Shown here: positions 1 to 64,000 of the stretch, piece by piece
How positions within the stretch are numbered: the first letter of the stretch is position 1
Layout of the letters: every line of letters starts with the position of its first letter
DNA from: Myxococcota bacterium
GTDB taxonomy: Bacteria > Myxococcota_A > SURF-8
Direction: 5' to 3'
Assembly (NCBI GenBank): GCA_963674735.2
Contig: CAXXQS010000002.1
Span: 640,001 to 704,000 of the forward strand
Length of the DNA stretch: 64,000 nt
Made by a program: the position numbers and the translations under genes
Notes under the pieces: model-generated
Told to the model about the DNA's origin: nothing
What the model saw: only the letters and a program-made list of their open reading frames with translations
Database searches by the model: none

Positions 1-225
1 TCGGTTGCGTCACCGTCGCTTTCGTCGCCATCGGTTTCGTCGCCGTCGCTTTCGTCGCCGTCGGTTTCGTCACCATCGGTTTCGTCGCCATCGGTTTCGT
101 CGCCATCGGTTTCGTCACCATCGGTTTCATCGCCGTCGGTTTCGTCGCCGTCGGTTTCGTCGCCATCGGTTTCGTCACCATCGGTTTCGTCGCCGTCGGT
201 TTCGTCACCATCGGTTTCATCGCCC
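1..225 (-). repeat. 15-bp tandem repeat, at least 15 units, encoding DGDE(T/S)
   Basis: Units of the form tcggtttcgtc(g/a)cc(g/a) with period 15. Most variation falls at synonymous positions of the minus-strand frame. Confidence 0.95.
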
Positions 226-464
226 TCCGGTTTTTCACCATCGGACATGTCGCCGTCGGGAAGCAGCGCATCCACTTCGCCATCGGCTTCCCAATCGCCG
301 TCCGCCACCGGCCGATCGCCGTCGTCTTCCACATCGCCATCGTTTAGCGACTCATCACCGTCGACCAGACCGCCGATGCCCGCATCAGCGCAGGCAAACA
401 ATGAAGCAGCCAGAATCCCCAGTGCAATGGCCAGCATGGCCGCATGCAACACCTTCGTCATCAT
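1..464 (-). CDS. Lipoprotein with acidic DGD-repeat stalk (5' part; continues beyond the window start)
   Basis: Not in the ORF track because it runs off the edge. The minus strand reads GGAAGGAGG-cc-ATG then MMTKVLHAAMLAIALGILAASLFA-C (lipobox), then ADAGIGGLVDGDESLNDGD... and tandem DGDET units. Confidence 0.85.
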   Translation of the reverse strand, partial: MMTKVLHAAMLAIALGILAASLFACADAGIGGLVDGDESLNDGDVEDDGDRPVADGDWEADGEVDALLPDGDMSDGEKPEGDETDGDETDGDETDGDETDGDETDGDETDGDETDGDETDGDETDGDETDGDETDGDESDGDETDGDESDGDAT

Positions 465-864
465 GGCCTCCTTCCCCACTACCATCACATAACCGATAAC
501 TTATTTTACGCAACAACGACGATTTATTAAAGGAAATAACCTTCGTTTACGGCATCGCCGTATCGACAATCAACCGAATGTCGGCTTCTGACAAGGTTGT
601 CTATGCCGGTTGTGTGAAATTAGATGAGTCCGCCGCGCCAATATTCATATCTAAATGAAAATATTACCCCCCGACCTGAGCGCGAGCTGTTTTAACTTGT
701 TTGTCAGCTGCAGGCGACCGACTTTACACGAGTTATTCGATCGTAATAGGCACACCAACAATCAGGAATAGTTTCGCGCTTTAACCACTCACAGCTAAAG
801 ATAGGGAAAATCTTCGCTTCATCGGCTGCGCCCTCTGCGGCGCAATAAGGGAAAGGGGTTGATC

Positions 865-1716
865 ATGGGCGCCATCTTTCTTACCGGAGCTACCGGTCAG
901 GTCGGCGGAGCCACCGCCCGTCTGCTGATCGAGCGCGACGCGGACGTTCGTCTGGGTGTTCGCGATCTCGACCGGGCCGAGGCATTGGGCTTGAATCCGC
1001 GCTATTGCACCACGTTTGATTACACGAGACCGGAAACGTACGCGACCGCTTTCGAGGGTATCGATACCCTGTTTCTCGTCACGCCGCCCGCCGATACGCA
1101 AGCCGACCGAACCGTCATTCCGGCGGTGAAAGCCGCCATGGAGGCCGGGGTGGAACGCTTCGTGGTGCACACCGCCATGGGCGTCGACCTGGACGACAAC
1201 CTGCCCATGCGCCGCATCGAGCGCTTCGTCGAAGACACGGGCCGCTGTTACACGCACATCCGGCCCAACTGGTTCATGAACAACACGCTTTCCTGGCTGG
1301 CGGGCGGCATCAAGAACGGCGACATCTTCCTGCCGGCGGGCGAGGGCAAAACCAGTTTCATCGATGTCCAAAACATCGCGCAGGTGGCGGCTCGCGCACT
1401 CACACAACCGGGCCACCACGGCAAAGCCTACACACTCACCGGCCCCGAAGCCCTGAGCTACCATGACGTGGCGAGCATTCTGAGCGAAGCGCTCGGCCGT
1501 CTGGTGCGCTACACGCCGATCAGCGACGAGCAGGCGCAAACGGCCTTCACGAGCATGGGGTATTCCGACCAGGCCGCCGCGTTCATGCTGAATCTGTTCG
1601 CCGTGGTGCGTGAGGGTTACACCGCCCCCATCACCGACACAGTGAAGACCGTCACCGGGCGCGATCCGACCCGCTTCATGCAGTTCGCCTATGCCAACCG
1701 GAAGGCCTGGGAGTAA
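865..1716 (+). CDS. NmrA-like / atypical SDR NAD(P)H-binding oxidoreductase
   Basis: N-terminal TGATGQVG Rossmann motif, RPNWFMNN, and the YTLTGPEALS pattern typical of the family. ATG at 865 follows GAAAGGGG. Confidence 0.85.
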   Translation: MGAIFLTGATGQVGGATARLLIERDADVRLGVRDLDRAEALGLNPRYCTTFDYTRPETYATAFEGIDTLFLVTPPADTQADRTVIPAVKAAMEAGVERFVVHTAMGVDLDDNLPMRRIERFVEDTGRCYTHIRPNWFMNNTLSWLAGGIKNGDIFLPAGEGKTSFIDVQNIAQVAARALTQPGHHGKAYTLTGPEALSYHDVASILSEALGRLVRYTPISDEQAQTAFTSMGYSDQAAAFMLNLFAVVREGYTAPITDTVKTVTGRDPTRFMQFAYANRKAWE

Positions 1717-1740
1717 AGGCGGCCGCGATCCGTTTCCTTC

Positions 1741-1768
1741 GTCGGTCTTTACGGACCGGCGTTTTTTT
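1741..1768 (+). terminator. Intrinsic terminator of the SDR gene
   Basis: GTCGGTC-tttacg-GACCGGC hairpin followed by a T7 tract. Confidence 0.65.
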
Positions 1769-2520
1769 CGGGGCGAAGTCGGTTATCCATCCGACAATCG
1801 CGCGTGGCTGTGTTTCGAAACTGAAACCACGATCGTGCATCCCAACCGGCTACGTTTTGCGCGTTTTGCGCCTTAGGGTTCCATCGCCGCGCGCGACGAT
1901 TTGTGTCGAATCGGCACATTTCAGAGGACAGCCCCTAGAATGGCCGCTTTGCCGGGGGGTCGCTCAGGACGCTCAATGCGCTCGTTGCGCCGGTTTTGGG
2001 GGGCCTTTTTCGGTTTTCGCGAAATCATTGGGTTTTTCGGCGCGCCGTTTTTTGGCAGGATCATTTCCCATCGGGTAGCTAGGATTGCCGTAATACGTCA
2101 CATCCAACGGCATGGTTTTTATCCGATGCGTCATTCCCACCGCTACCAACAACGTTTCTCGGCGACACTAATAACATATTTTAACTAATGATTTCAAGTG
2201 GCTGGAGCGAGCACCGCGCGCTTGCATGCGCCCGGCAGCGCAGCCACAGTTTGATCCGTTTGCGCCATATATACTTCACCACTAACTATACTTAATATAT
2301 TACACTTTCTGTAATAGTTATGCCCGCCTAAGTCGAGGCGATATGCCTTTGATATTACTGGGGAATCTCCAATTTCGAACAGACCACCCCGACGGCGGCC
2401 GCCCAATCGCCCGGAAATGCGCTCTTTCACGTGTATTATCATAACGTTGCAGATCAGGGGGCGGCAAATCCGCACTCCCGCCTCCCTCCCAGCCCCGCAA
2501 CTCCGCCCCACGCCCCAAAT

Positions 2521-2545
2521 GAAAAAGCCGGTCGAAAGACCGGCT
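2521..2545 (-). terminator. Intrinsic terminator after exbD
   Basis: The minus strand reads AGCCGGTC-tttc-GACCGGCT-TTTTC. Confidence 0.75.
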
Positions 2546-2587
2546 GGAGCACAGTGTGTATCATCTGTTCTACTTGGTGATGACCGC

Positions 2588-3130
2588 TCAAGGTCGGATG
2601 GACGCCTCCGCCTCATCACCGGGGGGCGCCGCCGGGACCGGTGCCTGGGCCGCGTCGGGATCGACGTTGAAGGCGTATTTCAAAATCCCCACCCGTCGCG
2701 CGCGGTCGATGAAATGGATGACGCGCCCATGGGAAACGGCCGTATCGGCCTGGATCACCATGGTCAGTTCGTTGCGCGCCATCAGCGTGAGTTGATTGTC
2801 GCTCACCGACCGCCCTTCCGCGTCGAGCCGCTGGGCTTTGTCGTGTTTGAACTCGTCGAGCAACTGCCGGAATTCCCCGTCGATGCCCTCCGCCTGCACG
2901 GCGCGTTCGCCGATCGCCACGGAACCGTCTTTTCCCAACAGCAGTGAAAACTGGTTGCGCTCCTTGGCCTCGCCCGTGTCGGCTTTGGGCAGCTCCATGT
3001 CGATGGCCGGTTTCACCATGAAGTTGGCCGTGACCATGAAGATGATGAGTAGTACCAAAACGATATCCACCAGCGGAACGACGTTGATGCCGGTGATGGC
3101 GTCGTCGTAATTGTCAACGGCGTGTGCCAT
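2588..3130 (-). CDS. exbD: ExbD/TolR-family biopolymer transport protein
   Basis: INVVPLVDIVLVLLIIFMVT transmembrane motif with the essential Asp, and C-terminal IQADTAVSHGRV. RBS AAGGAG. Confidence 0.9.
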   Translation of the reverse strand: MAHAVDNYDDAITGINVVPLVDIVLVLLIIFMVTANFMVKPAIDMELPKADTGEAKERNQFSLLLGKDGSVAIGERAVQAEGIDGEFRQLLDEFKHDKAQRLDAEGRSVSDNQLTLMARNELTMVIQADTAVSHGRVIHFIDRARRVGILKYAFNVDPDAAQAPVPAAPPGDEAEASIRP

Positions 3131-3140
3131 GATGATCTCC

Positions 3141-3797
3141 TTACGCGGCGAGCTTCGTCGGCGGTTCGCGGTTTTCGCCGGGTTCTTCGATGAAGGCCAG
3201 CAGCGTTTTTTCGAGCTGGGCGATGTTGCTCATGATCTGCTTCTGGCGGTTTTTGAAATAGTTGAAAAACACCACCGCCGGTATCGCCACCAAAAGCCCG
3301 ACGGCCGTCGCCACCAACGCCTCGGCGATGCCGCCCATCACCACGGACGGTCCGCCCTGCGCATTGAAAGCCAGATCGTGAAAGGCCTTGATGATGCCGA
3401 GCACCGTTCCCAAAAGACCGATGAACGGCGCATTCGAGCCGACCGTGCCCAGCACGATCAAGCCGCGATCGAGCTGCTGCTGCTCGCGCATCGTTTGGGA
3501 TTCCATCAGTTCGCGCACCACCGTCGCGCCCTTGTCGAAATTGGCCAGGCCCTCAGCCGCCACCCGCGATTCGGCGGTGGATTTTTCCTGGGCGCTCGCC
3601 AGCGCCTGCTCGCGCTCGCCCGCATTGAGGCGCGTGACCAGCTCGGCGCTGAAGGCTCCCGTATCGAGGCGATTTTTACGGTAGGTCCAAAACCGTTCGA
3701 CGACCACCGTCACGCTGATCAAACTGATCGCGATCATGAGATATAAAATCGGCTCGCCGCCGATGAGCGCCAGTTCCAACAGTCGATCCACCATCAT
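3141..3797 (-). CDS. exbB: MotA/TolQ/ExbB proton-channel protein
   Basis: APFIGLLGTVLGII...GIAEALVATAVGLLVAIPA signature. Start ATG at 3797 follows AAGGAG. Confidence 0.9.
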   Translation of the reverse strand: MMVDRLLELALIGGEPILYLMIAISLISVTVVVERFWTYRKNRLDTGAFSAELVTRLNAGEREQALASAQEKSTAESRVAAEGLANFDKGATVVRELMESQTMREQQQLDRGLIVLGTVGSNAPFIGLLGTVLGIIKAFHDLAFNAQGGPSVVMGGIAEALVATAVGLLVAIPAVVFFNYFKNRQKQIMSNIAQLEKTLLAFIEEPGENREPPTKLAA

Positions 3798-3857
3798 CGT
3801 CTCCTTGTGCAAGCCCGCCCGTTCGCGGGGGTTGATCCAGTCGCGGCCCGTGGGCCG

Positions 3858-4082
3858 TTACAAGCATGAACACCGCGGCCTGAATAATCTGTTACCGGCA
3901 CGCGGCAGTTTTCGCAGCCCGTTCGGGCGGGCCGGTTTGCGACGCGGTCGCCAACTCGCCAGAACGATGAGCCCGAGAACCAGGGCGGCGATCAGCGCGA
4001 CCCCCGACACTATCGCCGCAAACAACCAGAGCAGCAGATCCGGTCCAAGAAATTCAAGCAGGGGTTCCATCCACGTCGGCAT
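3858..4082 (-). CDS. Small single-pass membrane protein (74 aa)
   Basis: Strong RBS AAGGAGG 5 nt before the ATG. Hydrophobic segment LLLWLFAAIVSGVALIAALVLGLIVLA, then a basic tail ending in CSCL. Confidence 0.55.
   Translation of the reverse strand: MPTWMEPLLEFLGPDLLLWLFAAIVSGVALIAALVLGLIVLASWRPRRKPARPNGLRKLPRAGNRLFRPRCSCL
3867..3896 (-). promoter_or_regulatory. Putative ECF promoter, copy A (before exbB-exbD)
   Basis: GGTAACAG-attattcaggccg(13)-CGGTGTTCA, about 70 nt before the exbB ATG. Confidence 0.75.
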
Positions 4083-4206
4083 GGGAGCCTCCTTTCCGGC
4101 GGGCTTGAGCTCGCGTTTCAGCGGCGGCGAATCCGGTTGGCGGTCGCCGTTCGTCTTGGTTTCAACAGCCCGCGAAACACAAAGGTCGTAAAACCAATAC
4201 AACTCT

Positions 4207-4240
4207 AAAAAAGGGGGGCCGCGGGACAAAGTCCCGCGGC
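4207..4240 (-). terminator. Intrinsic terminator after the beta-barrel gene
   Basis: The minus strand reads GCCGCGGGAC-ttt-GTCCCGCGGC, then CCCC and T6. Confidence 0.65.
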
Positions 4241-4259
4241 TAGGGAAGGACAGGAAGGT

Positions 4260-5201
4260 CTAGTTGAAGGTCGCGGAGAAGAGAAGCATCCCGCCGCCCT
4301 GGTGGACGGTCAGGTCATCGCTTTTGGCATAGCCGTAGGTGCCGCGCGCCGCCAGGCCCAGGCCCCAGTTGTCGCTCACCCACCACTCCTTGCCGACCGA
4401 AAGGCCCAGGCTCACGCCGGGCATCGTCTCATACTCGTGCTCACCGTCGTCGTACATATTGAGCACGGTGAGGCTGTGACCGACATCGGCGGACAGATAA
4501 ACGTTAACCGGCATGAAGTAATAGGTGAGGCCCAAGGAAAAGCTGAGGCTGGTGAAGTCACGCTGGTAATGATCATGATCTTCGAAGAGCGTACCCCAAA
4601 GCCAGAAGTCGCCGTGCAAAATCAGGTTTTCGGTCACCGCGCCGCCGAGGGACAACCCGAAGGCCGAGGTCGGGCCGCTTTCCTCGGGGTCTTTGACATC
4701 CGGGTGATACGTCGGCGCGTCGGTTGTGCCCGAAGCGTTGAACGTCCCGAAACCCAGCCCCGGCGTCAGACGCAGGAAAAAGCCGTCGTGGGTATGCACG
4801 CCCACCGGCTCTTCCTCCGGCTCCTCGCTGATCGTGGCATCTTCCTCGCTCGTGTCCTGAGAAACGTTGAGCTTGGCCATTTCGGCTTCCGCTTTGGCTT
4901 TTTCGGCTTCGGCCTGCGCTTTTTTAGCTTCCGCTTTGGCGATTTCGGCCTCTAAGCGCGCCTTTTCCACTTTCAACCGCAACGCCTCGGCCTCCGGGTC
5001 GGGAGAGGTGGGAGGCGGCGGCGAGACGGCGTCAGAGGACGTCGCCTCGACCGCGCCGAGGGTGGGTGCAACCAACTCCGGCCGAGTGTCGCCTTGCGGC
5101 TCGGCCCAGGCGGAGTGAGTGCCGAAAAGAAGTAGAAAGGCTAGAATAGCCTGAGAAGCCACTCGTTTATAGATCGCTGTCGATTGTGTTCGCGTGTTCA
5201 T
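4260..5201 (-). CDS. Exported protein: Pro linker, AEAEK coiled coil and small outer-membrane beta-barrel
   Basis: RBS GGAGG. Signal peptide ends SAWA-E. Alternating amphipathic strands run from HTHDGFFLRL to the C-terminal LLFSATFN. Confidence 0.75.
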   Translation of the reverse strand: MNTRTQSTAIYKRVASQAILAFLLLFGTHSAWAEPQGDTRPELVAPTLGAVEATSSDAVSPPPPTSPDPEAEALRLKVEKARLEAEIAKAEAKKAQAEAEKAKAEAEMAKLNVSQDTSEEDATISEEPEEEPVGVHTHDGFFLRLTPGLGFGTFNASGTTDAPTYHPDVKDPEESGPTSAFGLSLGGAVTENLILHGDFWLWGTLFEDHDHYQRDFTSLSFSLGLTYYFMPVNVYLSADVGHSLTVLNMYDDGEHEYETMPGVSLGLSVGKEWWVSDNWGLGLAARGTYGYAKSDDLTVHQGGGMLLFSATFN

Positions 5202-5236
5202 GCTCTCCTCCGTGGATGACGAGTCGGCCGCTGTGA

Positions 5237-5401
5237 TCAGCCGTCTTTCCGAGTCAGGATCTTGTCGATTTCGACCTGCTCGCGCCAATTCAAATAGACA
5301 CCACGTCCCATCCAACTCGCCGAAATCAACCCGACCATCGCCAACAAAGTCGACGTGGCATCGCCCGCCAGACTGGCTGTTTGGATGAGTTGTTCGAACA
5401 T
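5237..5401 (-). CDS. Small membrane protein (54 aa)
   Basis: Perfect RBS TAAGGAGG before ATG 5401. Sequence MFEQLIQTASLAGDATSTLLAMVGLISASWMGRGVYLNWREQVEIDKILTRKDG has one hydrophobic segment. It lies directly behind two promoter motifs. Confidence 0.7.
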   Translation of the reverse strand: MFEQLIQTASLAGDATSTLLAMVGLISASWMGRGVYLNWREQVEIDKILTRKDG

Positions 5402-5448
5402 GGCGTCCTCCTTATCGGTCGGCGATGTCGATCTCGCCTTGCATGCCG

Positions 5449-5478
5449 TAAACACCGCCGAGGAGAGAATGTGTCACT
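5449..5478 (-). promoter_or_regulatory. Putative ECF promoter, copy B
   Basis: AGTGACAC-attctctcctcgg(13)-CGGTGTTTA, 48 nt before ATG 5401. Confidence 0.7.
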
Positions 5479-5519
5479 CTTTTCATTTTTCATCGTGCCC
5501 ATGCACGCGGAAAGGAAGA

Positions 5520-5536
5520 AGCAAAGGACGTGCCAA
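5520..5536 (-). promoter_or_regulatory. Sigma-54 (-24/-12) promoter
   Basis: TTGGCACGtcctTTGCT matches the TGGCACG-N4-TTGCW consensus exactly. It is intergenic and correctly oriented. Confidence 0.7.
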
Positions 5537-5755
5537 CTTTGTCGTATTGTTTACAGCCCTACCTGGAGCGGCCTGGCAAACACCGAAGCGTTTGGAGCGC
5601 CGCCCGCAAAAGCACCATTCTGGGATAGAATTCTCGTGATGGTTTGAAATCACAGACAAAAACGGGATGACGCCAAAATGGTATAGCTCATTTTGACGCA
5701 ACGCTTGTCAAGTGGCGGGAATGGGTCTGACAGAAATGTCCGACTCAGACACCAG

Positions 5756-6505
5756 CTAGGCGTCCAACAGAAAGCGGTAGGGGATGACGATCTGCACCGG
5801 AACGGGAGTGTCGCCTTTGTAGCCGGGAACGAAACGCGATTGTTTGGCGGCCTTGACGGCGGCGCGGGCCAGTTGACGATGGGAAGCCTTGAGCACCTTG
5901 ATGCGCTTGACGCGACCGTCCACGCCGATCAGGACGCGCAGTTCCACGAAGCCTTCCTCGCCCTCGCGTCGCAGCTCGGGCGGATACAACGGTTCCACCT
6001 TGTATTTGAACGAGGGGGTGCGGGAGAGTTCGTAAAGCGGCACCGGCGCGGGCTGCCCCTTCGCTTTCGTGGCGGGCAGAGGCGCGACCGCTTCTACCGG
6101 CGTGGGCTTGGTTTCCATGGTCTTTTCAAGCGTGTTGCCGACCCGCACCGCGACCGTCCCCGTGCCCTCCGCCACCGATTCTTTCGTCACACCGAAAACC
6201 GGCGGCGGCGGCGGCGTGTCGGCCTTGGGTGGCGGCGTTTGACGATTGGCACGCGGCGGTCGGGTCGGAAGCTTGGGTTTCGGTTTGGGTTTGGGCGGCG
6301 CTTCCACCGGCTTGATTTCCGGCGGTGCGTCAGGCGGCGGCGGCGGCGCAATCAAGGTCACCCGACTCGGTCCCGGCGGCGGCGGTGCGGCGGCGGGCAC
6401 GTATTCACCGACCCACAGAAATCCGACATGCAGCCCCAGCGACACGATCAGCGGCAACCAGATAAACGAGCGCTTGGGAGACGTAACCGAGATGCGAATC
6501 ATCAC
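5756..6505 (-). CDS. tonB: Energy transducer TonB
   Basis: N-terminal transmembrane segment with S-x3-H (VSLGLH), Pro/Lys-rich linker, and TonB-C domain (YPPELRREGEEGFV...RFVPG...PV). RBS GGAGG; start GTG 6505 or ATG 6502. Confidence 0.9.
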   Translation of the reverse strand: MMIRISVTSPKRSFIWLPLIVSLGLHVGFLWVGEYVPAAAPPPPGPSRVTLIAPPPPPDAPPEIKPVEAPPKPKPKPKLPTRPPRANRQTPPPKADTPPPPPVFGVTKESVAEGTGTVAVRVGNTLEKTMETKPTPVEAVAPLPATKAKGQPAPVPLYELSRTPSFKYKVEPLYPPELRREGEEGFVELRVLIGVDGRVKRIKVLKASHRQLARAAVKAAKQSRFVPGYKGDTPVPVQIVIPYRFLLDA

Positions 6506-6562
6506 AAACCTCCGCCGATATCAAAGGCCGCCCGTCCCGCCGGGACAGGGCGCGTTAACGGA

Positions 6563-6592
6563 TGAACACCGCCGGGCCCGGAAACTGTCACC
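6563..6592 (-). promoter_or_regulatory. Putative ECF promoter, copy C (before tonB)
   Basis: GGTGACAG-tttccgggcccgg(13)-CGGTGTTCA, about 58 nt before the start. Confidence 0.75.
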
Positions 6593-6684
6593 GCTGCCGC
6601 AAACGAAAAATAAACCGATATGAAATCAATTAGATACAAAGAAACGAAATCGATCTCGCGCCCCCCGGATCTCTCAGAAAAGCG

Positions 6685-6713
6685 TTGAGTAAAAAACAAT
6701 ACCATGCTAGGAT
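6685..6713 (+). promoter_or_regulatory. Sigma-70-like promoter of the Cys-rich lipoprotein gene
   Basis: TTGAGT-N17-TAGGAT with an extended TG. Confidence 0.5.
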
Positions 6714-6789
6714 TCATCGATATTCGGAAGTAGGTTCCGGCTGAAAACGCCCCCTAAATCATGAGATTCGAGAAGTTGGCGAGGTAGTT

Positions 6790-9003
6790 ATGAAAAGCAT
6801 AGCGCATGGTGTAATACAGGTTCTGCTACTCGGCTGTTTGATCGGCCTGCTGGCCGCCTGTTCCGGAACGTCCACGACGACCGTCGACGGCGACACGCCC
6901 GTCTATCAACCGGACGGCGATAACGAATTGCCCGGCGATGGCGACGACCCCGATGGCGACGACCCCGACGGCGACGACCCCGACGGCGACGACCCCGACG
7001 GCGACGACCCCGACGGCGACGACCCCGACGGCGACGACCCCGACGGCGACGATCCGGACGGCGACAGCACGGACGGTGACAGCACGGACGGAGACAGCAC
7101 GGACGGAGACACCGACGGCGACACGGACGGCGACGATCCGTGGCACTGCGCCGTCGATACCGACTGCCCCTGGGGCTTTGCCTGCGTGGTGGACGGCGAA
7201 GGGGACGGCTGCGTATCGATGAACGAATGCGACGACGACGACGATTGCCTCACCGATTACGAGTGCACCGCAGTCGCCAACTGGAATATCTGCCGCCTGG
7301 CCGGGGATGAATGCTCGGAAGAGCTACCCTGCAGCTACGGCTTCGCCTGCTGGCCCACCGCCACCGGACGTTTCGTCTGCCAGAACGCCAACGAATGCGG
7401 AACCGACGCCGATTGCGAAACCAACGAAGTCTGCATCGACGGTCCCGATTGGAAAATCTGCGAAAGCGACGCCAACGACTGCTACCAGCACACCGACTGC
7501 AATTTCCACTTCGCCTGCAATACCGACAACGAGCCCAACCGCTGCGAATACGCCAGCACCTGCACGTCCAACGACGACTGCAGCTTCGGCAATGTCTGCC
7601 GCCAGGTGGAAAACTGGAAAGAGTGCAAACTGGGCCTCAACACCTGTTCCTCCGACGCCGATTGCCCGCCCGACGAATACTGCCAGGGCGTTGTCGGCAG
7701 CTTGGGCAGTTGCCAATCGCGCAACGAATGCGAGAGCGACGCCGACTGCGGTGCGCAGCAACGTTGCGTCAACAACGGTCTCTACACCGAATGCATCGAC
7801 GCCCCCACCTGCGCCGTCCACACCGACTGCGAATACGGGTATCGCTGCGAAAACAACATTTGCGAATACGCCAACGAATGCAACGTGGATGACGAGTGCG
7901 GTCCCAACGCGCGCTGCCTGCGCGACGGCGAAAACTGGAAAATCTGCGTGGGCATGAACACCGAATGTTCCGATCACAGCGATTGCCAGTTCGGCTACAT
8001 GTGCAATTCGGACGTCAACCCGGCCGTGTGCGCCTACGCCAGCACCTGCAGCTCGGACGAGGATTGCGGTTCCATGGAGGCCTGCGAGGTGGTCGAAAAC
8101 TGGAAGGAATGCAAATTCGACTGGTCCTTCGACTTCTGCGGATCCGACGCCGACTGCGAGCCGGATGAATTTTGCGAGAGCGTGCTCGGCAGCTACGGCA
8201 CCTGCAAATCGCTCAACGAATGCAGCGACGACACCGACTGCCCGGCCGACTACGTTTGCGAGAACAACGGCACCTACAACGAATGCGTCGAAGCCAACCC
8301 CTGCCAGCAGAACACCGATTGCGCCATCGGGTATCGCTGCGTGGTGTCCGATCCGCGCAACTACTGCGAATACGCCAACGAATGCGCCTCCGACGCCGAC
8401 TGCGAAGCCTGGCAGTCCTGCCAGGTGGAGGGCAACTGGACGGTCTGCAAGCTGGCCTGGAACAATCCCTGCACCTCCGACGACGGCTGCGCCGCCGATG
8501 AATGGTGCGACCTGACCGTCGGCCCCATCGGTATCTGTCGCTCGCGCGACCAGTGCATGGTGGACGGCGATTGCGGCGAGGGTCTGGTGTGCGAGGACAA
8601 CGGCACCTACAACGAGTGCGTCCCCGCCACCGAACAGAACTGCTGGTTCGACTTCCAGTGCCCGGAAAACTGGAACTGCGTCGATGGCCAATGCCAACCC
8701 ACTTACGCGGGTATGTGCGAGAATGTGGAAGGCCAGTGGACGGTCTGGTTCTCGTCGCCGACCTGCCTGCTCATCTCGGCCGGCACCGTGCTGGAGTTCA
8801 TGCCTGAGGACGGTTGCGACGGAGCGGTGAAAACCATCAACTCACCCATCGACCTGGGCACCTTCACCGAAACCTCCACCGGTCACTACGATGTCAGCTT
8901 CGGTTTCATCTACCAATGCACCGCCACCGTCACCCTGGGCACGCTGATGAGCATGGATTGCCCGGTCGGCTGCGGCGGCATCCAGTTGTCACGCGGCTTG
9001 TAA
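6790..9003 (+). CDS. Cys-rich repeat lipoprotein with DGDDP stalk
   Basis: Lipobox LAA-C, DGD repeats, many CxxDxDC...C modules, and a short beta-rich C-terminal domain. Confidence 0.85.
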   Translation: MKSIAHGVIQVLLLGCLIGLLAACSGTSTTTVDGDTPVYQPDGDNELPGDGDDPDGDDPDGDDPDGDDPDGDDPDGDDPDGDDPDGDDPDGDSTDGDSTDGDSTDGDTDGDTDGDDPWHCAVDTDCPWGFACVVDGEGDGCVSMNECDDDDDCLTDYECTAVANWNICRLAGDECSEELPCSYGFACWPTATGRFVCQNANECGTDADCETNEVCIDGPDWKICESDANDCYQHTDCNFHFACNTDNEPNRCEYASTCTSNDDCSFGNVCRQVENWKECKLGLNTCSSDADCPPDEYCQGVVGSLGSCQSRNECESDADCGAQQRCVNNGLYTECIDAPTCAVHTDCEYGYRCENNICEYANECNVDDECGPNARCLRDGENWKICVGMNTECSDHSDCQFGYMCNSDVNPAVCAYASTCSSDEDCGSMEACEVVENWKECKFDWSFDFCGSDADCEPDEFCESVLGSYGTCKSLNECSDDTDCPADYVCENNGTYNECVEANPCQQNTDCAIGYRCVVSDPRNYCEYANECASDADCEAWQSCQVEGNWTVCKLAWNNPCTSDDGCAADEWCDLTVGPIGICRSRDQCMVDGDCGEGLVCEDNGTYNECVPATEQNCWFDFQCPENWNCVDGQCQPTYAGMCENVEGQWTVWFSSPTCLLISAGTVLEFMPEDGCDGAVKTINSPIDLGTFTETSTGHYDVSFGFIYQCTATVTLGTLMSMDCPVGCGGIQLSRGL
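6937..7140 (+). repeat. 15-bp tandem repeat: DGDDP x8, then DGDST x3, DGDT x2, DGDDP
   Basis: ga(c/t)ggcgacgacccc-type units at 6937-7056, followed by variants. Confidence 0.95.
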
Positions 9004-9030
9004 ACCGCCGTTTTTTATCGGCAATCTCAC

Positions 9031-9056
9031 GGCCGCCCTTCGGGGCGGCTTTTTTT
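9031..9056 (+). terminator. Intrinsic terminator
   Basis: GGCCGCCC-ttcg-GGGCGGCT followed by T6. Confidence 0.8.
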
Positions 9057-9290
9057 GGGGGGAGAGAAACTCCGACTCGCGGCCAATGGACGGAGAGGCG
9101 ATCGAAACGGAATCGCTGAAAATCATCCTTCCACCGCTTTTCCTTCATTTCGATTGACGAAAGGTCGATTCGTTGGTAGAACGGCATCCAATGCGCACGA
9201 TCTGAGACCTGGCAGCGATTCGTTCAGCGAATGTAGCTTTTCAAGTGGAATTCCAAGACCAACGGTTTCCCGGGAGAAAAGGAGCAAACC

Positions 9291-10466
9291 TTGCAGGGGA
9301 TTAAAAACGGCATCAATTTCTTGTTGGAGAATAGCCTCTTCCTAATCGGCGGCACCATCGCGGCGTTGCTGATGGCCAACATGGATCACGAAAGCTATCA
9401 CCACATCATCCACGCCGAACTGTTCAAAGGCGTCAACTTCCACTTCCTTGTCAACGACGTCCTGATGTGCTTCTTCTTCGCGTTGGCGGCCAAGGAAATC
9501 TGGGAAGCCCTGCTCCCCGGCGGCGCGCTCAGCTCGCCCAAGAAAGCGGCCACCCCGCTGATCGCCACCGCAGGCGGCGTGATCGGACCGGCCTTGCTTT
9601 ACCTGGCGGGCGTCCACTTTTTTGAAGCCAGCGAACTCACGCGCGGCTGGGCCATCCCCTGCGCAACCGACATCGCCTTTTCTTACCTGGTGGCGCGCCT
9701 GGTGTTCGGCAAGGGACACCCGGCCATCCCCTTCCTGCTGCTGCTGGCCATCGCCGACGACGCAGCGGGCCTGATCATCCTGGCGGTGGCCTATCCCACC
9801 GGCGAAATGCACCTCGTAACGTTCTTCCTGGCCCTGGGCGGAGCCATCGCCTTCAACCTGCTGGTTCTGCGTAAGATGCTGAATATTCAGAACTTCTGGG
9901 CCTACTTACTGATCGCCGGACCGGTCGCGTGGTACGGGTTCCACGAGGGCGGCATTCATCCCGCCCTGGCGCTGGTACCCATCATTCCCACTCTACCGCA
10001 TGCCAAACATGACGACGGGCTGTTCGAAGGAACCCAAACCGATTATCCGCACGACCCGCTCAATGCCTTCGAACACTGGTGGAAAAATCCGGTGGAACTC
10101 ATCCTGATGCTGTTCGGATTCGCCAACGCGGGCGTGGCGCTTTCGGCCATGGGCCTCGGCACCTGGCTGGTCACCGGCGGTCTGCTGATCGGAAAACCGG
10201 TGGGTATCTTCCTGTGCACCCTCGTCGCCGTCAAACTGATGCGGCTTGAAATGCCTCAGGGCATGAACTTCCGCGATGTGGTGGTGCTCGGCTGCATGGC
10301 CGGTATCGGCTTTACCGTTGCGCTGTTTGTGGCCACCGTGGCCTTCCCGGCGGGCGATACCCTCGACGCGGCCAAGATGGGCGCCCTATTCTCCTTCGCC
10401 GCGGCCATCGTTTCCTTTGTCGTCGCCATCGTTTTGCGCGCCGGCCGATTCGCCCCCAAAGCCTGA
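9291..10466 (+). CDS. nhaA: Na+/H+ antiporter NhaA
   Basis: VNDVLM, GWAIPCATDIAF, LAIADD, GKPVG and GIGFT motifs. TTG start after AAGGAG. Confidence 0.92.
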   Translation: MQGIKNGINFLLENSLFLIGGTIAALLMANMDHESYHHIIHAELFKGVNFHFLVNDVLMCFFFALAAKEIWEALLPGGALSSPKKAATPLIATAGGVIGPALLYLAGVHFFEASELTRGWAIPCATDIAFSYLVARLVFGKGHPAIPFLLLLAIADDAAGLIILAVAYPTGEMHLVTFFLALGGAIAFNLLVLRKMLNIQNFWAYLLIAGPVAWYGFHEGGIHPALALVPIIPTLPHAKHDDGLFEGTQTDYPHDPLNAFEHWWKNPVELILMLFGFANAGVALSAMGLGTWLVTGGLLIGKPVGIFLCTLVAVKLMRLEMPQGMNFRDVVVLGCMAGIGFTVALFVATVAFPAGDTLDAAKMGALFSFAAAIVSFVVAIVLRAGRFAPKA

Positions 10467-10474
10467 CTCTCGTC

Positions 10475-10518
10475 ACGGCGACGGACCCTCCCATGGGTCT
10501 GTCGCCGTTTGTTTTTTC
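10475..10518 (+). terminator. Intrinsic terminator after nhaA
   Basis: ACGGCGACGGACCC...GGGTCTGTCGCCGT stem followed by a T-tract. Confidence 0.7.
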
Positions 10519-10596
10519 CCGACTATTGAAGAGCGATGAAATACATGTTACCCTTTCTCCATCTAGGAGTTCGACGTTTCGGCTATCACAAGCCCG

Positions 10597-11817
10597 TTGC
10601 TCGACGAGACTGTCTCGGCGAGCATCACGCCTGAGGGGATCGGCTATCGACGTATGATCGCAACACGGATTACACCGCTACGCAGCGAGAGCGACTGGCA
10701 GGACTGTCGGGAGCGCCTGCAGGCCTTCGAAAAGCTCTGCGCCCCCGATTGTTTCATGAGCTGGGCCTACCAGCACGCCGTCTGGAAGCTGGTGGCTCCC
10801 GAAAAAACCTGCTGGCTCATGGAAGTCGGTGCCCACGGCGAACCCTTGGCGACCGCCCTCTGGGCCGAAGCCACCACCACCCGCTGGCTCACCAATTTTC
10901 GCATTCTGCGCAGCCTGGATTACAACGTGATGCAGATGGCCCCCATGATGCTGCGGGCCGGACGCGAGCGGGAAGCCTGCCACGCCCTGGTGGACGCCCT
11001 GCCCAAACTGGCCAACGCCAGCCAGACCAATCTGGTGCGCCTGTACAAAATCAATGCCGAAAGCGCCCAGCCGCTCATCGAGGCCTTGAAAACGCACGAT
11101 GTACCCCACCAGGTACGCCCCTTCAACCGCTCCCATCGCATCCTCCTGACCGACGATCTCAACGAGTATTTCGCCCAGAAATCCAAGAAATCGGTGCGCA
11201 ACATCCGACGGCTGGGCAAGAATCTCGAAAAAGACCTGGGCGGCGAACTCAACCTGCAGCGTCATCGCGGCGCTTTCTGCGAACGGCCCGACTTCGAAAC
11301 CGACCTGCAAAAATTCGAAGATCTGCGCTGCCGTTCCTGGCAACTCTCCCAAAGCGGCGGAAACGGTCACGTCCATGGGAAAGACGTCATGGCTTTTTAC
11401 CGTGAAGCCTGCGAAGACTGGAAACAGAAAGGATGGCTGGATTTGATCGTGATGCAGGCCGGAGAAACGCCCGTAGCCGGACAGCTCAACGTCATCATCG
11501 ATCAGACTCAATGGGTGGTGCTCACCGCCTACGACCAGAAACTGGCGCGCTACTCCCCCGGACGCGTGATGTTTTATCGCCAACTGTTCGACAGCTTCGT
11601 CATGGGCGACCGCCTGGTGGACTTCGGCGGCGAGAACGAAGATTGGAAACAGTACTGGTCTAACGACACGCAGGACACCCTGCAGATTTCCTGGGCCATG
11701 CGCGGGCTTAAAAGCGCGGTCTGGTCGTTGGCGCAAAAACTCTTGCGCTCGGGCGACGGCAAAATGCCGCTTCCCATCGTCAACCGCAACTCCATCAAAG
11801 GAAACGAAACAGGTTGA
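10597..11817 (+). CDS. CelD/BcsL-like GNAT acetyltransferase
   Basis: C-terminal YDQKLARYSPGRVM...VDFGG..EDWKQYW pattern of Acetyltransf_6 proteins. The true start may be ATG 10654. Confidence 0.75.
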   Translation: MLDETVSASITPEGIGYRRMIATRITPLRSESDWQDCRERLQAFEKLCAPDCFMSWAYQHAVWKLVAPEKTCWLMEVGAHGEPLATALWAEATTTRWLTNFRILRSLDYNVMQMAPMMLRAGREREACHALVDALPKLANASQTNLVRLYKINAESAQPLIEALKTHDVPHQVRPFNRSHRILLTDDLNEYFAQKSKKSVRNIRRLGKNLEKDLGGELNLQRHRGAFCERPDFETDLQKFEDLRCRSWQLSQSGGNGHVHGKDVMAFYREACEDWKQKGWLDLIVMQAGETPVAGQLNVIIDQTQWVVLTAYDQKLARYSPGRVMFYRQLFDSFVMGDRLVDFGGENEDWKQYWSNDTQDTLQISWAMRGLKSAVWSLAQKLLRSGDGKMPLPIVNRNSIKGNETG

Positions 11818-11978
11818 CACAACACAAAAATTCCCGGTCGATTCGCCCCCAAAGCCGACCCGACATAACCCCCCTGAACTACTTACTAATTGCTGCAGCC
11901 TTTCATTATTTTCTTGTCAATCGGACACCCAACACTGTATGCTGGGTGTATTCAGAAACCACAGGATTATAATGCCCT

Positions 11979-13553
11979 TTGGCTGGGAGGCTCCCGATTA
12001 CCAAGCGCCCCAATCATCCCGATTCGAGTCCGCAAGAAACCGCTGTTTTGCAGCGACAGATAGATGATTTGCGCCGACGTCTGGCCCAACACGAGCCGGT
12101 CGAAGGAGCCTTGCGTATTTTTCGCAATCTCTACGAAGCCATGACGGAAGGCGTGGCCTTGCATGAAGTGGTGGTCGACGCCGACAGAAAACCGATAGAC
12201 TACCGCATCATGGAGGTGAATCCCGCCTACGAATCCATCATCGGCATCCGCCGCGATGAAGCACGCGGCAAACTGGCTTCCGAGCTATACGGCACCAGCT
12301 CGCCGCCTTACCTCAAAGAATACAGCCATGTGGCCTTCTCCGGGGTGCCGGTCTCATTCGACACCTATTTTCCCCCCATGGACAAACATTTCACGATCAA
12401 GGTGTTTTCGCACCATCCCGGTCATTTCGCCACCGTATTCGAAGATATTACCAGCCGCAAACAAGCCGAAGAAAAGATCCGAAAGAGCGAAGAGCTGTTT
12501 CGCACCATTGCTGAAAAAGCGGTGGATTCGATCTTTACCAAAGATCTCGACCGGCGCTATACCTTCGTCAACCCCGCCATGGCGCAGGTCTTCGGCGTGG
12601 ACGGAGCGACGCTGATCGGCAAGACCCCAGGTGAACTCTTCGACGCAGAAACGGCCGCCATCATCGACGAAGTGGACATCGCAACGCTTGAGGGGCATGT
12701 CGTCGATGAAATCCGACGCTTGAGTCTGGGTGACGAATCGCGCGACTTCCATACCGTCCAGGTTCCCTTGAAACACAACGGCGGTGACGTTTACGGCATG
12801 TTGGGATTCGTACGCGATGTGACCGAGAAAAAACGGCGGGAAACGGAATTGCGGCACCAGCAAAAACTGGAAGCCCTGGGAACTCTCGCCGGAGGGGTCG
12901 CCCACGAGATCAACAATCCCATCAACATCATCGCCAATTATGCCGAACTGATTCAAAGCCGGGTTTCCCCGGACGACACAATCGCCGATTATTCACAGGA
13001 AATCCTGTCTGAAAGCGACCGGATCGCCAAAATCGTCGCAAACCTGCTGGCTTTCGCACGCCAGGATATCGAGGAACCGGCTCCGGCAATCATGCCCGAA
13101 ATCATCGAAACCACCTTGTCGCTGACCGGGAAAATCCTCACCCAACACCACATTGAACTCAAGCTCGAACTGCCCGCGGATCTCCCCTCGATCACCTGCC
13201 GCCGCCAACAGATCATGCAGGTTCTGCTCAATTTGTTGACCAACGCCAAAGACGCGCTCAATGATAAGTATCCCCAGTATAATGAAGATAAGATCATCCA
13301 CATCAGTTGCAAAGTCGTGCAGCGCGGAAACGCTCGCTGGCTGCGCTGCATCGTGAAGGACCACGGCACCGGAATTCCGGCGGATCAGATCGAAAAGGTG
13401 TTCGATCCTTTCTACACAACCAAAGCCCCTCACAAGGGGACGGGACTGGGCCTCGCCATCAGCCACAACATCATTACGGAGCACGGCGGCGAGTTACGAA
13501 TTGAAAGTCGGCCGGGGAGCTATACCCGATTCATCATCAATCTCCCCGTCTGA
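11979..13553 (+). CDS. Cytoplasmic PAS-PAS sensor histidine kinase
   Basis: Two PAS/PAC units, H-box GVAHEINNP, N-box NLLTNAKDA, and DHGTG / FYTTK / GTGLGL boxes. Start uncertain. Confidence 0.92.
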   Translation: MAGRLPITKRPNHPDSSPQETAVLQRQIDDLRRRLAQHEPVEGALRIFRNLYEAMTEGVALHEVVVDADRKPIDYRIMEVNPAYESIIGIRRDEARGKLASELYGTSSPPYLKEYSHVAFSGVPVSFDTYFPPMDKHFTIKVFSHHPGHFATVFEDITSRKQAEEKIRKSEELFRTIAEKAVDSIFTKDLDRRYTFVNPAMAQVFGVDGATLIGKTPGELFDAETAAIIDEVDIATLEGHVVDEIRRLSLGDESRDFHTVQVPLKHNGGDVYGMLGFVRDVTEKKRRETELRHQQKLEALGTLAGGVAHEINNPINIIANYAELIQSRVSPDDTIADYSQEILSESDRIAKIVANLLAFARQDIEEPAPAIMPEIIETTLSLTGKILTQHHIELKLELPADLPSITCRRQQIMQVLLNLLTNAKDALNDKYPQYNEDKIIHISCKVVQRGNARWLRCIVKDHGTGIPADQIEKVFDPFYTTKAPHKGTGLGLAISHNIITEHGGELRIESRPGSYTRFIINLPV

Positions 13554-13589
13554 AAATGATTGCAACCTCTCAATCGAGAAGAGAAAACA

Positions 13590-13982
13590 ATGGCTAACAT
13601 TCTGATTATCGATGATGAACTCGGTATCAGGAAAACTCTCGGCCTTTTTCTCGAAATACGCGGACATCGAACCTACTTGGCCGAGGACGTCCGCACCGGA
13701 CTCTCCACCCTGGCCGCTCAGCACGTCGACGCGGTGATTTGCGATGTGCTGCTACCGAACCGCTCCGGCCTGGAATTTCTGGAAGAAGTTCGAAAGTCGC
13801 AACCCACCCTGCCGGTCATCATGATCAGCGGCGAACCGACCCGGCGTGTCAAGCAAATCGCTAAAAACCTGAACGCCTACGACTTCCTGGCCAAACCCAT
13901 CCACAGCGACACGATCTGCAAATTGGTCGATCAAGCACTGGGGAGCGTGCGAACGACATCGCACTCCAAACCCGAATTCTAG
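13590..13982 (+). CDS. Single-domain response regulator
   Basis: ILIIDD...VICDVLLP...ISG...LAKP receiver motifs, directly after the kinase. Confidence 0.88.
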   Translation: MANILIIDDELGIRKTLGLFLEIRGHRTYLAEDVRTGLSTLAAQHVDAVICDVLLPNRSGLEFLEEVRKSQPTLPVIMISGEPTRRVKQIAKNLNAYDFLAKPIHSDTICKLVDQALGSVRTTSHSKPEF

Positions 13983-14030
13983 TCGGACATCGGCGAGCAC
14001 GGATCGGACAGAGCCCAGACAAACCGCAAC

Positions 14031-16373
14031 CTAGATCTCCACACCCAGGATAAAGCCGGGACCGAGACGGACGACATCTTTGTCACTTTTCTCGTAAATC
14101 TTCCAGTGGGGCAGATAGCTGACCTGATCGATGGGGATCGCGTTGTCGCTTTGCTCGTGGATCAGCGATAAGGTGGGACCGAAGATGATGGAGCGACGCT
14201 CGTCCCATTTCCAGCCGAACACAAAACGCAGCTTGTCGATGTAGGTCCAGCTTTTGGTGTCGCCCATATCCATCTGGCTCCACAGCAGGGTATCGATATC
14301 GAGGAACCAGCTTTCAGTCAGCGGGATATGCCCGCCGATGCCCCAGCCGAACGAAACCGAGCGGGTGTCGAACAGCGGTTGCAGACCGAGCGCGAACAGG
14401 TTGTAGACGTATTTGCTGCCGTGTTTGAACGCGGCGTTGACCAGGGCCGTGTCACTGGTCCAGAATTGCCCGTGCACCTGTCCATTGGGCACGATGCTTA
14501 AAAATCCGATGGGCGCGTCCACATCCTCGGCATAGTTGATGAAACCCAATTGCGCCCCACGCAGACGGCCGACGTTGACGTTGAGAAAGCCCATCTGGGC
14601 TCCGGCGGACGGTTCGCGCCCGGTAGTTATATTCACATAGCCCGCCTGCAAACCGGTGAAGGAACCGGTGGTCACGGAAGCCAGGCTGTATTGCAGGCCG
14701 GTCGCATCCCCGGCGACCACCGAAGCCAGGGCCAGTTGCGCCCCGATGAAATCCCCATAGGTAACATTGGCCAACGAAAACTGCGCACCGGTGACGTTGC
14801 CGACGGTCACGTTGGCCAGCGAGAGCTGCGCACCACGCACGTGGTCGATGGTGACGTTGGTCAAGGCGAGCTGCGCGCCGGTGACATTCCCGACCGCGAT
14901 ATCCACCAGGGCCAATTGCGCACCGGTGAAGTTACCGCCGGTGTAATCCACCAGGCCGTATTGCGCCCCCATGAAATGGCGGCTGTTGTGGTTGTAAATA
15001 CCGGCGAGTTGCAGGCCTTTGCTATCGCGCTGGGCGACGTTGACGATCCCCGCCACCGATACGCCCAAGGCATCGCGCTGGGTGACATTGACGATACTGG
15101 TCAATTGCAAACCCGCCATGTCGTCGTTTTGCCAGTTCAAAAACCCGGCCAAACCGAAACCGCGCAACTTGTCCTGTTCGTTGGCGAACAAGCCAAGAGA
15201 AACGTTGTTTTCGATCGGGCCTTCGTCTTCGTAAGCTTTGTTGATGTCGGCGGGCGGAAAGAATCCGATGTTGAACGGCACGCTTTTATATTTTTTACCC
15301 TCGTCGCCCCGCCCGCGCGCCACGGTCGACTCGGCGCTGATGCTGGTGAAATCGTTGAGCGCCAGCATATAAGGCCGATTCATTTCCAGGTTGAATTCCG
15401 CGATCGAATAGGCGCCGTCGCGTTCGAGCACCATGCGGTAGTTGCCGGGTTCGATCCCCAGTTCCATCGGCCGCCCGGCGCTTTTGCCCACCTCCGCCAC
15501 CAGACGCATGTTGGCATCGCGCAGATACAAACGCCCCGCCACTCCGCCTTCGACCAGCAAACTGGCGGTGTTTTCGCGCAGTTCGGTCAACACCAGTTCG
15601 CCGGTTCCCGAAAGCTGGATATCGTAGCTCGGATGCTGAGCGCCGCTCTGGGTGGTTTCGGTGCGCCCCAGAGTTTCGTTGAAGGCATACTGATAGGCCT
15701 CGTTGAGCGTCACGCGCCGATCGCCGGTGACGTCCGCCGCCCCGCGCAGCCCCGAAACCAGGTAATGGGTGAAGAAGGAACCCTCGATACGGTCGGATTC
15801 CTGGGCCGCTTCATCGGCGGAGGCCGACGTTAAAAAGGCGTGTCCTTCCAGCGAGATGGAAGCATCGGACAGAAAAGGCGGACGCGTTACGCCGCCCTTG
15901 CTGCGCGTCATGGCCCCGGACGAACAGGAATCGAGTACGATCACACGCACGGCGGCGGGCAAGGCCTCCACCCGCTTGCGCAGATCCTGGTAACGCACGC
16001 TGCGGCCATAGAGCAACAGGCCCTCTTCGTCGGAATGTCCCGAATAATAGACGAACACTTCCTGCCGCTCATCGGCGCGTCGCGTGGCGCGCATGCGCGT
16101 TTCAAGCTCCTGCAGGCCACTGAAAAACTCGTTGCGGTCGGGATCGATCAGCAGCACGCGGTCTTTGGGGGAGATGCCGCCCAGATCTTCGAGCACGTTG
16201 GCCACCGCCTGGGCATCGTCATCGGCGTAGCGCAGCAAAATGCGCCGCCCGCCGCCGTCGTTGGCACCGACGATGAAGGCGAAACGCCGTACCGACGACT
16301 CTTCCGCCGCATGCAACGATCCCGCCGCCGACAGGGTCAGCAGCAGGAGTAGTCCGGTTAATGCCCAGCGCAT
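14031..16373 (-). CDS. Exported caspase-family (C14) protease with GAQL-repeat solenoid and C-terminal beta-strand domain
   Basis: Signal peptide MRWALTGLLLLLTLSAAGSLHA. Catalytic dyad motifs YYSGHS and VLDSCSSG. About 15-aa repeats G(A/L)Q(L/F)xLxN(V/I). C-terminal amphipathic strands end GFILGVEI. Confidence 0.88.
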   Translation of the reverse strand: MRWALTGLLLLLTLSAAGSLHAAEESSVRRFAFIVGANDGGGRRILLRYADDDAQAVANVLEDLGGISPKDRVLLIDPDRNEFFSGLQELETRMRATRRADERQEVFVYYSGHSDEEGLLLYGRSVRYQDLRKRVEALPAAVRVIVLDSCSSGAMTRSKGGVTRPPFLSDASISLEGHAFLTSASADEAAQESDRIEGSFFTHYLVSGLRGAADVTGDRRVTLNEAYQYAFNETLGRTETTQSGAQHPSYDIQLSGTGELVLTELRENTASLLVEGGVAGRLYLRDANMRLVAEVGKSAGRPMELGIEPGNYRMVLERDGAYSIAEFNLEMNRPYMLALNDFTSISAESTVARGRGDEGKKYKSVPFNIGFFPPADINKAYEDEGPIENNVSLGLFANEQDKLRGFGLAGFLNWQNDDMAGLQLTSIVNVTQRDALGVSVAGIVNVAQRDSKGLQLAGIYNHNSRHFMGAQYGLVDYTGGNFTGAQLALVDIAVGNVTGAQLALTNVTIDHVRGAQLSLANVTVGNVTGAQFSLANVTYGDFIGAQLALASVVAGDATGLQYSLASVTTGSFTGLQAGYVNITTGREPSAGAQMGFLNVNVGRLRGAQLGFINYAEDVDAPIGFLSIVPNGQVHGQFWTSDTALVNAAFKHGSKYVYNLFALGLQPLFDTRSVSFGWGIGGHIPLTESWFLDIDTLLWSQMDMGDTKSWTYIDKLRFVFGWKWDERRSIIFGPTLSLIHEQSDNAIPIDQVSYLPHWKIYEKSDKDVVRLGPGFILGVEI
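14530..15170 (-). repeat. Degenerate ~45-bp coding repeats (G-A-Q-L-x-L-x-N-V; LA_2272/VC2662-like)
   Basis: Units such as TGAQLALVDIAVGNV / TGAQLALTNVTIDHV / RGAQLSLANVTVGNV. Confidence 0.8.
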
Positions 16374-16402
16374 GATCCCACACTCTCCATGATGCTCGTC
16401 CG

Positions 16403-17185
16403 TCAAGGTTTGGGCAAGGTCAGCGACCAGCTCGCCAGTCCGTCCGGCAGAGCAAGCGCGCCATTGTGCATCCGGACGGATTGGCGTGTCAGCGCCTGCG
16501 CAGCGTTCAAAACATCCTGAACGGCAAAAGGCTGCTCGGAGGTCACGAAAAAGAAGCGTTCGAAATCGGGAGCGTCGTCCAATTCATAGGCGAAATCGAG
16601 TAGTTGCGCACCTTGCGCATTGAGCTCGACCGCCTGTTTACCTCGCGCCGGATAGTGGCGTGTCACCGTCCCGTTTCCATCCAGCGACACGATCACGCCG
16701 AAGCGTCCGGCCCCGGCGACATACGAAAGTTGCAACACATCCCCGGCGCGCACGAGAGTCGCCTCGTTCAATTGTTCGTTTCCGGCGGCCAGCTTGCGAA
16801 AGATCACCAAATGCGCTTCGAGCCCCTTGGTATAAATGATTTCACCCGAATCCCCGCCGTTGGGTCCACCCAGATAGGGATAGCTGATAAACAACGCCGC
16901 CACGACGACGACCACGGAGGCCAGCGAGGCGGCCCAAGTAAAGGAAAATCTCTGAGATTGACGGCCTTTTTCGTGCCGTCCGGCCCGCCGCGCAATCTTG
17001 TCGGCCATTTTGGCGGGCGGATGCGTAAAGAGAATGTCGCGGTTGGAGGCTTCGAGCGCCTGCAAGCGCGCCTGCAACTCGGGATCCTGTTCGAGGGCGA
17101 CCCGGATCACCTCGGCGCGCTCGGGCGGACAATCGCCCTGAAGGTATTGTTCCAGCCACCAGTCGCTGATCGGTTTCGCATTCAT
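16403..17185 (-). CDS. Putative membrane anti-sigma factor (ActD-like / DUF4384-type periplasmic domain)
   Basis: Overlaps the sigma stop codon (ATGA). N-terminal LEQYLQGD anti-sigma-like helix, one transmembrane segment, then IYTKG...GDVLQLSY...AYELDDAPDFERFFFV. Confidence 0.75.
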   Translation of the reverse strand: MNAKPISDWWLEQYLQGDCPPERAEVIRVALEQDPELQARLQALEASNRDILFTHPPAKMADKIARRAGRHEKGRQSQRFSFTWAASLASVVVVVAALFISYPYLGGPNGGDSGEIIYTKGLEAHLVIFRKLAAGNEQLNEATLVRAGDVLQLSYVAGAGRFGVIVSLDGNGTVTRHYPARGKQAVELNAQGAQLLDFAYELDDAPDFERFFFVTSEQPFAVQDVLNAAQALTRQSVRMHNGALALPDGLASWSLTLPKP

Positions 17186-17667
17186 GCTATCACCCCCTCC
17201 AGCTCTTTGAGCGAGCGGGTCAATTTGCGCAACCGTTTGCGCACACCCGAGACCGACAGGCCCACCTGTTCGGCGGTCTCCTCCAAGGTGAAACCGTCGA
17301 GCAGATGCAGCACCGCCATGGTTTGCGACGACGCAGGTTCGTCCTTGAACAGCCGTTTGAGCACCGAGCGGGCACTGTTGCGGCTTTCGTCGTCTCCGGC
17401 CTGGGCGATACGCGCCAACAGGTCGTCGTCGCCATCTTCCGGGCGGCGCTTGCGCGAACGGATGCGGTTGAGGCTCTCATTGGTGGCGATAGTCAGCAAT
17501 AAACTCGTGGGGTTGCGGTCGTCGAGTTGTTCTTGCCGTTGAATCAATTTCACGAACACATCCTGCATCACGTCCAGTGCCTCCTCTTCATTCTTGAGCA
17601 GGTAGCGGCAGCGCCTGAGAACCATGGGGCCGTATTTTCTGTAAAAAGCTTCTACGTCGATCGCCAA
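17182..17667 (-). CDS. ECF RNA polymerase sigma factor
   Basis: Region 2 (YGPMVLRRC...ALDVMQDVF) and region 4 (DGFTLEETAEQVGLSVSGVRKRL). TTG start at 17667 after GGAGG; the ORF-track extension to 17814 is probably not translated. Confidence 0.9.
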   Translation of the reverse strand: MAIDVEAFYRKYGPMVLRRCRYLLKNEEEALDVMQDVFVKLIQRQEQLDDRNPTSLLLTIATNESLNRIRSRKRRPEDGDDDLLARIAQAGDDESRNSARSVLKRLFKDEPASSQTMAVLHLLDGFTLEETAEQVGLSVSGVRKRLRKLTRSLKELEGVIA

Positions 17668-17691
17668 GGCCCTGCCTCCGCTTCCAGAAAG

Positions 17692-17721
17692 TGAACACCG
17701 GATATGCGCGTATCTGTCACC
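17692..17721 (-). promoter_or_regulatory. Putative autoregulatory ECF promoter, copy D
   Basis: GGTGACAG-atacgcgcatatc(13)-CGGTGTTCA, 25 nt before the sigma start. Confidence 0.78.
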
Positions 17722-18049
17722 CGCCCGAGAGACCCGACCCGATACAAACTCGACCCTCTCCGTGACGGTGTGGGGTAGTTTACCGAAAAAACGATGGAAA
17801 GTGTACTTTTCCACTTAATTTTGCGACCGCTAACAAATAGTTAACCATTTAGACGCAAGGAGCGTCCACGGAGCCGAATCGCCGAATGGCTTACCATTCC
17901 GATATTTGAGACGATTGACGCGCTGAAATTCCACAAAAAAACGGCCCACCGAAAAATGTGGACCGTTGGGAGAGTAAAGACGAGACGACTGGAAAGCGGT
18001 TTGTTGATGCCATATTCCCGCTTGTTTCCCCAGCTTGGATCGTGGCCGC

Positions 18050-18862
18050 TTATTTCAGCGGTGGGGCCGAGCCCGAGCGATTGAGCCGCTCGCCGGGCGA
18101 TGTGGGACGAATCCGCCGCGCACCCGGTTCGCCCACCTGTACGGGCAGGAAAAGACGTGGATAATCGGGATGATCGGTTAAAAGCGTGAGGCGTCCGGAA
18201 AAACCATCGCGGCCCGTGGCGGGCAGTTGCAGCGTTAGAGTCAGCGTCACGCGCCCACCGGGGGGCAGGTTCAGAGAATCCGCCACAGCGTGGATAGCCG
18301 GGCGCGAACTCTCCAGACCGATCAGACGCAGAGGCCGCAAACCGTGGTTGACCAGCTCCACCCGGCGCGTCAGGGTGCGACCTTTCACCCCCGGCGACAG
18401 ATACACGACCGCCGGGCGCAGTTCCAGTTCCACCGCCACCCGCACCTTCAAAGTCAGGTGCCGCTCGCGCTGGAGCGGATCGTTGCTGGTGAGCATGACC
18501 GGGTAGGCCAGATCCCCGCGTTTGCCGCTGGAATCGAAGGCCACCCGCAAACGGCTTTTCTGTCCGGGAGCCAGGCGCGTTTTCGGGGTGGCGACCAGGG
18601 TGCAGGAACAGGCGGGCTTGATACGCAAAAGCCGCAGTTCGGCATCACCGCTGTTTTCAATGATGAATTCCGTTTCGACGCGCTCCCCCTGCTTGATCGT
18701 GCCGAAGTCGTGTTCGCTGCGATCGAGGGTCAGGCGCGGACCGACGACGGCCGTTGTCGACTTCGTCGCGGGCGTCTGCGCGACGAGCGGACCCGACACC
18801 AGCAGAATCATCAGAACCGGCCACAGCGCGCCCGGCAAACGGTCCGCAAACCGGGTCGCCAT
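18050..18862 (-). CDS. Exported DUF1573-type tandem Ig-like protein
   Basis: Signal peptide, the HDFGTI...IENSG...PACSCT...LAPGQ motif, and a second similar Ig unit. Confidence 0.8.
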   Translation of the reverse strand: MATRFADRLPGALWPVLMILLVSGPLVAQTPATKSTTAVVGPRLTLDRSEHDFGTIKQGERVETEFIIENSGDAELRLLRIKPACSCTLVATPKTRLAPGQKSRLRVAFDSSGKRGDLAYPVMLTSNDPLQRERHLTLKVRVAVELELRPAVVYLSPGVKGRTLTRRVELVNHGLRPLRLIGLESSRPAIHAVADSLNLPPGGRVTLTLTLQLPATGRDGFSGRLTLLTDHPDYPRLFLPVQVGEPGARRIRPTSPGERLNRSGSAPPLK

Positions 18863-18866
18863 TACC

Positions 18867-20816
18867 CTACTCCAATCCTGCGATGGCGGCCAAGGCGGAG
18901 ATGTCCCACAAGCGCAAGGTATTGTCGTCGCTGCCGGAAGCCAGAAGCTGCCCATCGGGTGAGAAGGCCACGGTGTTCACGCCGTCGCTGTGCCCCGATA
19001 AAAACGCGATCGGTGTGCCATCGACCGCCTTCCACAGGCCGATCAGGCCGTTCGATCCGGCGGTCGCCACAAAACGGCTATCGACCGACACCGCCACATC
19101 GTGCACATTTCCGGGATGTTTTTCCGGCGAGTAAAGCAAGGTGGATTCGGGCAGCTGCCAGCCATACAGCTTGTGATCGCGCGCGGCGGCCACCAGGCGC
19201 GAGGCGTCGGGCGCATAGGCCACCCCGTATACGAAATCCCCGATATCGTTTTTAAGACCGAGGTGAGAATCGTCGTCGAGATCGTAAAAATGAATGCCGC
19301 TCTTTTCACAGATACCGATGATGTTGGTATCCGTACACCCGCCCGCAGCAAAGGCATCCCCGGCCGGATTCAACGCCAGGGCGCGTACGTAACGCTGATC
19401 CAGACGCGTGTAGGTGTGCAACGGATCGGTCCCGCTGGCGGCATTCCAGCGTTTGACACTGAAATCGTCACCGCCGGTCAAAAGCTGGCTGCCGTCAACG
19501 GTGTAGAGGATGGCGCGCACCGCGGTGGTGTGAGCCGAAAAGCTGCGGACATTCTGCTGCGTCAGGACATCCCAAATCGAAACCTCGCCGCCGTTGTGGG
19601 CAACGGCAATGTGTGTCGCGGTGGTGGAAAAAGCCAGGTCGTGCACGTCGCCTTTAAAGGGGGTGATGACCCGCGCATCTCCGTTGTTCAACGACAACAA
19701 ACGCAGGCTGTCGTCGGCGGAACCGCTCGCCAAAAGCGGCAGCGTGGGCGAAAACGCCACGGTCAGGACGGCATCGGAATGCTCGGGATAAGTGGCCACT
19801 GCCCCGCCAAAATGGCAGCCACCATCGAGGCAATAACCCCATTGGTCGGGTTTCCCCAGATCGCAGGCGCTGCCGTTCTCGCCTGCACAGGAAATTTCGC
19901 AGATCCCGGAGCGGCAAACCCCGGCAAAGGAATTACATGCAGTATCGTCGGCTTGCGGCGTCCAGGCGTCCCAAGCGTCGTCGGGGCTGCAGGTCGAGCA
20001 TTCGTTAAAAGGTTGATTATCCGTCGTCGCATAGCAGACCGCGTCGATCAGGCAAAAGCCGTCCTGGATCTCGTGTTGGCAGCTATGGTCCTCGGCACAG
20101 ACATCGTCGGTACAATCGAAATTATCCTGATCCGACAAGCAACTACGGCCCGCTTCGCGCCATTCGCCACCGGCACAACAGGGACCGCCCGTGCATTCGG
20201 GAACCCATTCTTCCTCGGCTTCCACATTTTCGGTCCCCTCGCCGTCGAGGTCGCCGTCGGCCGAGCCGTCCAGGTCGCCATCCGCCTCTTCTTCACACAC
20301 GCCCTGCCGCAACTCGTAACCGTCCCGGCAGGTTTCCACCGCGCAGACGCCGTCGTCGCAAATACCGGAGAGGGCCTGGGGATCGTCGGGCGCACAGGAA
20401 CCGGTGAGGAAAAAGCAGCCGTTGCAGCAGGGGCCCGCCTGCGGTCCGCACTCGCAGGCCGTGTCATCCGCGTCGCCGTCGGCCTCACTCTCGCCATCGC
20501 CGTCCGTCGCAAGATCGCCGTCGGGTTGACCGTCACCATCCGCACCGAAGGGCACGCAGCGACCCTCCTCGCAAACCTCGCCGTTTTCGCCGCAGTCTTC
20601 CACCACCTGCCAAGAGCCGTCGGCACAGATCACCGCCACCTCGGCCTCGCAACCGATCTCGTCATCGCGGCAGAGCGACCCTGCCTCGTAATCGCCATCG
20701 ACATCGGGGGTGACATCGCCGTCGTCGGACCCGGTCGGGTCGTCTCCGCCGCAGGCGGTCAACAGCAACACCCACAAACTCAACCCCACCCAAACACAGG
20801 GAAACGCCCGTCGCAT
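18867..20816 (-). CDS. Lipoprotein with DGD/Cys-rich stalk and C-terminal WD40 beta-propeller
   Basis: Lipobox LTA-C and DGD segments. WD40 repeats include GHSDGVNTVAFSPDGQLLASGSDDNTLRLWD. Confidence 0.85.
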   Translation of the reverse strand: MRRAFPCVWVGLSLWVLLLTACGGDDPTGSDDGDVTPDVDGDYEAGSLCRDDEIGCEAEVAVICADGSWQVVEDCGENGEVCEEGRCVPFGADGDGQPDGDLATDGDGESEADGDADDTACECGPQAGPCCNGCFFLTGSCAPDDPQALSGICDDGVCAVETCRDGYELRQGVCEEEADGDLDGSADGDLDGEGTENVEAEEEWVPECTGGPCCAGGEWREAGRSCLSDQDNFDCTDDVCAEDHSCQHEIQDGFCLIDAVCYATTDNQPFNECSTCSPDDAWDAWTPQADDTACNSFAGVCRSGICEISCAGENGSACDLGKPDQWGYCLDGGCHFGGAVATYPEHSDAVLTVAFSPTLPLLASGSADDSLRLLSLNNGDARVITPFKGDVHDLAFSTTATHIAVAHNGGEVSIWDVLTQQNVRSFSAHTTAVRAILYTVDGSQLLTGGDDFSVKRWNAASGTDPLHTYTRLDQRYVRALALNPAGDAFAAGGCTDTNIIGICEKSGIHFYDLDDDSHLGLKNDIGDFVYGVAYAPDASRLVAAARDHKLYGWQLPESTLLYSPEKHPGNVHDVAVSVDSRFVATAGSNGLIGLWKAVDGTPIAFLSGHSDGVNTVAFSPDGQLLASGSDDNTLRLWDISALAAIAGLE

Positions 20817-21084
20817 GTCTTCCTCACTTCCCGGCCGCCCGCCGAAGTCCACGTTACGTAAAAAGACCCGACTCGCGTGCCACCGTTACCGATTGACTCT
20901 ATCTTACCCAAGCTGCCGGAAAAACACCACCCTTTCCGTTTGAAAGCCTCCGCCGCTCGATACCCCCACTTTCGCCATCAGCATAAAAATTGTTGATTTT
21001 TCGAGGCCGGTTGGATAAGTTGGGGAGCCTTATGCGGGTTGCCGCCATATATAGTGTACCTCTGATTCGGCAAGGAGCTGATCC

Positions 21085-22656
21085 ATGAATATGCAGTGGA
21101 TGCGAGAGCGGTCCGGTTCTTTTTTCATTATGCTGATTTTCGGCATTATTATCGTGGTGTTCGCCCTGCAGTTCGGACCCGGTTCGCGCGGCTTCACCTC
21201 GGTGAGTTCCTATGCGGCCAAAGTGAACGGCGAAACGGTCACCGTGGGCGAATGGAGCTTTTATTACAATCAGTTGTTCAACAGCTACCAGCAGTTCGAC
21301 CCCAACTTCAACAACGAGAAGGCGGAGCAGTACGGACTGAAGGACAAAGCCCTCGATCAGGTGGTGACGCGCGTGCTGCTGTCGCAGGCCGGACATCGGC
21401 TGGGCCTCGCCGTGGGACCGTTGGAAGTGGCGCGCAATATCGTCGACAACCCCGCCTTCCAGGAAGACGGCCAGTTCGACAAAGACCTCTACCGCCGCAT
21501 GGTGAACTACTACTATAAGATGAGCGTGGCGCGTTACGAGGAAAAACACGAAGAAGACATGATCGGCAACCGCATCAGCACCTTGCTGAGCGAAGGCCCG
21601 GTTCTGTCCGCCAACGCCGCTTACGACGAATGGTCGGTGGAAAACGACAAAATCAACCTCGAATTCGTCAAGTTTCCCGTGAAATCCGCCATCGCCAAGA
21701 TGCAGCCGACCGATGAAGCCATCGCCGCTTACGCCGAGAAGGAAGCGGAAAAGGTGGAAACCTACTTCACCAACCATCAATCCGATTATGAAAAGCCGGA
21801 ACAGATCCGGGCGCGTCACATCCTGATCAAAGTGCCCGAGGATGCCAGCAAGCGTAAAAAGCGCGAAGCGAAAAGCGCCATTAAATCGATCGCCGAAGAA
21901 GCCAAAAACAATCCCGACGGCTTCGCCGAACTGGCGCAGAAAACCTCCGAAGGCCCCACCAAAACCAAAGGCGGGGATCTGGGTTTCTTCTCGCGCGGTC
22001 GCATGGTCAAAGAATTTGAGGATGTGGCCTTCGCTCTCGAACCCGGACAGGTCTCCGACCCGGTTAAGTCGCAATTCGGTTGGCACGTCATCAAACTCGA
22101 AGAGCGTCAGGCGGCCGAATCGAAAAGCCTCGACGACATGAAGCTCGAAATCGCGCGCACCTTGCTGAGCGAACAGATGGCCAAAGATTCGGTCAAAGCC
22201 GAGGCCGAAGCGCTGCTCGCCGGTTTGAAGGAAGGCAAAAGCTTCGAAGAGCTGCTGCCTGCGGAAGAAGACGGGGAGAAAACGGAAGGCAAACCGGCCC
22301 CGGTCGTGCCGACGCTGAAGACCACCGGTCCTTTCGCCCGCACCACCGGCAATTACGTGCCGATGATCGGCGCCAGCTTCGAGCTATACGACGCCGCCTG
22401 GAAGCTGACTCCGGAAAATCCGCTGGCCCCGCAGGTCTTCGACGTGGGCGGCGACAGTGTCGTGCTGAAGCTTAAAGAACAGCTCAAACCCAAGCGTGAG
22501 GACTTCGACACCGTGGCTTCGGACGAGCTCGGACGCCGTAGCGAAAAACTGTCGCGCCAGATGTTCGACGCCTGGTTGGCCTCCGCCAAAGCGAACGCCG
22601 ACATCGAGAAGGTCGTGGGCATCAGCACCGTGCAGGAAAACGACGTCAACTTCTAA
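21085..22656 (+). CDS. PpiD-like parvulin peptidyl-prolyl isomerase with SurA-like N-domain
   Basis: N-terminal membrane anchor, AAKVNGE, and parvulin motifs RARHILI, GGDLGFF and SQFGWHVIK. Confidence 0.88.
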   Translation: MNMQWMRERSGSFFIMLIFGIIIVVFALQFGPGSRGFTSVSSYAAKVNGETVTVGEWSFYYNQLFNSYQQFDPNFNNEKAEQYGLKDKALDQVVTRVLLSQAGHRLGLAVGPLEVARNIVDNPAFQEDGQFDKDLYRRMVNYYYKMSVARYEEKHEEDMIGNRISTLLSEGPVLSANAAYDEWSVENDKINLEFVKFPVKSAIAKMQPTDEAIAAYAEKEAEKVETYFTNHQSDYEKPEQIRARHILIKVPEDASKRKKREAKSAIKSIAEEAKNNPDGFAELAQKTSEGPTKTKGGDLGFFSRGRMVKEFEDVAFALEPGQVSDPVKSQFGWHVIKLEERQAAESKSLDDMKLEIARTLLSEQMAKDSVKAEAEALLAGLKEGKSFEELLPAEEDGEKTEGKPAPVVPTLKTTGPFARTTGNYVPMIGASFELYDAAWKLTPENPLAPQVFDVGGDSVVLKLKEQLKPKREDFDTVASDELGRRSEKLSRQMFDAWLASAKANADIEKVVGISTVQENDVNF

Positions 22657-22678
22657 CCGCGATTACGATAAAGTTTTG

Positions 22679-22708
22679 ACGGGCGGTCCGGATGGGCCGC
22701 CCGTTTTC
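22679..22708 (+). terminator. Terminator hairpin between the convergent ppiD-like and mrdA genes
   Basis: ACGGGCGGTCC-ggat-GGGCCGCCCGT-TTTC. Confidence 0.7.
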
Positions 22709-22772
22709 GTTGGACCGCCGTCAGTAGCGACCGCGAAGAATGCGGACGGCGAGACCCGCAGCGGGACAAACG

Positions 22773-24698
22773 CTACCGGCCCTCGGGAGTGGCGGTCGCC
22801 TGCGGGGGGCGCGTGATGGGCGAGTAATATTCGTTCGGGCGATGCTTCGCCGCATGCCCCGTACTTTTTTCATACCAGGCCGCGATCACGTCACGCACCA
22901 ACGGCGCCATCCACGATCCATGTTCACCATGCTCGGCCACAGCAACCACGACCACCTGGGGTTTCTCGACCGGGGCGTAGCCCACAAACCAGGCATGATC
23001 CTTGAGCTGGTAGTCGTCGAAGCTGCGCTGCCCTTTGGCCAGACGCGCCACCTGCGACGTTCCCGTCTTACCCGCAAAACGCGGCTCGATCAGCCGAGAC
23101 AGATAAGCCGTGCCCCCTTGTTCATTGACCACCGCTTCCAAGCCCTCGCGCACCGCTTGCAAGATTTCGGGATCGGCGTCCAGCACACGTTTCACTTCGG
23201 GTTTATAATGGCGCACCAACCCGCCATCGATCCGCCGCACGTCCGTGACCAACTGCGGCCGCACCACCTTGCCGCCGTTGGCGACGGCAGCGTAAAGCAC
23301 CGCCAGTTGCAACGGGCTGACTTTGAGATCGCCCTGACCGATCACATGCGACATGGTATCGCCGGGAAACCAGCGCCGGTCGTAGGTTTTTTCGTGCCAG
23401 GCGGCATCGGGCAGACGCCCGGCCGTCTCGGACCCGATCCCCGACCCGGGCATTTCGCCCAAGCCGAACTCGGCGGCCACCTCGACGATCGGCTCGAAAC
23501 CGAGTTGCTCACCGACCCAGTAAAAATAAACGTCGCAGGACTCTTTGATCGCTCGGCGTAAATTCACCGTTCCATGCCCGCTACGTCGCCAGCAATGGAA
23601 GGGATGATCGCCGATTTTGCGCACGCCATAACAGACGGTACTGGAACTCGGGCCGATCTCCTCCGACCTCAATGCCGCGACGGCCGGAACCACCTTGTAG
23701 GTCGAGCCCGGAAAATAGGAAGCCTGACTCACCTTATCCATCAAAGGATCGAGCACCGAATCGCGGTAGCGCGACCAATCGTTTTGGGAGATGCCGTCCG
23801 CGAATTTGTTGGGATCGAAACCGGGCATGGAAAGCCAGGCCTTGATCCAGCCGGTCTCCACCTCCATCACCACCACCGCTCCCGCCTGTGCCCCGAAAGC
23901 GGTCCGCGCCGCGGCCTGCAAATCAAGGTCCAGCGACGAAACCACGTCATGGCCGGGAACCGGCGGCGTATAAATGTCCCCTTTCAACAGCACTTCGGCT
24001 TCGCGTTTGGCCTTCATCCGTCCCTGGGCGTCCACCACCACCCGCTGCAAACCGTGGCGACCGCGCAGGTCTTTTTCGAAAGCCTCTTCGATTCCTTTTT
24101 TGCCGATGGTGTCGAAAGACAGGTAATCGGGCCGCGCCTTGAGTTCGCGAGCGGTAATACGACCGACAAAGCCCACCGGATGCGACACAAGCAGGTCGTG
24201 GGGATAGCCGCGCCGCGGACCGGGCCGCACCGTCACCCCCGAAAAATCCAATTTGTGGCTCTCGATCAGGGCGAGTTGATCGCGGGAAATATCGCCTTTA
24301 ACCCGAATCTCACGAAACCGCCGCAAGCCGCGCGCTGTCTCGGCCGCATGGCGTAAACGTAAGACCTCTTCGCTCGACAGATTCAGATACCCCTCCAGCT
24401 TCAGCAACACGGCATCGGCATCGCCGCAAAAAGCCGGAGTAAAATAGACATTGTAGGCCGGACGGTCCTGGGCCAGCGGGCGCTGCTCGGCATCGAGAAT
24501 CCGCCCGCGCAGAGAGGGAATCACTCGCTCCTGGACGAAATTTTCCTCCGACAGCTCCAAGTACTCGCTCCCCTTGGAAAGCTGCAGGTAGGTCAACCGG
24601 AAGGCGAGGATCAAAAAAGCCGTCAACACCGCCACCGCCAGCCACGGATAACGGTTGCGAAATTCCTTGATTACGGTGAGTTTGGATTCCAGTCGCAT
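22773..24698 (-). CDS. mrdA: Penicillin-binding protein 2
   Basis: RGRILD dimerisation motif, GKKGIE, and active-site motifs PGSTYK, SCD and KTGT. Confidence 0.9.
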   Translation of the reverse strand: MRLESKLTVIKEFRNRYPWLAVAVLTAFLILAFRLTYLQLSKGSEYLELSEENFVQERVIPSLRGRILDAEQRPLAQDRPAYNVYFTPAFCGDADAVLLKLEGYLNLSSEEVLRLRHAAETARGLRRFREIRVKGDISRDQLALIESHKLDFSGVTVRPGPRRGYPHDLLVSHPVGFVGRITARELKARPDYLSFDTIGKKGIEEAFEKDLRGRHGLQRVVVDAQGRMKAKREAEVLLKGDIYTPPVPGHDVVSSLDLDLQAAARTAFGAQAGAVVVMEVETGWIKAWLSMPGFDPNKFADGISQNDWSRYRDSVLDPLMDKVSQASYFPGSTYKVVPAVAALRSEEIGPSSSTVCYGVRKIGDHPFHCWRRSGHGTVNLRRAIKESCDVYFYWVGEQLGFEPIVEVAAEFGLGEMPGSGIGSETAGRLPDAAWHEKTYDRRWFPGDTMSHVIGQGDLKVSPLQLAVLYAAVANGGKVVRPQLVTDVRRIDGGLVRHYKPEVKRVLDADPEILQAVREGLEAVVNEQGGTAYLSRLIEPRFAGKTGTSQVARLAKGQRSFDDYQLKDHAWFVGYAPVEKPQVVVVAVAEHGEHGSWMAPLVRDVIAAWYEKSTGHAAKHRPNEYYSPITRPPQATATPEGR

Positions 24699-24709
24699 GG
24701 CACCGCCAT

Positions 24710-24736
24710 AAAAAACGGGCTCCGATCGGGAGCCCG
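24710..24736 (-). terminator. Terminator-like hairpin immediately upstream of mrdA
   Basis: The minus strand reads CGGGCTCC-cgatc-GGAGCCCG-TTTTTT, ending about 12 nt before the mrdA ATG. Confidence 0.65.
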
Positions 24737-24761
24737 GTCCATGTTCCGAATGAGCGGGTCG

Positions 24762-25694
24762 TTACGGCTTGGCAGCCCCGTCGACCGCGCGCTCTTTACC
24801 CTCGGCTTCCTCAAGCTCCTTGCGAGCGGCTTCCAGTTCGCGTTTGAGGGCTTTGAGCTTGCTTTTGGTCTTGACCTCTTCGATCCAGAAGAAGCTCACC
24901 TCTTCACCCGGCTGACGGGCACGACGTCCGCCCTTGCGCAGATGTTCCGCCGCCAGTTGCGCGCGGGATTTCACCTCGTAACCGAGGGTTTCGATTTTCG
25001 CGATCGCCTCATAGGCTTCCAAGGCGTCTTTATAACGTTCGTTGTCATACAGGAATTTGGCATAGCGGTCGAACCAGCGACCATTTTTCGGATCTTTGCC
25101 TGCCAGCCATTTGAACATCTCCATGACGATCTCGTGCTGCGCGATAGGAATCTCCTGCTGGATGATTTCCTTCTTTTCCTTGTTATTCTCGTCGGTGATG
25201 ATCACTTCTTCTTCACGCACCAAGACGCGGGCCTCCGCGGCCTCGCAGCCGGTGAACTCGCAATATTTGCTCACGGCCTGCGGATAGGCGTCCCACTCGG
25301 CCAAGTAGCTGATAAAACGGAAATAAGCGGCATCGATGTAAGGCTTGGGAACCACCTTGCGGCAGGAGAAGGTTTTCAATTCCGCCATCACGCGATCCCA
25401 GGTATCCACCGTTTTGGCTTGCGCCAGCATTTCCTGGTAGTTTTCGGCGCGCCGTTCACAGTCCTTATCGGCCTGTTCAACCATCTTCACCTTGGACTGG
25501 CGGATCATCTCCTCCACCTGGATGAAGTGGTCGTTGTCTTTTTTCGCCGCTTCGAGCAGGGGAAGCGCCTGCTCATAGGCACCCTGGTCGAACAGTTCTT
25601 TTCCCTGTTCATACGACGACTTACCGCAGCCGGTCACGACCAGCACCACGCACGCCACACCGACGATCCAACCGCTGACACCCCGCATAAGCAT
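24762..25694 (-). CDS. TPR-like helical lipoprotein of unknown function
   Basis: RBS GAGGAG, lipobox VTG-C, and TPR-like segments YEQGKELFDQGAYEQAL and YAKFLYDNERYKDAL. Confidence 0.7.
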   Translation of the reverse strand: MLMRGVSGWIVGVACVVLVVTGCGKSSYEQGKELFDQGAYEQALPLLEAAKKDNDHFIQVEEMIRQSKVKMVEQADKDCERRAENYQEMLAQAKTVDTWDRVMAELKTFSCRKVVPKPYIDAAYFRFISYLAEWDAYPQAVSKYCEFTGCEAAEARVLVREEEVIITDENNKEKKEIIQQEIPIAQHEIVMEMFKWLAGKDPKNGRWFDRYAKFLYDNERYKDALEAYEAIAKIETLGYEVKSRAQLAAEHLRKGGRRARQPGEEVSFFWIEEVKTKSKLKALKRELEAARKELEEAEGKERAVDGAAKP

Positions 25695-25774
25695 TCTCCT
25701 CAAACGACTTGTTCGGTTTGCTCAATGTTCACCGGACGCTATCACATCACCCAAATAAAGTCAACACCTCCAAA

Positions 25775-25803
25775 TTGACTTCCCCACGCCCCTATGCTAG
25801 AAT
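25775..25803 (+). promoter_or_regulatory. Sigma-70 promoter for the romR-like gene (divergent partner at about 25736-25764)
   Basis: TTGACT-N17-TAGAAT with an extended TG. The opposite strand has TTGACT-N17-TAGCGT. Confidence 0.6.
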
Positions 25804-25872
25804 AATCGTTAATTAATTTAGGGTTTTAGACCCTGTTACCCTGACCGTCCGCACAACCGCAAGGAGTGGAGC

Positions 25873-28227
25873 ATGGCGTGGACCATCCTGCTGGTCGATG
25901 ACAGCCGCACAATACAAGAAATCGTCCGAATGTCCTTTATGAAAACCGAGTTCAACCTCGTCTGCGCCTCCGACGCCGAGAACGGTTTGCGCATGGCCGC
26001 CGAGGTCTCGCCCTCTCTGATTCTGGTCGATCTGCGTCTGCCGGAAATGGACGGCTATGCCTTTTGCGAAGCCGTGAAAAAAGAGGCGGCTCTGTCTGCC
26101 ATCCCGGTGATGCTGCTGGCCGGAAAACACATCGAGGTGGATCGCGCGCGCTCGAAAGAGGTCGGCGCCCAAGGCGTGTTCATCAAACCCTTCGATAGCC
26201 AGGACCTGATCGATCAGGCGGCCATGCTGTGCGAAGCCGCCGACGAAACCGCTCCGGCCGAAGCGGCACTACCCGCCGACAAGCCCATGGTCGCCGAAGA
26301 AGCGGAACCCGTCGAGGAACCGGAGCCCATCGAGGAGCTGGAACCCGTCGAGGAACTGGAACCCATGGCGGATGAGGAACCACTGTCGGCAGAGGGACTC
26401 ATCACAACCGACAGCGTCCTTCAACAGGTTCAAGCCGACGCCCCGGCAGAGGACGATGCATTGACGCATTTCCCACTCACCGGTCAGGATGAGGCTACCC
26501 AAGCCGAAATGGCGGAGTTGGTAGGCGAATTGGACGGACCGTCCGTCGAAGAACCGATCGAAAACATCGAAGGCGGAAGCGTGGATCTCCTGCAGGACAA
26601 TCTGGGTGAAACACAATTCATCCCCCCGCGGGAAGCCGAACGCCGGGCGGAAGACAAAGCCCTGGTGGATCTGGCCATGGATCTGAATCCCGAGGATGAT
26701 ATAGCCGCAGCCGAACATCTGGACGGCCCGGTGGAATTGTCCGACGAAGAAGCCGCCGGTCTGCTGGTGGAAATCGATGAAGACGACGACATCGAAATCG
26801 AAGAACTGGACATCGGCGACGAAGAAAACGAACAAACCCGCATGGAACGGCTGCGACGCATGCCGTTGTCCGAAGCGGTCCAAGGCGAGGCGATTCAGGA
26901 CGACCACGCCAAGTCCGATGACCTCGATCCCTTCGGTCTGGGCTTCGAAACCGAGGCGGCCGGGGAGGCACCGCTGGGCGACGAAATCGTGCCGATGGAC
27001 GAGACCGCCCTGGAACCCATAGAGGACGACTTCGGACTGGAAATCGAACCCCAAGCCGATGATATGGGCGAAGAACTGGATCTGGACGAACTGGAAATCG
27101 AACCGGAAGCCGTCTTCGAAGACATTCAGGTCGAAGAAGCGGAAGGCGAGGCAATCGAAGAAATCGCGCTGGCCGATGCCGTCCCGCATATCGACGAGCT
27201 CGCCCCCGTGGAACCCGAAGACGCGCCTGCCCCGGTGGAATTAACCGCGGATGAAGACGAAAGCGAAATCGTCTCGGTGGCTGAAGAACTGCCGCAAAGT
27301 GAAATACTGGAACCGGCCGAGGATGAGCCCCAACCCGTGGAGCCCGCGGCCGAACCGCAGGAAGCCTTCGTGGTCGAGCACGAAGAGGAACCCCAGATCG
27401 AATCCCAACCTGCTCCCACCGGTCCGAGTGCCGACTTCATTCTGGGCCTGTTCCGCCAGTCGATCCGCCAGGAGCTGGGTCACCTGAGCGCGCCCCCGGC
27501 CGCTGCAATGACCATGACCCCGGAATTCGAGCACAGCCTGCGCGACGTCGTGCGCCAGGAAGTCAAGGTGGCCGTCGCCACGCTGCCACAGGCCGCCCAA
27601 GGCGACGGAACCGCCCCGCAGATGGATCAGCAGGAAATGATCGCCGCCATCCGTCAGGCCGTGCGCGCCGAAGTCAACGAGACCATCAACGACGCCGTCA
27701 AGGCTGCCGTAGAGGCCGCCGTGACTGCCCCGGCCACCCCCGAAGCCGCTCTCGGCAAGGAAGACATCGAAGACATCGTGGGCCGCGTGGTGGGTCGCGA
27801 ACTGGCCGCCGCCATGGAAAATCTGCCGAAACCCGAAGCGCCCCCCACCCCTGCCGATCTGGCCGAGGTCTTGGTCGAGCGCCTGAGCGGACTCTTTGGC
27901 GAGTTGCGTGAAGCGGCAGCCGCCCCGGTTTCACTCGAAGCGGGCACCGTGGAAGAAATCCATACCTGGATCCAATCGGCGTTGAGCGAACTACCTTCCG
28001 CCGACGAACTGAGCCGGATGCTGTCCGGCGGCGGCGCAACGAGCACACCCGCCGGCGACGGCACGGCGCCCGCCACCGATCTCAATGGGATACGCAACCT
28101 CATGCGCGAGGAACTGGCCGCCCTGACCGGCCGCACACTCGAAGCCGTGGTTTGGGAAGTCGTTCCCGATCTCGCCGAACAGATCATCAAGAAGGAACTT
28201 GACCGGCTGACGGCCGACCGCGTATAA
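25873..28227 (+). CDS. romR: RomR-like response regulator: receiver, very long acidic linker and conserved C-terminal helix
   Basis: Receiver with LLAG in place of the usual Thr/Ser. The C-terminal EAVVWEVVPDLAEQIIKKEL resembles the RomR C-terminus. It lies directly upstream of valS, matching my recollection of Myxococcus synteny. Confidence 0.7.
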   Translation: MAWTILLVDDSRTIQEIVRMSFMKTEFNLVCASDAENGLRMAAEVSPSLILVDLRLPEMDGYAFCEAVKKEAALSAIPVMLLAGKHIEVDRARSKEVGAQGVFIKPFDSQDLIDQAAMLCEAADETAPAEAALPADKPMVAEEAEPVEEPEPIEELEPVEELEPMADEEPLSAEGLITTDSVLQQVQADAPAEDDALTHFPLTGQDEATQAEMAELVGELDGPSVEEPIENIEGGSVDLLQDNLGETQFIPPREAERRAEDKALVDLAMDLNPEDDIAAAEHLDGPVELSDEEAAGLLVEIDEDDDIEIEELDIGDEENEQTRMERLRRMPLSEAVQGEAIQDDHAKSDDLDPFGLGFETEAAGEAPLGDEIVPMDETALEPIEDDFGLEIEPQADDMGEELDLDELEIEPEAVFEDIQVEEAEGEAIEEIALADAVPHIDELAPVEPEDAPAPVELTADEDESEIVSVAEELPQSEILEPAEDEPQPVEPAAEPQEAFVVEHEEEPQIESQPAPTGPSADFILGLFRQSIRQELGHLSAPPAAAMTMTPEFEHSLRDVVRQEVKVAVATLPQAAQGDGTAPQMDQQEMIAAIRQAVRAEVNETINDAVKAAVEAAVTAPATPEAALGKEDIEDIVGRVVGRELAAAMENLPKPEAPPTPADLAEVLVERLSGLFGELREAAAAPVSLEAGTVEEIHTWIQSALSELPSADELSRMLSGGGATSTPAGDGTAPATDLNGIRNLMREELAALTGRTLEAVVWEVVPDLAEQIIKKELDRLTADRV

Positions 28228-28326
28228 CGAGGTCCGGCTTTTTCGGCCGATGTGAGCAAGCCCGTTTCAGACGGGGGCGGGCCGAGGGCTCGTCCCTGTC
28301 TTTTTTTAGGCCAATGGAGCAGCAGC

Positions 28327-31128
28327 ATGTCGGACATTCTGAACAAAGGTTACGATCCCGCCGAGATCGAAGCGAAATGGTACCCGATCTGGGAAAAAAA
28401 CGGCTATTTCCATGCCGACGAAACCGATACCCAACGCCCGCCCTTCTGCATCGTCTACCCGCCGACCAACGTCACCGGCACCTTGCATATGGGGCATGCG
28501 CTGACGGTGGCCATTCAGGACATGATCATCCGCTGGCGTCGCATGCGCGGCGACAACGTACTGTGGCTGCCGGGTACCGACCATGCGGGCATCGCCACCC
28601 AGATGGTGGTGGAACGTAACCTGAAGGTCACGGAAGGCAAAAGCCGCCACGATCTGGGTCGCGAAGCATTTCTCGAACGCGTGTGGCAGTGGAAACATGA
28701 AAAGGGCGGACGCATCAGCGAGCAGCTGCGCGTCTTGGGCGCATCCCTCGATTGGGAGCGTGAACGCTTCACCATGGACGAGGGCTGTTCCCACGCCGTG
28801 CGTGAAACCTTCGTGCGCCTCTATGAAGAAGGCCTGATCTACCGCGCCGACCGTCTGATCAACTGGTGCCCGCGCTGCATGACGGCGCTCTCCGATCTGG
28901 AAGTCGAGCACAAAGAAGGCGTTCCCGGCGAGTTGTGGCGCTTCGCCTATCCGCTGGCCGACGGTTCGGGCGAGATCGTGGTAGCCACCACGCGTCCCGA
29001 AACCATGCTCGGCGACACGGCCATCGCCGTACACCCCGACGATCCACGCTACCAGGCCTTTATCGGCAAGAACGTCAAGCATCCGCTTCTGGGTTACGAA
29101 TTCGCCATCATCGCCGACGCCGAACTGGTCGACCCGGAATTCGGAACCGGGGCGGTGAAAGTCACCCCGGCCCACGATCCGAACGATTTCGAAACCGGCC
29201 AACGCCACAAGCTGAAGATAATCAACATCCTCAACTCCGATGGCACGCTCAACGAGCAGGCCGGGGAATTCGCCGGGATGGATCGCTTCGAGGCGCGCAA
29301 GGCCGTCAAGGAAGCCATCGAAAAGAGCGGCTTTGCCCGTGGGCGCAACGATTACGCTATGAGCATCGGTGGGTGCCAGCGTTGCGGAACCGTGGTGGAA
29401 CCCTATATCTCCAAACAATGGTTCGTCAAAGCGGGACCGCTGGCCGCCGCCGCCAGCCAGGCCGTGCGCGACCGGGAAACCGTCTTCGTGCCCGAAACCT
29501 GGGAGAAAACGTTTTTCAATTGGATGGACGACATCCGCGACTGGTGTATCTCGCGCCAGCTCTGGTGGGGCCATCGCATCCCCGCCTGGTATTGCAGCGA
29601 TTGCGGTCACATCAGCGTTTCGCGCGACGACCTCACGGCCTGCGCCAAATGCGGATCGGCCGCCATCGTCCAAGACGAGGACGTGCTCGACACCTGGTTC
29701 TCGTCGGCCCTCTGGCCCTTCTCGACCCTCGGCTGGCCCGACGAAACGCCCGATATGCAACACTTCTATCCCAACGCGATGATGGAAACGGGCTTCGACA
29801 TCATTTTCTTCTGGGTGGCGCGCATGATGATGATGGGCATCCACCTGCTCGGTAAAACGCCTTTCGCCACCGTTTACCTGCACGCCATGGTGCGCGATCA
29901 CGAAGGCCGTAAAATGAGCAAGTCGATCGGCAACGTGATCGACCCGCTGGACGTGGTGTACGGCATCGGCAAGGACGACCTGCTCGCCAAACGGCGTGCG
30001 GACGCCGAAGCGCTGGGCATCGCCCCCAAGCAGGTCGAACGCATCGTGAAAGACACACGCAAGCTGTTCGCCAAGGGCATTCCCACTTCGGGAGCCGACG
30101 CGTTGCGTTTTACGCTCTTGTCCATGGTGGGTCAGGGTCGCGACATCAAGCTCGACGTGCACCGCGTCGAAGGTTACCGTTTCTTCGCCAACAAGATCTG
30201 GAACGCCAGCCGCTTCGCCTTGATGAATCTGAAGGATTACGATCCCCAAGCCGACATCGATCCGAGCGCCTATGGTCTGGCCGAACGCTGGATTCTCTCG
30301 CGCCTGCGCCGCGCCACCCTCACCGCCAACGAGGGTTTCGAGACGCATCATTACGATCAGTCCGCCATGGCCGTGTATCATTTTTTCTGGGACGAATTCT
30401 GCGACTGGTATATCGAGTTGGCCAAGCCCACGCTTTATGCGAAGGATGACAATCCGGCGGCCCGCGCCGCCACGCAGCGCGTCCTGGTGCGCGTGCTCGA
30501 TACGGCGCTACGCCTGCTGCATCCCTTCATGCCGTTCGTCACCGAGGAAATCTGGCAGGCGCTACCGAAAAGCGAGGACCACGGACCGACGATCATGCTG
30601 GCCCCCTACCCCACCGCCGATGAATTCGCCGACGCCGAAGCCTTCGCCGCCGATGAAGCCCCCATGGCCGCCATCCAGGCCGTTATCCGGGCGGCCCGCA
30701 ACATTCGCGGTGAGTGCGGCATCGAACCGGGTCGCCGCATTCCGGTGGTGATCCAGGCCGCCGAGGCCGAGCGACGCGACCTGCTCAACCGCTACGCCGC
30801 CGAGATCCGCGACCTGGCGCGCATCGACACCCTCGATATCGTCGATCATTACGACAAGCAGGGTCCGGCCGCCAAAGGCGTCGTCACCGGTGCGGATCTG
30901 TTCGTGCCGCTGGCGGGCTTGATCGATATCGACGAGGAGATTGCGCGTGTCACCGGCCAGCTAGGCAAGATCGAAAAGGAACTCAACGGCATCGACGCCC
31001 GTCTTTCCAAGGAAAGCTTCGTCAGCCGCGCCCCGGCGGAAGTGGTGCAGAAGGAACGGGAGCGCGCCGAAGACCTACGCGCCAAACAAGCCAAACTGGC
31101 CGAACATATCGCCGAATTGAAAGGCTGA
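28327..31128 (+). CDS. valS: Valine--tRNA ligase
   Basis: HMGH, GTDHAGIATQ, TTRPET, DWCISRQLWWGH and KMSKS motifs, and a C-terminal coiled coil. Confidence 0.97.
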   Translation: MSDILNKGYDPAEIEAKWYPIWEKNGYFHADETDTQRPPFCIVYPPTNVTGTLHMGHALTVAIQDMIIRWRRMRGDNVLWLPGTDHAGIATQMVVERNLKVTEGKSRHDLGREAFLERVWQWKHEKGGRISEQLRVLGASLDWERERFTMDEGCSHAVRETFVRLYEEGLIYRADRLINWCPRCMTALSDLEVEHKEGVPGELWRFAYPLADGSGEIVVATTRPETMLGDTAIAVHPDDPRYQAFIGKNVKHPLLGYEFAIIADAELVDPEFGTGAVKVTPAHDPNDFETGQRHKLKIINILNSDGTLNEQAGEFAGMDRFEARKAVKEAIEKSGFARGRNDYAMSIGGCQRCGTVVEPYISKQWFVKAGPLAAAASQAVRDRETVFVPETWEKTFFNWMDDIRDWCISRQLWWGHRIPAWYCSDCGHISVSRDDLTACAKCGSAAIVQDEDVLDTWFSSALWPFSTLGWPDETPDMQHFYPNAMMETGFDIIFFWVARMMMMGIHLLGKTPFATVYLHAMVRDHEGRKMSKSIGNVIDPLDVVYGIGKDDLLAKRRADAEALGIAPKQVERIVKDTRKLFAKGIPTSGADALRFTLLSMVGQGRDIKLDVHRVEGYRFFANKIWNASRFALMNLKDYDPQADIDPSAYGLAERWILSRLRRATLTANEGFETHHYDQSAMAVYHFFWDEFCDWYIELAKPTLYAKDDNPAARAATQRVLVRVLDTALRLLHPFMPFVTEEIWQALPKSEDHGPTIMLAPYPTADEFADAEAFAADEAPMAAIQAVIRAARNIRGECGIEPGRRIPVVIQAAEAERRDLLNRYAAEIRDLARIDTLDIVDHYDKQGPAAKGVVTGADLFVPLAGLIDIDEEIARVTGQLGKIEKELNGIDARLSKESFVSRAPAEVVQKERERAEDLRAKQAKLAEHIAELKG

Positions 31129-31161
31129 ACCGCGCACCGGTAACCGAGATGGAGGGCCGTC

Positions 31162-32007
31162 ATGTCTTACGAACGCATCCATGAAGCACACTATCTGGCG
31201 TTGGCGCTGCGCGCCCTGCGCGAAGACATCGGCACTGGCGACATCACCGCCGACGCCTGCGTCGAACCCGACAAAATCGGCTCGGGGCATATCGTCGCCA
31301 AACAGGAACTGGTGCTGTGCGGGGTCGAGGTAGCCGAAACGGTTTTCCGCAAAACCGATCGTGAATTCACCTTCCCGAAAGCACGCAAAGACAAAGACCT
31401 GCTTCAGCCCGGAGAAACGATTCTGGAAGTACGGGGCAAGGCCAATTACATGCTCAAGGCCGAACGCACCGCACTCAACTTCATGCAACATCTTTCAGGC
31501 ATCGCCACCGTCACGCGCCAGTACGTACAAGCCATCGCGGGGACACATGCCCTCGTGATCGATACGCGCAAAACCACGCCGGGTATGCGGGCGCTGGAAA
31601 AATATGCCGTGCGCTGCGGCGGCGGACACAACCACCGCTTCGGTCTGTTCGATGGCGCCCTGATCAAGGAAAACCACATCCGCGCCTGCGGCGATATCGC
31701 CCACGCCATCCAAGCGGTCCGTGGCCGCGCCCACCACCTGATGCAGATCGAGGTGGAAGTACGCGATTTCGACGAACTCGACCAGGCGCTGGCCGCCAAA
31801 GCCGACGTGGTCATGTTGGACAATTTTTCGGTGGAAGACGCCACTCGCGCCGTCGCTCATATCAACGGCCGGGCCAAAGCGGAAATCTCGGGTAACATCA
31901 ATCTACAGACCATCCGCAGCTACGCCGAAACGGGAGTCGACCTGATCTCGGTCGGCCGCATCACCCACAGCGCCCCCTCGGTGGATATCTCCATGCTGTT
32001 CGATTGA
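31162..32007 (+). CDS. nadC: Nicotinate-nucleotide diphosphorylase (carboxylating)
   Basis: ERTALN...SGIAT, DTRKTTPG, NHRFGL, IKENH, MLDN and THSA motifs. Confidence 0.95.
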   Translation: MSYERIHEAHYLALALRALREDIGTGDITADACVEPDKIGSGHIVAKQELVLCGVEVAETVFRKTDREFTFPKARKDKDLLQPGETILEVRGKANYMLKAERTALNFMQHLSGIATVTRQYVQAIAGTHALVIDTRKTTPGMRALEKYAVRCGGGHNHRFGLFDGALIKENHIRACGDIAHAIQAVRGRAHHLMQIEVEVRDFDELDQALAAKADVVMLDNFSVEDATRAVAHINGRAKAEISGNINLQTIRSYAETGVDLISVGRITHSAPSVDISMLFD

Positions 32008-32015
32008 ACCGTTTC

Positions 32016-33413
32016 TCAGATCGCCAGTTGCAGCAGCACGCGCACGCGCAGATCGTTTCGGTCGTCGACGCCGTCCCGGTAGTCGTGCAGGCAAAAGCCC
32101 ACATCGTTTTTCAACACCAGATGGCTGTCGAAAAAATGGAAGTTGAGCGCCGCCACGAATTCATGCTCCGCAAGCACGTTTCCAGCCTGGCCATACTGCT
32201 CCGTTAAATCGTCTCGTTCATCGGCTTCCGCCTGGGCCAGAATATTCTCGGCATGCTTGCGGGCATCCTGGCGCAGGTCGCCGGTCGTCGCCACGAAGGC
32301 ATAAGAAAAAGCCAGCTCCACCCAGTCGTTCAGCAGATAGCCGGTCTGCAGCAGGAACCCGTGGAAACCGACCTGCCAGTCATGATCGTCCTGAGTGGCT
32401 TCGGTCACGCCGAGGTAGTAAATCAACGCCAGCGAATAGCCATGCACCTTCAGCAAAAACTCGGGGGCCAAACGCAAAGCCATGTCGCGCTCACGCTTGG
32501 GCCGTAGAATGACACTACTGCTCAATCCGCTGGAAAACCGAAAACCACCCTTTTTAAAATCGGAGAAGCGGCGCGTATTGATACCCGCGTGGTTGTAAGC
32601 GATATGCGCCGCCAGACCGGGATGAAATTCGTCCTGCGGCGCCGGATCGGTCAGGGAGGACGGACTGGTCAACTTTTCACCATACATCTTGGCCACACCG
32701 ACCCCGTGAGATTTACGCGCGTTCCGGCCGCTGTAAATTCCCGCCTGATACTCGATACGCGGCGGTTTCGACTTACCGTTATGCAACGTCAGACCCAGTT
32801 GCCGCTCGGTACCGAAATACGGCGACACCAAAGCCCAGTCCGCAATCATCTGGTCCTTATCGGAGTTCTGGCGGTAGCGGGTGAAAGGCGCTTTTGCTTG
32901 ACCAATTTCCAGTTGCACCTGGGGCGTAAACGCGACGTTGAGTGTCGCGTCCAGCAGTTCCAGCGACCCCGGCGACAGATTGAACTGCAGGAAGTAAGAC
33001 AGGTTTTCCGCAAACAGACGTCCTTTAAACGAGGTACGGATACGCCGGAACTTGAATTCCGTGTGGGTATCGGCGGTATCGGCATCATCGAAGTCGGTGC
33101 TGTCGAGTTGCAGCAGCATCTGCACCCGCAATCCGAAGGTCAGGCTATTGCGTCCGTCGGCGCTTTCGAGCGTGAGCTTGGGCGATAGTTTCGAAGCGGA
33201 CGGCGCTGTTTTCGCCGGATCGGATGTTCCCGCAGCTTCTGTTATGATACCCGACGTCGGCGATGGCGGGGCGTCTTGCGCCTGCGCCGGAGAAACAAAG
33301 CCACCCGCCAGCAAACCCAGGATAACCAGACCCAGCAATTCGATCCGCACAACACAACCCTGCACCTGCACACCCGGCCACTCTCGACGTCCCCTACCCA
33401 TCCGATCGTTCAT
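32016..33413 (-). CDS. Outer-membrane porin (OprO/OprP-like)
   Basis: Signal peptide ending AQA, the FKFRRIR...LLDA...IGQAKAPF pattern, and a terminal strand LRVRVLLQLAI. Confidence 0.7.
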   Translation of the reverse strand: MNDRMGRGRREWPGVQVQGCVVRIELLGLVILGLLAGGFVSPAQAQDAPPSPTSGIITEAAGTSDPAKTAPSASKLSPKLTLESADGRNSLTFGLRVQMLLQLDSTDFDDADTADTHTEFKFRRIRTSFKGRLFAENLSYFLQFNLSPGSLELLDATLNVAFTPQVQLEIGQAKAPFTRYRQNSDKDQMIADWALVSPYFGTERQLGLTLHNGKSKPPRIEYQAGIYSGRNARKSHGVGVAKMYGEKLTSPSSLTDPAPQDEFHPGLAAHIAYNHAGINTRRFSDFKKGGFRFSSGLSSSVILRPKRERDMALRLAPEFLLKVHGYSLALIYYLGVTEATQDDHDWQVGFHGFLLQTGYLLNDWVELAFSYAFVATTGDLRQDARKHAENILAQAEADERDDLTEQYGQAGNVLAEHEFVAALNFHFFDSHLVLKNDVGFCLHDYRDGVDDRNDLRVRVLLQLAI

Positions 33414-33576
33414 TCGCCTCGCTCCTCTTCATGGATACAAATAAATACGGATTGCGTTTCTTCTTTATCCACGAGCGCACCGGGATTGTTAATCCAATGT
33501 TAGCGCCGCACCGGGGCGAGTGTAATTGAGGAGATGAAAGCGGGCAAGAAGAAAAGAAAAAGTTCGGCGCAGACCG

Positions 33577-34404
33577 TTACTTGCGTAAGGCGGTGATGTC
33601 GTCGAACAGAGTGACGAAGTAGCCGGGTTTCGGGCAAAAAACGGTGACGTAATACCAACAATCCACATGATCGGCATAAAACTCGTAACGGGCGGTTTCA
33701 CCGCTGATCGCCACATGGGCGAAGCGCTCCAGCCAAATACGACCGCCGTTGTCGAGACCGGGCAGCACCTCCGAGGCGCAATGATAGAGGGTTTCCGCTT
33801 CACTCATTCCAAAGATGCTTTCGAATTCGTGGTTAAGCTCCAAAAATTCGAAATCCACAACATCCCCGGCTTCGTTCTGGATGACCCGAAAATAGCCGAA
33901 CCCGACCGGCATGCTTTCGAACAGCGCGACATGCTTCTCCTCGCTCTCTAAAAGAGCCGACGTTCGCAGATCCACCTGTCGTTCCAACTCCCGCCGGTAA
34001 TTCAGATTTTCGGCTTCGAGTTGGTTTTTTTCCTGTTCGAGAATGGTAATACGCACGGCCGATCGGACCACCTGCAAAATAGTGGTTTTGGAAACCGGTT
34101 TACTCAGATAATCGAAAGCCCCGGCCCGCAGCGCTTCAGCGGCTGTTTCCACCGCAGGCTGGCCGGTAATTAGAATGACCTTGGTGAAGGAAGACAGTTG
34201 GCTAATCCGACGAACCAGGTCGACCCCGCTTGTTCGAGGAAGAAAGATGTCGGTAATCACCACCTCAAAACTCATCGACTGAATCAACTCGACCGCGGCC
34301 TGTGCATCTGCAGCTTGGTGAACCTCGTAATTGTCTTCCTTGAGAAACTCGGTCAGCGTGATTCGCATTCCTCGTTCATCATCGACGACCAATACGCGAG
34401 CCAT
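33577..34404 (-). CDS. Response regulator with coiled coil and PAS domain (no kinase or output domain)
   Basis: Receiver VLVVDD...TDIFLP...ITG...LSKP, an S-helix-like VDLRT, and a PAS domain ending VTLFDDITALRK-stop. Confidence 0.8.
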   Translation of the reverse strand: MARVLVVDDERGMRITLTEFLKEDNYEVHQAADAQAAVELIQSMSFEVVITDIFLPRTSGVDLVRRISQLSSFTKVILITGQPAVETAAEALRAGAFDYLSKPVSKTTILQVVRSAVRITILEQEKNQLEAENLNYRRELERQVDLRTSALLESEEKHVALFESMPVGFGYFRVIQNEAGDVVDFEFLELNHEFESIFGMSEAETLYHCASEVLPGLDNGGRIWLERFAHVAISGETARYEFYADHVDCWYYVTVFCPKPGYFVTLFDDITALRK

Positions 34405-34631
34405 GCGGTGCTCCTATTCCCGTTCGTCGGCACACAAACACACACGACAGCCTCGCCGTTCGAACGTTCAACCCCCGAAAATGCTTCAATGAACCGCCCT
34501 TACAAGAAGGTGCGCGATGTCAGGCCCTGCTCTTCGATTTCATTGAATCAGAATCAACCAAGCTTGTCCAGGGTTTTCCACATTTCGGTGATTTTCAGAT
34601 CTTATAAAAGCGAGTATTCGGTTCTTCAATT

Positions 34632-35780
34632 CTATTGAATCACCGATAAAAAGTATCCCGCCACGACGGCCGATCCGATTACACCCGCGACGTTCGGCCC
34701 CATGGCGTGCATCAAGATGAAATTGTTGGGATCTTCTTTGGAAGCCATTTCCTGCGATACTCGCGCCGCCATCGGCACCGCCGACACCCCGGCCGATCCG
34801 ACCAGCGGGTTGATTTTGTTTTTAGAAAACAGATTGAATAGTTTGACAAGCAAAATCCCCCCCGCCGAACCGCAGGAAAAAGCAACCAGACCCAAGAGCA
34901 GAATCTTAAGCGTGGCCAGGTTCAAAATATTCTCGGCTCGCAGGGTGATTCCGATACAAAGCATCAGGAAAATAGTGACCAAATTCAGAAGTTCGTTCTG
35001 AGCCGTTTTGTTCAATCGTTCCACCACTCCCGACTCGCGGAAGATATTGCCGATCATGAACATGGAAACCAGCGGAGCCGTCATGGGAATCAGAAGAATA
35101 ATCACGATCATGAGCAAGAGCGGGAACAGGATTTTAGCGGCTTTGTTCACCTGCTTGGGCGGCTCCATGCGGATCAGGCGCTCCTTGCGCGTGGTCAGCA
35201 AGCGGGCGATCGGCGGCTGGATAACCGGCACCAATCCCATATAACTATACGCAGTTACAGCCGTGATTCCCAACAAATGCGGAGCCATACGCGCCGAAAC
35301 AAAGATCGTCGTCGGTCCGTCGGCCCCACCGATGATGCCGATCGCGCAGGCTTCGCGCAGATCGAATCCCAGCAAAATCGCACCCATGAAAGCCACAAAA
35401 ATTCCAACCTGGGCGGCCGCTCCCAGAATGATCAGGCGGGGATTGGCCATGAGCGGACCGAAATCGGTCAGAGCACCCAGCCCGAGAAAAATCAGCGGCG
35501 GCAGAATATTGTTCAGATACAAGGTGTAATGGAAAAGCAAACCTAGCACACCCGAGGCCTGCATTTGATCGGACACCATACCCACCTGATGGCCCGGCAG
35601 ATTGATCAGGACAGCCCCCAACCCAATAGGCAGCAATTCGTAGGGCTCGTAATGCTTCACCACAGCCAGGTAAATGAAGATCAACCCCACCCCGATCATC
35701 ATCACATGTCCGAGGGTAAGATGGTAGACACCCGTCTCCACGACAAACATCTGTAACATATCGGCGAATCTGTCGAACAT
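34632..35780 (-). CDS. Na+-translocating decarboxylase beta subunit (OadB/GcdB/MmdB family)
   Basis: GALTDFGP, IGIIGGADGPT, AYSYM, GSAGVSAVPMAARV and HAMGPNVAGVIGSAV motifs. Confidence 0.92.
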   Translation of the reverse strand: MFDRFADMLQMFVVETGVYHLTLGHVMMIGVGLIFIYLAVVKHYEPYELLPIGLGAVLINLPGHQVGMVSDQMQASGVLGLLFHYTLYLNNILPPLIFLGLGALTDFGPLMANPRLIILGAAAQVGIFVAFMGAILLGFDLREACAIGIIGGADGPTTIFVSARMAPHLLGITAVTAYSYMGLVPVIQPPIARLLTTRKERLIRMEPPKQVNKAAKILFPLLLMIVIILLIPMTAPLVSMFMIGNIFRESGVVERLNKTAQNELLNLVTIFLMLCIGITLRAENILNLATLKILLLGLVAFSCGSAGGILLVKLFNLFSKNKINPLVGSAGVSAVPMAARVSQEMASKEDPNNFILMHAMGPNVAGVIGSAVVAGYFLSVIQ

Positions 35781-35936
35781 TCGATACCGCTTCCTGTCCG
35801 CGCGGCGGACGCCTGGCCGTTTTCCGCAACTGCGCCCGTCAACAGACAACCGGATCGGGCGCATAACCGCATGCCTTGAATGCAACATGAATACGCTGGC
35901 AAAGGAATTTTGTCAACTGTGTGCCGCCCTGAATAC

Positions 35937-35969
35937 AAAAAAACGGCCGACTCAAAAGCAGTCGGCCGT
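35937..35969 (-). terminator. Terminator after the giant Cys-rich gene
   Basis: The minus strand reads ACGGCCGACT-N7-AGTCGGCCGT followed by a T-tract. Confidence 0.75.
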
Positions 35970-35994
35970 CACGTCACCGGTGATAGCACAGCCT

Positions 35995-38900
35995 TCAGGG
36001 AGCGCAGGTGCCGTTGTCGACGTTCGTGCATCCGCTCACGGCGTCGCAGGCGTCGTCGGTGCACACATCATCATCATCGCAACGATCGTGGCGCAAAATG
36101 AGCTGACAGCCCGTTTCCTCGTCGCAGGTATTTTCCGTACAGACGACCCCATCATCGCATAGGAAATCCTGCGGGACCGCGATGCAATCGCCACTTGACG
36201 GATCGCAAAGGTCGTCGGTGCAATCGATCTCGTCATCGCACACCACGGGTTCGCCCGCCTGACAACCGCTTCCGACCACACAGTTTTCCAAGCCGTTACA
36301 GGCATTCCCATCATCGCAGCTCAGATCGTCGGGCGTATTGACGCACAAGTGGCTCTCGGAATCGCAGGTGTCGACCGTACAGACGATCTTATCGTTGCAT
36401 TGACCGGCTGTCGTGCAATACGGAATACAAGCCCCGTCGATGCAGGCTTCGGGCACATTCGGGATAAGATCACAGGCACTCTCATCCGGCGCGTTCTGCC
36501 GGGTACAACCCGTCCCGACTGCACACGTATCGATCGTACACGGATTCCCGTCCTCACAATCCAATTCAAGCGCACCTTCCTCGCACATGCCATCGACACA
36601 GACATCGCCCACCGTACAGACATTCTCATCGTCGCAGGGCAAGCCATTGACCTTGATGCCCGTGCAGCCGGATTCGGCCAAACAGACGTCCACCGTGCAC
36701 GGGTCCGCATCGTCGCAAACGATGGTTTCGGTAACCGTGCAGACCCCATCGAGACATTGGGCGGCAGCGGCACAGAGATTGTCGCTTTCGCAAGCGATTC
36801 CCGTCAACGGTGTCAAGACGCAGCGGCCGGTCGGATCGCAGGCGGCAGCCATGCAGGGGTTGTCGCTTTCGCACAAGCGCGGATCCCCGGCACACACGCC
36901 GGCTTGGCAACGATCGTCGGACGAACAGGGATCGCCATCATCGCAAGCCGTTCCGGTCAGGGGCTCGTGCAGACAGCTTTCTTCAGCCGTACAGGAGTCG
37001 GCTGTGCAGGGGTTGAAGTCGTTGCAGTCGACAGCCCCGCTCCCGACACAGAAACCGGCCATGCAGACACTCTGGGCGGTACAAGGATCGCCATCATCGC
37101 AGGCATCGCCGGTTTGTTTTTCGTTGACGCAGCCATAAGGCGGCCAGCAGATATCGGTGGTGCAGACGTTGTCATCGTTGCAGGTTTCGTGCATCGGATC
37201 GTGAACGCAAGCATCCGTCCCGACATCACAGCGGTCGACCGTGCAAGCTAACCCGTCGTCACAGTCCGGCGGGTCGATATAAACGCATCCCTGTGCCGTA
37301 CAACTGGCCGGACCCTCACAGAAGTTGCCGTCGGGACACTGCAACGAATGTTGACAGACGCCTTCTTCACAGGTGTCTTCCGTACAAGTCAACCCGTCGT
37401 CACAGTCGCCGGGCACCTGACATTCGCGCACGCAGATTCCGTCGGCACAAACACCCGGACCGACTTCCGCAATTTCGCAGGATGTGCCGTCTTCGGCATG
37501 ACCGTACTGACAGCCGCTGGTCGAACTGCAACCCGTTTCAACGGTGCAGGGATCGTCGTCATCGCAATCGATGGTTGTGCCACCGCAGAAGATACCCGCG
37601 CACACATCACCGGTGGTGCAGGCGTTGTTGTCATTGCAACTTTCGCCGTTGCGTGAATTGTGCTGGCAGGGCTGCTGCGGATCGCCGAAGGGGTTGCAGA
37701 GGTCTTCGGTGCAGGGATTCTGGTCGTTGCAATCCACCGGCACCGTGATTTCGCAAGTCCCGTTGACGCAACTTCCTTCATAAGCACAGATGTCATCCTC
37801 AGCGCAATTCCCCGCGTTGTTGCGGAAGTGACTGAAACAACCGATGGCCGGGTGGCAGCCGTTCCATAAGCAAGGCGTTTCTTCGCCGCAATCGATCGGA
37901 TCGCCCGGAATGCAGATCCCGTTTGCGCACAAACCTTCAGGCGCGCAAAGATCGCCGGTCGCACAAAGTTCATCATTCAGGAAATGCCGCACGCAACCGG
38001 CATCCGGATCGCAGGTCACGTCGGAACAAGGATTGCCGTCGTCGCAGAGCTGATCGTTGGGAGTGAAGAGACATTGGCGGCTCTCTTCATCGCAGCGATC
38101 TTCGGTGCAGGGCACGCCGTCGTTGCAATCGATGGGACGGCCCGCCTGGCAGCCGAAAGCCAGGTGACAGGTTTCCACGCCGTTGCAATACGCCCCGTCG
38201 TCACACAAGGCATTGTCGGCCAGATACCGGCACCGACCCCAGATGGGGTCGCAGACGTCCACGGTGCAGGCTACGCCATCGTCGCAGTCCGCATCGAGCA
38301 GACAGGCTCCGGCACACTGGCCGCTGATGCACACGCCATCGTTGTCGCAGGCCGCGCCATCGGAAACCGGCGTATTCAAGCATCCCCACAATGGGCTGCA
38401 CTCATCCGGGTCCGTACAAGGATTATCGTCGTTGCAATCGCGCGCGACACCGCCGCAGACTCCTTCCGTACAGGTATCGTTCACGCTGCAGGGATCGCCG
38501 TCATCGCAGGCCAGGCCGCTTAGAAGAGTCGATTCGCAGCCGGTCGACGGATTGCAAACATCGGCGGTACAAAATTCGCCGTCGTCGCAGGCAAGATTTT
38601 CCGCATCGTGGACGCAACCGCCTTGTCCCTCGTCGCAACGGTCGCGGGTGCAGGCAATTCCGTCGTCACAGTCGACTTCTTGATCGGAGATACACCCGAC
38701 GAAGGGCGCACAGATTTCGGATCCGGTGCACACCAAGCCATCATCGCAAGCCCCATGATCGGGGACATATTCACAGCGCCCAGTGGCTGAATTGCAGGTT
38801 TCGGCACTGCAGGCCACTCCATCGTCACAATCGGAGTCGACTTGGCAGTTGCGTAAAACACAGAATCCAGCCTGACACACACTTTCCAAACCGATACCCC

Positions 38901-41900
38901 AGAGATTACAGCTGCCGCCGTCGGCGACCGGCGTGTGGGTACAGCCACCGGCTTCGCTACAGCCATCGTTCGTGCAGGGGTTGTGGTCATCGCAGTCCAG
39001 CGCCCATCCGGAACGGCAGGCTCCGGTCGCGCAGGCTTCCCCGACCGTGCAGCGCAATCCATCATCGCAGGGACCGGCCAAATCGGAGACCAAGCACTGG
39101 CCATCGTCACAGGAAGCGCGGCGACAGACATTGGTCGTCGAACAGGCGGCCGGGTTGTCTTGATAGTAACAACCGATCAGCGGATGGCAGAAATCGGAGG
39201 TGCAAACGCTTCCGTCGGTGCAGTCCAGTTCCTCACCGACACAGTCGCCTTGGGCATCGCAGGCATCGTCGGTGGTGCACAGATTGCCATCATCGCAGAC
39301 GTTGAAATTGGGTTCGCTTTCACAACCCGCTTCCGTGCAGACTTCGTCGGTGCAGGGATTGCCGTCTTCGCATTCGGCGTCCAGATAGTCGATTTCGCAA
39401 TCGCCGGTCGACTCATTGCAATAATTGTGCGTACAGGCGATCGCGTCCTCACACACAACCGCCTCGCCCGCGAGACAGCCCTGAACCGGATCGCAGGTTT
39501 CGACACCGTTGCAAAGCAGGCCGTCGTCGCACAATTCATCCGCATCCCGATGTTCACAAGTCAATGTGACGGGATTGCAGAAATCCACCGTACAGCCCAC
39601 GCCATCGTCACAGTCACCGTCGCCCAGGCAGCTGGCCACGCAGACACCGGCGAGGCACAAACGCGGCAGACCGCCGGGATCGCCGCAGGCCGTGTAATCC
39701 GCCAAAGCGGTAAACACGCAACCGCTAGCCGTGCAGGCACCGGCGGTGCAGGGATTGCCGTCGTCGCAATCGAACGGCGTTCCCACGCAGCGACCGCTCA
39801 CGCAGGTATCCCCGACCGTGCAAGGATCGGCATCGTTACAGGCGCCTTCCACATTCACATACGCACAGTCGTTTTCGGTGCAATAGCCCGCACGACAGAC
39901 AGTCGCGCTGACACAGGCGCCGTCGTCGGGAGTATGAGTGCAGTCTTGAAGCTCGTTATCGCATTCGTCGAGCGTACAGTTCGTTTCATCGTCGCAATCG
40001 ATCGGCTCTCCATCGAGACAACCGAGCGTGGGGTGACAGCTTTCTTCGCCGTCGCACCAATTGGTATCGAAACAGCGGTCATCGACGGCCGTGTGCACGC
40101 AGCGGCCGATGGCCGTGTTGCAAGTATCCTCGGTGCAATCGATTTCGTCATCGCAGTCGTTGTCGTTATTGCATTTGGCGGCGCAATAACCATCCAGACA
40201 CACCATCGGCCCCAGCAGGTTATTTCCGCAACCGGTGTTATCCTCGGCGAGAACGTAGGTACATCCCTCCAAGGTGCAAAGATCTTCTATCGTGCAGGGA
40301 TTGTTATCCTCGCAACGCTCATGAATCGGTGTGAACTCGCAACCGAAAAGATCGTCGGCGCAATGATCCTGGGTACAGGCCACTCCGTCGTCGCAGGAAA
40401 TATCGCCGTTTGAAACACAGCCCTCTTCTTCCGTGCAGATTTCGTCGCCCGTACAGGTCTGGCCGTCATCGCAATCGCGCGGTTCTCCCACGCAAACGCC
40501 CTCGATACAGATGTCGGGATCGGTACAGAACTGGCCGTCGTCGCAAGATCCGCTCGCATATTCAGATACGCAGCCGACACCCGCCACGCAGCGCTCGTAC
40601 GTACAGGGATTGCCGTCTTCACAGACAAGCCGCACACCGCTCGCCCCACAGACGCCTCCGCTGCACCGATCCAGCAAGGTACAGGGATCGCCATCGTCGC
40701 ACGATCCCTCGACCGGCAAAAACACACAGCCTTCACCTGCACGGCAGACATCGGCCGTGCATAGGTTGAAGTCGTCACACAGCAGATCGCGGCTTTCATG
40801 CACGCAGCGATCGTTCAATTCATCACAGGCATCAGCCGTACAGTTGAACGGATCGGCGCAGTCGATCGGGTCGCCGTTGCGACAACCGAAAAGGACATCG
40901 CAAATTTCCACGCCGTTGCACCACTGGCCGTCGTCGCAGATATCGGATCGCGACTCATGCCGACAGTAACCGCTGGACTCGTCGCAGTAGTCGTAGGTGC
41001 AATCGATGAAGTCGCGGCAATCGGCATCGGTATCGCAGGGCGCAACACACTGGCCGTCGAGACAGATTTCGGTGATCCCCGGAATCAGGTCGCAGGGTGA
41101 GTTATCGGCCACCGCCTGATGGGAACACCCTTGCCCCGGCACACATTCATCGGGGCTGGTGCAGGGATTGTTATCTTCGCAGGCCAGATCGTTGGGGGTA
41201 TGGACGCATTCGGCGCGGTTTGTCCCTTCCTGACAGCTATCCACCGTACAGGCGATCCCGTCGTTGCAACCGACGGGATAAGGCGACGACACACCGCTTT
41301 CCGGGTCGCAAACCTCCGGACCGTTGCAGAATAGGCCGTCGCTGGGATCGGCCAAACTGCCGCGGCACGAACCGCTCGAACAGCTATCGCCGCCGGTGCA
41401 GGGATTGCCGTCATCGCAGGCTTCGTTTTTGGCCGGGTAGATACACCCGCGCACGGCATCGCATTCGTTGCGCGTACAGGCGTTTCCGTCATCGCATACG
41501 CGCGTATCCCCCACACACTCACCGGCTTCACAACGGTCGTTCTCGGTGCAAGCATCGCGGTCGTTGCAAACTCCCTCGATGGGAGTGTGCGCACAGCCGG
41601 TTTGCGGATCGCAGGTATCGGCGGTACAAGGCTTGCCGTCGTCGCAATCGTCGACCGCTCCGACGCATTGCCCGCGAACGCAACGATCGGCCTGCGTGCA
41701 AGGATCTTCATCGTTGCAGTCGGCCGTGTTGAACGGATAGAAGCAACCCCGGATTTCGCTGCAATCTTCGTCGGTGCACACCTGGCCATCGTCGCAGGGA
41801 CGCACATCTTTCGGGTTTTGGCAGCCGATTCCCGGCGTGCAGCGGTTTTGCGTGCAGAATTTTCCATCGTCGCAGTCGTCGGCATTTTCGACGTCGTCGC

Positions 41901-43104
41901 CCTCGGCCACGCAATCGACATAAGCCCCATCGCGACAAAACGACGTTTCGGGCGCGCAAAGCGCCCACACACAATAGCCGCGCTCACAAAAACGTCCCCC
42001 CTCGCAGGCCGCCTCTTCGTCCCAGGCCAACCCATCGGCATCACAAAGTTCCGGAACCCCATCCGTACAGCGCCGTAGGCCGGGCAGACAGATTTCGACG
42101 CAGATGCCATCGGCATCCATCCAGCCTTCGGGGCACTCTTCCGCTCCGCGACCGCTTATCGCGATCACCCGTTCGGGAGCGGCCGGATCGTCGCTTTCCA
42201 CGACCAACCAACCAACCACCGGCCCGGTCTCACTGGGAGCGAAAGCCACTTCCACCACCGCGCCCTCGCTGGGCAGGTATTCACCGGACTCGAAGTCGTC
42301 ACTCAGGCTGAAGGCGGAATCGGAGTCGTCATGCAGCGATACCGCATTCAGATTGAGAACCGCATTACCCGCATTCCCGATGGCCACCGGCAACCAAGCC
42401 GTTTGACCCGGCTCGACGAATCCGAAGTTGAGCGGCATGGGATCGGCGTAAAGGACCGGCAACCCGACACCGCAGTTGACATCGATGCGCAAATCGAGGA
42501 TTCCCCCCTCGGCGTCGTGACCCACCACCCGCAAACCGCCATCATGACGACCGGCATTCTGGGGCTCGCAGATCAGACCGCAAGACACCTCGTCACCCGG
42601 TTCCAAGACGAACGGCGGACTGCAATCGGCAGCCAAACGCAGCGCCGAACTCGACGAGGCCAGCCATTCAACGGAGGTAATGGTGACATCGGGGGAATCC
42701 GTGTCTGAGATGTTTTCGATGGTGACATCAAGATCGGAAATCTGACGGATGGGTACCAATCCAAAATCGATGGGATCCGGAGTTATCACCAACTCGGCGT
42801 CGGACAGCTCACCGTCTATTTCATCGGTATCGGTGTCGCCATCGGCGTCCGGCTCTTGATCGACATCCACATCGCCGTCGTCGCCATCGACAGGTGCGTC
42901 GTCCACATCACCATCGTCGCCATCGACAGGGGCGTCGTCTACATCGCCATCGTCGCCATCCGTATCATCGCCATCGGAGTCGACGCCATCGCCATCGCTG
43001 GTATCACCATCGACGTCATCGCCGCCGCCACCGCAGGCGAAAACCAAGAGGGCCAGCAAAAAGGCCATACCGACCAGAATCGGCCACGTCGATCGACGTC
43101 GCAT
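35995..43104 (-). CDS. Giant (~2370 aa) Cys-rich repeat lipoprotein with DGD stalk and two Ig-like (choice-of-anchor D/ASPM-like) domains
   Basis: RBS GAGGAGG, lipobox VFA-C, and a DGD stalk. Ig units start PDPIDFG and PMPLNFG. About 2000 aa of CDDGxxCTxDxC repeats follow. Confidence 0.88.
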   Translation of the reverse strand: MRRRSTWPILVGMAFLLALLVFACGGGGDDVDGDTSDGDGVDSDGDDTDGDDGDVDDAPVDGDDGDVDDAPVDGDDGDVDVDQEPDADGDTDTDEIDGELSDAELVITPDPIDFGLVPIRQISDLDVTIENISDTDSPDVTITSVEWLASSSSALRLAADCSPPFVLEPGDEVSCGLICEPQNAGRHDGGLRVVGHDAEGGILDLRIDVNCGVGLPVLYADPMPLNFGFVEPGQTAWLPVAIGNAGNAVLNLNAVSLHDDSDSAFSLSDDFESGEYLPSEGAVVEVAFAPSETGPVVGWLVVESDDPAAPERVIAISGRGAEECPEGWMDADGICVEICLPGLRRCTDGVPELCDADGLAWDEEAACEGGRFCERGYCVWALCAPETSFCRDGAYVDCVAEGDDVENADDCDDGKFCTQNRCTPGIGCQNPKDVRPCDDGQVCTDEDCSEIRGCFYPFNTADCNDEDPCTQADRCVRGQCVGAVDDCDDGKPCTADTCDPQTGCAHTPIEGVCNDRDACTENDRCEAGECVGDTRVCDDGNACTRNECDAVRGCIYPAKNEACDDGNPCTGGDSCSSGSCRGSLADPSDGLFCNGPEVCDPESGVSSPYPVGCNDGIACTVDSCQEGTNRAECVHTPNDLACEDNNPCTSPDECVPGQGCSHQAVADNSPCDLIPGITEICLDGQCVAPCDTDADCRDFIDCTYDYCDESSGYCRHESRSDICDDGQWCNGVEICDVLFGCRNGDPIDCADPFNCTADACDELNDRCVHESRDLLCDDFNLCTADVCRAGEGCVFLPVEGSCDDGDPCTLLDRCSGGVCGASGVRLVCEDGNPCTYERCVAGVGCVSEYASGSCDDGQFCTDPDICIEGVCVGEPRDCDDGQTCTGDEICTEEEGCVSNGDISCDDGVACTQDHCADDLFGCEFTPIHERCEDNNPCTIEDLCTLEGCTYVLAEDNTGCGNNLLGPMVCLDGYCAAKCNNDNDCDDEIDCTEDTCNTAIGRCVHTAVDDRCFDTNWCDGEESCHPTLGCLDGEPIDCDDETNCTLDECDNELQDCTHTPDDGACVSATVCRAGYCTENDCAYVNVEGACNDADPCTVGDTCVSGRCVGTPFDCDDGNPCTAGACTASGCVFTALADYTACGDPGGLPRLCLAGVCVASCLGDGDCDDGVGCTVDFCNPVTLTCEHRDADELCDDGLLCNGVETCDPVQGCLAGEAVVCEDAIACTHNYCNESTGDCEIDYLDAECEDGNPCTDEVCTEAGCESEPNFNVCDDGNLCTTDDACDAQGDCVGEELDCTDGSVCTSDFCHPLIGCYYQDNPAACSTTNVCRRASCDDGQCLVSDLAGPCDDGLRCTVGEACATGACRSGWALDCDDHNPCTNDGCSEAGGCTHTPVADGGSCNLWGIGLESVCQAGFCVLRNCQVDSDCDDGVACSAETCNSATGRCEYVPDHGACDDGLVCTGSEICAPFVGCISDQEVDCDDGIACTRDRCDEGQGGCVHDAENLACDDGEFCTADVCNPSTGCESTLLSGLACDDGDPCSVNDTCTEGVCGGVARDCNDDNPCTDPDECSPLWGCLNTPVSDGAACDNDGVCISGQCAGACLLDADCDDGVACTVDVCDPIWGRCRYLADNALCDDGAYCNGVETCHLAFGCQAGRPIDCNDGVPCTEDRCDEESRQCLFTPNDQLCDDGNPCSDVTCDPDAGCVRHFLNDELCATGDLCAPEGLCANGICIPGDPIDCGEETPCLWNGCHPAIGCFSHFRNNAGNCAEDDICAYEGSCVNGTCEITVPVDCNDQNPCTEDLCNPFGDPQQPCQHNSRNGESCNDNNACTTGDVCAGIFCGGTTIDCDDDDPCTVETGCSSTSGCQYGHAEDGTSCEIAEVGPGVCADGICVRECQVPGDCDDGLTCTEDTCEEGVCQHSLQCPDGNFCEGPASCTAQGCVYIDPPDCDDGLACTVDRCDVGTDACVHDPMHETCNDDNVCTTDICWPPYGCVNEKQTGDACDDGDPCTAQSVCMAGFCVGSGAVDCNDFNPCTADSCTAEESCLHEPLTGTACDDGDPCSSDDRCQAGVCAGDPRLCESDNPCMAAACDPTGRCVLTPLTGIACESDNLCAAAAQCLDGVCTVTETIVCDDADPCTVDVCLAESGCTGIKVNGLPCDDENVCTVGDVCVDGMCEEGALELDCEDGNPCTIDTCAVGTGCTRQNAPDESACDLIPNVPEACIDGACIPYCTTAGQCNDKIVCTVDTCDSESHLCVNTPDDLSCDDGNACNGLENCVVGSGCQAGEPVVCDDEIDCTDDLCDPSSGDCIAVPQDFLCDDGVVCTENTCDEETGCQLILRHDRCDDDDVCTDDACDAVSGCTNVDNGTCAP

Positions 43105-43302
43105 CACAACCTCCTCATCGTCCGGCTTTGAAACCGAACCTGCGTAAAACAAAAGGGCTCGCCTACCCATTGCGGGTATTTGACGGCCCATCGTTTCCAA
43201 TCCATCGAACCGCACCGCTTGCGGGCGCAGATGCCTTGTCGCTGACTTGTCTTTTCATCTTGCCCGTATCTTCACCGAAATGCAAACGGATTATACCGTA
43301 AG

Positions 43303-45132
43303 TCACTCAACCGTAACGGATTTCGCCAAGTTACGCGGCTGATCGATATCGGTCCCCTTGAAATCGGCGACATAATAGGCTAAAAGCTGCAATGGAATCA
43401 CCGTCAACAGCGGTTCCAGTTCTTCTTCAACCAATGGGATGGTCACCACGTCGCGCACGCGGTTTTGAATTTCTTCATCGCCCTCGCTGGCCAGGGCGAT
43501 AATGGTGGCTCGGCGCGCTTGAGCTTCTTCCATATTCGATAAAATCTTATCGTGGATGCGGTTGCGCGTCACAATCGCCACAACCGGAAGCTTTTCGTCG
43601 ATCAAGGCGATGGGTCCATGTTTCATTTCGCCAGCCGGGTAGCCCTCGGCGTGGATGTAGGAAATCTCTTTGAGTTTCAGCGCCCCTTCCAGGGCGATGG
43701 GGTAGTTGATCCAACGGCCGATGTAGAGGAAATCCGACACCTGGTGATAACGTTCGGCAATGATCTTGACCTGTTCTTCGTTTTTCAGGATATCTTCGAT
43801 CAGAGCTGGAATTCGGATCAATTCCAACAGTTTATGTGCGGCCTTGCGGGAATCCAATTGTTCCCGCACGCGGGCGCAGTAGATCGCGAACAGGTACAAA
43901 ACGGCCAACTGAGTCACGAAAGCCTTCGTGCTGGCCACCCCCACTTCCGGTCCGGCGTGGGTATAAATCACGTAATCGGACATTCGTGGGATGGACGACT
44001 CGACCACGTTGCATATCGAGAGGATACGCGCCCCGTTCTCCTTGGCGATTTGCATGGCCGCCAACGTATCGGCCGTCTCACCCGACTGACTGATGGCCAC
44101 CACCAACACCCGCTCATTGATAATCGGGTTGCGATAACGAAACTCGGAAGCCAGATCGATCTCGACCGCAATGCGCGCCTGACGCTCGATCCAGAACTTG
44201 CCCACCAGCGCCGCATGCCAACTCGTTCCGCAGGCCACGATCACGATGCGTTCGAGGCCGTCGAGATAATCCTTTTCAAGCTCGAAACCATCCAGGCTCA
44301 CCTCGCCGCGTTCAAGCGAGATCCGCCCACGCAAGGTGTCGGCAATGGCGCGCGGCTGCTCGTGGATCTCCTTGAGCATGAAATGCTTGTAGCCGCCCTT
44401 CTCCGCCATGGCGGGTGACCAATCGATGCGCTTGACCGGCCGCTCCACCAGACTGCCATCGAGCCGCATCACCTGGACGTCCGCACCCGTCAGCACCGCC
44501 AGATCGCCGTCATCGAGGAAAATCATATTCCGCGTGTGATTCAGAATGGCCGGAACATCGGAGGCCACGAAACCGGCTTGTTCGCCAAGCCCCAGCACCA
44601 GTGGCGACATATGGCGCGCCACCACGATTTTGTCCGGCTCGGTTTCGGATACGACCGCAATCGCATAGGAGCCCTCCACGGATGAAAGAGCCCCGCGCAC
44701 CGCCGTGGTCAGGTCCGCACCGCGATCCAATTCGCGATGGATCAAATGGCTGATGATTTCGGTATCGGTTTCCGACTGGAAGCGTCGACCTTCGGCGGTC
44801 AATTCCTGACGCAATGTCAGGTGATTTTCGATGATGCCGTTATGCACCACGACCACCGGTCCGGCCTTGTGCGGATGAGCATTTTGCTCAGATGGCGCGC
44901 CATGGGTGGCCCAGCGCGTGTGACCGATGCCCAGCGATCCCGGCAGCGGTCGCTCGGAAAGGGCGGCTTCCAGATTGGTCAACTTGCCTTCGGCACGCAG
45001 AATGTCGATCTGCGTTCCATTGTAAACGGCTAGGCCAGCCGAGTCATAGCCGCGATATTCCAGATGTTTCAGGCCATCGATCAGGATCGGCGTGCACTCT
45101 TCCTGTCCGACATAGCCGACGATTCCACACAT
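43303..45132 (-). CDS. glmS: Glutamine--fructose-6-phosphate aminotransferase
   Basis: MCGIVG, EYRGYDSAG, GHTRWATHG, SQSGETADT and PRNLAKSVTVE motifs. Confidence 0.98.
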   Translation of the reverse strand: MCGIVGYVGQEECTPILIDGLKHLEYRGYDSAGLAVYNGTQIDILRAEGKLTNLEAALSERPLPGSLGIGHTRWATHGAPSEQNAHPHKAGPVVVVHNGIIENHLTLRQELTAEGRRFQSETDTEIISHLIHRELDRGADLTTAVRGALSSVEGSYAIAVVSETEPDKIVVARHMSPLVLGLGEQAGFVASDVPAILNHTRNMIFLDDGDLAVLTGADVQVMRLDGSLVERPVKRIDWSPAMAEKGGYKHFMLKEIHEQPRAIADTLRGRISLERGEVSLDGFELEKDYLDGLERIVIVACGTSWHAALVGKFWIERQARIAVEIDLASEFRYRNPIINERVLVVAISQSGETADTLAAMQIAKENGARILSICNVVESSIPRMSDYVIYTHAGPEVGVASTKAFVTQLAVLYLFAIYCARVREQLDSRKAAHKLLELIRIPALIEDILKNEEQVKIIAERYHQVSDFLYIGRWINYPIALEGALKLKEISYIHAEGYPAGEMKHGPIALIDEKLPVVAIVTRNRIHDKILSNMEEAQARRATIIALASEGDEEIQNRVRDVVTIPLVEEELEPLLTVIPLQLLAYYVADFKGTDIDQPRNLAKSVTVE

Positions 45133-45205
45133 GCTGCCCTCCTCTCCGGTCTCTTAGCGACGTCCTTGATATGATAAGTGCCGCCGAGCCCGCCCGAGGC
45201 TGTTA

Positions 45206-46645
45206 TTATTTCTTCTTCGCCGTCTTGGATGAACCGGTTTTGCTTGTCTTTTCAATGCCTTTGCGCTTCTCCAGTTCATCACGATAGCCGGGTTTGACCA
45301 CCACGTCGGGACGCATGACCACCAACGCACCCGGTGACAGCGGCACCCGGCCGGTAAGACTGCATCCAGCTCCCAGCACCACCCGGTCTGGAACGGTCAC
45401 CGGTGCGATAAGCTGGGTATCGGACCCCACCAAAACGTCATTTCCCACCACGGTGCGGAATTTATCGTAGCCATCGTAATTGCAGGTGATGGTCCCCGCA
45501 CCGATATTCGTGCGCCGCCCGATGACGGCATCTCCCAGGTAGCTGAGGTGATTGGCCTTGGCTCCCGGTTTGAGCGTGGTTTTTTTGGTTTCGACGAAAT
45601 TGCCGACATGGCATTCCTCGCCGATCTCGCTGCCGGGACGCAGATGGGCGAAAGGCCCTAAAATCGCCCCCGCTTTCACGCGGCTATGCTCGATGATGGT
45701 GTAGGGCTGCACCCGCACCCGGTCGCCCAACCGAGATTCCACCAGAATACTCCCCGCCTCGATGCGGCAACCGCGTCCCACCGACACCGCGCCTTCCAAG
45801 CGGCAGTTGGACTGAATTTGCGTGTCGGCCCCGATCTTGGCGCGAGCATCGATCCACACCGTTTCGGCGTCTTCGATGGTCACGCCCTTCATCATGTGGC
45901 GATAACAGATCTCGCGCCGCAGACATTTTTCCTGGTCCATCAGCTGGCGGCGATTGTTGATCCCCGAGCTTTCCTGCTCACCGGCTTGGACTCCCGCAAC
46001 GGAATGCCCCGCCGCCACGGCCAGCTTGACCAAGTCGGGCAGGTAGTATTCACCCTGGTCGTTGTCGGTGCCGATCCGCTTGAGCATGCTGAACAGAAAA
46101 CGCGCGTCGGCCACGTAGATTCCCATGTTGGCTTCGTCGATCGCCCGTTCGGCGGCATCGGCGTCGCGATGCTCCACTACGCCGCAGATACGGCCCGCGT
46201 CGTCGCGCAGAATCCGGCCATAGCCCGTAGGGTCGCCCAGATGCGCCGAAACCAAACCCAGGACCGTTTTTTGTCGCCGGACTTTGTTCACCAGAGCGGC
46301 GACCGTCTTGCGTGTCAGAAGCGGCACATCGCCCGATAAGATAATCACGTAGCCATCAAAGTTTTTCAGCGCCTTCTCGGCCATCAACACCGCGTGACCG
46401 GTCCCGAGTTGTTCGGATTGCAAGACGGTTTCGACTTGGTCGTCGAACGTGGCCGCCAGGTGCGCCCGTACTTGCTCGGCTTGATGTCCCACCACCGCGA
46501 TGGTGCGCTCGCATTTCATCGCCAAAGCCAACTCCACCGGATAATCGATCAGCGGACGCCCCATAATCGGGTGCAGCACCTTGGCCAACTGCGATTTCAT
46601 GCGGGTTCCCATACCGGCCGCTAAAATGATCGTGGCGAGTTTCAT
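45206..46645 (-). CDS. glmU: Bifunctional UDP-GlcNAc pyrophosphorylase / GlcN-1-P acetyltransferase
   Basis: LAAGMGTRMKS, QLGTGHA, EYYL, hexapeptide repeats, GNFVETK and TCNYDG motifs. Confidence 0.97.
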   Translation of the reverse strand: MKLATIILAAGMGTRMKSQLAKVLHPIMGRPLIDYPVELALAMKCERTIAVVGHQAEQVRAHLAATFDDQVETVLQSEQLGTGHAVLMAEKALKNFDGYVIILSGDVPLLTRKTVAALVNKVRRQKTVLGLVSAHLGDPTGYGRILRDDAGRICGVVEHRDADAAERAIDEANMGIYVADARFLFSMLKRIGTDNDQGEYYLPDLVKLAVAAGHSVAGVQAGEQESSGINNRRQLMDQEKCLRREICYRHMMKGVTIEDAETVWIDARAKIGADTQIQSNCRLEGAVSVGRGCRIEAGSILVESRLGDRVRVQPYTIIEHSRVKAGAILGPFAHLRPGSEIGEECHVGNFVETKKTTLKPGAKANHLSYLGDAVIGRRTNIGAGTITCNYDGYDKFRTVVGNDVLVGSDTQLIAPVTVPDRVVLGAGCSLTGRVPLSPGALVVMRPDVVVKPGYRDELEKRKGIEKTSKTGSSKTAKKK

Positions 46646-46707
46646 GTTCTTCCCCTTATCGATTCGCGGGTCGCAGCGCAGCGGACGGTCTCACGATTGC
46701 GGATCAC

Positions 46708-49700
46708 TTAGCCCTGGTTTTTAAGCAAGGCCGTGCGTAACGGGGCCAGATCCTTCTTGATATCCGTCGCACTCTGATACCGCTTTTCTTTGTCCTTCTC
46801 CAGACACTTGAGAACGATCCGCTCCAGCGCTTCCGGCAGGCTCGGATTGTAGCGCGTCGGGGCCGGAGGCGGCGTATGAAGGTGATGATAGGCGATATCG
46901 CCCTTGGTGAACGGCAAGGTGCCGGTGGCCATCTCGAACAGGGTAACACCGAAGGAGTAAATGTCGGAACGGTGGTCAACCCCCACGCCTTCCACCTGTT
47001 CGGGCGACATGTAAAGCGGAGTGCCGCGCACCACGGTTTTGTCCTGCACGGCTTCGGTCATGATTTTAGCCAGACCGAAGTCCATGATCTTCACTTCGCC
47101 TTCGCTGGAAATCATGATGTTGGACGGCTTGATGTCGCGATGCACCACGTTTTTGTTGTGGGCATATTCGAGCGCCGCACAAATCTTGAGCGCGATCACC
47201 ACGGCGTTGTTGACCGTCAACCGCCCTTTCTCCATCACGAAGTCGGCCAGCGAACGGCCGTTCACGAATTCCATGGTGATGAAGTAATTGTTGCTTTCCT
47301 GACCCACGTCGTAAACCGTGACGATATTGACGTGATTGAGCGCCGCCAGCGATTTCGCTTCGGAAAGGAAATACTTGAGCGAAGCGGGATTTTCCTTGAT
47401 GGCGTTGGCAACCGTTTTGTAAGCCACCTCGCGATCGAGAGCCGTATCACGCGCCTTGTAGACAATCCCCATCGCGCCGCGTCCCAGTTCCTGATCGAAA
47501 ACATAACGATTGGAAACCGGCGTCTGACTGCCCGGCGGTGGTGTTTGATAAGCCCCCGCCAGCCCCGAAACGCTGGAGCGATACCCGGGGAAAGGCGGCA
47601 AGGTGCCGGGCGGCACGGCGGTGCCGTATTCCTGACGTTCGCGATCGATCTGTTCGAGCAGATTCTGCACGCGAATATTGACGTCGGCGTAATTGTACTT
47701 CACCGTCTGCAAACGCTCGAATAGGGCGTAAGCTTCATGCACCATGCCCTGTTCCTGAATAAGCACGCCGAATTCGTAGAAGCGCTCGATCTCGCCCTGA
47801 TCGAACTGGGCGTTCTCGACCACTTTGTGATACACGCTGCGGGCCAATTGATCTTCGTTCTTTTCGATGAAGATTTTGCCCATGATGAGCGAGGCTTTCA
47901 GGAAATCGGGGCTATCCGGTCGCACCTGCTGGCAGGCATGCACGGCCTCGTCGAGCAAACCGAATTTCTTGTAGCCTTCGGCGGCCTCGCAGAAGCGACC
48001 CGCCTTCTCCAGCAGGTTGAAAATCTTGACATTCGACCCCAGACGTTTATACAGCTCGGCGGCCTTGAGATACTGCGCATCCATCTCGAAAGCTTCGGCC
48101 GCCCGTTTCACGTCGTTGGCGTTGAGGAAGCATTCCCCGGCGTCCTGATAACGGCGAGCCCGATAATAGGCTTCACCGGCCTGCTGATAATTTTGCAGGT
48201 GTTCGTGCAACTCGCCGATTTTGTCCCAGGCACTGGCTTTTTCGAAAGCCGCCAAAGCACGCCCGATGTCGCCCCGATCCTCCCAGTACGCCCCACGGCG
48301 TCGATTGGCTTCGTCAAACAAGCGCAAGCCTTCGAGGGCATCCGCTTCCAAAAGCGGTTCTTCGGCATACTTGAACATCTCGACGGCCTCACGGTGGTTG
48401 CCCGCCTTGAGATAGCTGATTCCGTAGACTTTGTAGGTAAGTGCCTGATTGCCGGACTTCTGGCACATCTCCACCGCCCGATCGTACTCTCCCGCCCGCA
48501 GATAAAGCTCGGCGGCATCGTTGAAGCGGTCGTTCTGCTGCATCTGCCTGGCCTTGGCCAGATACTGCGCTTTGGAAGCGCTCGACCCCAGTTCGGCTTC
48601 CGCTTCGAACAGATTGTCGACCGGATCTTCCGTGTGGGTATCGAAAACATCTTCCAGATCCACCGGTCGGGAGCTCGACATACCCAGCGGAACTTCGCTG
48701 GGCGAGCGTTGCACCACCGGCGGCGTAACGCCATCGAGGATGTCATCGGCCAACTCGATGGGTTCGGGCGGCGCGGTGCTGCGCGAACCGGACGCCATAG
48801 CGCCGGGATGGGGCGGCACGTTGGGAATCGGCGGCTGACCTCCCAACGGTGCGGCATCCAAGCTGCTTTCGTCGAGAATCGGACGCGGCACCGGAGGCAT
48901 GTTGGCTTCGACATCCGCTTTGGGTTGCAGACGCAGTTCGATCTGTTTAGGGGTCGTATCGGTTATTTCGAGCTGATAGACGGCAGCCAGATCCCGATAG
49001 GAAGCCAACACGCGATACATGCCGAAAGGCAGATAATAATCGACCGGTTCTCCCAGAATGGAAACTTTGGTGAAAGCCGGATCGTCATTGACTTCGACCG
49101 TCGCGCCACCCACTTCGACCATTTTCTGGACTTCGCGCGTCACCTCGCGTTCGTCGTCGCCGTCTTTTTCCTTGACGGTTTCGACCTGCATGACGGTTTC
49201 GACGATACGGACCTCGACATAGGCCTCGTTGGTTTCGAGGCTCACTTCCAACTCAGCGGTTTTGTCCTTCTCCACCCGCACGCGCCGGATCAATTCATGG
49301 GAACCGATCGGCTTGCTGGTATCGAGATTGACCATGATACCCACCACATGCACATGATGGCGACCGGTCGGAATCCCGGTAAGCAGAATCTGGTTGCGTT
49401 CGGCCAAGCCGATCATACGGCTGCTGGACTTGAAGAATTTACGGATTTTCTTCTCGGTATCCGCTCGATTTCCCAGCCAGGGAAGCTTCATCAGTTTTTC
49501 GATATTGAAAGGCTGTTCGAGGGGCTTGGACGATAACCGCACTGCGAAGTAACCCTCTTCGAATGTACGATCGTAATTGAAACGAATGCTTACTCGACCG
49601 CGACCGATACGCAGATAGAAGAAAACGGCAGCGCCGAGCCCGATGATAAGCAACAGCGGGAGCAGAATCAGGCCAAAATTGAATCCCATCAATTCTTCAA

Positions 49701-52128
49701 CACGAAACGTGATGGTGTCTTTGGCGTGCAGCACTTCACCACGATCTTTGACAAAGCAGTAAAGATCGACATCCACGGCATCCTGATCCGGGTTTTTCGT
49801 ATTGGCATGCAGATCATAGAGCACCACACCGTCCAGATCATGGTTCTTGACCAGCCGCTTGAAGCTGTCGGGCAAAAACGGATGCTGCCCGGGATAGATA
49901 CGCACCAGGTCACTCAGGTCCGGATCGTCCAGAACGGTGGCGTGGGTGCGAATCAGAGCCGCCAGATCCTTGTGAATCGAGCTTGAATCAAAACTGACGG
50001 GGTTAAACATCAGATCGCTCAAACCGCTCAGCGCCGAGGTTTCGACCTGATGGCGATCGAACAGAGCGACACGCTTGAGCGTCGTCGGCACGGCCTTGAC
50101 CAGATTACGCGTGGTGGGAAACAGCACATCGATCGTGGAAAGCTTCGGAGGTTCCGCCTTCTTCGCGCTCGTGCTTTCGCCGGGTTTCGGTTGCGGCTTG
50201 GCTTTGACCAGCCGTTCCACGGCTTTCGCATCGATCGCTTTAAGCCGTTCCAATGCACGGCCTTCTTCGGCTTTATCGCCTTTTTTGGCAAACAATTTCG
50301 CCTGTTCTTCCCACGCAGGCGCATAATCGGGGTAATTCGTCAACAAACGGCCGAGGCGATCGGCCGCCGCATCGTAAAAACGGCAAGCGGTCTGCAGAGC
50401 CGCTACATCCAATTCGAGCCGCGGCGATTTGATCGACTGACGATCGATGGCCTCAATCGTTTCCGAGGTTTTATCGCAATAGTTCGCTTTCTGATAAATG
50501 CGCCCCAAGGCAAGCTGGGCAAGCCGATTGCGCGGATCGGATTTGACCGCCCGCTCAAGATACAGGATGGCTTTGTCGATATCGGGCCGACGCTCGGAGA
50601 AGAACTCCCCGGCCATCAAATTTGTCAACAGATGCGCCCGTCCGGCGTCTGCGGCCTGGCCGATCAAGTCGGCCGCTTCATCCCAGCGTTTTTCCTGCAT
50701 GGCCCGTCGTGCATCCAGCAACAGAACCGAACGTTCCGTTTGAGCCGGAATCCGCTTTTGCAGTTCTTCAAGTTCCGCACGCTGCTCATTGGTCAGCCGG
50801 TCGAGATCCAGACGATCGACCGCCTGCTCCCATTTTCCGTGCTCGGCCGCGTTTAGAAAAGCCCGAATGGAGGCCGTAAAGTTGAGGCGTTTTTCATACC
50901 ATTCTCCGGCGATCAATTCATGCCCACCCGCTCGATTCGGACGGCCCGCTTTGATTTCGTGCTGAGCCAGGGCTTCATGCAACGCCGGATCCGTCGCACC
51001 GTGATTGATTGCGGCAGACCATTTTTCAGCCGCCTGAGAACGGTTTCCGAGCGCCGCTTCCACGTCTCCGGCAAGAGCCAAAAGTTGCGGATTATCGGTA
51101 TCGTAACGCTGCGCTTCCGCCAATGCCTGTCGGGCCTGAGACAAGCGCCGGGCTTGCAGGTGAAGTCGCGCCAGATTCAGACGCGCTCGAAATACCTGGG
51201 CGGGAGGAGCATCGATTTCGGCGTACAAGGCCGCCGCTTCATCGGTTTTCCCAAACAGGTCGGCAGCCATGGCTTTATCCAATGGGGAAAGATCATCCTC
51301 CCCACTCTCCATCCGTTCCCGGATCGCCGCCTTCATCATTTTTCCCTGAATACCGCCGAAAGGTGCTTCCAGACGCCGGGCGTCGAGCAGAATGCGAAGC
51401 CCTTCCGTCAAGGAGGTCCGATGACTCATTTCCATCCAGCCCTGCCCGAGCATGACCAGATCGTGGAAGGTCAGATCGGCCGGTAGCGCCGTCGCATCGA
51501 CCTTTTCGGGACGATTCAACACCCGTTGAATGCCGGCCGCAATCTCGGCGGTCGCTTTGACGGGATCGTTCATTCGCAAATCGAGGTGTAGCGAATTCTC
51601 GAAATGGGCGGTCACGCCGTTGTATACGCGCAAATCGACGATCAGACGGTCGTCCTGGCGTTCCAACCAGCCAAGTAGAGCCTTCGGCGCATCGAGTTTA
51701 AGACACAAGTAAGGAAGATCCCGGCGTAAAATCAAGTCGTTATCGCGACGGATGTTCCCCTTGGCCGCGGCTTCCACAACCTCAAAACGCGAAGATAATG
51801 ACAAACTCGGATCGTCGAGAGCATCGACAAGGCGAATGCCAAGTCCGACTGCCAGAGCAATATCTTCCCGGCTGCCCTGCAGGTAAAAAACGCTCCGCAA
51901 CGGAGTGGCGGAATGGCCCGGTTTTTCGACGCGCGTTCCCACTTGGGCGGGATCGATTTTCTTGACTGGCATAGACGGTTTGGGTGTGACTTCGGTCTCC
52001 ACGGTCTGGATGCCGGGAGCCTGAGCCGAAACCGGCGATACGGTTGAAAATAGCCCCGTTACAACCAGCATGAAGCTCAGACACAAACGCAAGACGTATG
52101 TTTTCTGCACGTGCTTATTCTTCCCCAT
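46708..52128 (-). CDS. Large membrane Ser/Thr protein kinase: exported TPR region, transmembrane segment, cytoplasmic TPR-like repeats, C-terminal kinase
   Basis: Signal peptide ending VSA-Q, TPRs, and transmembrane segment FGLILLPLLLIIGLGAAVFFYL. Kinase motifs LGRGAMG, VAYK, HRDIKPSN, DFG and GTPLYMSPE are present. Confidence 0.9.
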   Translation of the reverse strand: MGKNKHVQKTYVLRLCLSFMLVVTGLFSTVSPVSAQAPGIQTVETEVTPKPSMPVKKIDPAQVGTRVEKPGHSATPLRSVFYLQGSREDIALAVGLGIRLVDALDDPSLSLSSRFEVVEAAAKGNIRRDNDLILRRDLPYLCLKLDAPKALLGWLERQDDRLIVDLRVYNGVTAHFENSLHLDLRMNDPVKATAEIAAGIQRVLNRPEKVDATALPADLTFHDLVMLGQGWMEMSHRTSLTEGLRILLDARRLEAPFGGIQGKMMKAAIRERMESGEDDLSPLDKAMAADLFGKTDEAAALYAEIDAPPAQVFRARLNLARLHLQARRLSQARQALAEAQRYDTDNPQLLALAGDVEAALGNRSQAAEKWSAAINHGATDPALHEALAQHEIKAGRPNRAGGHELIAGEWYEKRLNFTASIRAFLNAAEHGKWEQAVDRLDLDRLTNEQRAELEELQKRIPAQTERSVLLLDARRAMQEKRWDEAADLIGQAADAGRAHLLTNLMAGEFFSERRPDIDKAILYLERAVKSDPRNRLAQLALGRIYQKANYCDKTSETIEAIDRQSIKSPRLELDVAALQTACRFYDAAADRLGRLLTNYPDYAPAWEEQAKLFAKKGDKAEEGRALERLKAIDAKAVERLVKAKPQPKPGESTSAKKAEPPKLSTIDVLFPTTRNLVKAVPTTLKRVALFDRHQVETSALSGLSDLMFNPVSFDSSSIHKDLAALIRTHATVLDDPDLSDLVRIYPGQHPFLPDSFKRLVKNHDLDGVVLYDLHANTKNPDQDAVDVDLYCFVKDRGEVLHAKDTITFRVEELMGFNFGLILLPLLLIIGLGAAVFFYLRIGRGRVSIRFNYDRTFEEGYFAVRLSSKPLEQPFNIEKLMKLPWLGNRADTEKKIRKFFKSSSRMIGLAERNQILLTGIPTGRHHVHVVGIMVNLDTSKPIGSHELIRRVRVEKDKTAELEVSLETNEAYVEVRIVETVMQVETVKEKDGDDEREVTREVQKMVEVGGATVEVNDDPAFTKVSILGEPVDYYLPFGMYRVLASYRDLAAVYQLEITDTTPKQIELRLQPKADVEANMPPVPRPILDESSLDAAPLGGQPPIPNVPPHPGAMASGSRSTAPPEPIELADDILDGVTPPVVQRSPSEVPLGMSSSRPVDLEDVFDTHTEDPVDNLFEAEAELGSSASKAQYLAKARQMQQNDRFNDAAELYLRAGEYDRAVEMCQKSGNQALTYKVYGISYLKAGNHREAVEMFKYAEEPLLEADALEGLRLFDEANRRRGAYWEDRGDIGRALAAFEKASAWDKIGELHEHLQNYQQAGEAYYRARRYQDAGECFLNANDVKRAAEAFEMDAQYLKAAELYKRLGSNVKIFNLLEKAGRFCEAAEGYKKFGLLDEAVHACQQVRPDSPDFLKASLIMGKIFIEKNEDQLARSVYHKVVENAQFDQGEIERFYEFGVLIQEQGMVHEAYALFERLQTVKYNYADVNIRVQNLLEQIDRERQEYGTAVPPGTLPPFPGYRSSVSGLAGAYQTPPPGSQTPVSNRYVFDQELGRGAMGIVYKARDTALDREVAYKTVANAIKENPASLKYFLSEAKSLAALNHVNIVTVYDVGQESNNYFITMEFVNGRSLADFVMEKGRLTVNNAVVIALKICAALEYAHNKNVVHRDIKPSNIMISSEGEVKIMDFGLAKIMTEAVQDKTVVRGTPLYMSPEQVEGVGVDHRSDIYSFGVTLFEMATGTLPFTKGDIAYHHLHTPPPAPTRYNPSLPEALERIVLKCLEKDKEKRYQSATDIKKDLAPLRTALLKNQG

Positions 52129-52266
52129 AATCTTTTTTCTTCACTACCCCATACGAGTTTGCCCCTTGTCGGCAAAGGCGTATAATTATAGCTAAATTGT
52201 TGGAAAAAGTAAATAATTTGTCTGCAAATCCACACGCCGTAAAATTTCCCGGCACGGTTTTTTCGC

Positions 52267-52295
52267 TTGACCCGACACCCCTGCCCCCCCATAAT
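52267..52295 (+). promoter_or_regulatory. Sigma-70-like promoter
   Basis: TTGACC-N17-CATAAT upstream of the response regulator. Confidence 0.5.
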
Positions 52296-52399
52296 CGGCG
52301 TCTGGGTATTCCAACAATTGTATCAAGGGAGATTTGATCGGCCGTCGGCGCCTTTGTTATCAGTTTGCAACCTTGAACCAACCAGACGATGAGGTGACT

Positions 52400-52795
52400 T
52401 TGGAAAAAGAACACCCACAACAAAGTAAACGCGTGCTGTTACTCGATGACGATCCATCGGTATGCCGTGTCGCTAAACTCATCCTGGAGCGTAACGGTTT
52501 CACTGTGGATCTTTACAACAGCGGCTTGGAGGCCTGGACCGTTATCCAATCCCAAGGCGACTGCTACGACTTGATGATTTTCGACTACCTATTGGAAGAC
52601 ATGGACGGCGTGGTACTGATGCGCCAGACGCGCGACCTCTACCCACAAACGCATGTGATTCTTTTAAGCGGCTACAACCCCGAAGACGTCGTGCCCGACG
52701 ATCTGTGGTCGGATTTGAAAGACGGCGGACTGGGATTCATCACCAAGCCTTTCACCGTCTCCGACCTGCTTGACCAGGTGCACGCGCTGATCTAA
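52400..52795 (+). CDS. Single-domain response regulator
   Basis: VLLLDDD...IFDYLL...LSG...ITKPF receiver motifs. TTG start after GAGG. Confidence 0.82.
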   Translation: MEKEHPQQSKRVLLLDDDPSVCRVAKLILERNGFTVDLYNSGLEAWTVIQSQGDCYDLMIFDYLLEDMDGVVLMRQTRDLYPQTHVILLSGYNPEDVVPDDLWSDLKDGGLGFITKPFTVSDLLDQVHALI

Positions 52796-52861
52796 ACAAC
52801 AACTGCGCATACAAACCTGCGATGACAGACTTGTGCGGGACGAGAATCCGACCCCGAACAC

Positions 52862-52887
52862 AAAAAAAAACCGCCCATAGGGCGGTT
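52862..52887 (-). terminator. Terminator after tRNA-Gly
   Basis: The minus strand reads AACCGCCC-tat-GGGCGGTT followed by a long T-tract. Confidence 0.8.
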
Positions 52888-52898
52888 GACGGATTACT

Positions 52899-52973
52899 TG
52901 GAGCGGGAGACGGGACTTGAACCCGCGACTTGAAGCTTGGGAAGCTTCCACTCTACCACTGAGTTACTCCCGC
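52899..52973 (-). tRNA. tRNA-Gly (anticodon CCC)
   Basis: Acceptor stem GCGGGAG/CTCCCGC, D arm ACTC-AGTGGTA-GAGT, anticodon arm GAAGC-TTCCCAA-GCTTC, T loop TTCAAGT, and encoded CCA. Upstream TTGACT-N17-TAGAAA at 52989-53017. Confidence 0.95.
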
Positions 52974-53147
52974 AATACAAGCCCGCATTTTCTAACAAAA
53001 CCCCGCCTCGGAGTCAAGTGAAATGCGTTCTCAGACATTTTTCCAACGAATGATTCCACGGAGTTTAGCTTCGGTTGACAGCCATCGGCAGGAAAGCTAA
53101 ACTCCGAAAGTCTCATTTCGACGACGTAACCAAAGTGGAGAGATTCC

Positions 53148-55112
53148 ATGTCACCACGATCCATCGTGTTCCTGATTCTACTCATAACCGCTTACTCGAC
53201 CCCTCTTAAGGCCGATGATTCGGGTCAATGGGAGATGATCTCCCTCAATTTCAACGACGGCAACCAGTGGGTTACCGGCGACATGCTCGATGACTCTTTC
53301 GGCCTGGCCTACGGGGTCGAGAAGGGATCGAACGGAAGCGCGCCGGTTTTCAAACGCACCGTAAACGGCGGAGAGTCTTGGAGCGCGGTCACCCTGCCCA
53401 ATTTCGGGGGCATGTTCACCTTCTTCACCGACATCCAAATCATCAATGAAAACCTGGCCTTCGCCGCCGGACTCGAAGTCGGTGTCGGCGGCAACAGCGC
53501 CGGACCGATCTGGCGCGTTACCAACAAAGGCCAGGATCTGGAACCCCTGATCGTCAGACTGGGCGAATTCCCCGACTGCCGCAAACTGTTCTGCCTCAAC
53601 GCCGACCGCTGCTGGGCGACCTGTGCGGAAGGGGAAATCATTCGAACCTCGAATGGGGGCGAAAACTGGCAATCCGGCACTCTACCGGTCACCGATCTGC
53701 AACCCGGACCCATCCATTTCATCAATGAAAACGAGGGCTGGTGCGCCATGTACGACTCGGAAACCACCGAGCCGCAACAGGAAGGCGAGGAGGCGATTTA
53801 CACCGTGTTCGACAAAGGCAGCCTGTTCAAAACCACCAACGGTGGCCAAAACTGGACCCAGCTTACCTCCGGCGAACACTACACCTACAGTTCCCTGCAA
53901 ATGATCGACGACCAAACCGGTTTTCTGGCGGCGGCCGATGAAACCCACGGCTATCTGATGAAAACCACCAACGGCGGCCAAAACTGGTTCATCCAACCCC
54001 TGCCACCCAGCGTTTCCGGACAATTCGGCGACATGCCGTTGTTTATCGTAGGCGGTCTGCATTTCTTCGACACCCAAACCGGTTGGATCACCGCCAGCTA
54101 CGGCGAACCCGATTCGCACATCGGTGCACCTCTGTATTTCTACTACACCGAAAACGGCGGCACACAATGGGAAGCTCACCAGGCCACCAACCCGACGGAC
54201 AGCAGCACCGTCGGCGGCATTATGTTCGATTTCGCCGTGGTGGACGAACACCTGGCTTACGGTTTCGGCGACTACCAGATGGTGGTACGCTACACAGACG
54301 GCCAATACGAACCGCCCGTAGACGGTGACGACCCCGACGGCGATGGCGATACCGATGGTGAGGTGGACACCGGCCCTATCTATACCGGCGCACCGGGCGA
54401 GCCGTGTCCCGTTCCGGGCGATTCCTCCACCTACGATCTGCCGCGCTGCGACCCGGCCCAGAACTCGGGTGTATGCGTGTGGAAAGACGACGTAGCGGCC
54501 CACTGCACCGCCACCTGCAACATCGACAGCGACTGCCGTTCACTCTCGCCCGACGCCTGTTGCAAACCCGTCACCTTCGAAGACCGCACCGAGCGTCTCT
54601 GCCTGCTCGACTCGAACCACTGCATCGATTACAGCGGCCAATGGTACGGCTATTGGGGAGCGCTTCTCGGCGAACCCTGCAAAGACGAGAGCCACCCCGA
54701 CAACCCGGACCGCGATCCGGCCTACGGCGGCGATTTCTGCATCGACGAACAAACCGGCGCCCAGCCCTTTTGCTCACAAGCTTGCACCAGCGACATCGGA
54801 TGTGAAGGCGGTTTCCAGTCCCAATTTTGTTGCACGGGAACGGCGCAAGACATGGCCTACTGCCGTTTCGGCGCCGCCTGCGACCCGGAACCGGAAGACG
54901 GCGACACCCCGATCGACGGTGATACCCCGACCGACGGCGATATCCCGACCGATGGCGACGGTTCCGACACCGGCGGGTCCGCCACAACGGAGGGCTCGTC
55001 CGGCGGCTGCGGACAGGGAACCCCGGCCGCAGGGCTGACGCTGCTGCTTCTCCTGGGCCTGCGGTTGCGCCGGTCCCGCAAAATCCGATTGCAGGCCGAC
55101 GGCGGCCGCTGA
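53148..55112 (+). CDS. Surface protein: YCF48/BNR-like beta-propeller, Cys-rich modules, DGD linkers and MYXO-CTERM-like tail
   Basis: Signal peptide, repeated KTTNGGQNW Asp-box-like motifs, and the tail SSGGCGQGTPAAGLTLLLLLGLRLRRSRK. Confidence 0.8.
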   Translation: MSPRSIVFLILLITAYSTPLKADDSGQWEMISLNFNDGNQWVTGDMLDDSFGLAYGVEKGSNGSAPVFKRTVNGGESWSAVTLPNFGGMFTFFTDIQIINENLAFAAGLEVGVGGNSAGPIWRVTNKGQDLEPLIVRLGEFPDCRKLFCLNADRCWATCAEGEIIRTSNGGENWQSGTLPVTDLQPGPIHFINENEGWCAMYDSETTEPQQEGEEAIYTVFDKGSLFKTTNGGQNWTQLTSGEHYTYSSLQMIDDQTGFLAAADETHGYLMKTTNGGQNWFIQPLPPSVSGQFGDMPLFIVGGLHFFDTQTGWITASYGEPDSHIGAPLYFYYTENGGTQWEAHQATNPTDSSTVGGIMFDFAVVDEHLAYGFGDYQMVVRYTDGQYEPPVDGDDPDGDGDTDGEVDTGPIYTGAPGEPCPVPGDSSTYDLPRCDPAQNSGVCVWKDDVAAHCTATCNIDSDCRSLSPDACCKPVTFEDRTERLCLLDSNHCIDYSGQWYGYWGALLGEPCKDESHPDNPDRDPAYGGDFCIDEQTGAQPFCSQACTSDIGCEGGFQSQFCCTGTAQDMAYCRFGAACDPEPEDGDTPIDGDTPTDGDIPTDGDGSDTGGSATTEGSSGGCGQGTPAAGLTLLLLLGLRLRRSRKIRLQADGGR

Positions 55113-55143
55113 CCGGGCAATCGACGCCGGTTCGCGCAGGCGT

Positions 55144-55566
55144 TTACGGCTGGGTCGGCGAGTCGCGCACCACCGTGCGCACGGAAAACTGCGGCGGGTC
55201 GAGGATCGTCTTTTTCACCGCACATTGATCGGCTACACGCATGATGGCGGCGTGGTATTTTTCCGGAAAACTCGGCGGCACTTCGATCTCCAATGCAATT
55301 TCACCGATGCCTTTTCCCGACGGAAGCGGCGTCAACTTCTGCACCACTCTGATATCATCCGTGGAAATGTGGCGGCTCTGGCAGAAACGCGCCACGTAGA
55401 TTCCCGCACAGGTGGCAATGGAAGCGAGAAACAGAACGAAAGGCTCGGGGGCGCTGCCTTCACCGCCGGATTTGACCGACTGATCCGTCTTGATCTCGAC
55501 ACCCATGAAGTGGGCATCCACTTTCGCTCCGCCGGGGAAGGTAACGACCATGTCAGTTGTGCTCAT
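55144..55566 (-). CDS. OsmC-family protein
   Basis: TDQ..GGEGSAPEPF.LFLASIATCAG...CAVKKTI pattern. RBS AAGGAG. Confidence 0.88.
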   Translation of the reverse strand: MSTTDMVVTFPGGAKVDAHFMGVEIKTDQSVKSGGEGSAPEPFVLFLASIATCAGIYVARFCQSRHISTDDIRVVQKLTPLPSGKGIGEIALEIEVPPSFPEKYHAAIMRVADQCAVKKTILDPPQFSVRTVVRDSPTQP

Positions 55567-55780
55567 CGGGTGGCTCCTTGGTTCGCGGTTGTCGGGCACA
55601 GCTCTTTCCGCGTTTAATGTAAGCCCGATCTTCCCGAATGCAAGGTAAGCAAAGGAGAATTAATCGGAGCGCCGGAAACCGAATCAGAGCGCGGAGGAGT
55701 TTTTCATCGCATCTCGGCTTTCAAAACGCTTTGTGGTATGATAGTTGCTCATCGTTCGCGACTGACTTCAGGGGATTTTC

Positions 55781-57178
55781 GTGCTCGCTCGACTGACTCA
55801 ACAGCTGCTCAGCCTCAAAGCCGCCGCGTTGAAAGGCTGGGACCAAGGCCAAGACTGGGTATGGCAACCCAACGAGTCGCTCGTTCCGCCGTGGCAACAG
55901 CTTCAAACGGTGGCGCGGCTGGCGCTGATCCTGGGTTACGGCATTCGCGACAACCGTCTGGTGGTGCGCGCCTCGGCCCTCACCACCATGTCGCTGTTGT
56001 CGGTGGTGCCCTTTATCGCCGTGGGAATCGCGCTTTTGCAGACCTTCGGCGTGTGGAACCCGGAAACGCTGCGCGATCAGCTTATGCGCGGACTGCCCGA
56101 GTTCAAAGCGGTGATCGAACGGGTATTCCCTCTTCTTGAACAAACCGATTTCGCTGCCCTGGGACGTCTCGGCCTACTGGTGCTGGCCGCCTCGGTACTC
56201 TCGATGTTCGGACGCATCGAACGTAGCTTCAATGCCCTGTGGGGCATTCGCCGCGATCGGCCGCTATGGCGCAAACTCATCGATTACACCGGCGTTATGC
56301 TGATGGTCACCCTGCTGCTGGTGAGTTCCTGGTTTTTCCAGATCCTCTCCCTCGACCTGACCGCCGAATTGACCGGCTGGTTGTCTCCGGGAGCGCTGAC
56401 ACGCGTCATTTCCACCGTCGCCTCGGTGGCTTTCATCAGCTTGAGTTTCGCCATTCTGATCAAAACCATGCCCAACACGGATGTCCCGCTCAAAGCGTCA
56501 CTGATTGCCGGTGCGGTGGGCGGTCTCGGCTACTCACTCGTCAGTTTCGGCTATTTCGAGCTCCAGCTCGGCATGGCCAAAACAAACTTGCTGTATTCGT
56601 CGTTGGCTTTTTTACCGGCCACCATCGTGTGGGTGGAAATTTCATGGATTCTCATCCTGGCCGCCGCCGAGCTGGCCTATGTTCTAACCAACTTCCATCG
56701 TTTCCGCCGCGAATTGCTAAGCGGCGTCGTATCCCCGGAATTTCAAGAGCATACGGCCCTTAAAGCCGCGGCCGAACTGGCGCGAAATCACCGACGAAAC
56801 ACCGACCAAGGCCTGGATATCGGCGAGTTGTCCGACCGCCTGCGCCTGCCCAGCCACTTCGTTGCACGGGTGTGTGACCGGCTGCGAGCAGTGGGAATCG
56901 TCGAGCCGCTGGCCAAAGGCCGCCTGCGCCTGGTTGCCGCCCGCAGCAAAGACTTACGCCCCAACGACGTCCTGATGGCGGTCCGTCGTCTGGGTCCGGC
57001 CCCCCATGGAACCGAAGACGATGCAGCTGGGCGTTTCATCGCGGGTTACGCCGAAACGGTGGAATCCCTGTTGGCCGGACTTCCCGAGAACGGTCGATTG
57101 CTCGACATGGTCGATCCCGGCGACGCGGAAACCGCGCAGGGCCAAAAACCTCGACAGCCGTCGGGAGACACCCTATAA
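55781..57178 (+). CDS. YihY/BrkB-family membrane protein with C-terminal winged-helix-like domain
   Basis: RASALT..SLLSVVP, IERSFNALWG and MPNT motifs, multiple transmembrane segments, and a C-terminal helix-turn-helix-like segment. Confidence 0.85.
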   Translation: MLARLTQQLLSLKAAALKGWDQGQDWVWQPNESLVPPWQQLQTVARLALILGYGIRDNRLVVRASALTTMSLLSVVPFIAVGIALLQTFGVWNPETLRDQLMRGLPEFKAVIERVFPLLEQTDFAALGRLGLLVLAASVLSMFGRIERSFNALWGIRRDRPLWRKLIDYTGVMLMVTLLLVSSWFFQILSLDLTAELTGWLSPGALTRVISTVASVAFISLSFAILIKTMPNTDVPLKASLIAGAVGGLGYSLVSFGYFELQLGMAKTNLLYSSLAFLPATIVWVEISWILILAAAELAYVLTNFHRFRRELLSGVVSPEFQEHTALKAAAELARNHRRNTDQGLDIGELSDRLRLPSHFVARVCDRLRAVGIVEPLAKGRLRLVAARSKDLRPNDVLMAVRRLGPAPHGTEDDAAGRFIAGYAETVESLLAGLPENGRLLDMVDPGDAETAQGQKPRQPSGDTL

Positions 57179-57185
57179 TCGAAAC

Positions 57186-57770
57186 ATGACACGCTTGTTT
57201 CATGCACTTCCCGTTCTCGTTGTCGCGCTCTTTTTCACCGGCGCTTGCGGCACGGGTTATGGCGATGGCCGCGGTAAAATAAGCGGCGTCGTGTGCCTCA
57301 ATCCCGATGACCCGACCGACTGCAACGACGCCTTTCATTTCACTCCCGATTTTTTCGCCATCGAGCAGGTCGGCGAACGCACGGTACTCGATCTGCGCGC
57401 CAAAGGCCGGGCGGAAGAAGAAGCCGATATCCTGCTCTTTTATCTCTACGACGTCGATGCCGTTCGCGCCCGCAACCTATGCGAAGACGGCGTGGAACTC
57501 CAGGAAGATGGCCTGGTGCGTCCGCAATTGCATCTCAACCGCAGCTACGGCGCCGATCACTACCCTCTGACCGTCTCGCCCGACTCCGAAAAGTCGGTTA
57601 TCCGCTTCGACCGCTTCACCTTGGAAAATGGCGAACGGATCGAAGGAAGCTTCAACATGCAACTCGTCGGTCGACCCGATGAGGCGGCGCGCGGACAGTT
57701 GAGCGGCTGGTTTCGCTTCGATGTACATGAAGCGCCGCCCGGCAACAACGTGGAACTCGACAACTGGTAA
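57186..57770 (+). CDS. Hypothetical lipoprotein
   Basis: MTRLFHALPVLVVALFFTGA-C lipobox and a beta-rich body. Tight operon spacing on both sides. Confidence 0.7.
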   Translation: MTRLFHALPVLVVALFFTGACGTGYGDGRGKISGVVCLNPDDPTDCNDAFHFTPDFFAIEQVGERTVLDLRAKGRAEEEADILLFYLYDVDAVRARNLCEDGVELQEDGLVRPQLHLNRSYGADHYPLTVSPDSEKSVIRFDRFTLENGERIEGSFNMQLVGRPDEAARGQLSGWFRFDVHEAPPGNNVELDNW

Positions 57771-57783
57771 GAAAGCAATAATC

Positions 57784-58707
57784 ATGAACGATTCTCAATA
57801 TCTGCACGCGCGGGGAACCGTCCCCGAATCTCTGGCCGACGACGCCGAAGCCCTGCTCCTGTTCGAAGGGGTCAAAGGCGTTCAGCGTGTCGACAGTACC
57901 TTTCTCCCGCCGGGCGAAACACCGCCCGCAACCGGTGACTGTCGTATCGAGTTTTACCTGCCGGCCAGTTCCAATACCGAACAGGGCCTTTTGCCACGCA
58001 TCAAGGACCAATGGAATGCCTTTATCGCGCGTCACTCCCTCGATCCGATAGGCTCGGCCCTGCAGATCGAAGCGCTGGATTCGGAGGAATGGGCTACCAG
58101 TTGGCGACGTTTTTTCCACCCCTTGAAGATCGGGCAACGCCTGTGGATCTCGCCAAGCTGGGAACCCGCCGTCCTGCAACCCGGCGACCTGAACATCGAA
58201 ATCGATCCCGGCATGGCTTTCGGCACCGGCTCCCACGAAACCACCCGCCTGATCCTCGATTGGCTCGACGCCCAGGCCGAAGCAGGCGCGCTCCCCGAGG
58301 TCTTGCTGGATGTCGGCGCGGGTTCGGGCGTGCTGAGCCTCGCCGCACTCCGTTTGGGCGCTCACCGAATCGTGGCGATCGACAACGATCCCGAAGCGGT
58401 GCGCGTGGCAGGTGAAAACACGAAACGAAACGGCATCGACGCGGAACAATTCAACGTCACGCTCACCCCGGTCGCCGCTCTTGACGGCGCTTATCCGGTC
58501 GTCATGGCCAACATTCTTTCCTCCATTCTGCTGGCCATGAAAGACGACCTGGCGCGCCTCACCGAATCGGGCGGCATGTTGCTGCTATCGGGTATTTTGG
58601 AAGAGGAAGCCGACGAGGTGGTCGATGCCTTCGTTCGCACCGGACTGAGCCACACCCACACCCGCCTCCTCAACGGCTGGGCGCTGCTGGAATTCAGCCA
58701 TTCCTGA
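57784..58707 (+). CDS. prmA: 50S ribosomal protein L11 methyltransferase
   Basis: IDPGMAFGTGSHETT, LDVGAGSGVL, ANIL and LSGIL motifs. Confidence 0.95.
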   Translation: MNDSQYLHARGTVPESLADDAEALLLFEGVKGVQRVDSTFLPPGETPPATGDCRIEFYLPASSNTEQGLLPRIKDQWNAFIARHSLDPIGSALQIEALDSEEWATSWRRFFHPLKIGQRLWISPSWEPAVLQPGDLNIEIDPGMAFGTGSHETTRLILDWLDAQAEAGALPEVLLDVGAGSGVLSLAALRLGAHRIVAIDNDPEAVRVAGENTKRNGIDAEQFNVTLTPVAALDGAYPVVMANILSSILLAMKDDLARLTESGGMLLLSGILEEEADEVVDAFVRTGLSHTHTRLLNGWALLEFSHS

Positions 58708-58816
58708 CGATTCGCCCAACCGGCTCTAAATCGTGGAAATTCATCGCGGTCTGTGCTATTATACTGAGTGGTTTTTTCAAGGTTCCCACAAATGGCAAGG
58801 ATGGCGGACACGAAAC

Positions 58817-59563
58817 ATGGAGCGCGTATATGTGCCCGATGCGCAAGAAGGCGAAACGATCGGCCTGCCGAAAGACAAGGCCCATTACCTCACTCGCGTC
58901 CATCGTCTGAAAAACAGAGACCCTCTCTTGGCCTTCGACGGAGTGGCGTGTGAATACGCTGCGGAATTGGTCGTCGACAAGGGTATGCCGGTCCGGTTGG
59001 CCGTTGGGAACTGCGTGCGGCGCGAAAGCGCTCCGCGTTTGCATTTAACCCTGGCCCAGGGGCTGCCCAAACAGGGAAAACTGGAGACGATCATCCAGAA
59101 GGCCACGGAATTGGGCGTCTGCGCCATCGCGCCCTTCGCCTCGCGTTTCGGTTTACCGCGTATCCCGCGCTCGGGTGCCGAGGTCAAGCTGCAACGTTGG
59201 CGAACCATCGCTGAAGAGGCCTGTCGCCAATGCGGTCGCATCCGCCTGCCGCAAATCCTGGCCCCTCAGCCTTTCGAAAGGCTGATCGAGCAAGCGGCGG
59301 GACAGACCGTGTGGTTGGCCGATGAACACAAACGCGGCACGGTCTTGACCGAGCTGTGCAAAGACCCCGCGCCGCCGGAACTGACCCTGATCGTCGGACC
59401 GGAAGGCGGTTTTCATGAAGGGGAAGTCGCCCAGGCACAGGCTGCCGGGGCGCAACTGGTTTCACTGGGGCCCCGGATCCTGCGCACGGAAACGGCGGGA
59501 CCGGCCCTGCTGGCAATCGTTCAGACACTGTGGGGCGACATGGGCGCGTTCGACCGCCCCTGA
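58817..59563 (+). CDS. rsmE: 16S rRNA m3U1498 methyltransferase
   Basis: QKATELG, EACRQCGR, VGPEGG and LGPRILRTETA motifs. Confidence 0.95.
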   Translation: MERVYVPDAQEGETIGLPKDKAHYLTRVHRLKNRDPLLAFDGVACEYAAELVVDKGMPVRLAVGNCVRRESAPRLHLTLAQGLPKQGKLETIIQKATELGVCAIAPFASRFGLPRIPRSGAEVKLQRWRTIAEEACRQCGRIRLPQILAPQPFERLIEQAAGQTVWLADEHKRGTVLTELCKDPAPPELTLIVGPEGGFHEGEVAQAQAAGAQLVSLGPRILRTETAGPALLAIVQTLWGDMGAFDRP

Positions 59564-59592
59564 AGCGGAGCGACTGTACAAGGAGCACTGGG

Positions 59593-61140
59593 ATGAGATG
59601 TACCAAATGCAAGAAAGACATTCCCGAAAACGCCACCGTTTGCCCGATCTGCGGCTTTCCGGTGTTGGAAGACGATTCCTATTCGGCCGATGAAGATACG
59701 GTGGCGGAAACGGGAAAACCGGTGCGTCGCCTGCACTTCGGCCGTCCGGCCGACGACCTCGACGTCACGGTCCCGCTCGATACGTCGCTGGGGACTGATG
59801 TTGAAAACGGGGATTTTTTTCTGGATGATAACGGAACCGACGAAACGGAGGATGAAGGAGAATTCTCGCTGGATGATGGCGCAGAGTCACCCACCGACGC
59901 TGAATCCTTTGAATTTTCGGACGACGACCCACCGGTCCCACCAGAGAAAACCGAAGCGGATGTGACGGATATTCCCGACGAAAATACCGCCATACCAGAA
60001 CCGGTGACCGTCGTTGACGACGTCGCGGCGGTTGCAACACCCCCCGTGCCGAAACCGCCCAAAGCTCAACCCGCTCGCGTCGCCGACAAACCTCAAACAA
60101 CGGCGAAGCCGGTTTTGGGAAACCAGCCCTTGACATCGGAAGGCGGGGATTCTTCCGAAGAACTCAAGCGAGTGCTGAAAACCATTTTCACTCCGACTGC
60201 CGCAGCCAAACCGCATAGCCAGGCCACGGAACCCGCCGACAAACCCCACGCAGGCCCAAGCCGCCTGTCCTCCAAAAACGAAAAACCCGCTAGCGAGGAA
60301 CCGGCCTGGACGATGAATCAAGAGAAGGCGGAACCACCCGCCCCACCAGCCGCGACCCGACCCGCGCCGCCGACCCAAACCGTCCGGCCCGCGAGTCCTC
60401 CGCCCTTGCCGCAACAAAAAGCCGCGCCGCCGAAAAGAACCGAGGAACCGACCTGGACGTTGGGCGAAAGAAAAGCGACCGACCCGGCGAGTCGGCCGTC
60501 TCCCTCACCCATACCGGAACCTCCCAAGACAGTGCCAAACACCCAGCCCACCGCGCCAGAAGCCCCGAGCTGGACACCGCCGACGCCGATGAACGCGAAA
60601 AAAACGACCGCCGCGCCGAAACCCGTTGAAGCGGATACGGAAGTGGAAACCCAGGAAGTTCACGTCACCGTGGGCGGTTTTCTACGACGCCTGCTGGCGG
60701 GTCTGGTCGATCAAGCGATCGTTCTACTTCTGACGGCAGGCTTCATGACCGTCGCCTTGTGGGCCTTTGGCAGCCAGCGTCTGCCCGATTTGGGAAGCGG
60801 AGGATTGGGTTATCTGACGGCGTTGGCCACGAACTACCCGCAGATGCCGGTCGCCTACGCGACCCTCTACGTTTTTCTGTTCGCCTTGCTATCGATCTTC
60901 TTTTCCATGACAACCGGGCAAACTCCGGGTAAGATGCTGTTTGACCTTCGGATGATTCAGGATGACGGTGAACCGCTCAGCGGATGGCGCGCCATCGTGC
61001 GCTTCGTTGCCTATGCATTGAGCATCGCACCGTTTTTTATGGGTGTGCTGTGGATCTTGGCCGATCACAGCCGCCAGGCTCTGCATGACAAAATAGCCCA
61101 GACCCTGGTCGTCCGTGTGAATCCGAAACCGAAGATCTAA
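59593..61140 (+). CDS. Zinc ribbon, long acidic/Pro-rich linker and RDD membrane domain
   Basis: CTKC...CPICG at the N-terminus. RDD signature RRLLAGLVD...GQTPGKML...ALHDKIAQT. Confidence 0.85.
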   Translation: MRCTKCKKDIPENATVCPICGFPVLEDDSYSADEDTVAETGKPVRRLHFGRPADDLDVTVPLDTSLGTDVENGDFFLDDNGTDETEDEGEFSLDDGAESPTDAESFEFSDDDPPVPPEKTEADVTDIPDENTAIPEPVTVVDDVAAVATPPVPKPPKAQPARVADKPQTTAKPVLGNQPLTSEGGDSSEELKRVLKTIFTPTAAAKPHSQATEPADKPHAGPSRLSSKNEKPASEEPAWTMNQEKAEPPAPPAATRPAPPTQTVRPASPPPLPQQKAAPPKRTEEPTWTLGERKATDPASRPSPSPIPEPPKTVPNTQPTAPEAPSWTPPTPMNAKKTTAAPKPVEADTEVETQEVHVTVGGFLRRLLAGLVDQAIVLLLTAGFMTVALWAFGSQRLPDLGSGGLGYLTALATNYPQMPVAYATLYVFLFALLSIFFSMTTGQTPGKMLFDLRMIQDDGEPLSGWRAIVRFVAYALSIAPFFMGVLWILADHSRQALHDKIAQTLVVRVNPKPKI

Positions 61141-61159
61141 CCGGGAAAACGGGAGAACC

Positions 61160-62713
61160 ATGCAATCGGATGCGCCGGAAAATTCTTCTTCCGACTTCCT
61201 GTTCGCACTCGAACGGCGATTGGCGGATTTGCAGAATCCACGCCGGATTCTCGACGAAATCTGCCAGCACATCGCAACCGAAACCCCTTTTTGCGCCTTT
61301 TTGAGGGTTCACGGGCAGGCCGCCCGCGGGTGGTTGTTTCACACCCATCCCCCTATGCCGACCTTCGATATCGGTCGCCTGGAATTGATGACAGCTAACA
61401 TCCCCGAACTGGCACAGGTGTTGGAGCAGGATGTTCCGCAGACCCTGCACGCTCTGGAGGCCTCCGGCTGGAATGCCATCCGCGACCATGTCGGACACGA
61501 GCAAACGGAATTCTGTACGCTCTTTCCGTTGCGAATCAGTTCACGCACCCCCTTTCTTTTCCTGCTGGCTACCGCCGAGCCACCCGACGCCGCCCGGATG
61601 GGACTCTTGCGCCAACTGCTGGCCTATGCGGGATGGCGTCTCGAAGCGCTGATCCTCAATAAACGTGAAACACCCGGCACCTCTAGCTCCATTGCAGCCC
61701 CCCAACCGAAAAAACCGCAACGTGTATCGCGCTTGATGGGAATGAACTGGTTGTCGGCCTGGCGCACGGCCGACGATCCTCCGCGCCGTCGTCCGTCGGA
61801 CAAAGCTCTTGAAGCCATGAACGGTGAAAGCCGGCCCCTTGAGTTGCAGGCCGAAGACGCACGGCCCGACGAACCCGCCCCTGACACCGGCAACGCAAAA
61901 CCGGAGCACGATTCAACGTCGATCCTGGTCGATCCCAGCCTGATGGCCGCTGAATCAGGACACTCTCTCCATGCTTCCGATCATTTAAGTCTGTCAGCCA
62001 CCGCCAATCCGGTCCCTAAATCGGCGCTACCCGATCCGGCAGAGATCCCGGGAGGCGCGGAACGGCTCGCTCGCCTGAATCAAGACCCCGAGGCCGAACG
62101 CGAAGTCCGTCGCCTGTTGGCCAGCGAAGAAGCAGAAGAACGCAAACTGGCCGTTCTACTGGTGGCCAACGGGAACCTGGTCGGCAGCCTGCCGCATCTC
62201 GCCCTGCATTTGTTCGACCCTTCTCCCGACGTTGCCGAACTTTCGGCCCGAACCCTCCGTTACCATCGTCATTCCAAGCACTTCGCACCTGTCGAAGCGG
62301 TCGTCAATAGTCGTATCGACTTGCAAGATCCCGATATCGAACTCGCGATTCTGGCCGCCCGGCGACTGCGCGCCCGCCGCTGCCTCCCCGCCCTGATCAA
62401 TCTACTCGATGCACCGGACTATCGAGAAAGCGCCCGGGAAGCCTTGCTCCTGATCACCTTGAACGACCCCGGCGACCAGCGTAGCGACTGGCAAACCTGG
62501 TTTGAAGCGCACGGACACGACCCGGAAGAAGCCTGGTACCTGACCGCCCTGGAACAGTCCGACGTTCCCCTGGCCCGCCGGGCCGTGGAAGAATTGGAGT
62601 GGCTGGCCGGGCAAAGCCTGGGATCCTTCGATCTCAGTGTCGTCCGCGAACGCAATCAAGCCAAATCCATCTGGGAACAATGGTTGAAAGACAGGCAGAA
62701 AAACCCTGATTAA
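61160..62713 (+). CDS. HEAT-repeat protein with N-terminal GAF-like region
   Basis: HEAT-like units (SLPHLALHLFDPSPDVAELSA; CLPALINLLD...ARREAL-like helices) and a low-complexity middle region. Confidence 0.6.
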   Translation: MQSDAPENSSSDFLFALERRLADLQNPRRILDEICQHIATETPFCAFLRVHGQAARGWLFHTHPPMPTFDIGRLELMTANIPELAQVLEQDVPQTLHALEASGWNAIRDHVGHEQTEFCTLFPLRISSRTPFLFLLATAEPPDAARMGLLRQLLAYAGWRLEALILNKRETPGTSSSIAAPQPKKPQRVSRLMGMNWLSAWRTADDPPRRRPSDKALEAMNGESRPLELQAEDARPDEPAPDTGNAKPEHDSTSILVDPSLMAAESGHSLHASDHLSLSATANPVPKSALPDPAEIPGGAERLARLNQDPEAEREVRRLLASEEAEERKLAVLLVANGNLVGSLPHLALHLFDPSPDVAELSARTLRYHRHSKHFAPVEAVVNSRIDLQDPDIELAILAARRLRARRCLPALINLLDAPDYRESAREALLLITLNDPGDQRSDWQTWFEAHGHDPEEAWYLTALEQSDVPLARRAVEELEWLAGQSLGSFDLSVVRERNQAKSIWEQWLKDRQKNPD

Positions 62714-62968
62714 GCCGAATGGTTTTACGTGTTTTGACCCAACAGTAAAAAATGTGGCCGACTCCGATAGTCGGCAAATCGGGTGTTTGTAAAATTCCCT
62801 AACAATTCCCGGCAAATGTCCGATGTATGATTCAACTAGCTGTACTGCATCTTTCAAAACGTTTGAAATGCTCAATTTTTAGTTGCATTGCGACTTGTGC
62901 TGTGCTAATACCGCGACGCACTGCATCACAAAGCGCAACGAAAAAACTGAATCCAGGAGGAAAGTACG

Positions 62969-64000
62969 ATGAAGCGAATCGCGTATGTGGTAGTTGTTTT
63001 ATGCTTGTTATTAACCTCGTCGGTCTGGGCCGAAGAAGCCAAGGCGAAAGTCGACGGCATCGCCCCCGTCACGCCGACGTCCCCCGTCAAAGCGGTCGCC
63101 CCGGTCGAAGAGAAAGCGCCGGAGCAAGGCAAGGTTTTCACCAGCATCGGCAATCTGCTGCAGTTCTACGGTCAGTTGCGCCTGGACTACTCGCTGGATA
63201 CGTCCGAATGCGCGGGCGGCGGCAACTGGGTGTTCTGGGTTCTGCGCGACCGTAACAAAGCGGTCGGCGACCGTGATTTCAGCGACAATAAAGGATCCGA
63301 ATCCAACATCCACGCTCGCAACACGCGCCTGGGCTTCAAAATCAAAGGCACGCACATCGACGTTCTGAAGGCCGATCTCTCGGGTAAATTCGAGATCGAC
63401 TTCTTCGGCGGCGAAACCGGTACCGCCAACTGGAAAGCCATCCCGCGTCTGCGCGTCGGCGCCCTCACCCTCGACTGGGGCTGGGTTGAACTGATGGCCG
63501 GTAACAACTGGGACACCTTCAGCACCCTGTATCCCAGCAGCGACGACAACGCCATCAACTGGTGGACCGGTAACCTGGGCGCGCGCCGCACCATGCTGCG
63601 CCTCTCCTTCAAACCCATGATCGGCGATAAAACCCGCCTGTGGGTCCAGGCCGCCATTGCGCGTCCCTTCGATATCTCCGGTCAAGATTACGACAACCTG
63701 AACCAAGTCGGCACCGAAACCGATCTGAATGCCGACGGCATCATCACCGCCAAAGATGAATACGGGCGCGACACCGGCGAAGTCAAAGCGGCCGCCAAAG
63801 GCAACGGCGTCAACGACGGCGAAGCCTCCAAGATTCCGCAGATTCAGTGGCGCGTAGCCATCGAATCGCCGATCTGGACCAAAACGAATTTCCTGTTCGG
63901 CCTCAGCGGCCACTATCAGCGCGGCAAATATTCCAAGCCGATCATCAACAAAGAAAACTCCAAGACCATCAGCACCACCGATAGCTATCATATCGGCGCG
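62969..64000 (+). CDS. Outer-membrane porin, DcaP-like (runs off the window end)
   Basis: Not in the ORF track. RBS AGGAGG, signal peptide MKRIAYVVVVLCLLLTSSVWA, then QFYGQLRLD, HARNTRLGF, KFEIDFFG, PRLR and AGNNWDTF. Confidence 0.75.
   Translation, partial: MKRIAYVVVVLCLLLTSSVWAEEAKAKVDGIAPVTPTSPVKAVAPVEEKAPEQGKVFTSIGNLLQFYGQLRLDYSLDTSECAGGGNWVFWVLRDRNKAVGDRDFSDNKGSESNIHARNTRLGFKIKGTHIDVLKADLSGKFEIDFFGGETGTANWKAIPRLRVGALTLDWGWVELMAGNNWDTFSTLYPSSDDNAINWWTGNLGARRTMLRLSFKPMIGDKTRLWVQAAIARPFDISGQDYDNLNQVGTETDLNADGIITAKDEYGRDTGEVKAAAKGNGVNDGEASKIPQIQWRVAIESPIWTKTNFLFGLSGHYQRGKYSKPIINKENSKTISTTDSYHIGA

What the first reader, a model, noticed from the sequence alone, without database searches (positions are those of the whole stretch)
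2588..17721. Candidate new system: TonB-energised, caspase-based trans-envelope signalling without a classical TonB-dependent receptor
Known: in FecIRA-type cell-surface signalling, a TonB-dependent transducer, TonB-ExbB-ExbD and proteolysis of a membrane anti-sigma activate an ECF sigma factor. Seen here: ECF, membrane anti-sigma, TonB, ExbB and ExbD share a promoter motif, but no 22-strand receptor is in the window. The third gene of the sigma operon is instead an exported C14 protease with a repeat solenoid and a barrel-like tail, and the motor cluster holds a small beta-barrel and two micro-proteins. Inference: the envelope caspase acts as sensor and protease, clips the anti-sigma, and the motor either energises this step or is its output in a positive-feedback loop. 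From memory, ECF/anti-sigma/caspase triads occur in myxobacterial annotations, but I do not know of a described link to a TonB motor.
Basis: inference. Interest (0 to 1): 0.85.

Follow-up and report, generated by a model that had tools for sequence, protein, structure and literature searches.

The report
Sigma-factor/metacaspase module controlling a TonB system
A widespread but unstudied three-gene switch (a sigma factor, its membrane inhibitor and an exported caspase-like protease) appears to turn on a TonB-powered outer-membrane uptake system, which in relatives includes an ordinary receptor that this genome has lost from the cluster.

Summary
On the minus strand lie exbD, exbB, a small OMP, tonB and, 7.5 kb away, an ECF sigma / anti-sigma / exported C14 protease operon. 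A bipartite motif, GTRACA-N14-CGGTGTT, precedes the ECF gene, tonB, the OMP unit and exbB. It occurs exactly 10 times in the genome, against 1 and 0 times at spacings of 13 and 15.

The link to the motor is real. In relatives where the units are unlinked, the same motif precedes the ECF operon, tonB, exbBD and a protease-less paralogue of the caspase's C-terminal half. Five related genomes without the ECF/caspase have no exact motif.

"Without a classical receptor" is not a property of the system. In relatives, including Myxococcaceae and Spirochaetota, the motif also drives a conventional Plug-bearing TonB-dependent receptor beside tonB/exbBD. Here that receptor is missing from the cluster; a paralogous tonB-receptor-lipoprotein cluster without the motif lies on contig C1.

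So the motor is a regulon output. Cleavage of the anti-sigma by the caspase is plausible (invariant Lys-Gly after a disordered linker; DUF4384-type domain; invariant His/Cys) but untested. This is a new variant of ECF-controlled TonB systems.

The parts
17694..17720 (-). ECF-type promoter motif before the sigma operon (autoregulation)
   Evidence: Exact match to GTRACA-N14-CGGTGTT. The same position is conserved within 200 nt upstream of the ECF gene in 45 of 59 related loci at <=2 mismatches.
17182..17667 (-). ECF sigma factor. The start is probably TTG 17667; the longer ORF to 17814 contains the promoter.
   Evidence: Sigma70_r2 and r4. TIGR02937, 72 bits. Orthologues of 58-66% identity align from this start. 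It is the only member of this ECF group in the genome.
16403..17185 (-). Single-pass anti-sigma factor: N-terminal four-helix anti-sigma domain, membrane helix, disordered linker, periplasmic DUF4384-type beta-sandwich
   Evidence: AF2 model with pLDDT 88. Weak NCBIfam anti-sigma hits. 14 of 55 family members match DUF4384. K120/G121 are invariant in 55 of 55.
14031..16373 (-). Exported metacaspase-like C14 protease, followed by a beta-sandwich, an LA_2272-type beta-solenoid and a beta-rich C-terminal tail
   Evidence: Peptidase_C14. LA_2272 repeat. H113 and C150 are invariant in 72 sequences. In the AF2 model the solenoid 388-622 scores pLDDT about 80 and the tail consists of long hairpins. 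The closest solved sequence is Metacaspase-1, 7qp0.
6565..6591 (-). Promoter motif before tonB
   Evidence: Exact match. The motif at <=1 mismatch precedes the tonB orthologue in G001, G006, G008 and G009.
5756..6505 (-). TonB
   Evidence: TonB_C, 64 bits. In the tree it groups with the motif-bearing tonB of G001 and G008.
5451..5477 (-). Promoter motif before the micro-ORF/OMP unit
   Evidence: Exact match. The OMP orthologue in G008 lies beside the ECF operon behind a 1-mismatch motif.
5237..5401 (-). 54-codon ORF with a strong Shine-Dalgarno sequence; unverified
   Evidence: Sequence read. No significant relatives in the fetched loci.
4260..5201 (-). 313-aa exported protein: signal peptide, Ala/Glu/Lys coiled-coil stretch, weak OMP beta-barrel match
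   Evidence: OMP_b-brl, E 5.6e-4, below the cut-off. Orthologues in G001 (48%) and G008 (39%).
4218..4240 (-). Intrinsic terminator after the OMP gene
   Evidence: 10-pair stem followed by a T run.
3858..4082 (-). 74-codon ORF (one hydrophobic helix) whose 3' end holds the exbB promoter motif; unverified
   Evidence: Sequence read. No significant relatives.
3869..3895 (-). Promoter motif before exbB-exbD
   Evidence: Exact match. The motif precedes exbB in G001, G005, G006 and G008.
3141..3797 (-). ExbB
   Evidence: MotA_ExbB, 123 bits.
2588..3130 (-). ExbD
   Evidence: ExbD, 88 bits.
2526..2545 (-). Intrinsic terminator after exbD
   Evidence: 8-pair stem followed by a T run.

Best explanation
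The region holds two parts of one regulon in a Myxococcota genome.

Part 1 is an autoregulated operon of three genes: an ECF sigma factor, a single-pass anti-sigma with a periplasmic DUF4384-type beta-sandwich, and an exported metacaspase-like C14 protease carried on a beta-solenoid with a beta-rich C-terminal tail. This triad is widespread in Myxococcota and also occurs in Spirochaetota.

Part 2 is tonB, a small-OMP unit and exbB-exbD. Each sits behind the sigma factor's own promoter motif (GTRACA-N14-CGGTGTT), so these units are outputs of the sigma factor.

In relatives the same motif also drives a conventional Plug-bearing TonB-dependent receptor, and a protease-less paralogue of the caspase's solenoid-tail half. 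The ancestral system is therefore an ECF-controlled, complete TonB-dependent outer-membrane transport system. In this genome the receptor and its lipoprotein have been lost from between tonB and exbB, and the micro-ORF/OMP unit lies there instead.

Inferred, not shown: an envelope signal makes the protease, possibly hanging from the outer membrane, cut the anti-sigma at the invariant Lys-Gly that ends its disordered juxtamembrane linker. RseP then removes the stub and the sigma factor is released.
For: Motif specificity: 10 exact copies at N14, against 1 at N13 and 0 at N15. The reversed-pattern control gave 0-1 hits.

The motif tracks the triad. Exact copies number 2-10 in the triad-bearing genomes G000, G001, G006, G008, G009, G019, G041, G044 and G045. 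Five related genomes with no caspase or ECF orthologue have none.

Autoregulation: the motif (<=2 mismatches) lies within 200 nt upstream of the ECF gene in 45 of 59 loci.

The regulon is conserved even where the genes are unlinked:
- tonB carries the motif in 4 of 4 order relatives.
- exbB carries it in G001, G005, G006 and G008.
- The solenoid paralogue carries it in G000, G006, G009 and G041.
- In a complete Myxococcaceae genome, exact motifs drive the triad, the paralogue and an exbB-exbD-tonB-receptor operon.
- A Spirochaetota locus reads exbB-exbD-tonB-[motif]-receptor-[motif]-ECF-anti-sigma-caspase.

Receptor loss here: the only homologue of that receptor in G000 is C1:262665-265121. 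It lies in a tonB2-receptor-lipoprotein cluster with no motif at <=2 mismatches. In trees it falls outside the clade of the motif-cluster receptors of G001 and G008, while the window's tonB groups with the motif-bearing tonBs.

Coupling of protease and anti-sigma:
- An anti-sigma gene lies directly upstream of the caspase in 77 of 80 loci.
- Anti-sigma-caspase pairs stay together behind the motif even without an adjacent sigma gene.
- H113 and C150 are invariant in 72 sequences.
- K120-G121 are invariant in 55 of 55, after a low-confidence linker of variable length.
- 14 of 55 anti-sigmas match DUF4384. A preprint describes this domain as often fused to proteases and as the C-terminal domain of some Csx30 proteins, which a caspase-like protease cuts (passages of 10.1101/2022.08.17.504292).
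- The genome has an RseP-type M50 protease.
Against: - No expression or binding data exist; the promoter assignment is purely comparative.
- Physical linkage of the triad to exbBD or the receptor is rare: 3 and 5 of 80 loci within 10 kb.
- Two triad-bearing genomes (G042, G043) have no exact motif, and 14 of 59 ECF genes lack it within 200 nt. Several of those 14 have an exact copy about 800 nt upstream.
- exbB in G019, and the OMP orthologues in G001 and G009, show no motif at <=2 mismatches.
- G000 is 94% complete, so a missing receptor could in principle be unassembled, although the cluster itself is contiguous.
- The invariant Lys-Gly could be structural rather than a cleavage site.
- The topology of the caspase (periplasm or surface) is not settled: the tail model has pLDDT of only 52-72.
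- Other exact motif sites in G000 precede an RND pump, an MMPL exporter, a PlsC-type acyltransferase and an LPP20 lipoprotein. This fits a broader envelope response as well as it fits a dedicated uptake system.
Confidence: 0.7

Rival explanations
1. The motor has no 22-strand partner. TonB instead acts on the caspase's tail or on the 313-aa OMP, and so energises proteolysis of the anti-sigma.
For: In G000 the motif-driven cluster really does lack a receptor, and a small OMP unit sits in its place. The window's TonB has a long branch, 1.06 against 0.41-0.60 for its orthologues, which could reflect a changed partner. The OMP orthologue in G008 lies beside the ECF operon behind the motif.
Against: All closer and more distant relatives examined keep a conventional receptor in the regulon. 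In G008 the OMP coexists with that receptor. G000 still has 9 receptors, including a paralogue 55% identical to the lost type, any of which TonB could serve. Nothing indicates a TonB box in the caspase or the OMP.
Confidence: 0.08
2. This is a general envelope-stress sigma factor (sigma-E-like). The caspase-solenoid protein is just another induced envelope protein, for example a quality-control protease. The anti-sigma is degraded by other proteases, and the Ton system is one of many outputs.
For: Exact motif sites in G000 also precede an RND pump, an MMPL exporter followed by dxr and rseP, a PlsC-type acyltransferase, an LPP20 lipoprotein and exported proteins. The caspase is itself always behind the motif; in 2 of 80 loci (L088, L089) the motif is directly upstream with no anti-sigma detected.
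Against: The anti-sigma and caspase genes are adjacent in 77 of 80 loci and remain paired even without the sigma gene. Homologues of these extra G000 regulon members were not found in the loci fetched around relatives' other motif sites (L033-L037), which hold unrelated genes; only the Ton genes, the triad and the paralogue recur. The DUF4384 domain on the anti-sigma is one that is typically joined to proteases.
Confidence: 0.17
3. The motif is not read by this ECF sigma factor but by another regulator, so the sharing does not connect the two clusters.
For: No experiment ties the motif to the sigma factor.
Against: The motif has a two-box architecture with a fixed 14-nt spacer, always on the coding strand and 27-72 nt before the start codon. 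It lies in front of the ECF gene in 45 of 59 loci across phyla. It is absent from five related genomes that lack the ECF. No sigma-70-like promoter was found before tonB, the OMP unit or exbB.
Confidence: 0.05

Closest known systems
FecI-FecR-FecA cell-surface signalling
   Same: An ECF sigma, a membrane anti-sigma, and TonB-ExbB-ExbD plus (in relatives) a TonB-dependent receptor are co-regulated, with regulated proteolysis of the anti-sigma as the likely switch.
   Different: The anti-sigma shows no FecR domain. None of the receptors scanned shows an STN signalling domain, and their N-terminal extensions vary: CarboxypepD_reg, TonB_C-like, or none. An exported metacaspase is the conserved third gene. 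Here the receptor looks like an output, not a proven sensor.
Sigma-E / RseA / DegS / RseP regulated intramembrane proteolysis
   Same: A single-pass anti-sigma with an N-terminal anti-sigma domain, an RseP-type M50 protease in the genome, and envelope-related targets.
   Different: The candidate site-1 protease is a C14 metacaspase-like enzyme encoded in the operon, not a PDZ serine protease. The periplasmic domain is DUF4384-type.
Type III-E CRISPR 'Craspase' module: Csx29 (caspase-like) cuts Csx30, which binds the ECF-type sigma RpoE (passages of 10.1101/2022.08.17.504292; listing of PMC10028731)
   Same: A caspase-superfamily protease, an anti-sigma-like partner cut in a flexible linker, and an ECF sigma. 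One group of Csx30 C-terminal domains is DUF4384, the family matched by 14 of 55 anti-sigmas here.
   Different: Csx29 is a TPR-CHAT protein activated by Cas7-11 and RNA in the cytoplasm. Here the protease is a signal-peptide-bearing C14 enzyme, the DUF4384 domain is beyond a membrane helix, and the outputs are Ton genes. No sequence homology to Csx30 was tested, because no sequence was at hand.
Sigma-factor/metacaspase operons noted by Asplund-Samuelsson et al. 2012 (PMC3501461, passages)
   Same: Probably the same operon type. Four M. xanthus metacaspase operons share a sigma factor, and the arrangement also occurs in Anaeromyxobacter, Haliangium, Sorangium, Ralstonia and Fibrobacter.
   Different: The passages I read give only the gene neighbourhood: no anti-sigma role, no promoter motif, no regulon, no TonB link.
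[quoted passage not shown]
   Same: ECF control by a device that reaches from the inner to the outer membrane without a TonB-dependent transducer.
   Different: Dma is one polypeptide. Here the inner-membrane anti-sigma and the possibly outer-membrane-anchored protease are separate proteins, and anchoring is not shown.
Oar/PopC of Myxococcus xanthus (PMC6434023, passages)
   Same: A myxobacterial receptor with an N-terminal extension and its own exbB-exbD-tonB genes, functionally tied to a protease.
   Different: Oar exports a subtilisin-like protease. Nothing here shows that the caspase passes through the receptor. Orthology to any M. xanthus cluster was not tested.

Membership tests
FecIRA-type cell-surface signalling | Anti-sigma of the FecR type (FecR domain) | tested here: not met
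   No FecR match in the window's anti-sigma at E<=0.01 or E<=10, nor among the families matched by 55 homologues.
FecIRA-type cell-surface signalling | TonB-dependent transducer with an N-terminal STN signalling domain | tested here: not met
   No receptor lies in the window. The receptors of the regulon scanned in relatives show CarbopepD_reg_2/CarboxypepD_reg, a TonB_C-like domain or no extension, and no STN match.
FecIRA-type cell-surface signalling | Signalling depends on TonB-ExbBD energy | not testable with these tools
   Needs genetics.
ECF sigma / class I anti-sigma pair | Sigma regions 2 and 4 only; the adjacent gene has an N-terminal helical anti-sigma domain and one membrane helix | tested here: met
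   Sigma70_r2 and r4_2, and TIGR02937 at 72 bits against a 42.9 cut-off. The AF2 model of the anti-sigma has four N-terminal helices plus helix 89-100. NCBIfam anti-sigma hits are weak, E 6e-5.
ECF sigma / class I anti-sigma pair | Autoregulated promoter upstream of the sigma gene | tested here: met
   Comparative only: the motif lies within 200 nt upstream in 45 of 59 loci.
Metacaspase/orthocaspase (peptidase C14) | p20-like domain with a His-Cys dyad | tested here: met
   Peptidase_C14, 42.6 bits against a 21.4 cut-off. H113 and C150 are invariant in 72 sequences.
Metacaspase/orthocaspase (peptidase C14) | Acidic S1 pocket and cleavage after Arg/Lys | tested here: inconclusive
   D53 and the D148-S-C150 motif are invariant and align with 'NDA' and 'DSCHSG' of Metacaspase-1, 7qp0. 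That these residues form the S1 pocket is recalled, not computed. Activity was not tested.
TonB-ExbB-ExbD energiser | TonB_C, MotA_ExbB and ExbD domains | tested here: met
   64, 123 and 88 bits, all above their cut-offs. An S-x-x-x-H stretch in the TonB membrane helix and an Asp in the ExbD helix are visible in the translations; their significance is recalled.
TonB-dependent receptor as partner | Plug plus 22-strand barrel protein in the same regulon | tested here: not met
   Not met in this genome: no receptor lies near any exact motif. Met in relatives.
Craspase-like protease/anti-sigma module | CHAT-type protease bound to Cas7-11 and activated by RNA | tested here: not met
   The protease matches Peptidase_C14, and the Pfam scan listed no CHAT family at E<=0.01. 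It also has a signal peptide. I did not search the window for cas genes.

The most novel reading that the evidence does not exclude
The exported metacaspase is the dedicated site-1 protease of a DUF4384-bearing anti-sigma factor, cutting at the invariant Lys-Gly. This would be an envelope counterpart, and possibly the evolutionary source, of the Craspase Csx29-Csx30-RpoE module. It would give a bacterial metacaspase a defined physiological substrate and a defined output: a TonB-dependent transport system. The protease-less paralogue would act as an induced decoy.
Probability: 0.3. Interest if true: 0.8.

Novelty: new variant of a known kind. Interest (0 to 1): 0.58.

Why it matters
Bacterial metacaspases are abundant, but their physiological roles and substrates are largely unknown. 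That pair now has a predicted promoter and a small conserved regulon: a Ton system with receptor, and a protease-less paralogue. This turns a vague gene-neighbourhood observation from 2012 into a directly testable pathway in tractable myxobacteria. It also points to a possible relationship with the caspase-like/anti-sigma/sigma module of type III-E CRISPR systems.

For this genome specifically, the receptor-less cluster is best read as a lineage-specific loss, not a new kind of machine.

Tried and rejected
1. Complex prediction of caspase residues 25-365 with the anti-sigma periplasmic domain 104-260, using alignments A3 and A2: no verdict (score 0.00, controls not run). This is not evidence either way.

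2. Fold search of the anti-sigma model against the PDB: no match at E<=0.001, only generic Ig-like sandwiches. The pdb_via_wide library was not available.

3. Profile-profile comparison of the anti-sigma family with the caspase family, to test whether the two beta-sandwiches are duplicates: no similarity (probability 0.5%).

4. Profile search of the anti-sigma family against PDB sequences: nothing meaningful. For the ECF sigma: only SigW-type ECFs.

5. ESM Atlas search with the caspase tail, residues 620-780: the nearest clusters are unnamed small Bacteroidota proteins. Named outer-membrane-type families score only 0.81-0.83, so this is a lead only.

6. Micro-ORFs: no significant relatives. 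I do not claim they are genes.

7. Sequencing runs: no RNA holder listed.

8. Motif upstream of the G000 C1 tonB2-receptor cluster: none at <=2 mismatches; only 3-mismatch hits inside genes.

9. Literature:
- Searches found no listed paper that links a metacaspase/caspase operon to an anti-sigma and to TonB.
- The main text of the ECF re-classification paper has 0 mentions of 'caspase'.
The ECF-group context tables and Table S2/Dataset S1 of PMC3501461 could already list this operon type or its ECF group.
- A possible correspondence to the M. xanthus MXAN_0818-0821 cluster was not tested and is not claimed.

11. A position-weight-matrix scan of the genome was dropped. The regulon list therefore rests on the regular-expression scans.

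Full report
**What is there**

The window is G000:C2:640001-704000, from a 5.26 Mb, three-contig genome. Record titles of near relatives name it Myxococcota.

On the minus strand lie these genes:
- exbD, 2588-3130
- exbB, 3141-3797
- a 74-codon ORF, 3858-4082
- a 313-aa exported protein with a weak OMP beta-barrel match, 4260-5201
- a 54-codon ORF, 5237-5401
- tonB, 5756-6505

Five unrelated plus-strand genes follow, 6790-13982: a Dickkopf-like Cys-rich protein, NhaA, a FemAB-like GNAT, a PAS histidine kinase and a response regulator.

Then, again on the minus strand:
- an exported C14 protease, 14031-16373
- an anti-sigma factor, 16403-17185
- an ECF sigma factor, 17182-17667

The ORF listing extends the sigma gene to 17814. 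That extension contains the promoter motif, and orthologues align from the TTG at 17667.

**The shared motif is real and specific**

The four upstream regions share GTRACA-N14-CGGTGTT, at 17694-17720, 6565-6591, 5451-5477 and 3869-3895.
- Genome-wide there are 10 exact copies at spacing 14, 1 at spacing 13 and 0 at spacing 15.
- All four copies are on the coding strand, 27-72 nt before a start codon that has a Shine-Dalgarno sequence.
- No sigma-70-like promoter was found before tonB, the OMP unit or exbB.
- Strong terminators follow the OMP gene (4240-4218) and exbD (2545-2526).

There are therefore three separate motif-driven units, besides the sigma operon.

**The motif belongs to this sigma factor**

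- G000 has one ECF of this group and one C14 protease.
- The motif, at <=2 mismatches, lies within 200 nt upstream of the ECF gene in 45 of those 59. Several others have an exact copy about 800 nt upstream, or just before the anti-sigma gene.
- Exact genome-wide counts in triad-bearing genomes are 10 (G000), 2, 5, 3, 2 and 2 (G001, G006, G008, G009, G019), and 7, 4 and 2 (G041, G044, G045). Two triad-bearing genomes, G042 and G043, have 0.
- Five related genomes in which neither the protease nor an ECF orthologue at E<=1e-10 was found have 0 each.
- The reversed-pattern control gave one hit in all.

**The regulon is conserved even where the genes are unlinked**

- G001 (same family). The order is ECF-anti-sigma-caspase, then, convergent with it, exbD-exbB behind an exact motif. 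Further along the minus strand lie a 350-aa gene, an 806-aa receptor gene and tonB, behind a 1-mismatch motif.
- G006. The triad is on one contig. On another contig are tonB (1-mismatch motif), an 836-aa receptor (exact motif) and a 369-aa gene. exbBD, elsewhere again, carries a 1-mismatch motif.
- G008. tonB-receptor, exbBD (two exact motifs) and the triad lie hundreds of kilobases apart. The OMP orthologue sits beside the ECF operon behind a 1-mismatch motif.
- G009. The order is motif-tonB-motif-receptor-370-aa gene.
- G005. exbB has an exact motif. G004 (no triad) and G019 have none before exbB.

A 484-aa paralogue of the protease's C-terminal half (47% identity, no C14 domain) follows an exact motif in G000. 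Its counterparts follow the motif in G006 and G009.

In a complete Myxococcaceae genome (G041), exact motifs precede a full triad, the protease-less paralogue and an exbB-exbD-tonB-receptor operon.

In a Spirochaetota locus (L079) the order is exbB, exbD, tonB, motif (1 mismatch), receptor, motif (2 mismatches), ECF, anti-sigma, caspase. Loci L043, L081, L101, L110 and L140 also have the motif before a receptor.

**The receptor question**

The relatives' 800-920-aa proteins match Plug, and most also CarbopepD_reg. The L138 receptor matches a TonB_C-like domain plus Plug, and the L079 one Plug alone. For L140 only CarboxypepD_reg was matched. The G000 homologue matches the receptor barrel model at 78.6 bits. 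These are conventional receptors.

G000 has nine receptors, none in the window and none beside an exact motif. Its only homologue of the regulon's receptor is C1:262665-265121, in a tonB2-receptor-359-aa cluster with no motif at <=2 mismatches.

In trees, the receptors of the motif-bearing clusters of G001 and G008 form a clade (100/99) that excludes the G000 C1 and G001 C86 copies. The window's tonB groups with the motif-bearing tonBs of G001 and G008 (85/89 and 91/93).

The simplest reading is that G000 lost the receptor and its lipoprotein from between tonB and exbB. The genome is 94% complete, so this needs a closed assembly.

**The proteins of the triad**

Protease:
- A signal peptide is visible in the translation.
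- H113 and C150 are invariant in 72 sequences.
- The closest solved sequence is Metacaspase-1, with the DSC(H/x)SG motif aligned.
- The AF2 model is mediocre overall (pLDDT 61). It shows a confident beta-solenoid (388-622) and long C-terminal hairpins (656-779, pLDDT 52-72).

Anti-sigma:
- The AF2 model (pLDDT 88) has four N-terminal helices, a membrane helix, a disordered linker (101-118) and a beta-sandwich (121-260).
- K120 and G121 are invariant in 55 of 55, and R118 is present in 36 of 55, after a linker of variable length.
- 14 of 55 family members match DUF4384.
- A preprint on type III-E CRISPR describes DUF4384 as often fused to proteases. It also describes it as the C-terminal domain of one group of Csx30, the protein that is cut by the caspase-like Csx29 and that binds the sigma factor RpoE.

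An RseP-type M50 protease with four PDZ domains lies downstream of another exact motif site.

**Mechanism**

Supported by comparison: the sigma factor drives its own operon, the Ton genes, the receptor (in relatives), the OMP and the protease-less paralogue.

Inferred: the protease and the anti-sigma act together. The most specific version is cleavage at Lys120 followed by RseP. Whether the Ton system feeds back on signalling is unknown. The receptors' N-terminal extensions vary between lineages, which argues against a conserved signalling domain of the FecA kind.

**Known or new**

Sigma-factor/metacaspase operons in M. xanthus and other bacteria were noted in 2012 (PMC3501461, passages). My searches found no description of the anti-sigma's role, the promoter, the regulon or the TonB link. 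The supplementary tables that might classify this ECF group were closed.

I rate the finding a new variant of ECF-controlled TonB systems. The receptor-less state of this genome is a local loss.

Noticed in passing
G000:C2:779392-780846 (outside the window): A 484-aa exported paralogue of the protease's solenoid-plus-tail half, without a C14 domain and with an N-terminal Ala/Glu/Lys coiled-coil stretch like that of the 313-aa OMP. It lies behind an exact motif. The same arrangement occurs in G006, G009 and G041. It may be a decoy or partner of the protease.
   Followed up: partly
G000:C2:324298-329847 (outside the window): An exact motif is followed, co-directionally, by an MMPL/sterol-sensing-type exporter, dxr and an RseP-type M50 protease with four PDZ domains. 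The likely site-2 protease may thus itself be in the regulon.
   Followed up: partly
G000:C1:872788, C1:129219, C2:312905 and C2:1889471 (outside the window): Other exact motif sites precede an RND pump (HlyD-type plus AcrB), an LPP20 lipoprotein followed by a 1482-aa Ig-repeat protein, a PlsC-type acyltransferase and a 311-aa exported protein. No homologues of these were found in the loci fetched around relatives' other motif sites.
   Followed up: partly
L138:2113-4794 (G041): The regulon's receptor in this Myxococcaceae genome carries an N-terminal TonB_C-like domain (residues 52-127) before the Plug.
   Followed up: no
window 6790-9003 (+): A 737-aa protein with three Dickkopf_N-type cysteine-rich repeats and a DUF7107 match, between the two clusters. 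No motif precedes it.
   Followed up: no
window 11979-13982 (+): A PAS histidine kinase and a response regulator lie next to the triad. Kinase or regulator homologues lie within 10 kb of the triad in 12 and 16 of 80 loci, and at a fixed upstream position in several Myxococcus genomes.
   Followed up: no
window 18050-20852 (-): A DUF1573/HYDIN-type Ig protein and a 661-aa WD40 propeller protein lie directly upstream of the sigma operon.
   Followed up: no
L066, L044, L046, L056 and others: In Myxococcaceae, anti-sigma-caspase pairs occur behind an exact motif with no sigma gene detected beside them. At least one genome (G041) also has a complete triad elsewhere, so one sigma factor may serve two anti-sigma/protease pairs.
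   Followed up: partly

Follow-up and report, generated by a model that had tools for sequence, protein, structure and literature searches.

A bipartite motif before an ECF sigma/anti-sigma/caspase operon and before tonB, beta-barrel and exbBD genes is probably the promoter of the sigma factor

Among alternative sigma factors the ECF family is the largest, and for most ECF groups we know of no signal or regulon. RpoE-RseA and SigW-RsiW are autoregulated ECF sigma/anti-sigma pairs of the group 4 sigma-70 factors, and the E. coli sigmaE regulon includes rseP. In the FecI-FecR-FecA systems, as parts of two reports describe them, an ECF sigma factor, a membrane anti-sigma factor and TonB-ExbBD belong to one pathway, in which a proteolytic cascade processes the anti-sigma factor (PMC12772443, PMC12036975). 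A caspase-superfamily protease is coupled to an ECF sigma factor in ECF54, with its CHAT-domain proteins, and in the EACC2-caspase systems; sections of the two reports propose proteolytic activation for such caspase-coupled systems (PMC8999054, PMC8195603), and the EACC2-caspase systems are there described as counter-invader conflict systems (PMC8195603). The literature search found no paper on the sigma/anti-sigma/caspase module considered here. The main text of the ECF classification 2.0 (PMC7826278) makes no mention of caspase, peptidase, C14, CHAT, DUF4384, DUF3379 or GTGACA, though the supplementary group descriptions may well list the group.

The present locus lies in a 64-kb window (C2:640001-704000, the whole stretch of DNA that was analysed) of the 5.26-Mb genome G000. 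The initial annotation had described four sense-oriented copies of one bipartite motif on the minus strand, and no other full copy. A search for GTRACAS-N13-CGGTGTTYA, allowing at most one mismatch, gave exactly four matches, all on the minus strand and with no mismatch, at 3867-3895, 5449-5477, 6563-6591 and 17692-17720; the same search found no fifth copy in the window. There were no matches in 100 dinucleotide-preserving shuffles. The gap between the motif's 3' end and the likely start codon, given earlier as 25-70 nt, was 24 nt for the sigma gene (TTG at 17667, with GGAGG ahead), 47 nt for a 54-aa ORF (ATG at 5401, AAGGAGG), 60 nt for tonB (ATG at 6502) and 69 nt for exbB (ATG at 3797, AAGGAG). 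Among the four sites the two boxes are 76-100% identical, whereas the flanks and spacers are just 15-54% identical, indicating that the sites are not copies of a repeat element, in line with the earlier view that they are not simple duplications. The consensus, RGTRACA(C/G)wTT-N10-cGGTGTTyA, has the appearance of an AAC/GAC-type -35 box and a -10 box at fixed spacing.

The copy at 17692..17721 (minus strand), GGTGACAG-N13-CGGTGTTCA, would be the autoregulatory promoter of the ECF operon. A terminator-like hairpin upstream of it (17940..17967, minus strand), in which a T-run follows a 10-bp stem that has 6 GC pairs, would shield the operon from transcription that comes from further upstream. 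The first gene (17182..17667, minus strand) encodes a 161-aa protein from the likely TTG start; the longest ORF reaches 17814, and the orthologs are mostly 158-162 aa long and align from residue 1. Its scores were 55.5 bits for Pfam Sigma70_r2 (cut-off 24, E 5e-15), 23.4 bits for Sigma70_r4_2, just under the cut-off of 25.7, and 72.2 bits for TIGR02937 sigma70-ECF against a cut-off of 42.9. None of the specific NCBIfam sigma models reached its cut-off. Judged by its domains, the product is an ECF (group 4) sigma-70 factor with sigma-2 and sigma-4 domains only. Comparison with solved structures gave no match at E up to 1e-5.

The second gene (16403..17185, minus strand), whose start overlaps the sigma stop by 4 nt, encodes a putative single-pass anti-sigma factor of 260 aa. 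It has one hydrophobic segment, starting at residues 79-90 by hydropathy, and a periplasmic domain that is conserved in a 39-sequence alignment. Models of anti-sigmaE matched the N-terminal 100 residues weakly (22.8 bits, cut-off 225; E 6e-5), and a Pfam search at E up to 0.01 returned a weak match to DUF3379 (E 0.005) and none to the FecR family.

The third gene (14031..16406, minus strand; start at 16373 or 16406) encodes a secreted caspase-like protein consisting of a signal peptide, a Peptidase_C14 domain, a beta-sandwich, an LA_2272-repeat beta-solenoid and a C-terminal barrel-like domain. The PF00656 score was 42.6 bits (cut-off 21.4), and His113 and Cys150 are invariant in 33 of 33 sequences. 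The NCBIfam model 'caspase, EACC1-associated type' scored 68 bits, below its cut-off of 140. The best folds for the structural model were caspase-7, -6 and -3, with TM-scores by target of 0.52-0.59 and Foldseek E-values of only 4e-3 or weaker. By its sequence the protein is a member of the Peptidase C14 (caspase) superfamily with a putative catalytic His-Cys dyad, and the protease is predicted to hang from the outer membrane into the periplasm. The Pfam matches thus agree with the ECF and caspase identities of the initial annotation, and the same is true of tonB, exbB and exbD below.

The other three copies precede separate putative transcription units, all on the minus strand. That at 6563..6592, a pattern match, lies ahead of tonB (5756..6502; TonB_C E 1.5e-17, 64.2 bits), whose product has an N-terminal anchor and a Pro-rich linker. 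The copy at 5449..5478, also a pattern match, lies ahead of the 54-aa ORF (5237..5401) and a barrel gene. The ORF has a good ribosome-binding site; a look for homologs among the fetched loci gave none, and its status as a real gene is therefore uncertain. The barrel gene (4260..5201) encodes a predicted outer-membrane protein with a signal peptide, a long helix at residues 69-115 and an 8-stranded beta-barrel. In the model, which was built from an alignment of only 3 sequences, 8 long strands span residues 141-312 with block-mean pLDDT mostly 75-95, and it matches Ail, OmpX, NspA and the OmpA transmembrane domain (E 3e-10 to 1e-6); Pfam OMP_b-brl scored 20.6, below the cut-off of 28.7. The model thus fits a small 8-stranded outer-membrane beta-barrel, the class to which the gene had first been assigned. 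A strong terminator-like hairpin (4218..4240, minus strand; 10-bp stem, 9 GC pairs, then CCCCCTTTTT), read from 4240 to 4218, divides the barrel gene from the exbB unit.

The copy at 3867..3896, GGTAACAG-N13-CGGTGTTCA, lies ahead of exbB (3141..3797; MotA_ExbB E 6e-36, 123.4 bits) and exbD (2588..3130; ExbD E 7e-25, 88 bits), and a terminator-like hairpin, seen in the sequence, follows exbD (2526..2545). The position of this copy is within the 3' end of a weak 123-aa ORF (3858-4229). The TonB_C, MotA_ExbB and ExbD scores are all above the Pfam cut-offs, indicating that the motor domains of TonB-ExbB-ExbD are present. Elsewhere in the genome there are at least 2 more TonB-like and at least 6 more ExbB-like matches. 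The earlier proposal that the regulon includes the whole TonB-ExbB-ExbD motor would hold for the tonB and exbB-exbD genes that follow the motif, but these form only one dedicated paralogous set among several.

The genome was searched for GT[AG]ACA-N14-CGGTGTT, which gave 10 matches. The same boxes at N10-N13 and N15-N19 gave 0, 0, 2, 1, 0, 1, 0, 2 and 0 matches genome-wide, and the motif read backwards gave none. The PWM scan that had been suggested at the outset, with a matrix from the first four sites, found 9 genome matches at 20 bits or more versus 1-2 in each of five shuffles. For the PWM background in this genome there were 20 matches of at least 15 bits per 10.5 million positions, 10 of them the training sites. 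The matches were not scattered at random; all 10 sites are sense-upstream of an ORF start, 25-176 nt from the mechanically listed starts. By a crude gene caller, 8 of the 10 lie between genes and no more than 250 nt ahead of a gene on the same strand, a placement shared by 4.1% of 20,000 random positions; the remaining two involve the sigma ORF, which is over-extended, and the weak 123-aa ORF. All 6 sites outside the window have this placement, as do two weaker sites that were not used to train the PWM, ahead of a methyltransferase (22.5 bits) and of MlaC (19.7 bits).

The regulon would therefore not be confined to the four sites of the window but would comprise at least 10 promoters. The six further candidate promoters precede a protease-less paralog of the solenoid/barrel part of the caspase protein, a PlsC-type acyltransferase, MMPL-Dxr-RseP, a small ORF with HlyD-AcrB, an LPP20 lipoprotein with a giant Ig-repeat protein, and a secreted 311-aa protein. 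The paralog of the C-terminal part of the caspase protein carries the motif in G000, G006 and G009. The MMPL-Dxr-RseP and PlsC promoters were kept in none of the relatives examined (best score at most 4.6 bits; 6 and 6 loci) and are probably targets specific to this genome, so that a reading as an envelope-stress regulon like that of sigmaE draws on this genome only.

The upstream regions of orthologous operons were also examined. Among 52 loci found via the caspase protein, 47 show the gene order sigma, anti-sigma, caspase, and the labels of these records include Deltaproteobacteria, Myxococcota, Bdellovibrionales, Gammaproteobacteria, Fibrobacteria, Chitinispirillia, Spirochaetes, Acidobacteriota and Aminicenantes. 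Within 150 nt before the sigma start, the best PWM score was at least 8 bits in 45 of 51 orthologous loci and at least 15 bits in 34 of 51, whereas none of 203 same-strand control windows reached 8 bits (maximum 3.8). The motif stands a median of 27 nt before the sigma start codon. Of the 6 operons with no such match, one (L074) has a 32-bit site 177 nt upstream. The motif is thus present before orthologous ECF genes in many phyla, a pattern that at the sequence level is consistent with autoregulation from the operon's own bipartite promoter.

The possibility was considered that the four copies in the window arose by chance or are what is left of a dispersed repeat. The empty shuffles, an excess confined to one spacing, the unrelated flanks and the conservation before orthologous operons in other phyla, where the spacers differ, refute this origin, and we give it almost no credence.

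Co-occurrence of motif and sigma factor was evaluated in a phylum sample of 41 genomes, with sigma orthologs defined by E of at most 1e-50. All 9 genomes with an ortholog have at least 2 exact motif matches; of the 32 others, 28 have none, three have 1 and one (G013) has 3. Kinship among genomes means that the counts in this and the other comparisons overstate the significance. G013, the sole genome with 2 or more matches and no sigma ortholog at this threshold, has a caspase ortholog. Four relatives of the same order that lack the sigma operon have no motif matches.

The initial annotation linked the motif to tonB and exbB, and this link extends to relatives. PWM scores before tonB orthologs were 17.1 bits in G001, 18.2 in G008, 15.2 in G009 and 15.7 in G006. 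Before exbB orthologs they were 18.5 bits in G001, 28.6 and 26.1 in G008, 15.3 in G006 and 22.0 in G005, and 31.0 and 26.9 bits in the distant G043. In G008 the operon (~0.95 Mb), exbB (~0.42 Mb) and tonB (~2.06 Mb) are dispersed on one contig and the motif is found at all three. Two barrel-gene orthologs were found; that of G008 carries the motif (20.2 bits) and that of G001 does not (best score -3.5 within 450 nt). In the more distant operon genomes G015, G019 and G033, what follows the second motif copy is a lipoprotein gene or that of the anti-sigma factor, and not exbB. The TonB link is lineage-limited, with cases in this order and in G043 and, as adjacency, one in L079. The order-wide conserved core consists of the sigma operon, one dedicated TonB/ExbBD paralog set and outer-membrane proteins.

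A real motif might still be read by a different alternative sigma factor or a DNA-binding regulator, the ECF operon being one more target. The boxes are faintly alike when inverted (GTGACA ... TGTTCA), as in an operator. However, the 10 sites share one orientation with respect to the gene that follows, which a symmetric operator need not do; across phyla, in 45 of 51 operons, the motif keeps its short distance from the sigma start; its presence follows this sigma gene in the 41 genomes; and the sole other tblastn match to the sigma factor in G000 is 31% identical. A different factor is consequently considered improbable. Position, conservation and co-occurrence agree with the initial claim that the ECF sigma factor at 17182-17667 has its cognate promoter in the bipartite element, and we hold it very likely that this factor controls itself, the TonB motor and other genes. 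Transcription is predicted to start at the motif sites.

The second ExbB and TonB sets in G000, G001, G005 and G008 have no motif (best PWM score at most 2.0). The ExbBs with the motif form one clade (support 85/93), and relatives without the ECF factor (G002, G003, G004) have only the motif-less ExbB type; the motif-bearing TonB/ExbBD paralog clade thus appears only in genomes with the sigma factor. A further reading is that the locus is an ordinary FecI/FecR-type cell-surface signalling system for iron or nutrient uptake, in which the TonB set energises a classical TonB-dependent transducer. FecI-type sigma factors do work with TonB (PMC12772443, PMC12036975), and G000 has 9 matches to TonB-dependent receptors (TonB_dep_Rec). 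None of these is in the window, however, the receptor-near TonB copies (C1:262797-265580, C2:422719-429310) have no motif, the putative anti-sigma factor has no FecR family match beside the weak DUF3379, the conserved third gene encodes a caspase-like protein and no receptor, and the genes after the motif encode small barrels, lipoproteins and secreted proteins. An ordinary system of this kind is regarded as very improbable.

With the motif as the promoter of this ECF factor, the sigma factor would normally be held by the co-translated single-pass anti-sigma factor. Once freed, it would direct RNA polymerase to its own operon for the sigma factor, the anti-sigma factor and the outer-membrane-anchored caspase-like protein, a positive autoregulation, and to three separately terminated units 11-14 kb away, namely tonB, the small ORF with the barrel protein and its periplasmic helix, and exbB-exbD, as well as to at least 6 further promoters elsewhere in the genome. 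Release may occur by regulated proteolysis of the anti-sigma factor, possibly begun by the caspase-like protein and completed by RseP, and some disturbance of the envelope may be the inducing signal.

It is conceivable, though doubtful, that the sigma/anti-sigma pair, the periplasmic caspase, the protease-less solenoid/barrel paralog, the 8-stranded barrel with its helix and TonB-ExbB-ExbD form one envelope-spanning machine. In it a dedicated TonB motor would not feed a 22-stranded receptor but would pull on the small-barrel or solenoid proteins, and the caspase would be the site-1 protease that cuts the anti-sigma periplasmic domain. If so, many phyla would have an ECF pathway that is powered by TonB, is triggered by a caspase and induces its own motor in a feed-forward manner.

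The analysis provides a controlled promoter model and a predicted regulon, from sequence alone, for a translationally coupled sigma/anti-sigma/caspase module of many phyla. It is unusual that a TonB-ExbB-ExbD paralog set should itself be a conserved predicted transcriptional target, served by three separate promoters. Also unusual are the restriction of this paralog clade to genomes with the sigma factor and the presence, as third gene of the operon, of a caspase-like protease with a predicted outer-membrane anchorage. If followed up, the system would be a tractable case for roles of TonB motors beyond classical receptors and for the substrates of bacterial periplasmic caspases, and the motif and sigma factor are predicted to be a ready-made orthogonal promoter/sigma pair.

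The module resembles RpoE-RseA and SigW-RsiW in its two-domain sigma factor of ~160 aa and co-translated, putative single-pass anti-sigma factor, in a predicted promoter of its own just before the operon, where a T-rich stretch follows the AAC/GAC-type -35 box and the spacer is fixed, and in a putative envelope-protein regulon that in G000 includes the site-2 protease RseP. The RpoE consensus differs from the GTRACA and cGGTGTT boxes, and here the third gene encodes a caspase-like outer-membrane protein and the predicted core targets are tonB and exbBD. Whereas ECF54 is described without an anti-sigma factor in the relevant part of its report (PMC8999054), a putative one is conserved here. The caspase differs from those of the EACC2 systems by its signal peptide, LA_2272-repeat solenoid and barrel-like C-terminus, and the predicted targets are envelope proteins. 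Finally, in contrast to FecI-FecR-FecA, the anti-sigma factor is without the FecR family and the window without a TonB-dependent transducer, and TonB and ExbBD are themselves predicted transcriptional targets of the sigma factor, from three promoters.

The initial annotation placed four copies of a bipartite promoter motif in the window, and a pattern search for GTRACAS-N13-CGGTGTTYA that allowed up to one mismatch bore this out exactly. Four matches were found in the 64-kb window, at 3867, 5449, 6563 and 17692, all on the minus strand and with 0 mismatches, whereas 100 dinucleotide-preserving shuffles gave none. The copies had been described as not being simple duplications, which is correct: the boxes are 76-100% identical among the four sites and the flanks and spacers only 15-54%. 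Beyond the boxes, their similarity does not exceed that of random sequence. When distances were taken to the likely starts read from the sequence, the 3' end of the motif was located 24 nt before the TTG of the sigma gene, which is preceded by GGAGG, 47 nt before the ATG of a 54-aa ORF, preceded by AAGGAGG, 60 nt before the ATG of tonB and 69 nt before that of exbB.

The sites head four units, which are tonB alone, the 54-aa ORF with the beta-barrel gene, exbB-exbD, and the sigma, anti-sigma and caspase genes. The proposal that these units are separately promoted fits the terminator-like hairpins on the minus strand 3' of the barrel gene (4240-4218), 3' of exbD (2545-2526) and before the ECF promoter (17967-17940), but none was predicted after tonB. 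The 54-aa ORF and a 123/74-aa ORF are unsupported as conserved genes, the best tblastn match against all fetched loci having an E of 0.09. A gene divergent from tonB (6790-9003, plus strand) encodes a 737-aa protein with DUF7107 and a cysteine-rich Dickkopf_N domain (E 3.9e-12), which is mainly an animal domain. Between the motif-bearing clusters, 9291-13553 on the plus strand encodes an NhaA-type antiporter, an Acetyltransf_6 (GNAT) protein and a PAS histidine kinase and carries no motif, and a 661-aa WD40 protein is encoded upstream of the ECF operon (18867-20852, minus strand).

The genome-wide PWM scan called for in the initial annotation was run on the source assembly (G000; 5.26 Mb, three contigs), in which the window is C2:640001-704000. 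With a matrix built from the four window sites, spacer masked, nine sites scored at least 20 bits, whereas five shuffles gave 1-2 such sites. Genome and shuffle counts were equal at 14 bits, so only the top of the match list is real. A search for GT[AG]ACA-N14-CGGTGTT gave 10 matches; the other spacers, N10-N13 and N15-N19, gave 0, 0, 2, 1, 0, 1, 0, 2 and 0, and the reversed pattern gave 0. The possibility was considered that motif matches are random in position and orientation across the genome. However, each of the 10 exact sites is upstream of an ORF start and in sense orientation, the distance being 25-176 nt to the starts as listed mechanically and 24 nt to the likely start of the sigma gene. 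Eight of the 10 are intergenic and no more than 250 nt upstream of a same-strand gene as called by a crude codon-usage gene caller, a class that holds 4.1% of 20,000 random positions. Of the two that fall outside this class, the sigma site is where the longest ORF reaches too far upstream, and the exbB site is within the 3' end of the weak 123-aa ORF. Two sites outside the training set of a second PWM also fell in this class, one of 22.5 bits before a methyltransferase gene and one of 19.7 bits before MlaC. Positions scoring at least 15 bits numbered 20 of 10.5 million, and ten of these were the training sites. A match to the four-site PWM on the third contig (C3:163050, 19.3 bits) is likely due to chance, as it apparently lies inside a long opposite-strand ORF of 636 aa (locus L008:215-2125). 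Matches on the first contig (C1:354365, C1:2258466 and C1:186378) are inside crude gene calls and were not counted as regulon members.

Orthologous operons were collected with the caspase protein as the query. This search yielded 52 loci from public genomes labelled Deltaproteobacteria, Myxococcota, Bdellovibrionales, Gammaproteobacteria, Fibrobacteria, Chitinispirillia, Spirochaetes, Acidobacteriota and Aminicenantes, some of the bin labels being clearly unreliable. The order sigma, anti-sigma, caspase was found in 47 of the 52, a contig end interrupts four of the remaining five, and the three genes usually abut or overlap. Upstream DNA was sufficient in 51 loci, and the 150 nt before the sigma start gave a best PWM score of at least 8 bits in 45 of them and of at least 15 bits in 34. 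None of 203 control windows, taken on the same strand inside the operons, reached 8 bits (maximum 3.8). The motif is thus present before most orthologous sigma genes. Its median distance to the sigma start is 27 nt, and the column counts of the orthologous sites read RGTRACA(C/G)wTT ... cGGTGTTyA. In L074, one of the six loci below 8 bits, a site of 32 bits is located 177 nt upstream. In loci L086, L088, L098, L100, L101, L104 and L106 the downstream box upstream of the sigma gene is GGTGTC and not GGTGTT, and this set may be of use in a search for co-variation of sigma region 2 with the -10 element. In G019 (C43, L039:1501-1527 and 2167-2193), one of the more distant genomes with the operon, the sigma and anti-sigma genes are apart and a second full copy of the motif lies between them, suggesting that an internal promoter serves the anti-sigma and caspase genes.

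A sigma ortholog (E ≤1e-50; 59-68% identity outside the source genome) is present in nine of 41 genomes of the phylum sample, and these have 10, 2, 3, 5, 3, 2, 2, 2 and 2 exact matches to the pattern. Among the 32 genomes without an ortholog at this threshold, 28 have 0 matches, three have one and G013 has three. G013 contains a caspase ortholog and a sigma below the threshold; one of its matches is near the caspase locus, and the other two, one before a parA-like gene and one without a clear downstream ORF, are both probably chance. The reversed pattern gave three matches in all 41 genomes together. Furthermore, four members of the same order that do not have the operon (86-95% complete) have 0 motif matches. 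In the source genome, tblastn with the sigma gave a single other match, at 31% identity, so there is no close paralog to claim the motif. Position, co-occurrence and the lack of a close paralog are three independent comparisons that point to the motif as the promoter of this sigma, and autoregulation through a motif before its own gene, as originally claimed, is supported by all three.

The whole TonB-ExbB-ExbD motor had also been assigned to the regulon. The motif was found before the tonB orthologs of G001 (17.1 bits), G008 (18.2 bits), G009 (15.2 bits) and G006 (15.7 bits), and before exbB-exbD in G001 (18.5 bits), G006 (15.3 bits) and G005 (22.0 bits), all of them relatives; the spacer differs each time. 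Two copies precede exbB-exbD in G008 (28.6 and 26.1 bits) and in the distant G043 (31.0 and 26.9 bits). The barrel gene ortholog has a 20.2-bit motif in G008 and no motif upstream in G001. The operon, exbBD and tonB are within 10 kb of one contig in G001 and at about 0.95, 0.42 and 2.06 Mb in G008; since the arrangement varies between genomes, the motif follows the genes and not the neighbourhood. The tandem copies before exbB are about 350 nt apart in G008 (L062, minus strand, 1056-1436) and about 170 nt apart in G043 (L074, minus strand, 6889-7089). The second copy in G008 contains the end of a small ORF that has a hydrophobic segment, and in the window the doubtful 74/123-aa ORF (3858-4082) ends in a like manner; these small ORFs before exbB are not alignable. 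In G015, G019 and G033 the second motif copy is before lipoproteins or the anti-sigma gene and not before exbB.

The link is also specific to one paralog set. Besides that set, the source genome contains at least two other TonB-like and six other ExbB-like matches, along with nine TonB-dependent receptors. Its closest second set (ExbB 66% and TonB 54% identical) has no motif, the best score being below 0, and the second TonB/ExbBD sets of G001, G005 and G008 have none. In the ExbB tree, the four motif-bearing proteins of the source order form one clade (support 85/93), and three relatives without the ECF sigma have only the other, motif-less ExbB type. A division of the ExbB clades by motif and ECF sigma is suggestive and not firm, because several branches of the tree are long or poorly supported. 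The assignment of the motor to the regulon therefore stands in that the motif is kept before tonB and exbBD in relatives, but it applies to one dedicated set among several. The TonB link is present in the source order and in G043, and takes the form of operon adjacency in locus L079. It is very likely that the motif is the cognate promoter of the sigma and that the sigma's conserved regulon includes one dedicated TonB-ExbBD set. The sigma/promoter pair is old and widespread, and its peripheral targets turn over quickly.

Outside the window, the motif stands before the gene of a PlsC-type acyltransferase; that of an MMPL/HpnN-like exporter, with dxr and rseP after it (G000:C2:324298-329848, locus L002); that of a 484-aa secreted protein (G000:C2:779392-780846, L003:4393-5847, minus strand); a 99-aa ORF, behind which lie HlyD and AcrB genes; the gene of an LPP20 lipoprotein, after which a 1482-aa Ig-repeat protein is encoded; and that of a 311-aa secreted protein without a family. 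The 484-aa protein shares 43-47% identity with residues 370-791 of the caspase protein and is a paralog of this solenoid/barrel part, without the protease domain; its own motif copy 50 nt upstream is kept in G006 (exact) and G009 (one mismatch). In L002 the exporter gene overlaps dxr and dxr overlaps rseP, which encodes a Peptidase_M50 protein with four PDZ stretches. With the motif at this unit, the sigma may induce the M50 site-2 protease that usually completes anti-sigma degradation. As a general statement, conservation of a sigmaE-like envelope-stress regulon among relatives was ruled out, since no relative examined, with or without the ECF sigma, has kept the MMPL-Dxr-RseP or the PlsC promoter (best ≤4.6 bits). 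The MMPL-Dxr-RseP site is not kept in G003, G004, G006, G007, G008 or G009.

Pfam confirmed the ECF sigma, the 791-aa Peptidase_C14 protein, TonB_C, MotA_ExbB and ExbD, and with them the gene names first given to the sigma, caspase, tonB, exbB and exbD. The 260-aa protein encoded between the sigma and caspase genes has one hydrophobic segment, weak anti-sigma matches and a well conserved periplasmic domain. No sequence relatives of solved structure were found for the sigma at E ≤1e-5 or for the anti-sigma profile at E ≤0.1. The caspase protein consists of a signal peptide, a caspase domain and LA_2272-type repeats, and His113 and Cys150 of the domain are invariant in 33 of 33 sequences. Its model (mean pLDDT 82.5) has a caspase fold, a beta-sandwich, a long beta-solenoid and long C-terminal strands. 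Foldseek gave no match that reaches E 0.001; the best were caspase-7 (E 4e-3) and porin/OmpA transmembrane domains (9e-3 to 7e-2). Because these matches are weak, we infer only that the protein may be anchored in the outer membrane. The model of the barrel protein, built on an alignment of only three sequences, has a long helix and an 8-stranded barrel like Ail, OmpX, NspA and OmpA (E 3e-10).

An autoregulated ECF promoter and its regulon are thus the part of the proposal that the comparisons support. Release of the sigma would occur by regulated proteolysis of the anti-sigma, the usual route, and the conserved, periplasm-facing caspase-like protease is the obvious candidate to cut first. RseP is encoded as well, with its gene under the motif in the source genome. 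Confidence in signalling roles for the caspase protein and TonB is much lower than in the promoter and regulon.

A literature search found no published description of a module of ECF sigma, anti-sigma and caspase with TonB targets, and nothing relevant on the box sequences with ECF sigma factors. The main uncertainty as to novelty is the group of this sigma in the 2021 classification. Neither caspase nor peptidase nor the motif comes up in the main text of that re-classification (PMC7826278), and its supplementary group descriptions may bear on the question; if the group, the caspase neighbourhood and the logo are already listed there, only the TonB regulon would remain new. Among known systems, a FecI/FecR/FecA unit was ruled out, as the anti-sigma has no FecR family match and no transducer is present within the window. 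ECF54, as described in PMC8999054, lacks an anti-sigma; since one is present here, the system is not ECF54 as described. Caspase-ECF sigma couplings have been noted in conflict systems (PMC8195603), but the architectures outlined there differ from this one. The system would instead work like other ECF sigma/anti-sigma pairs.
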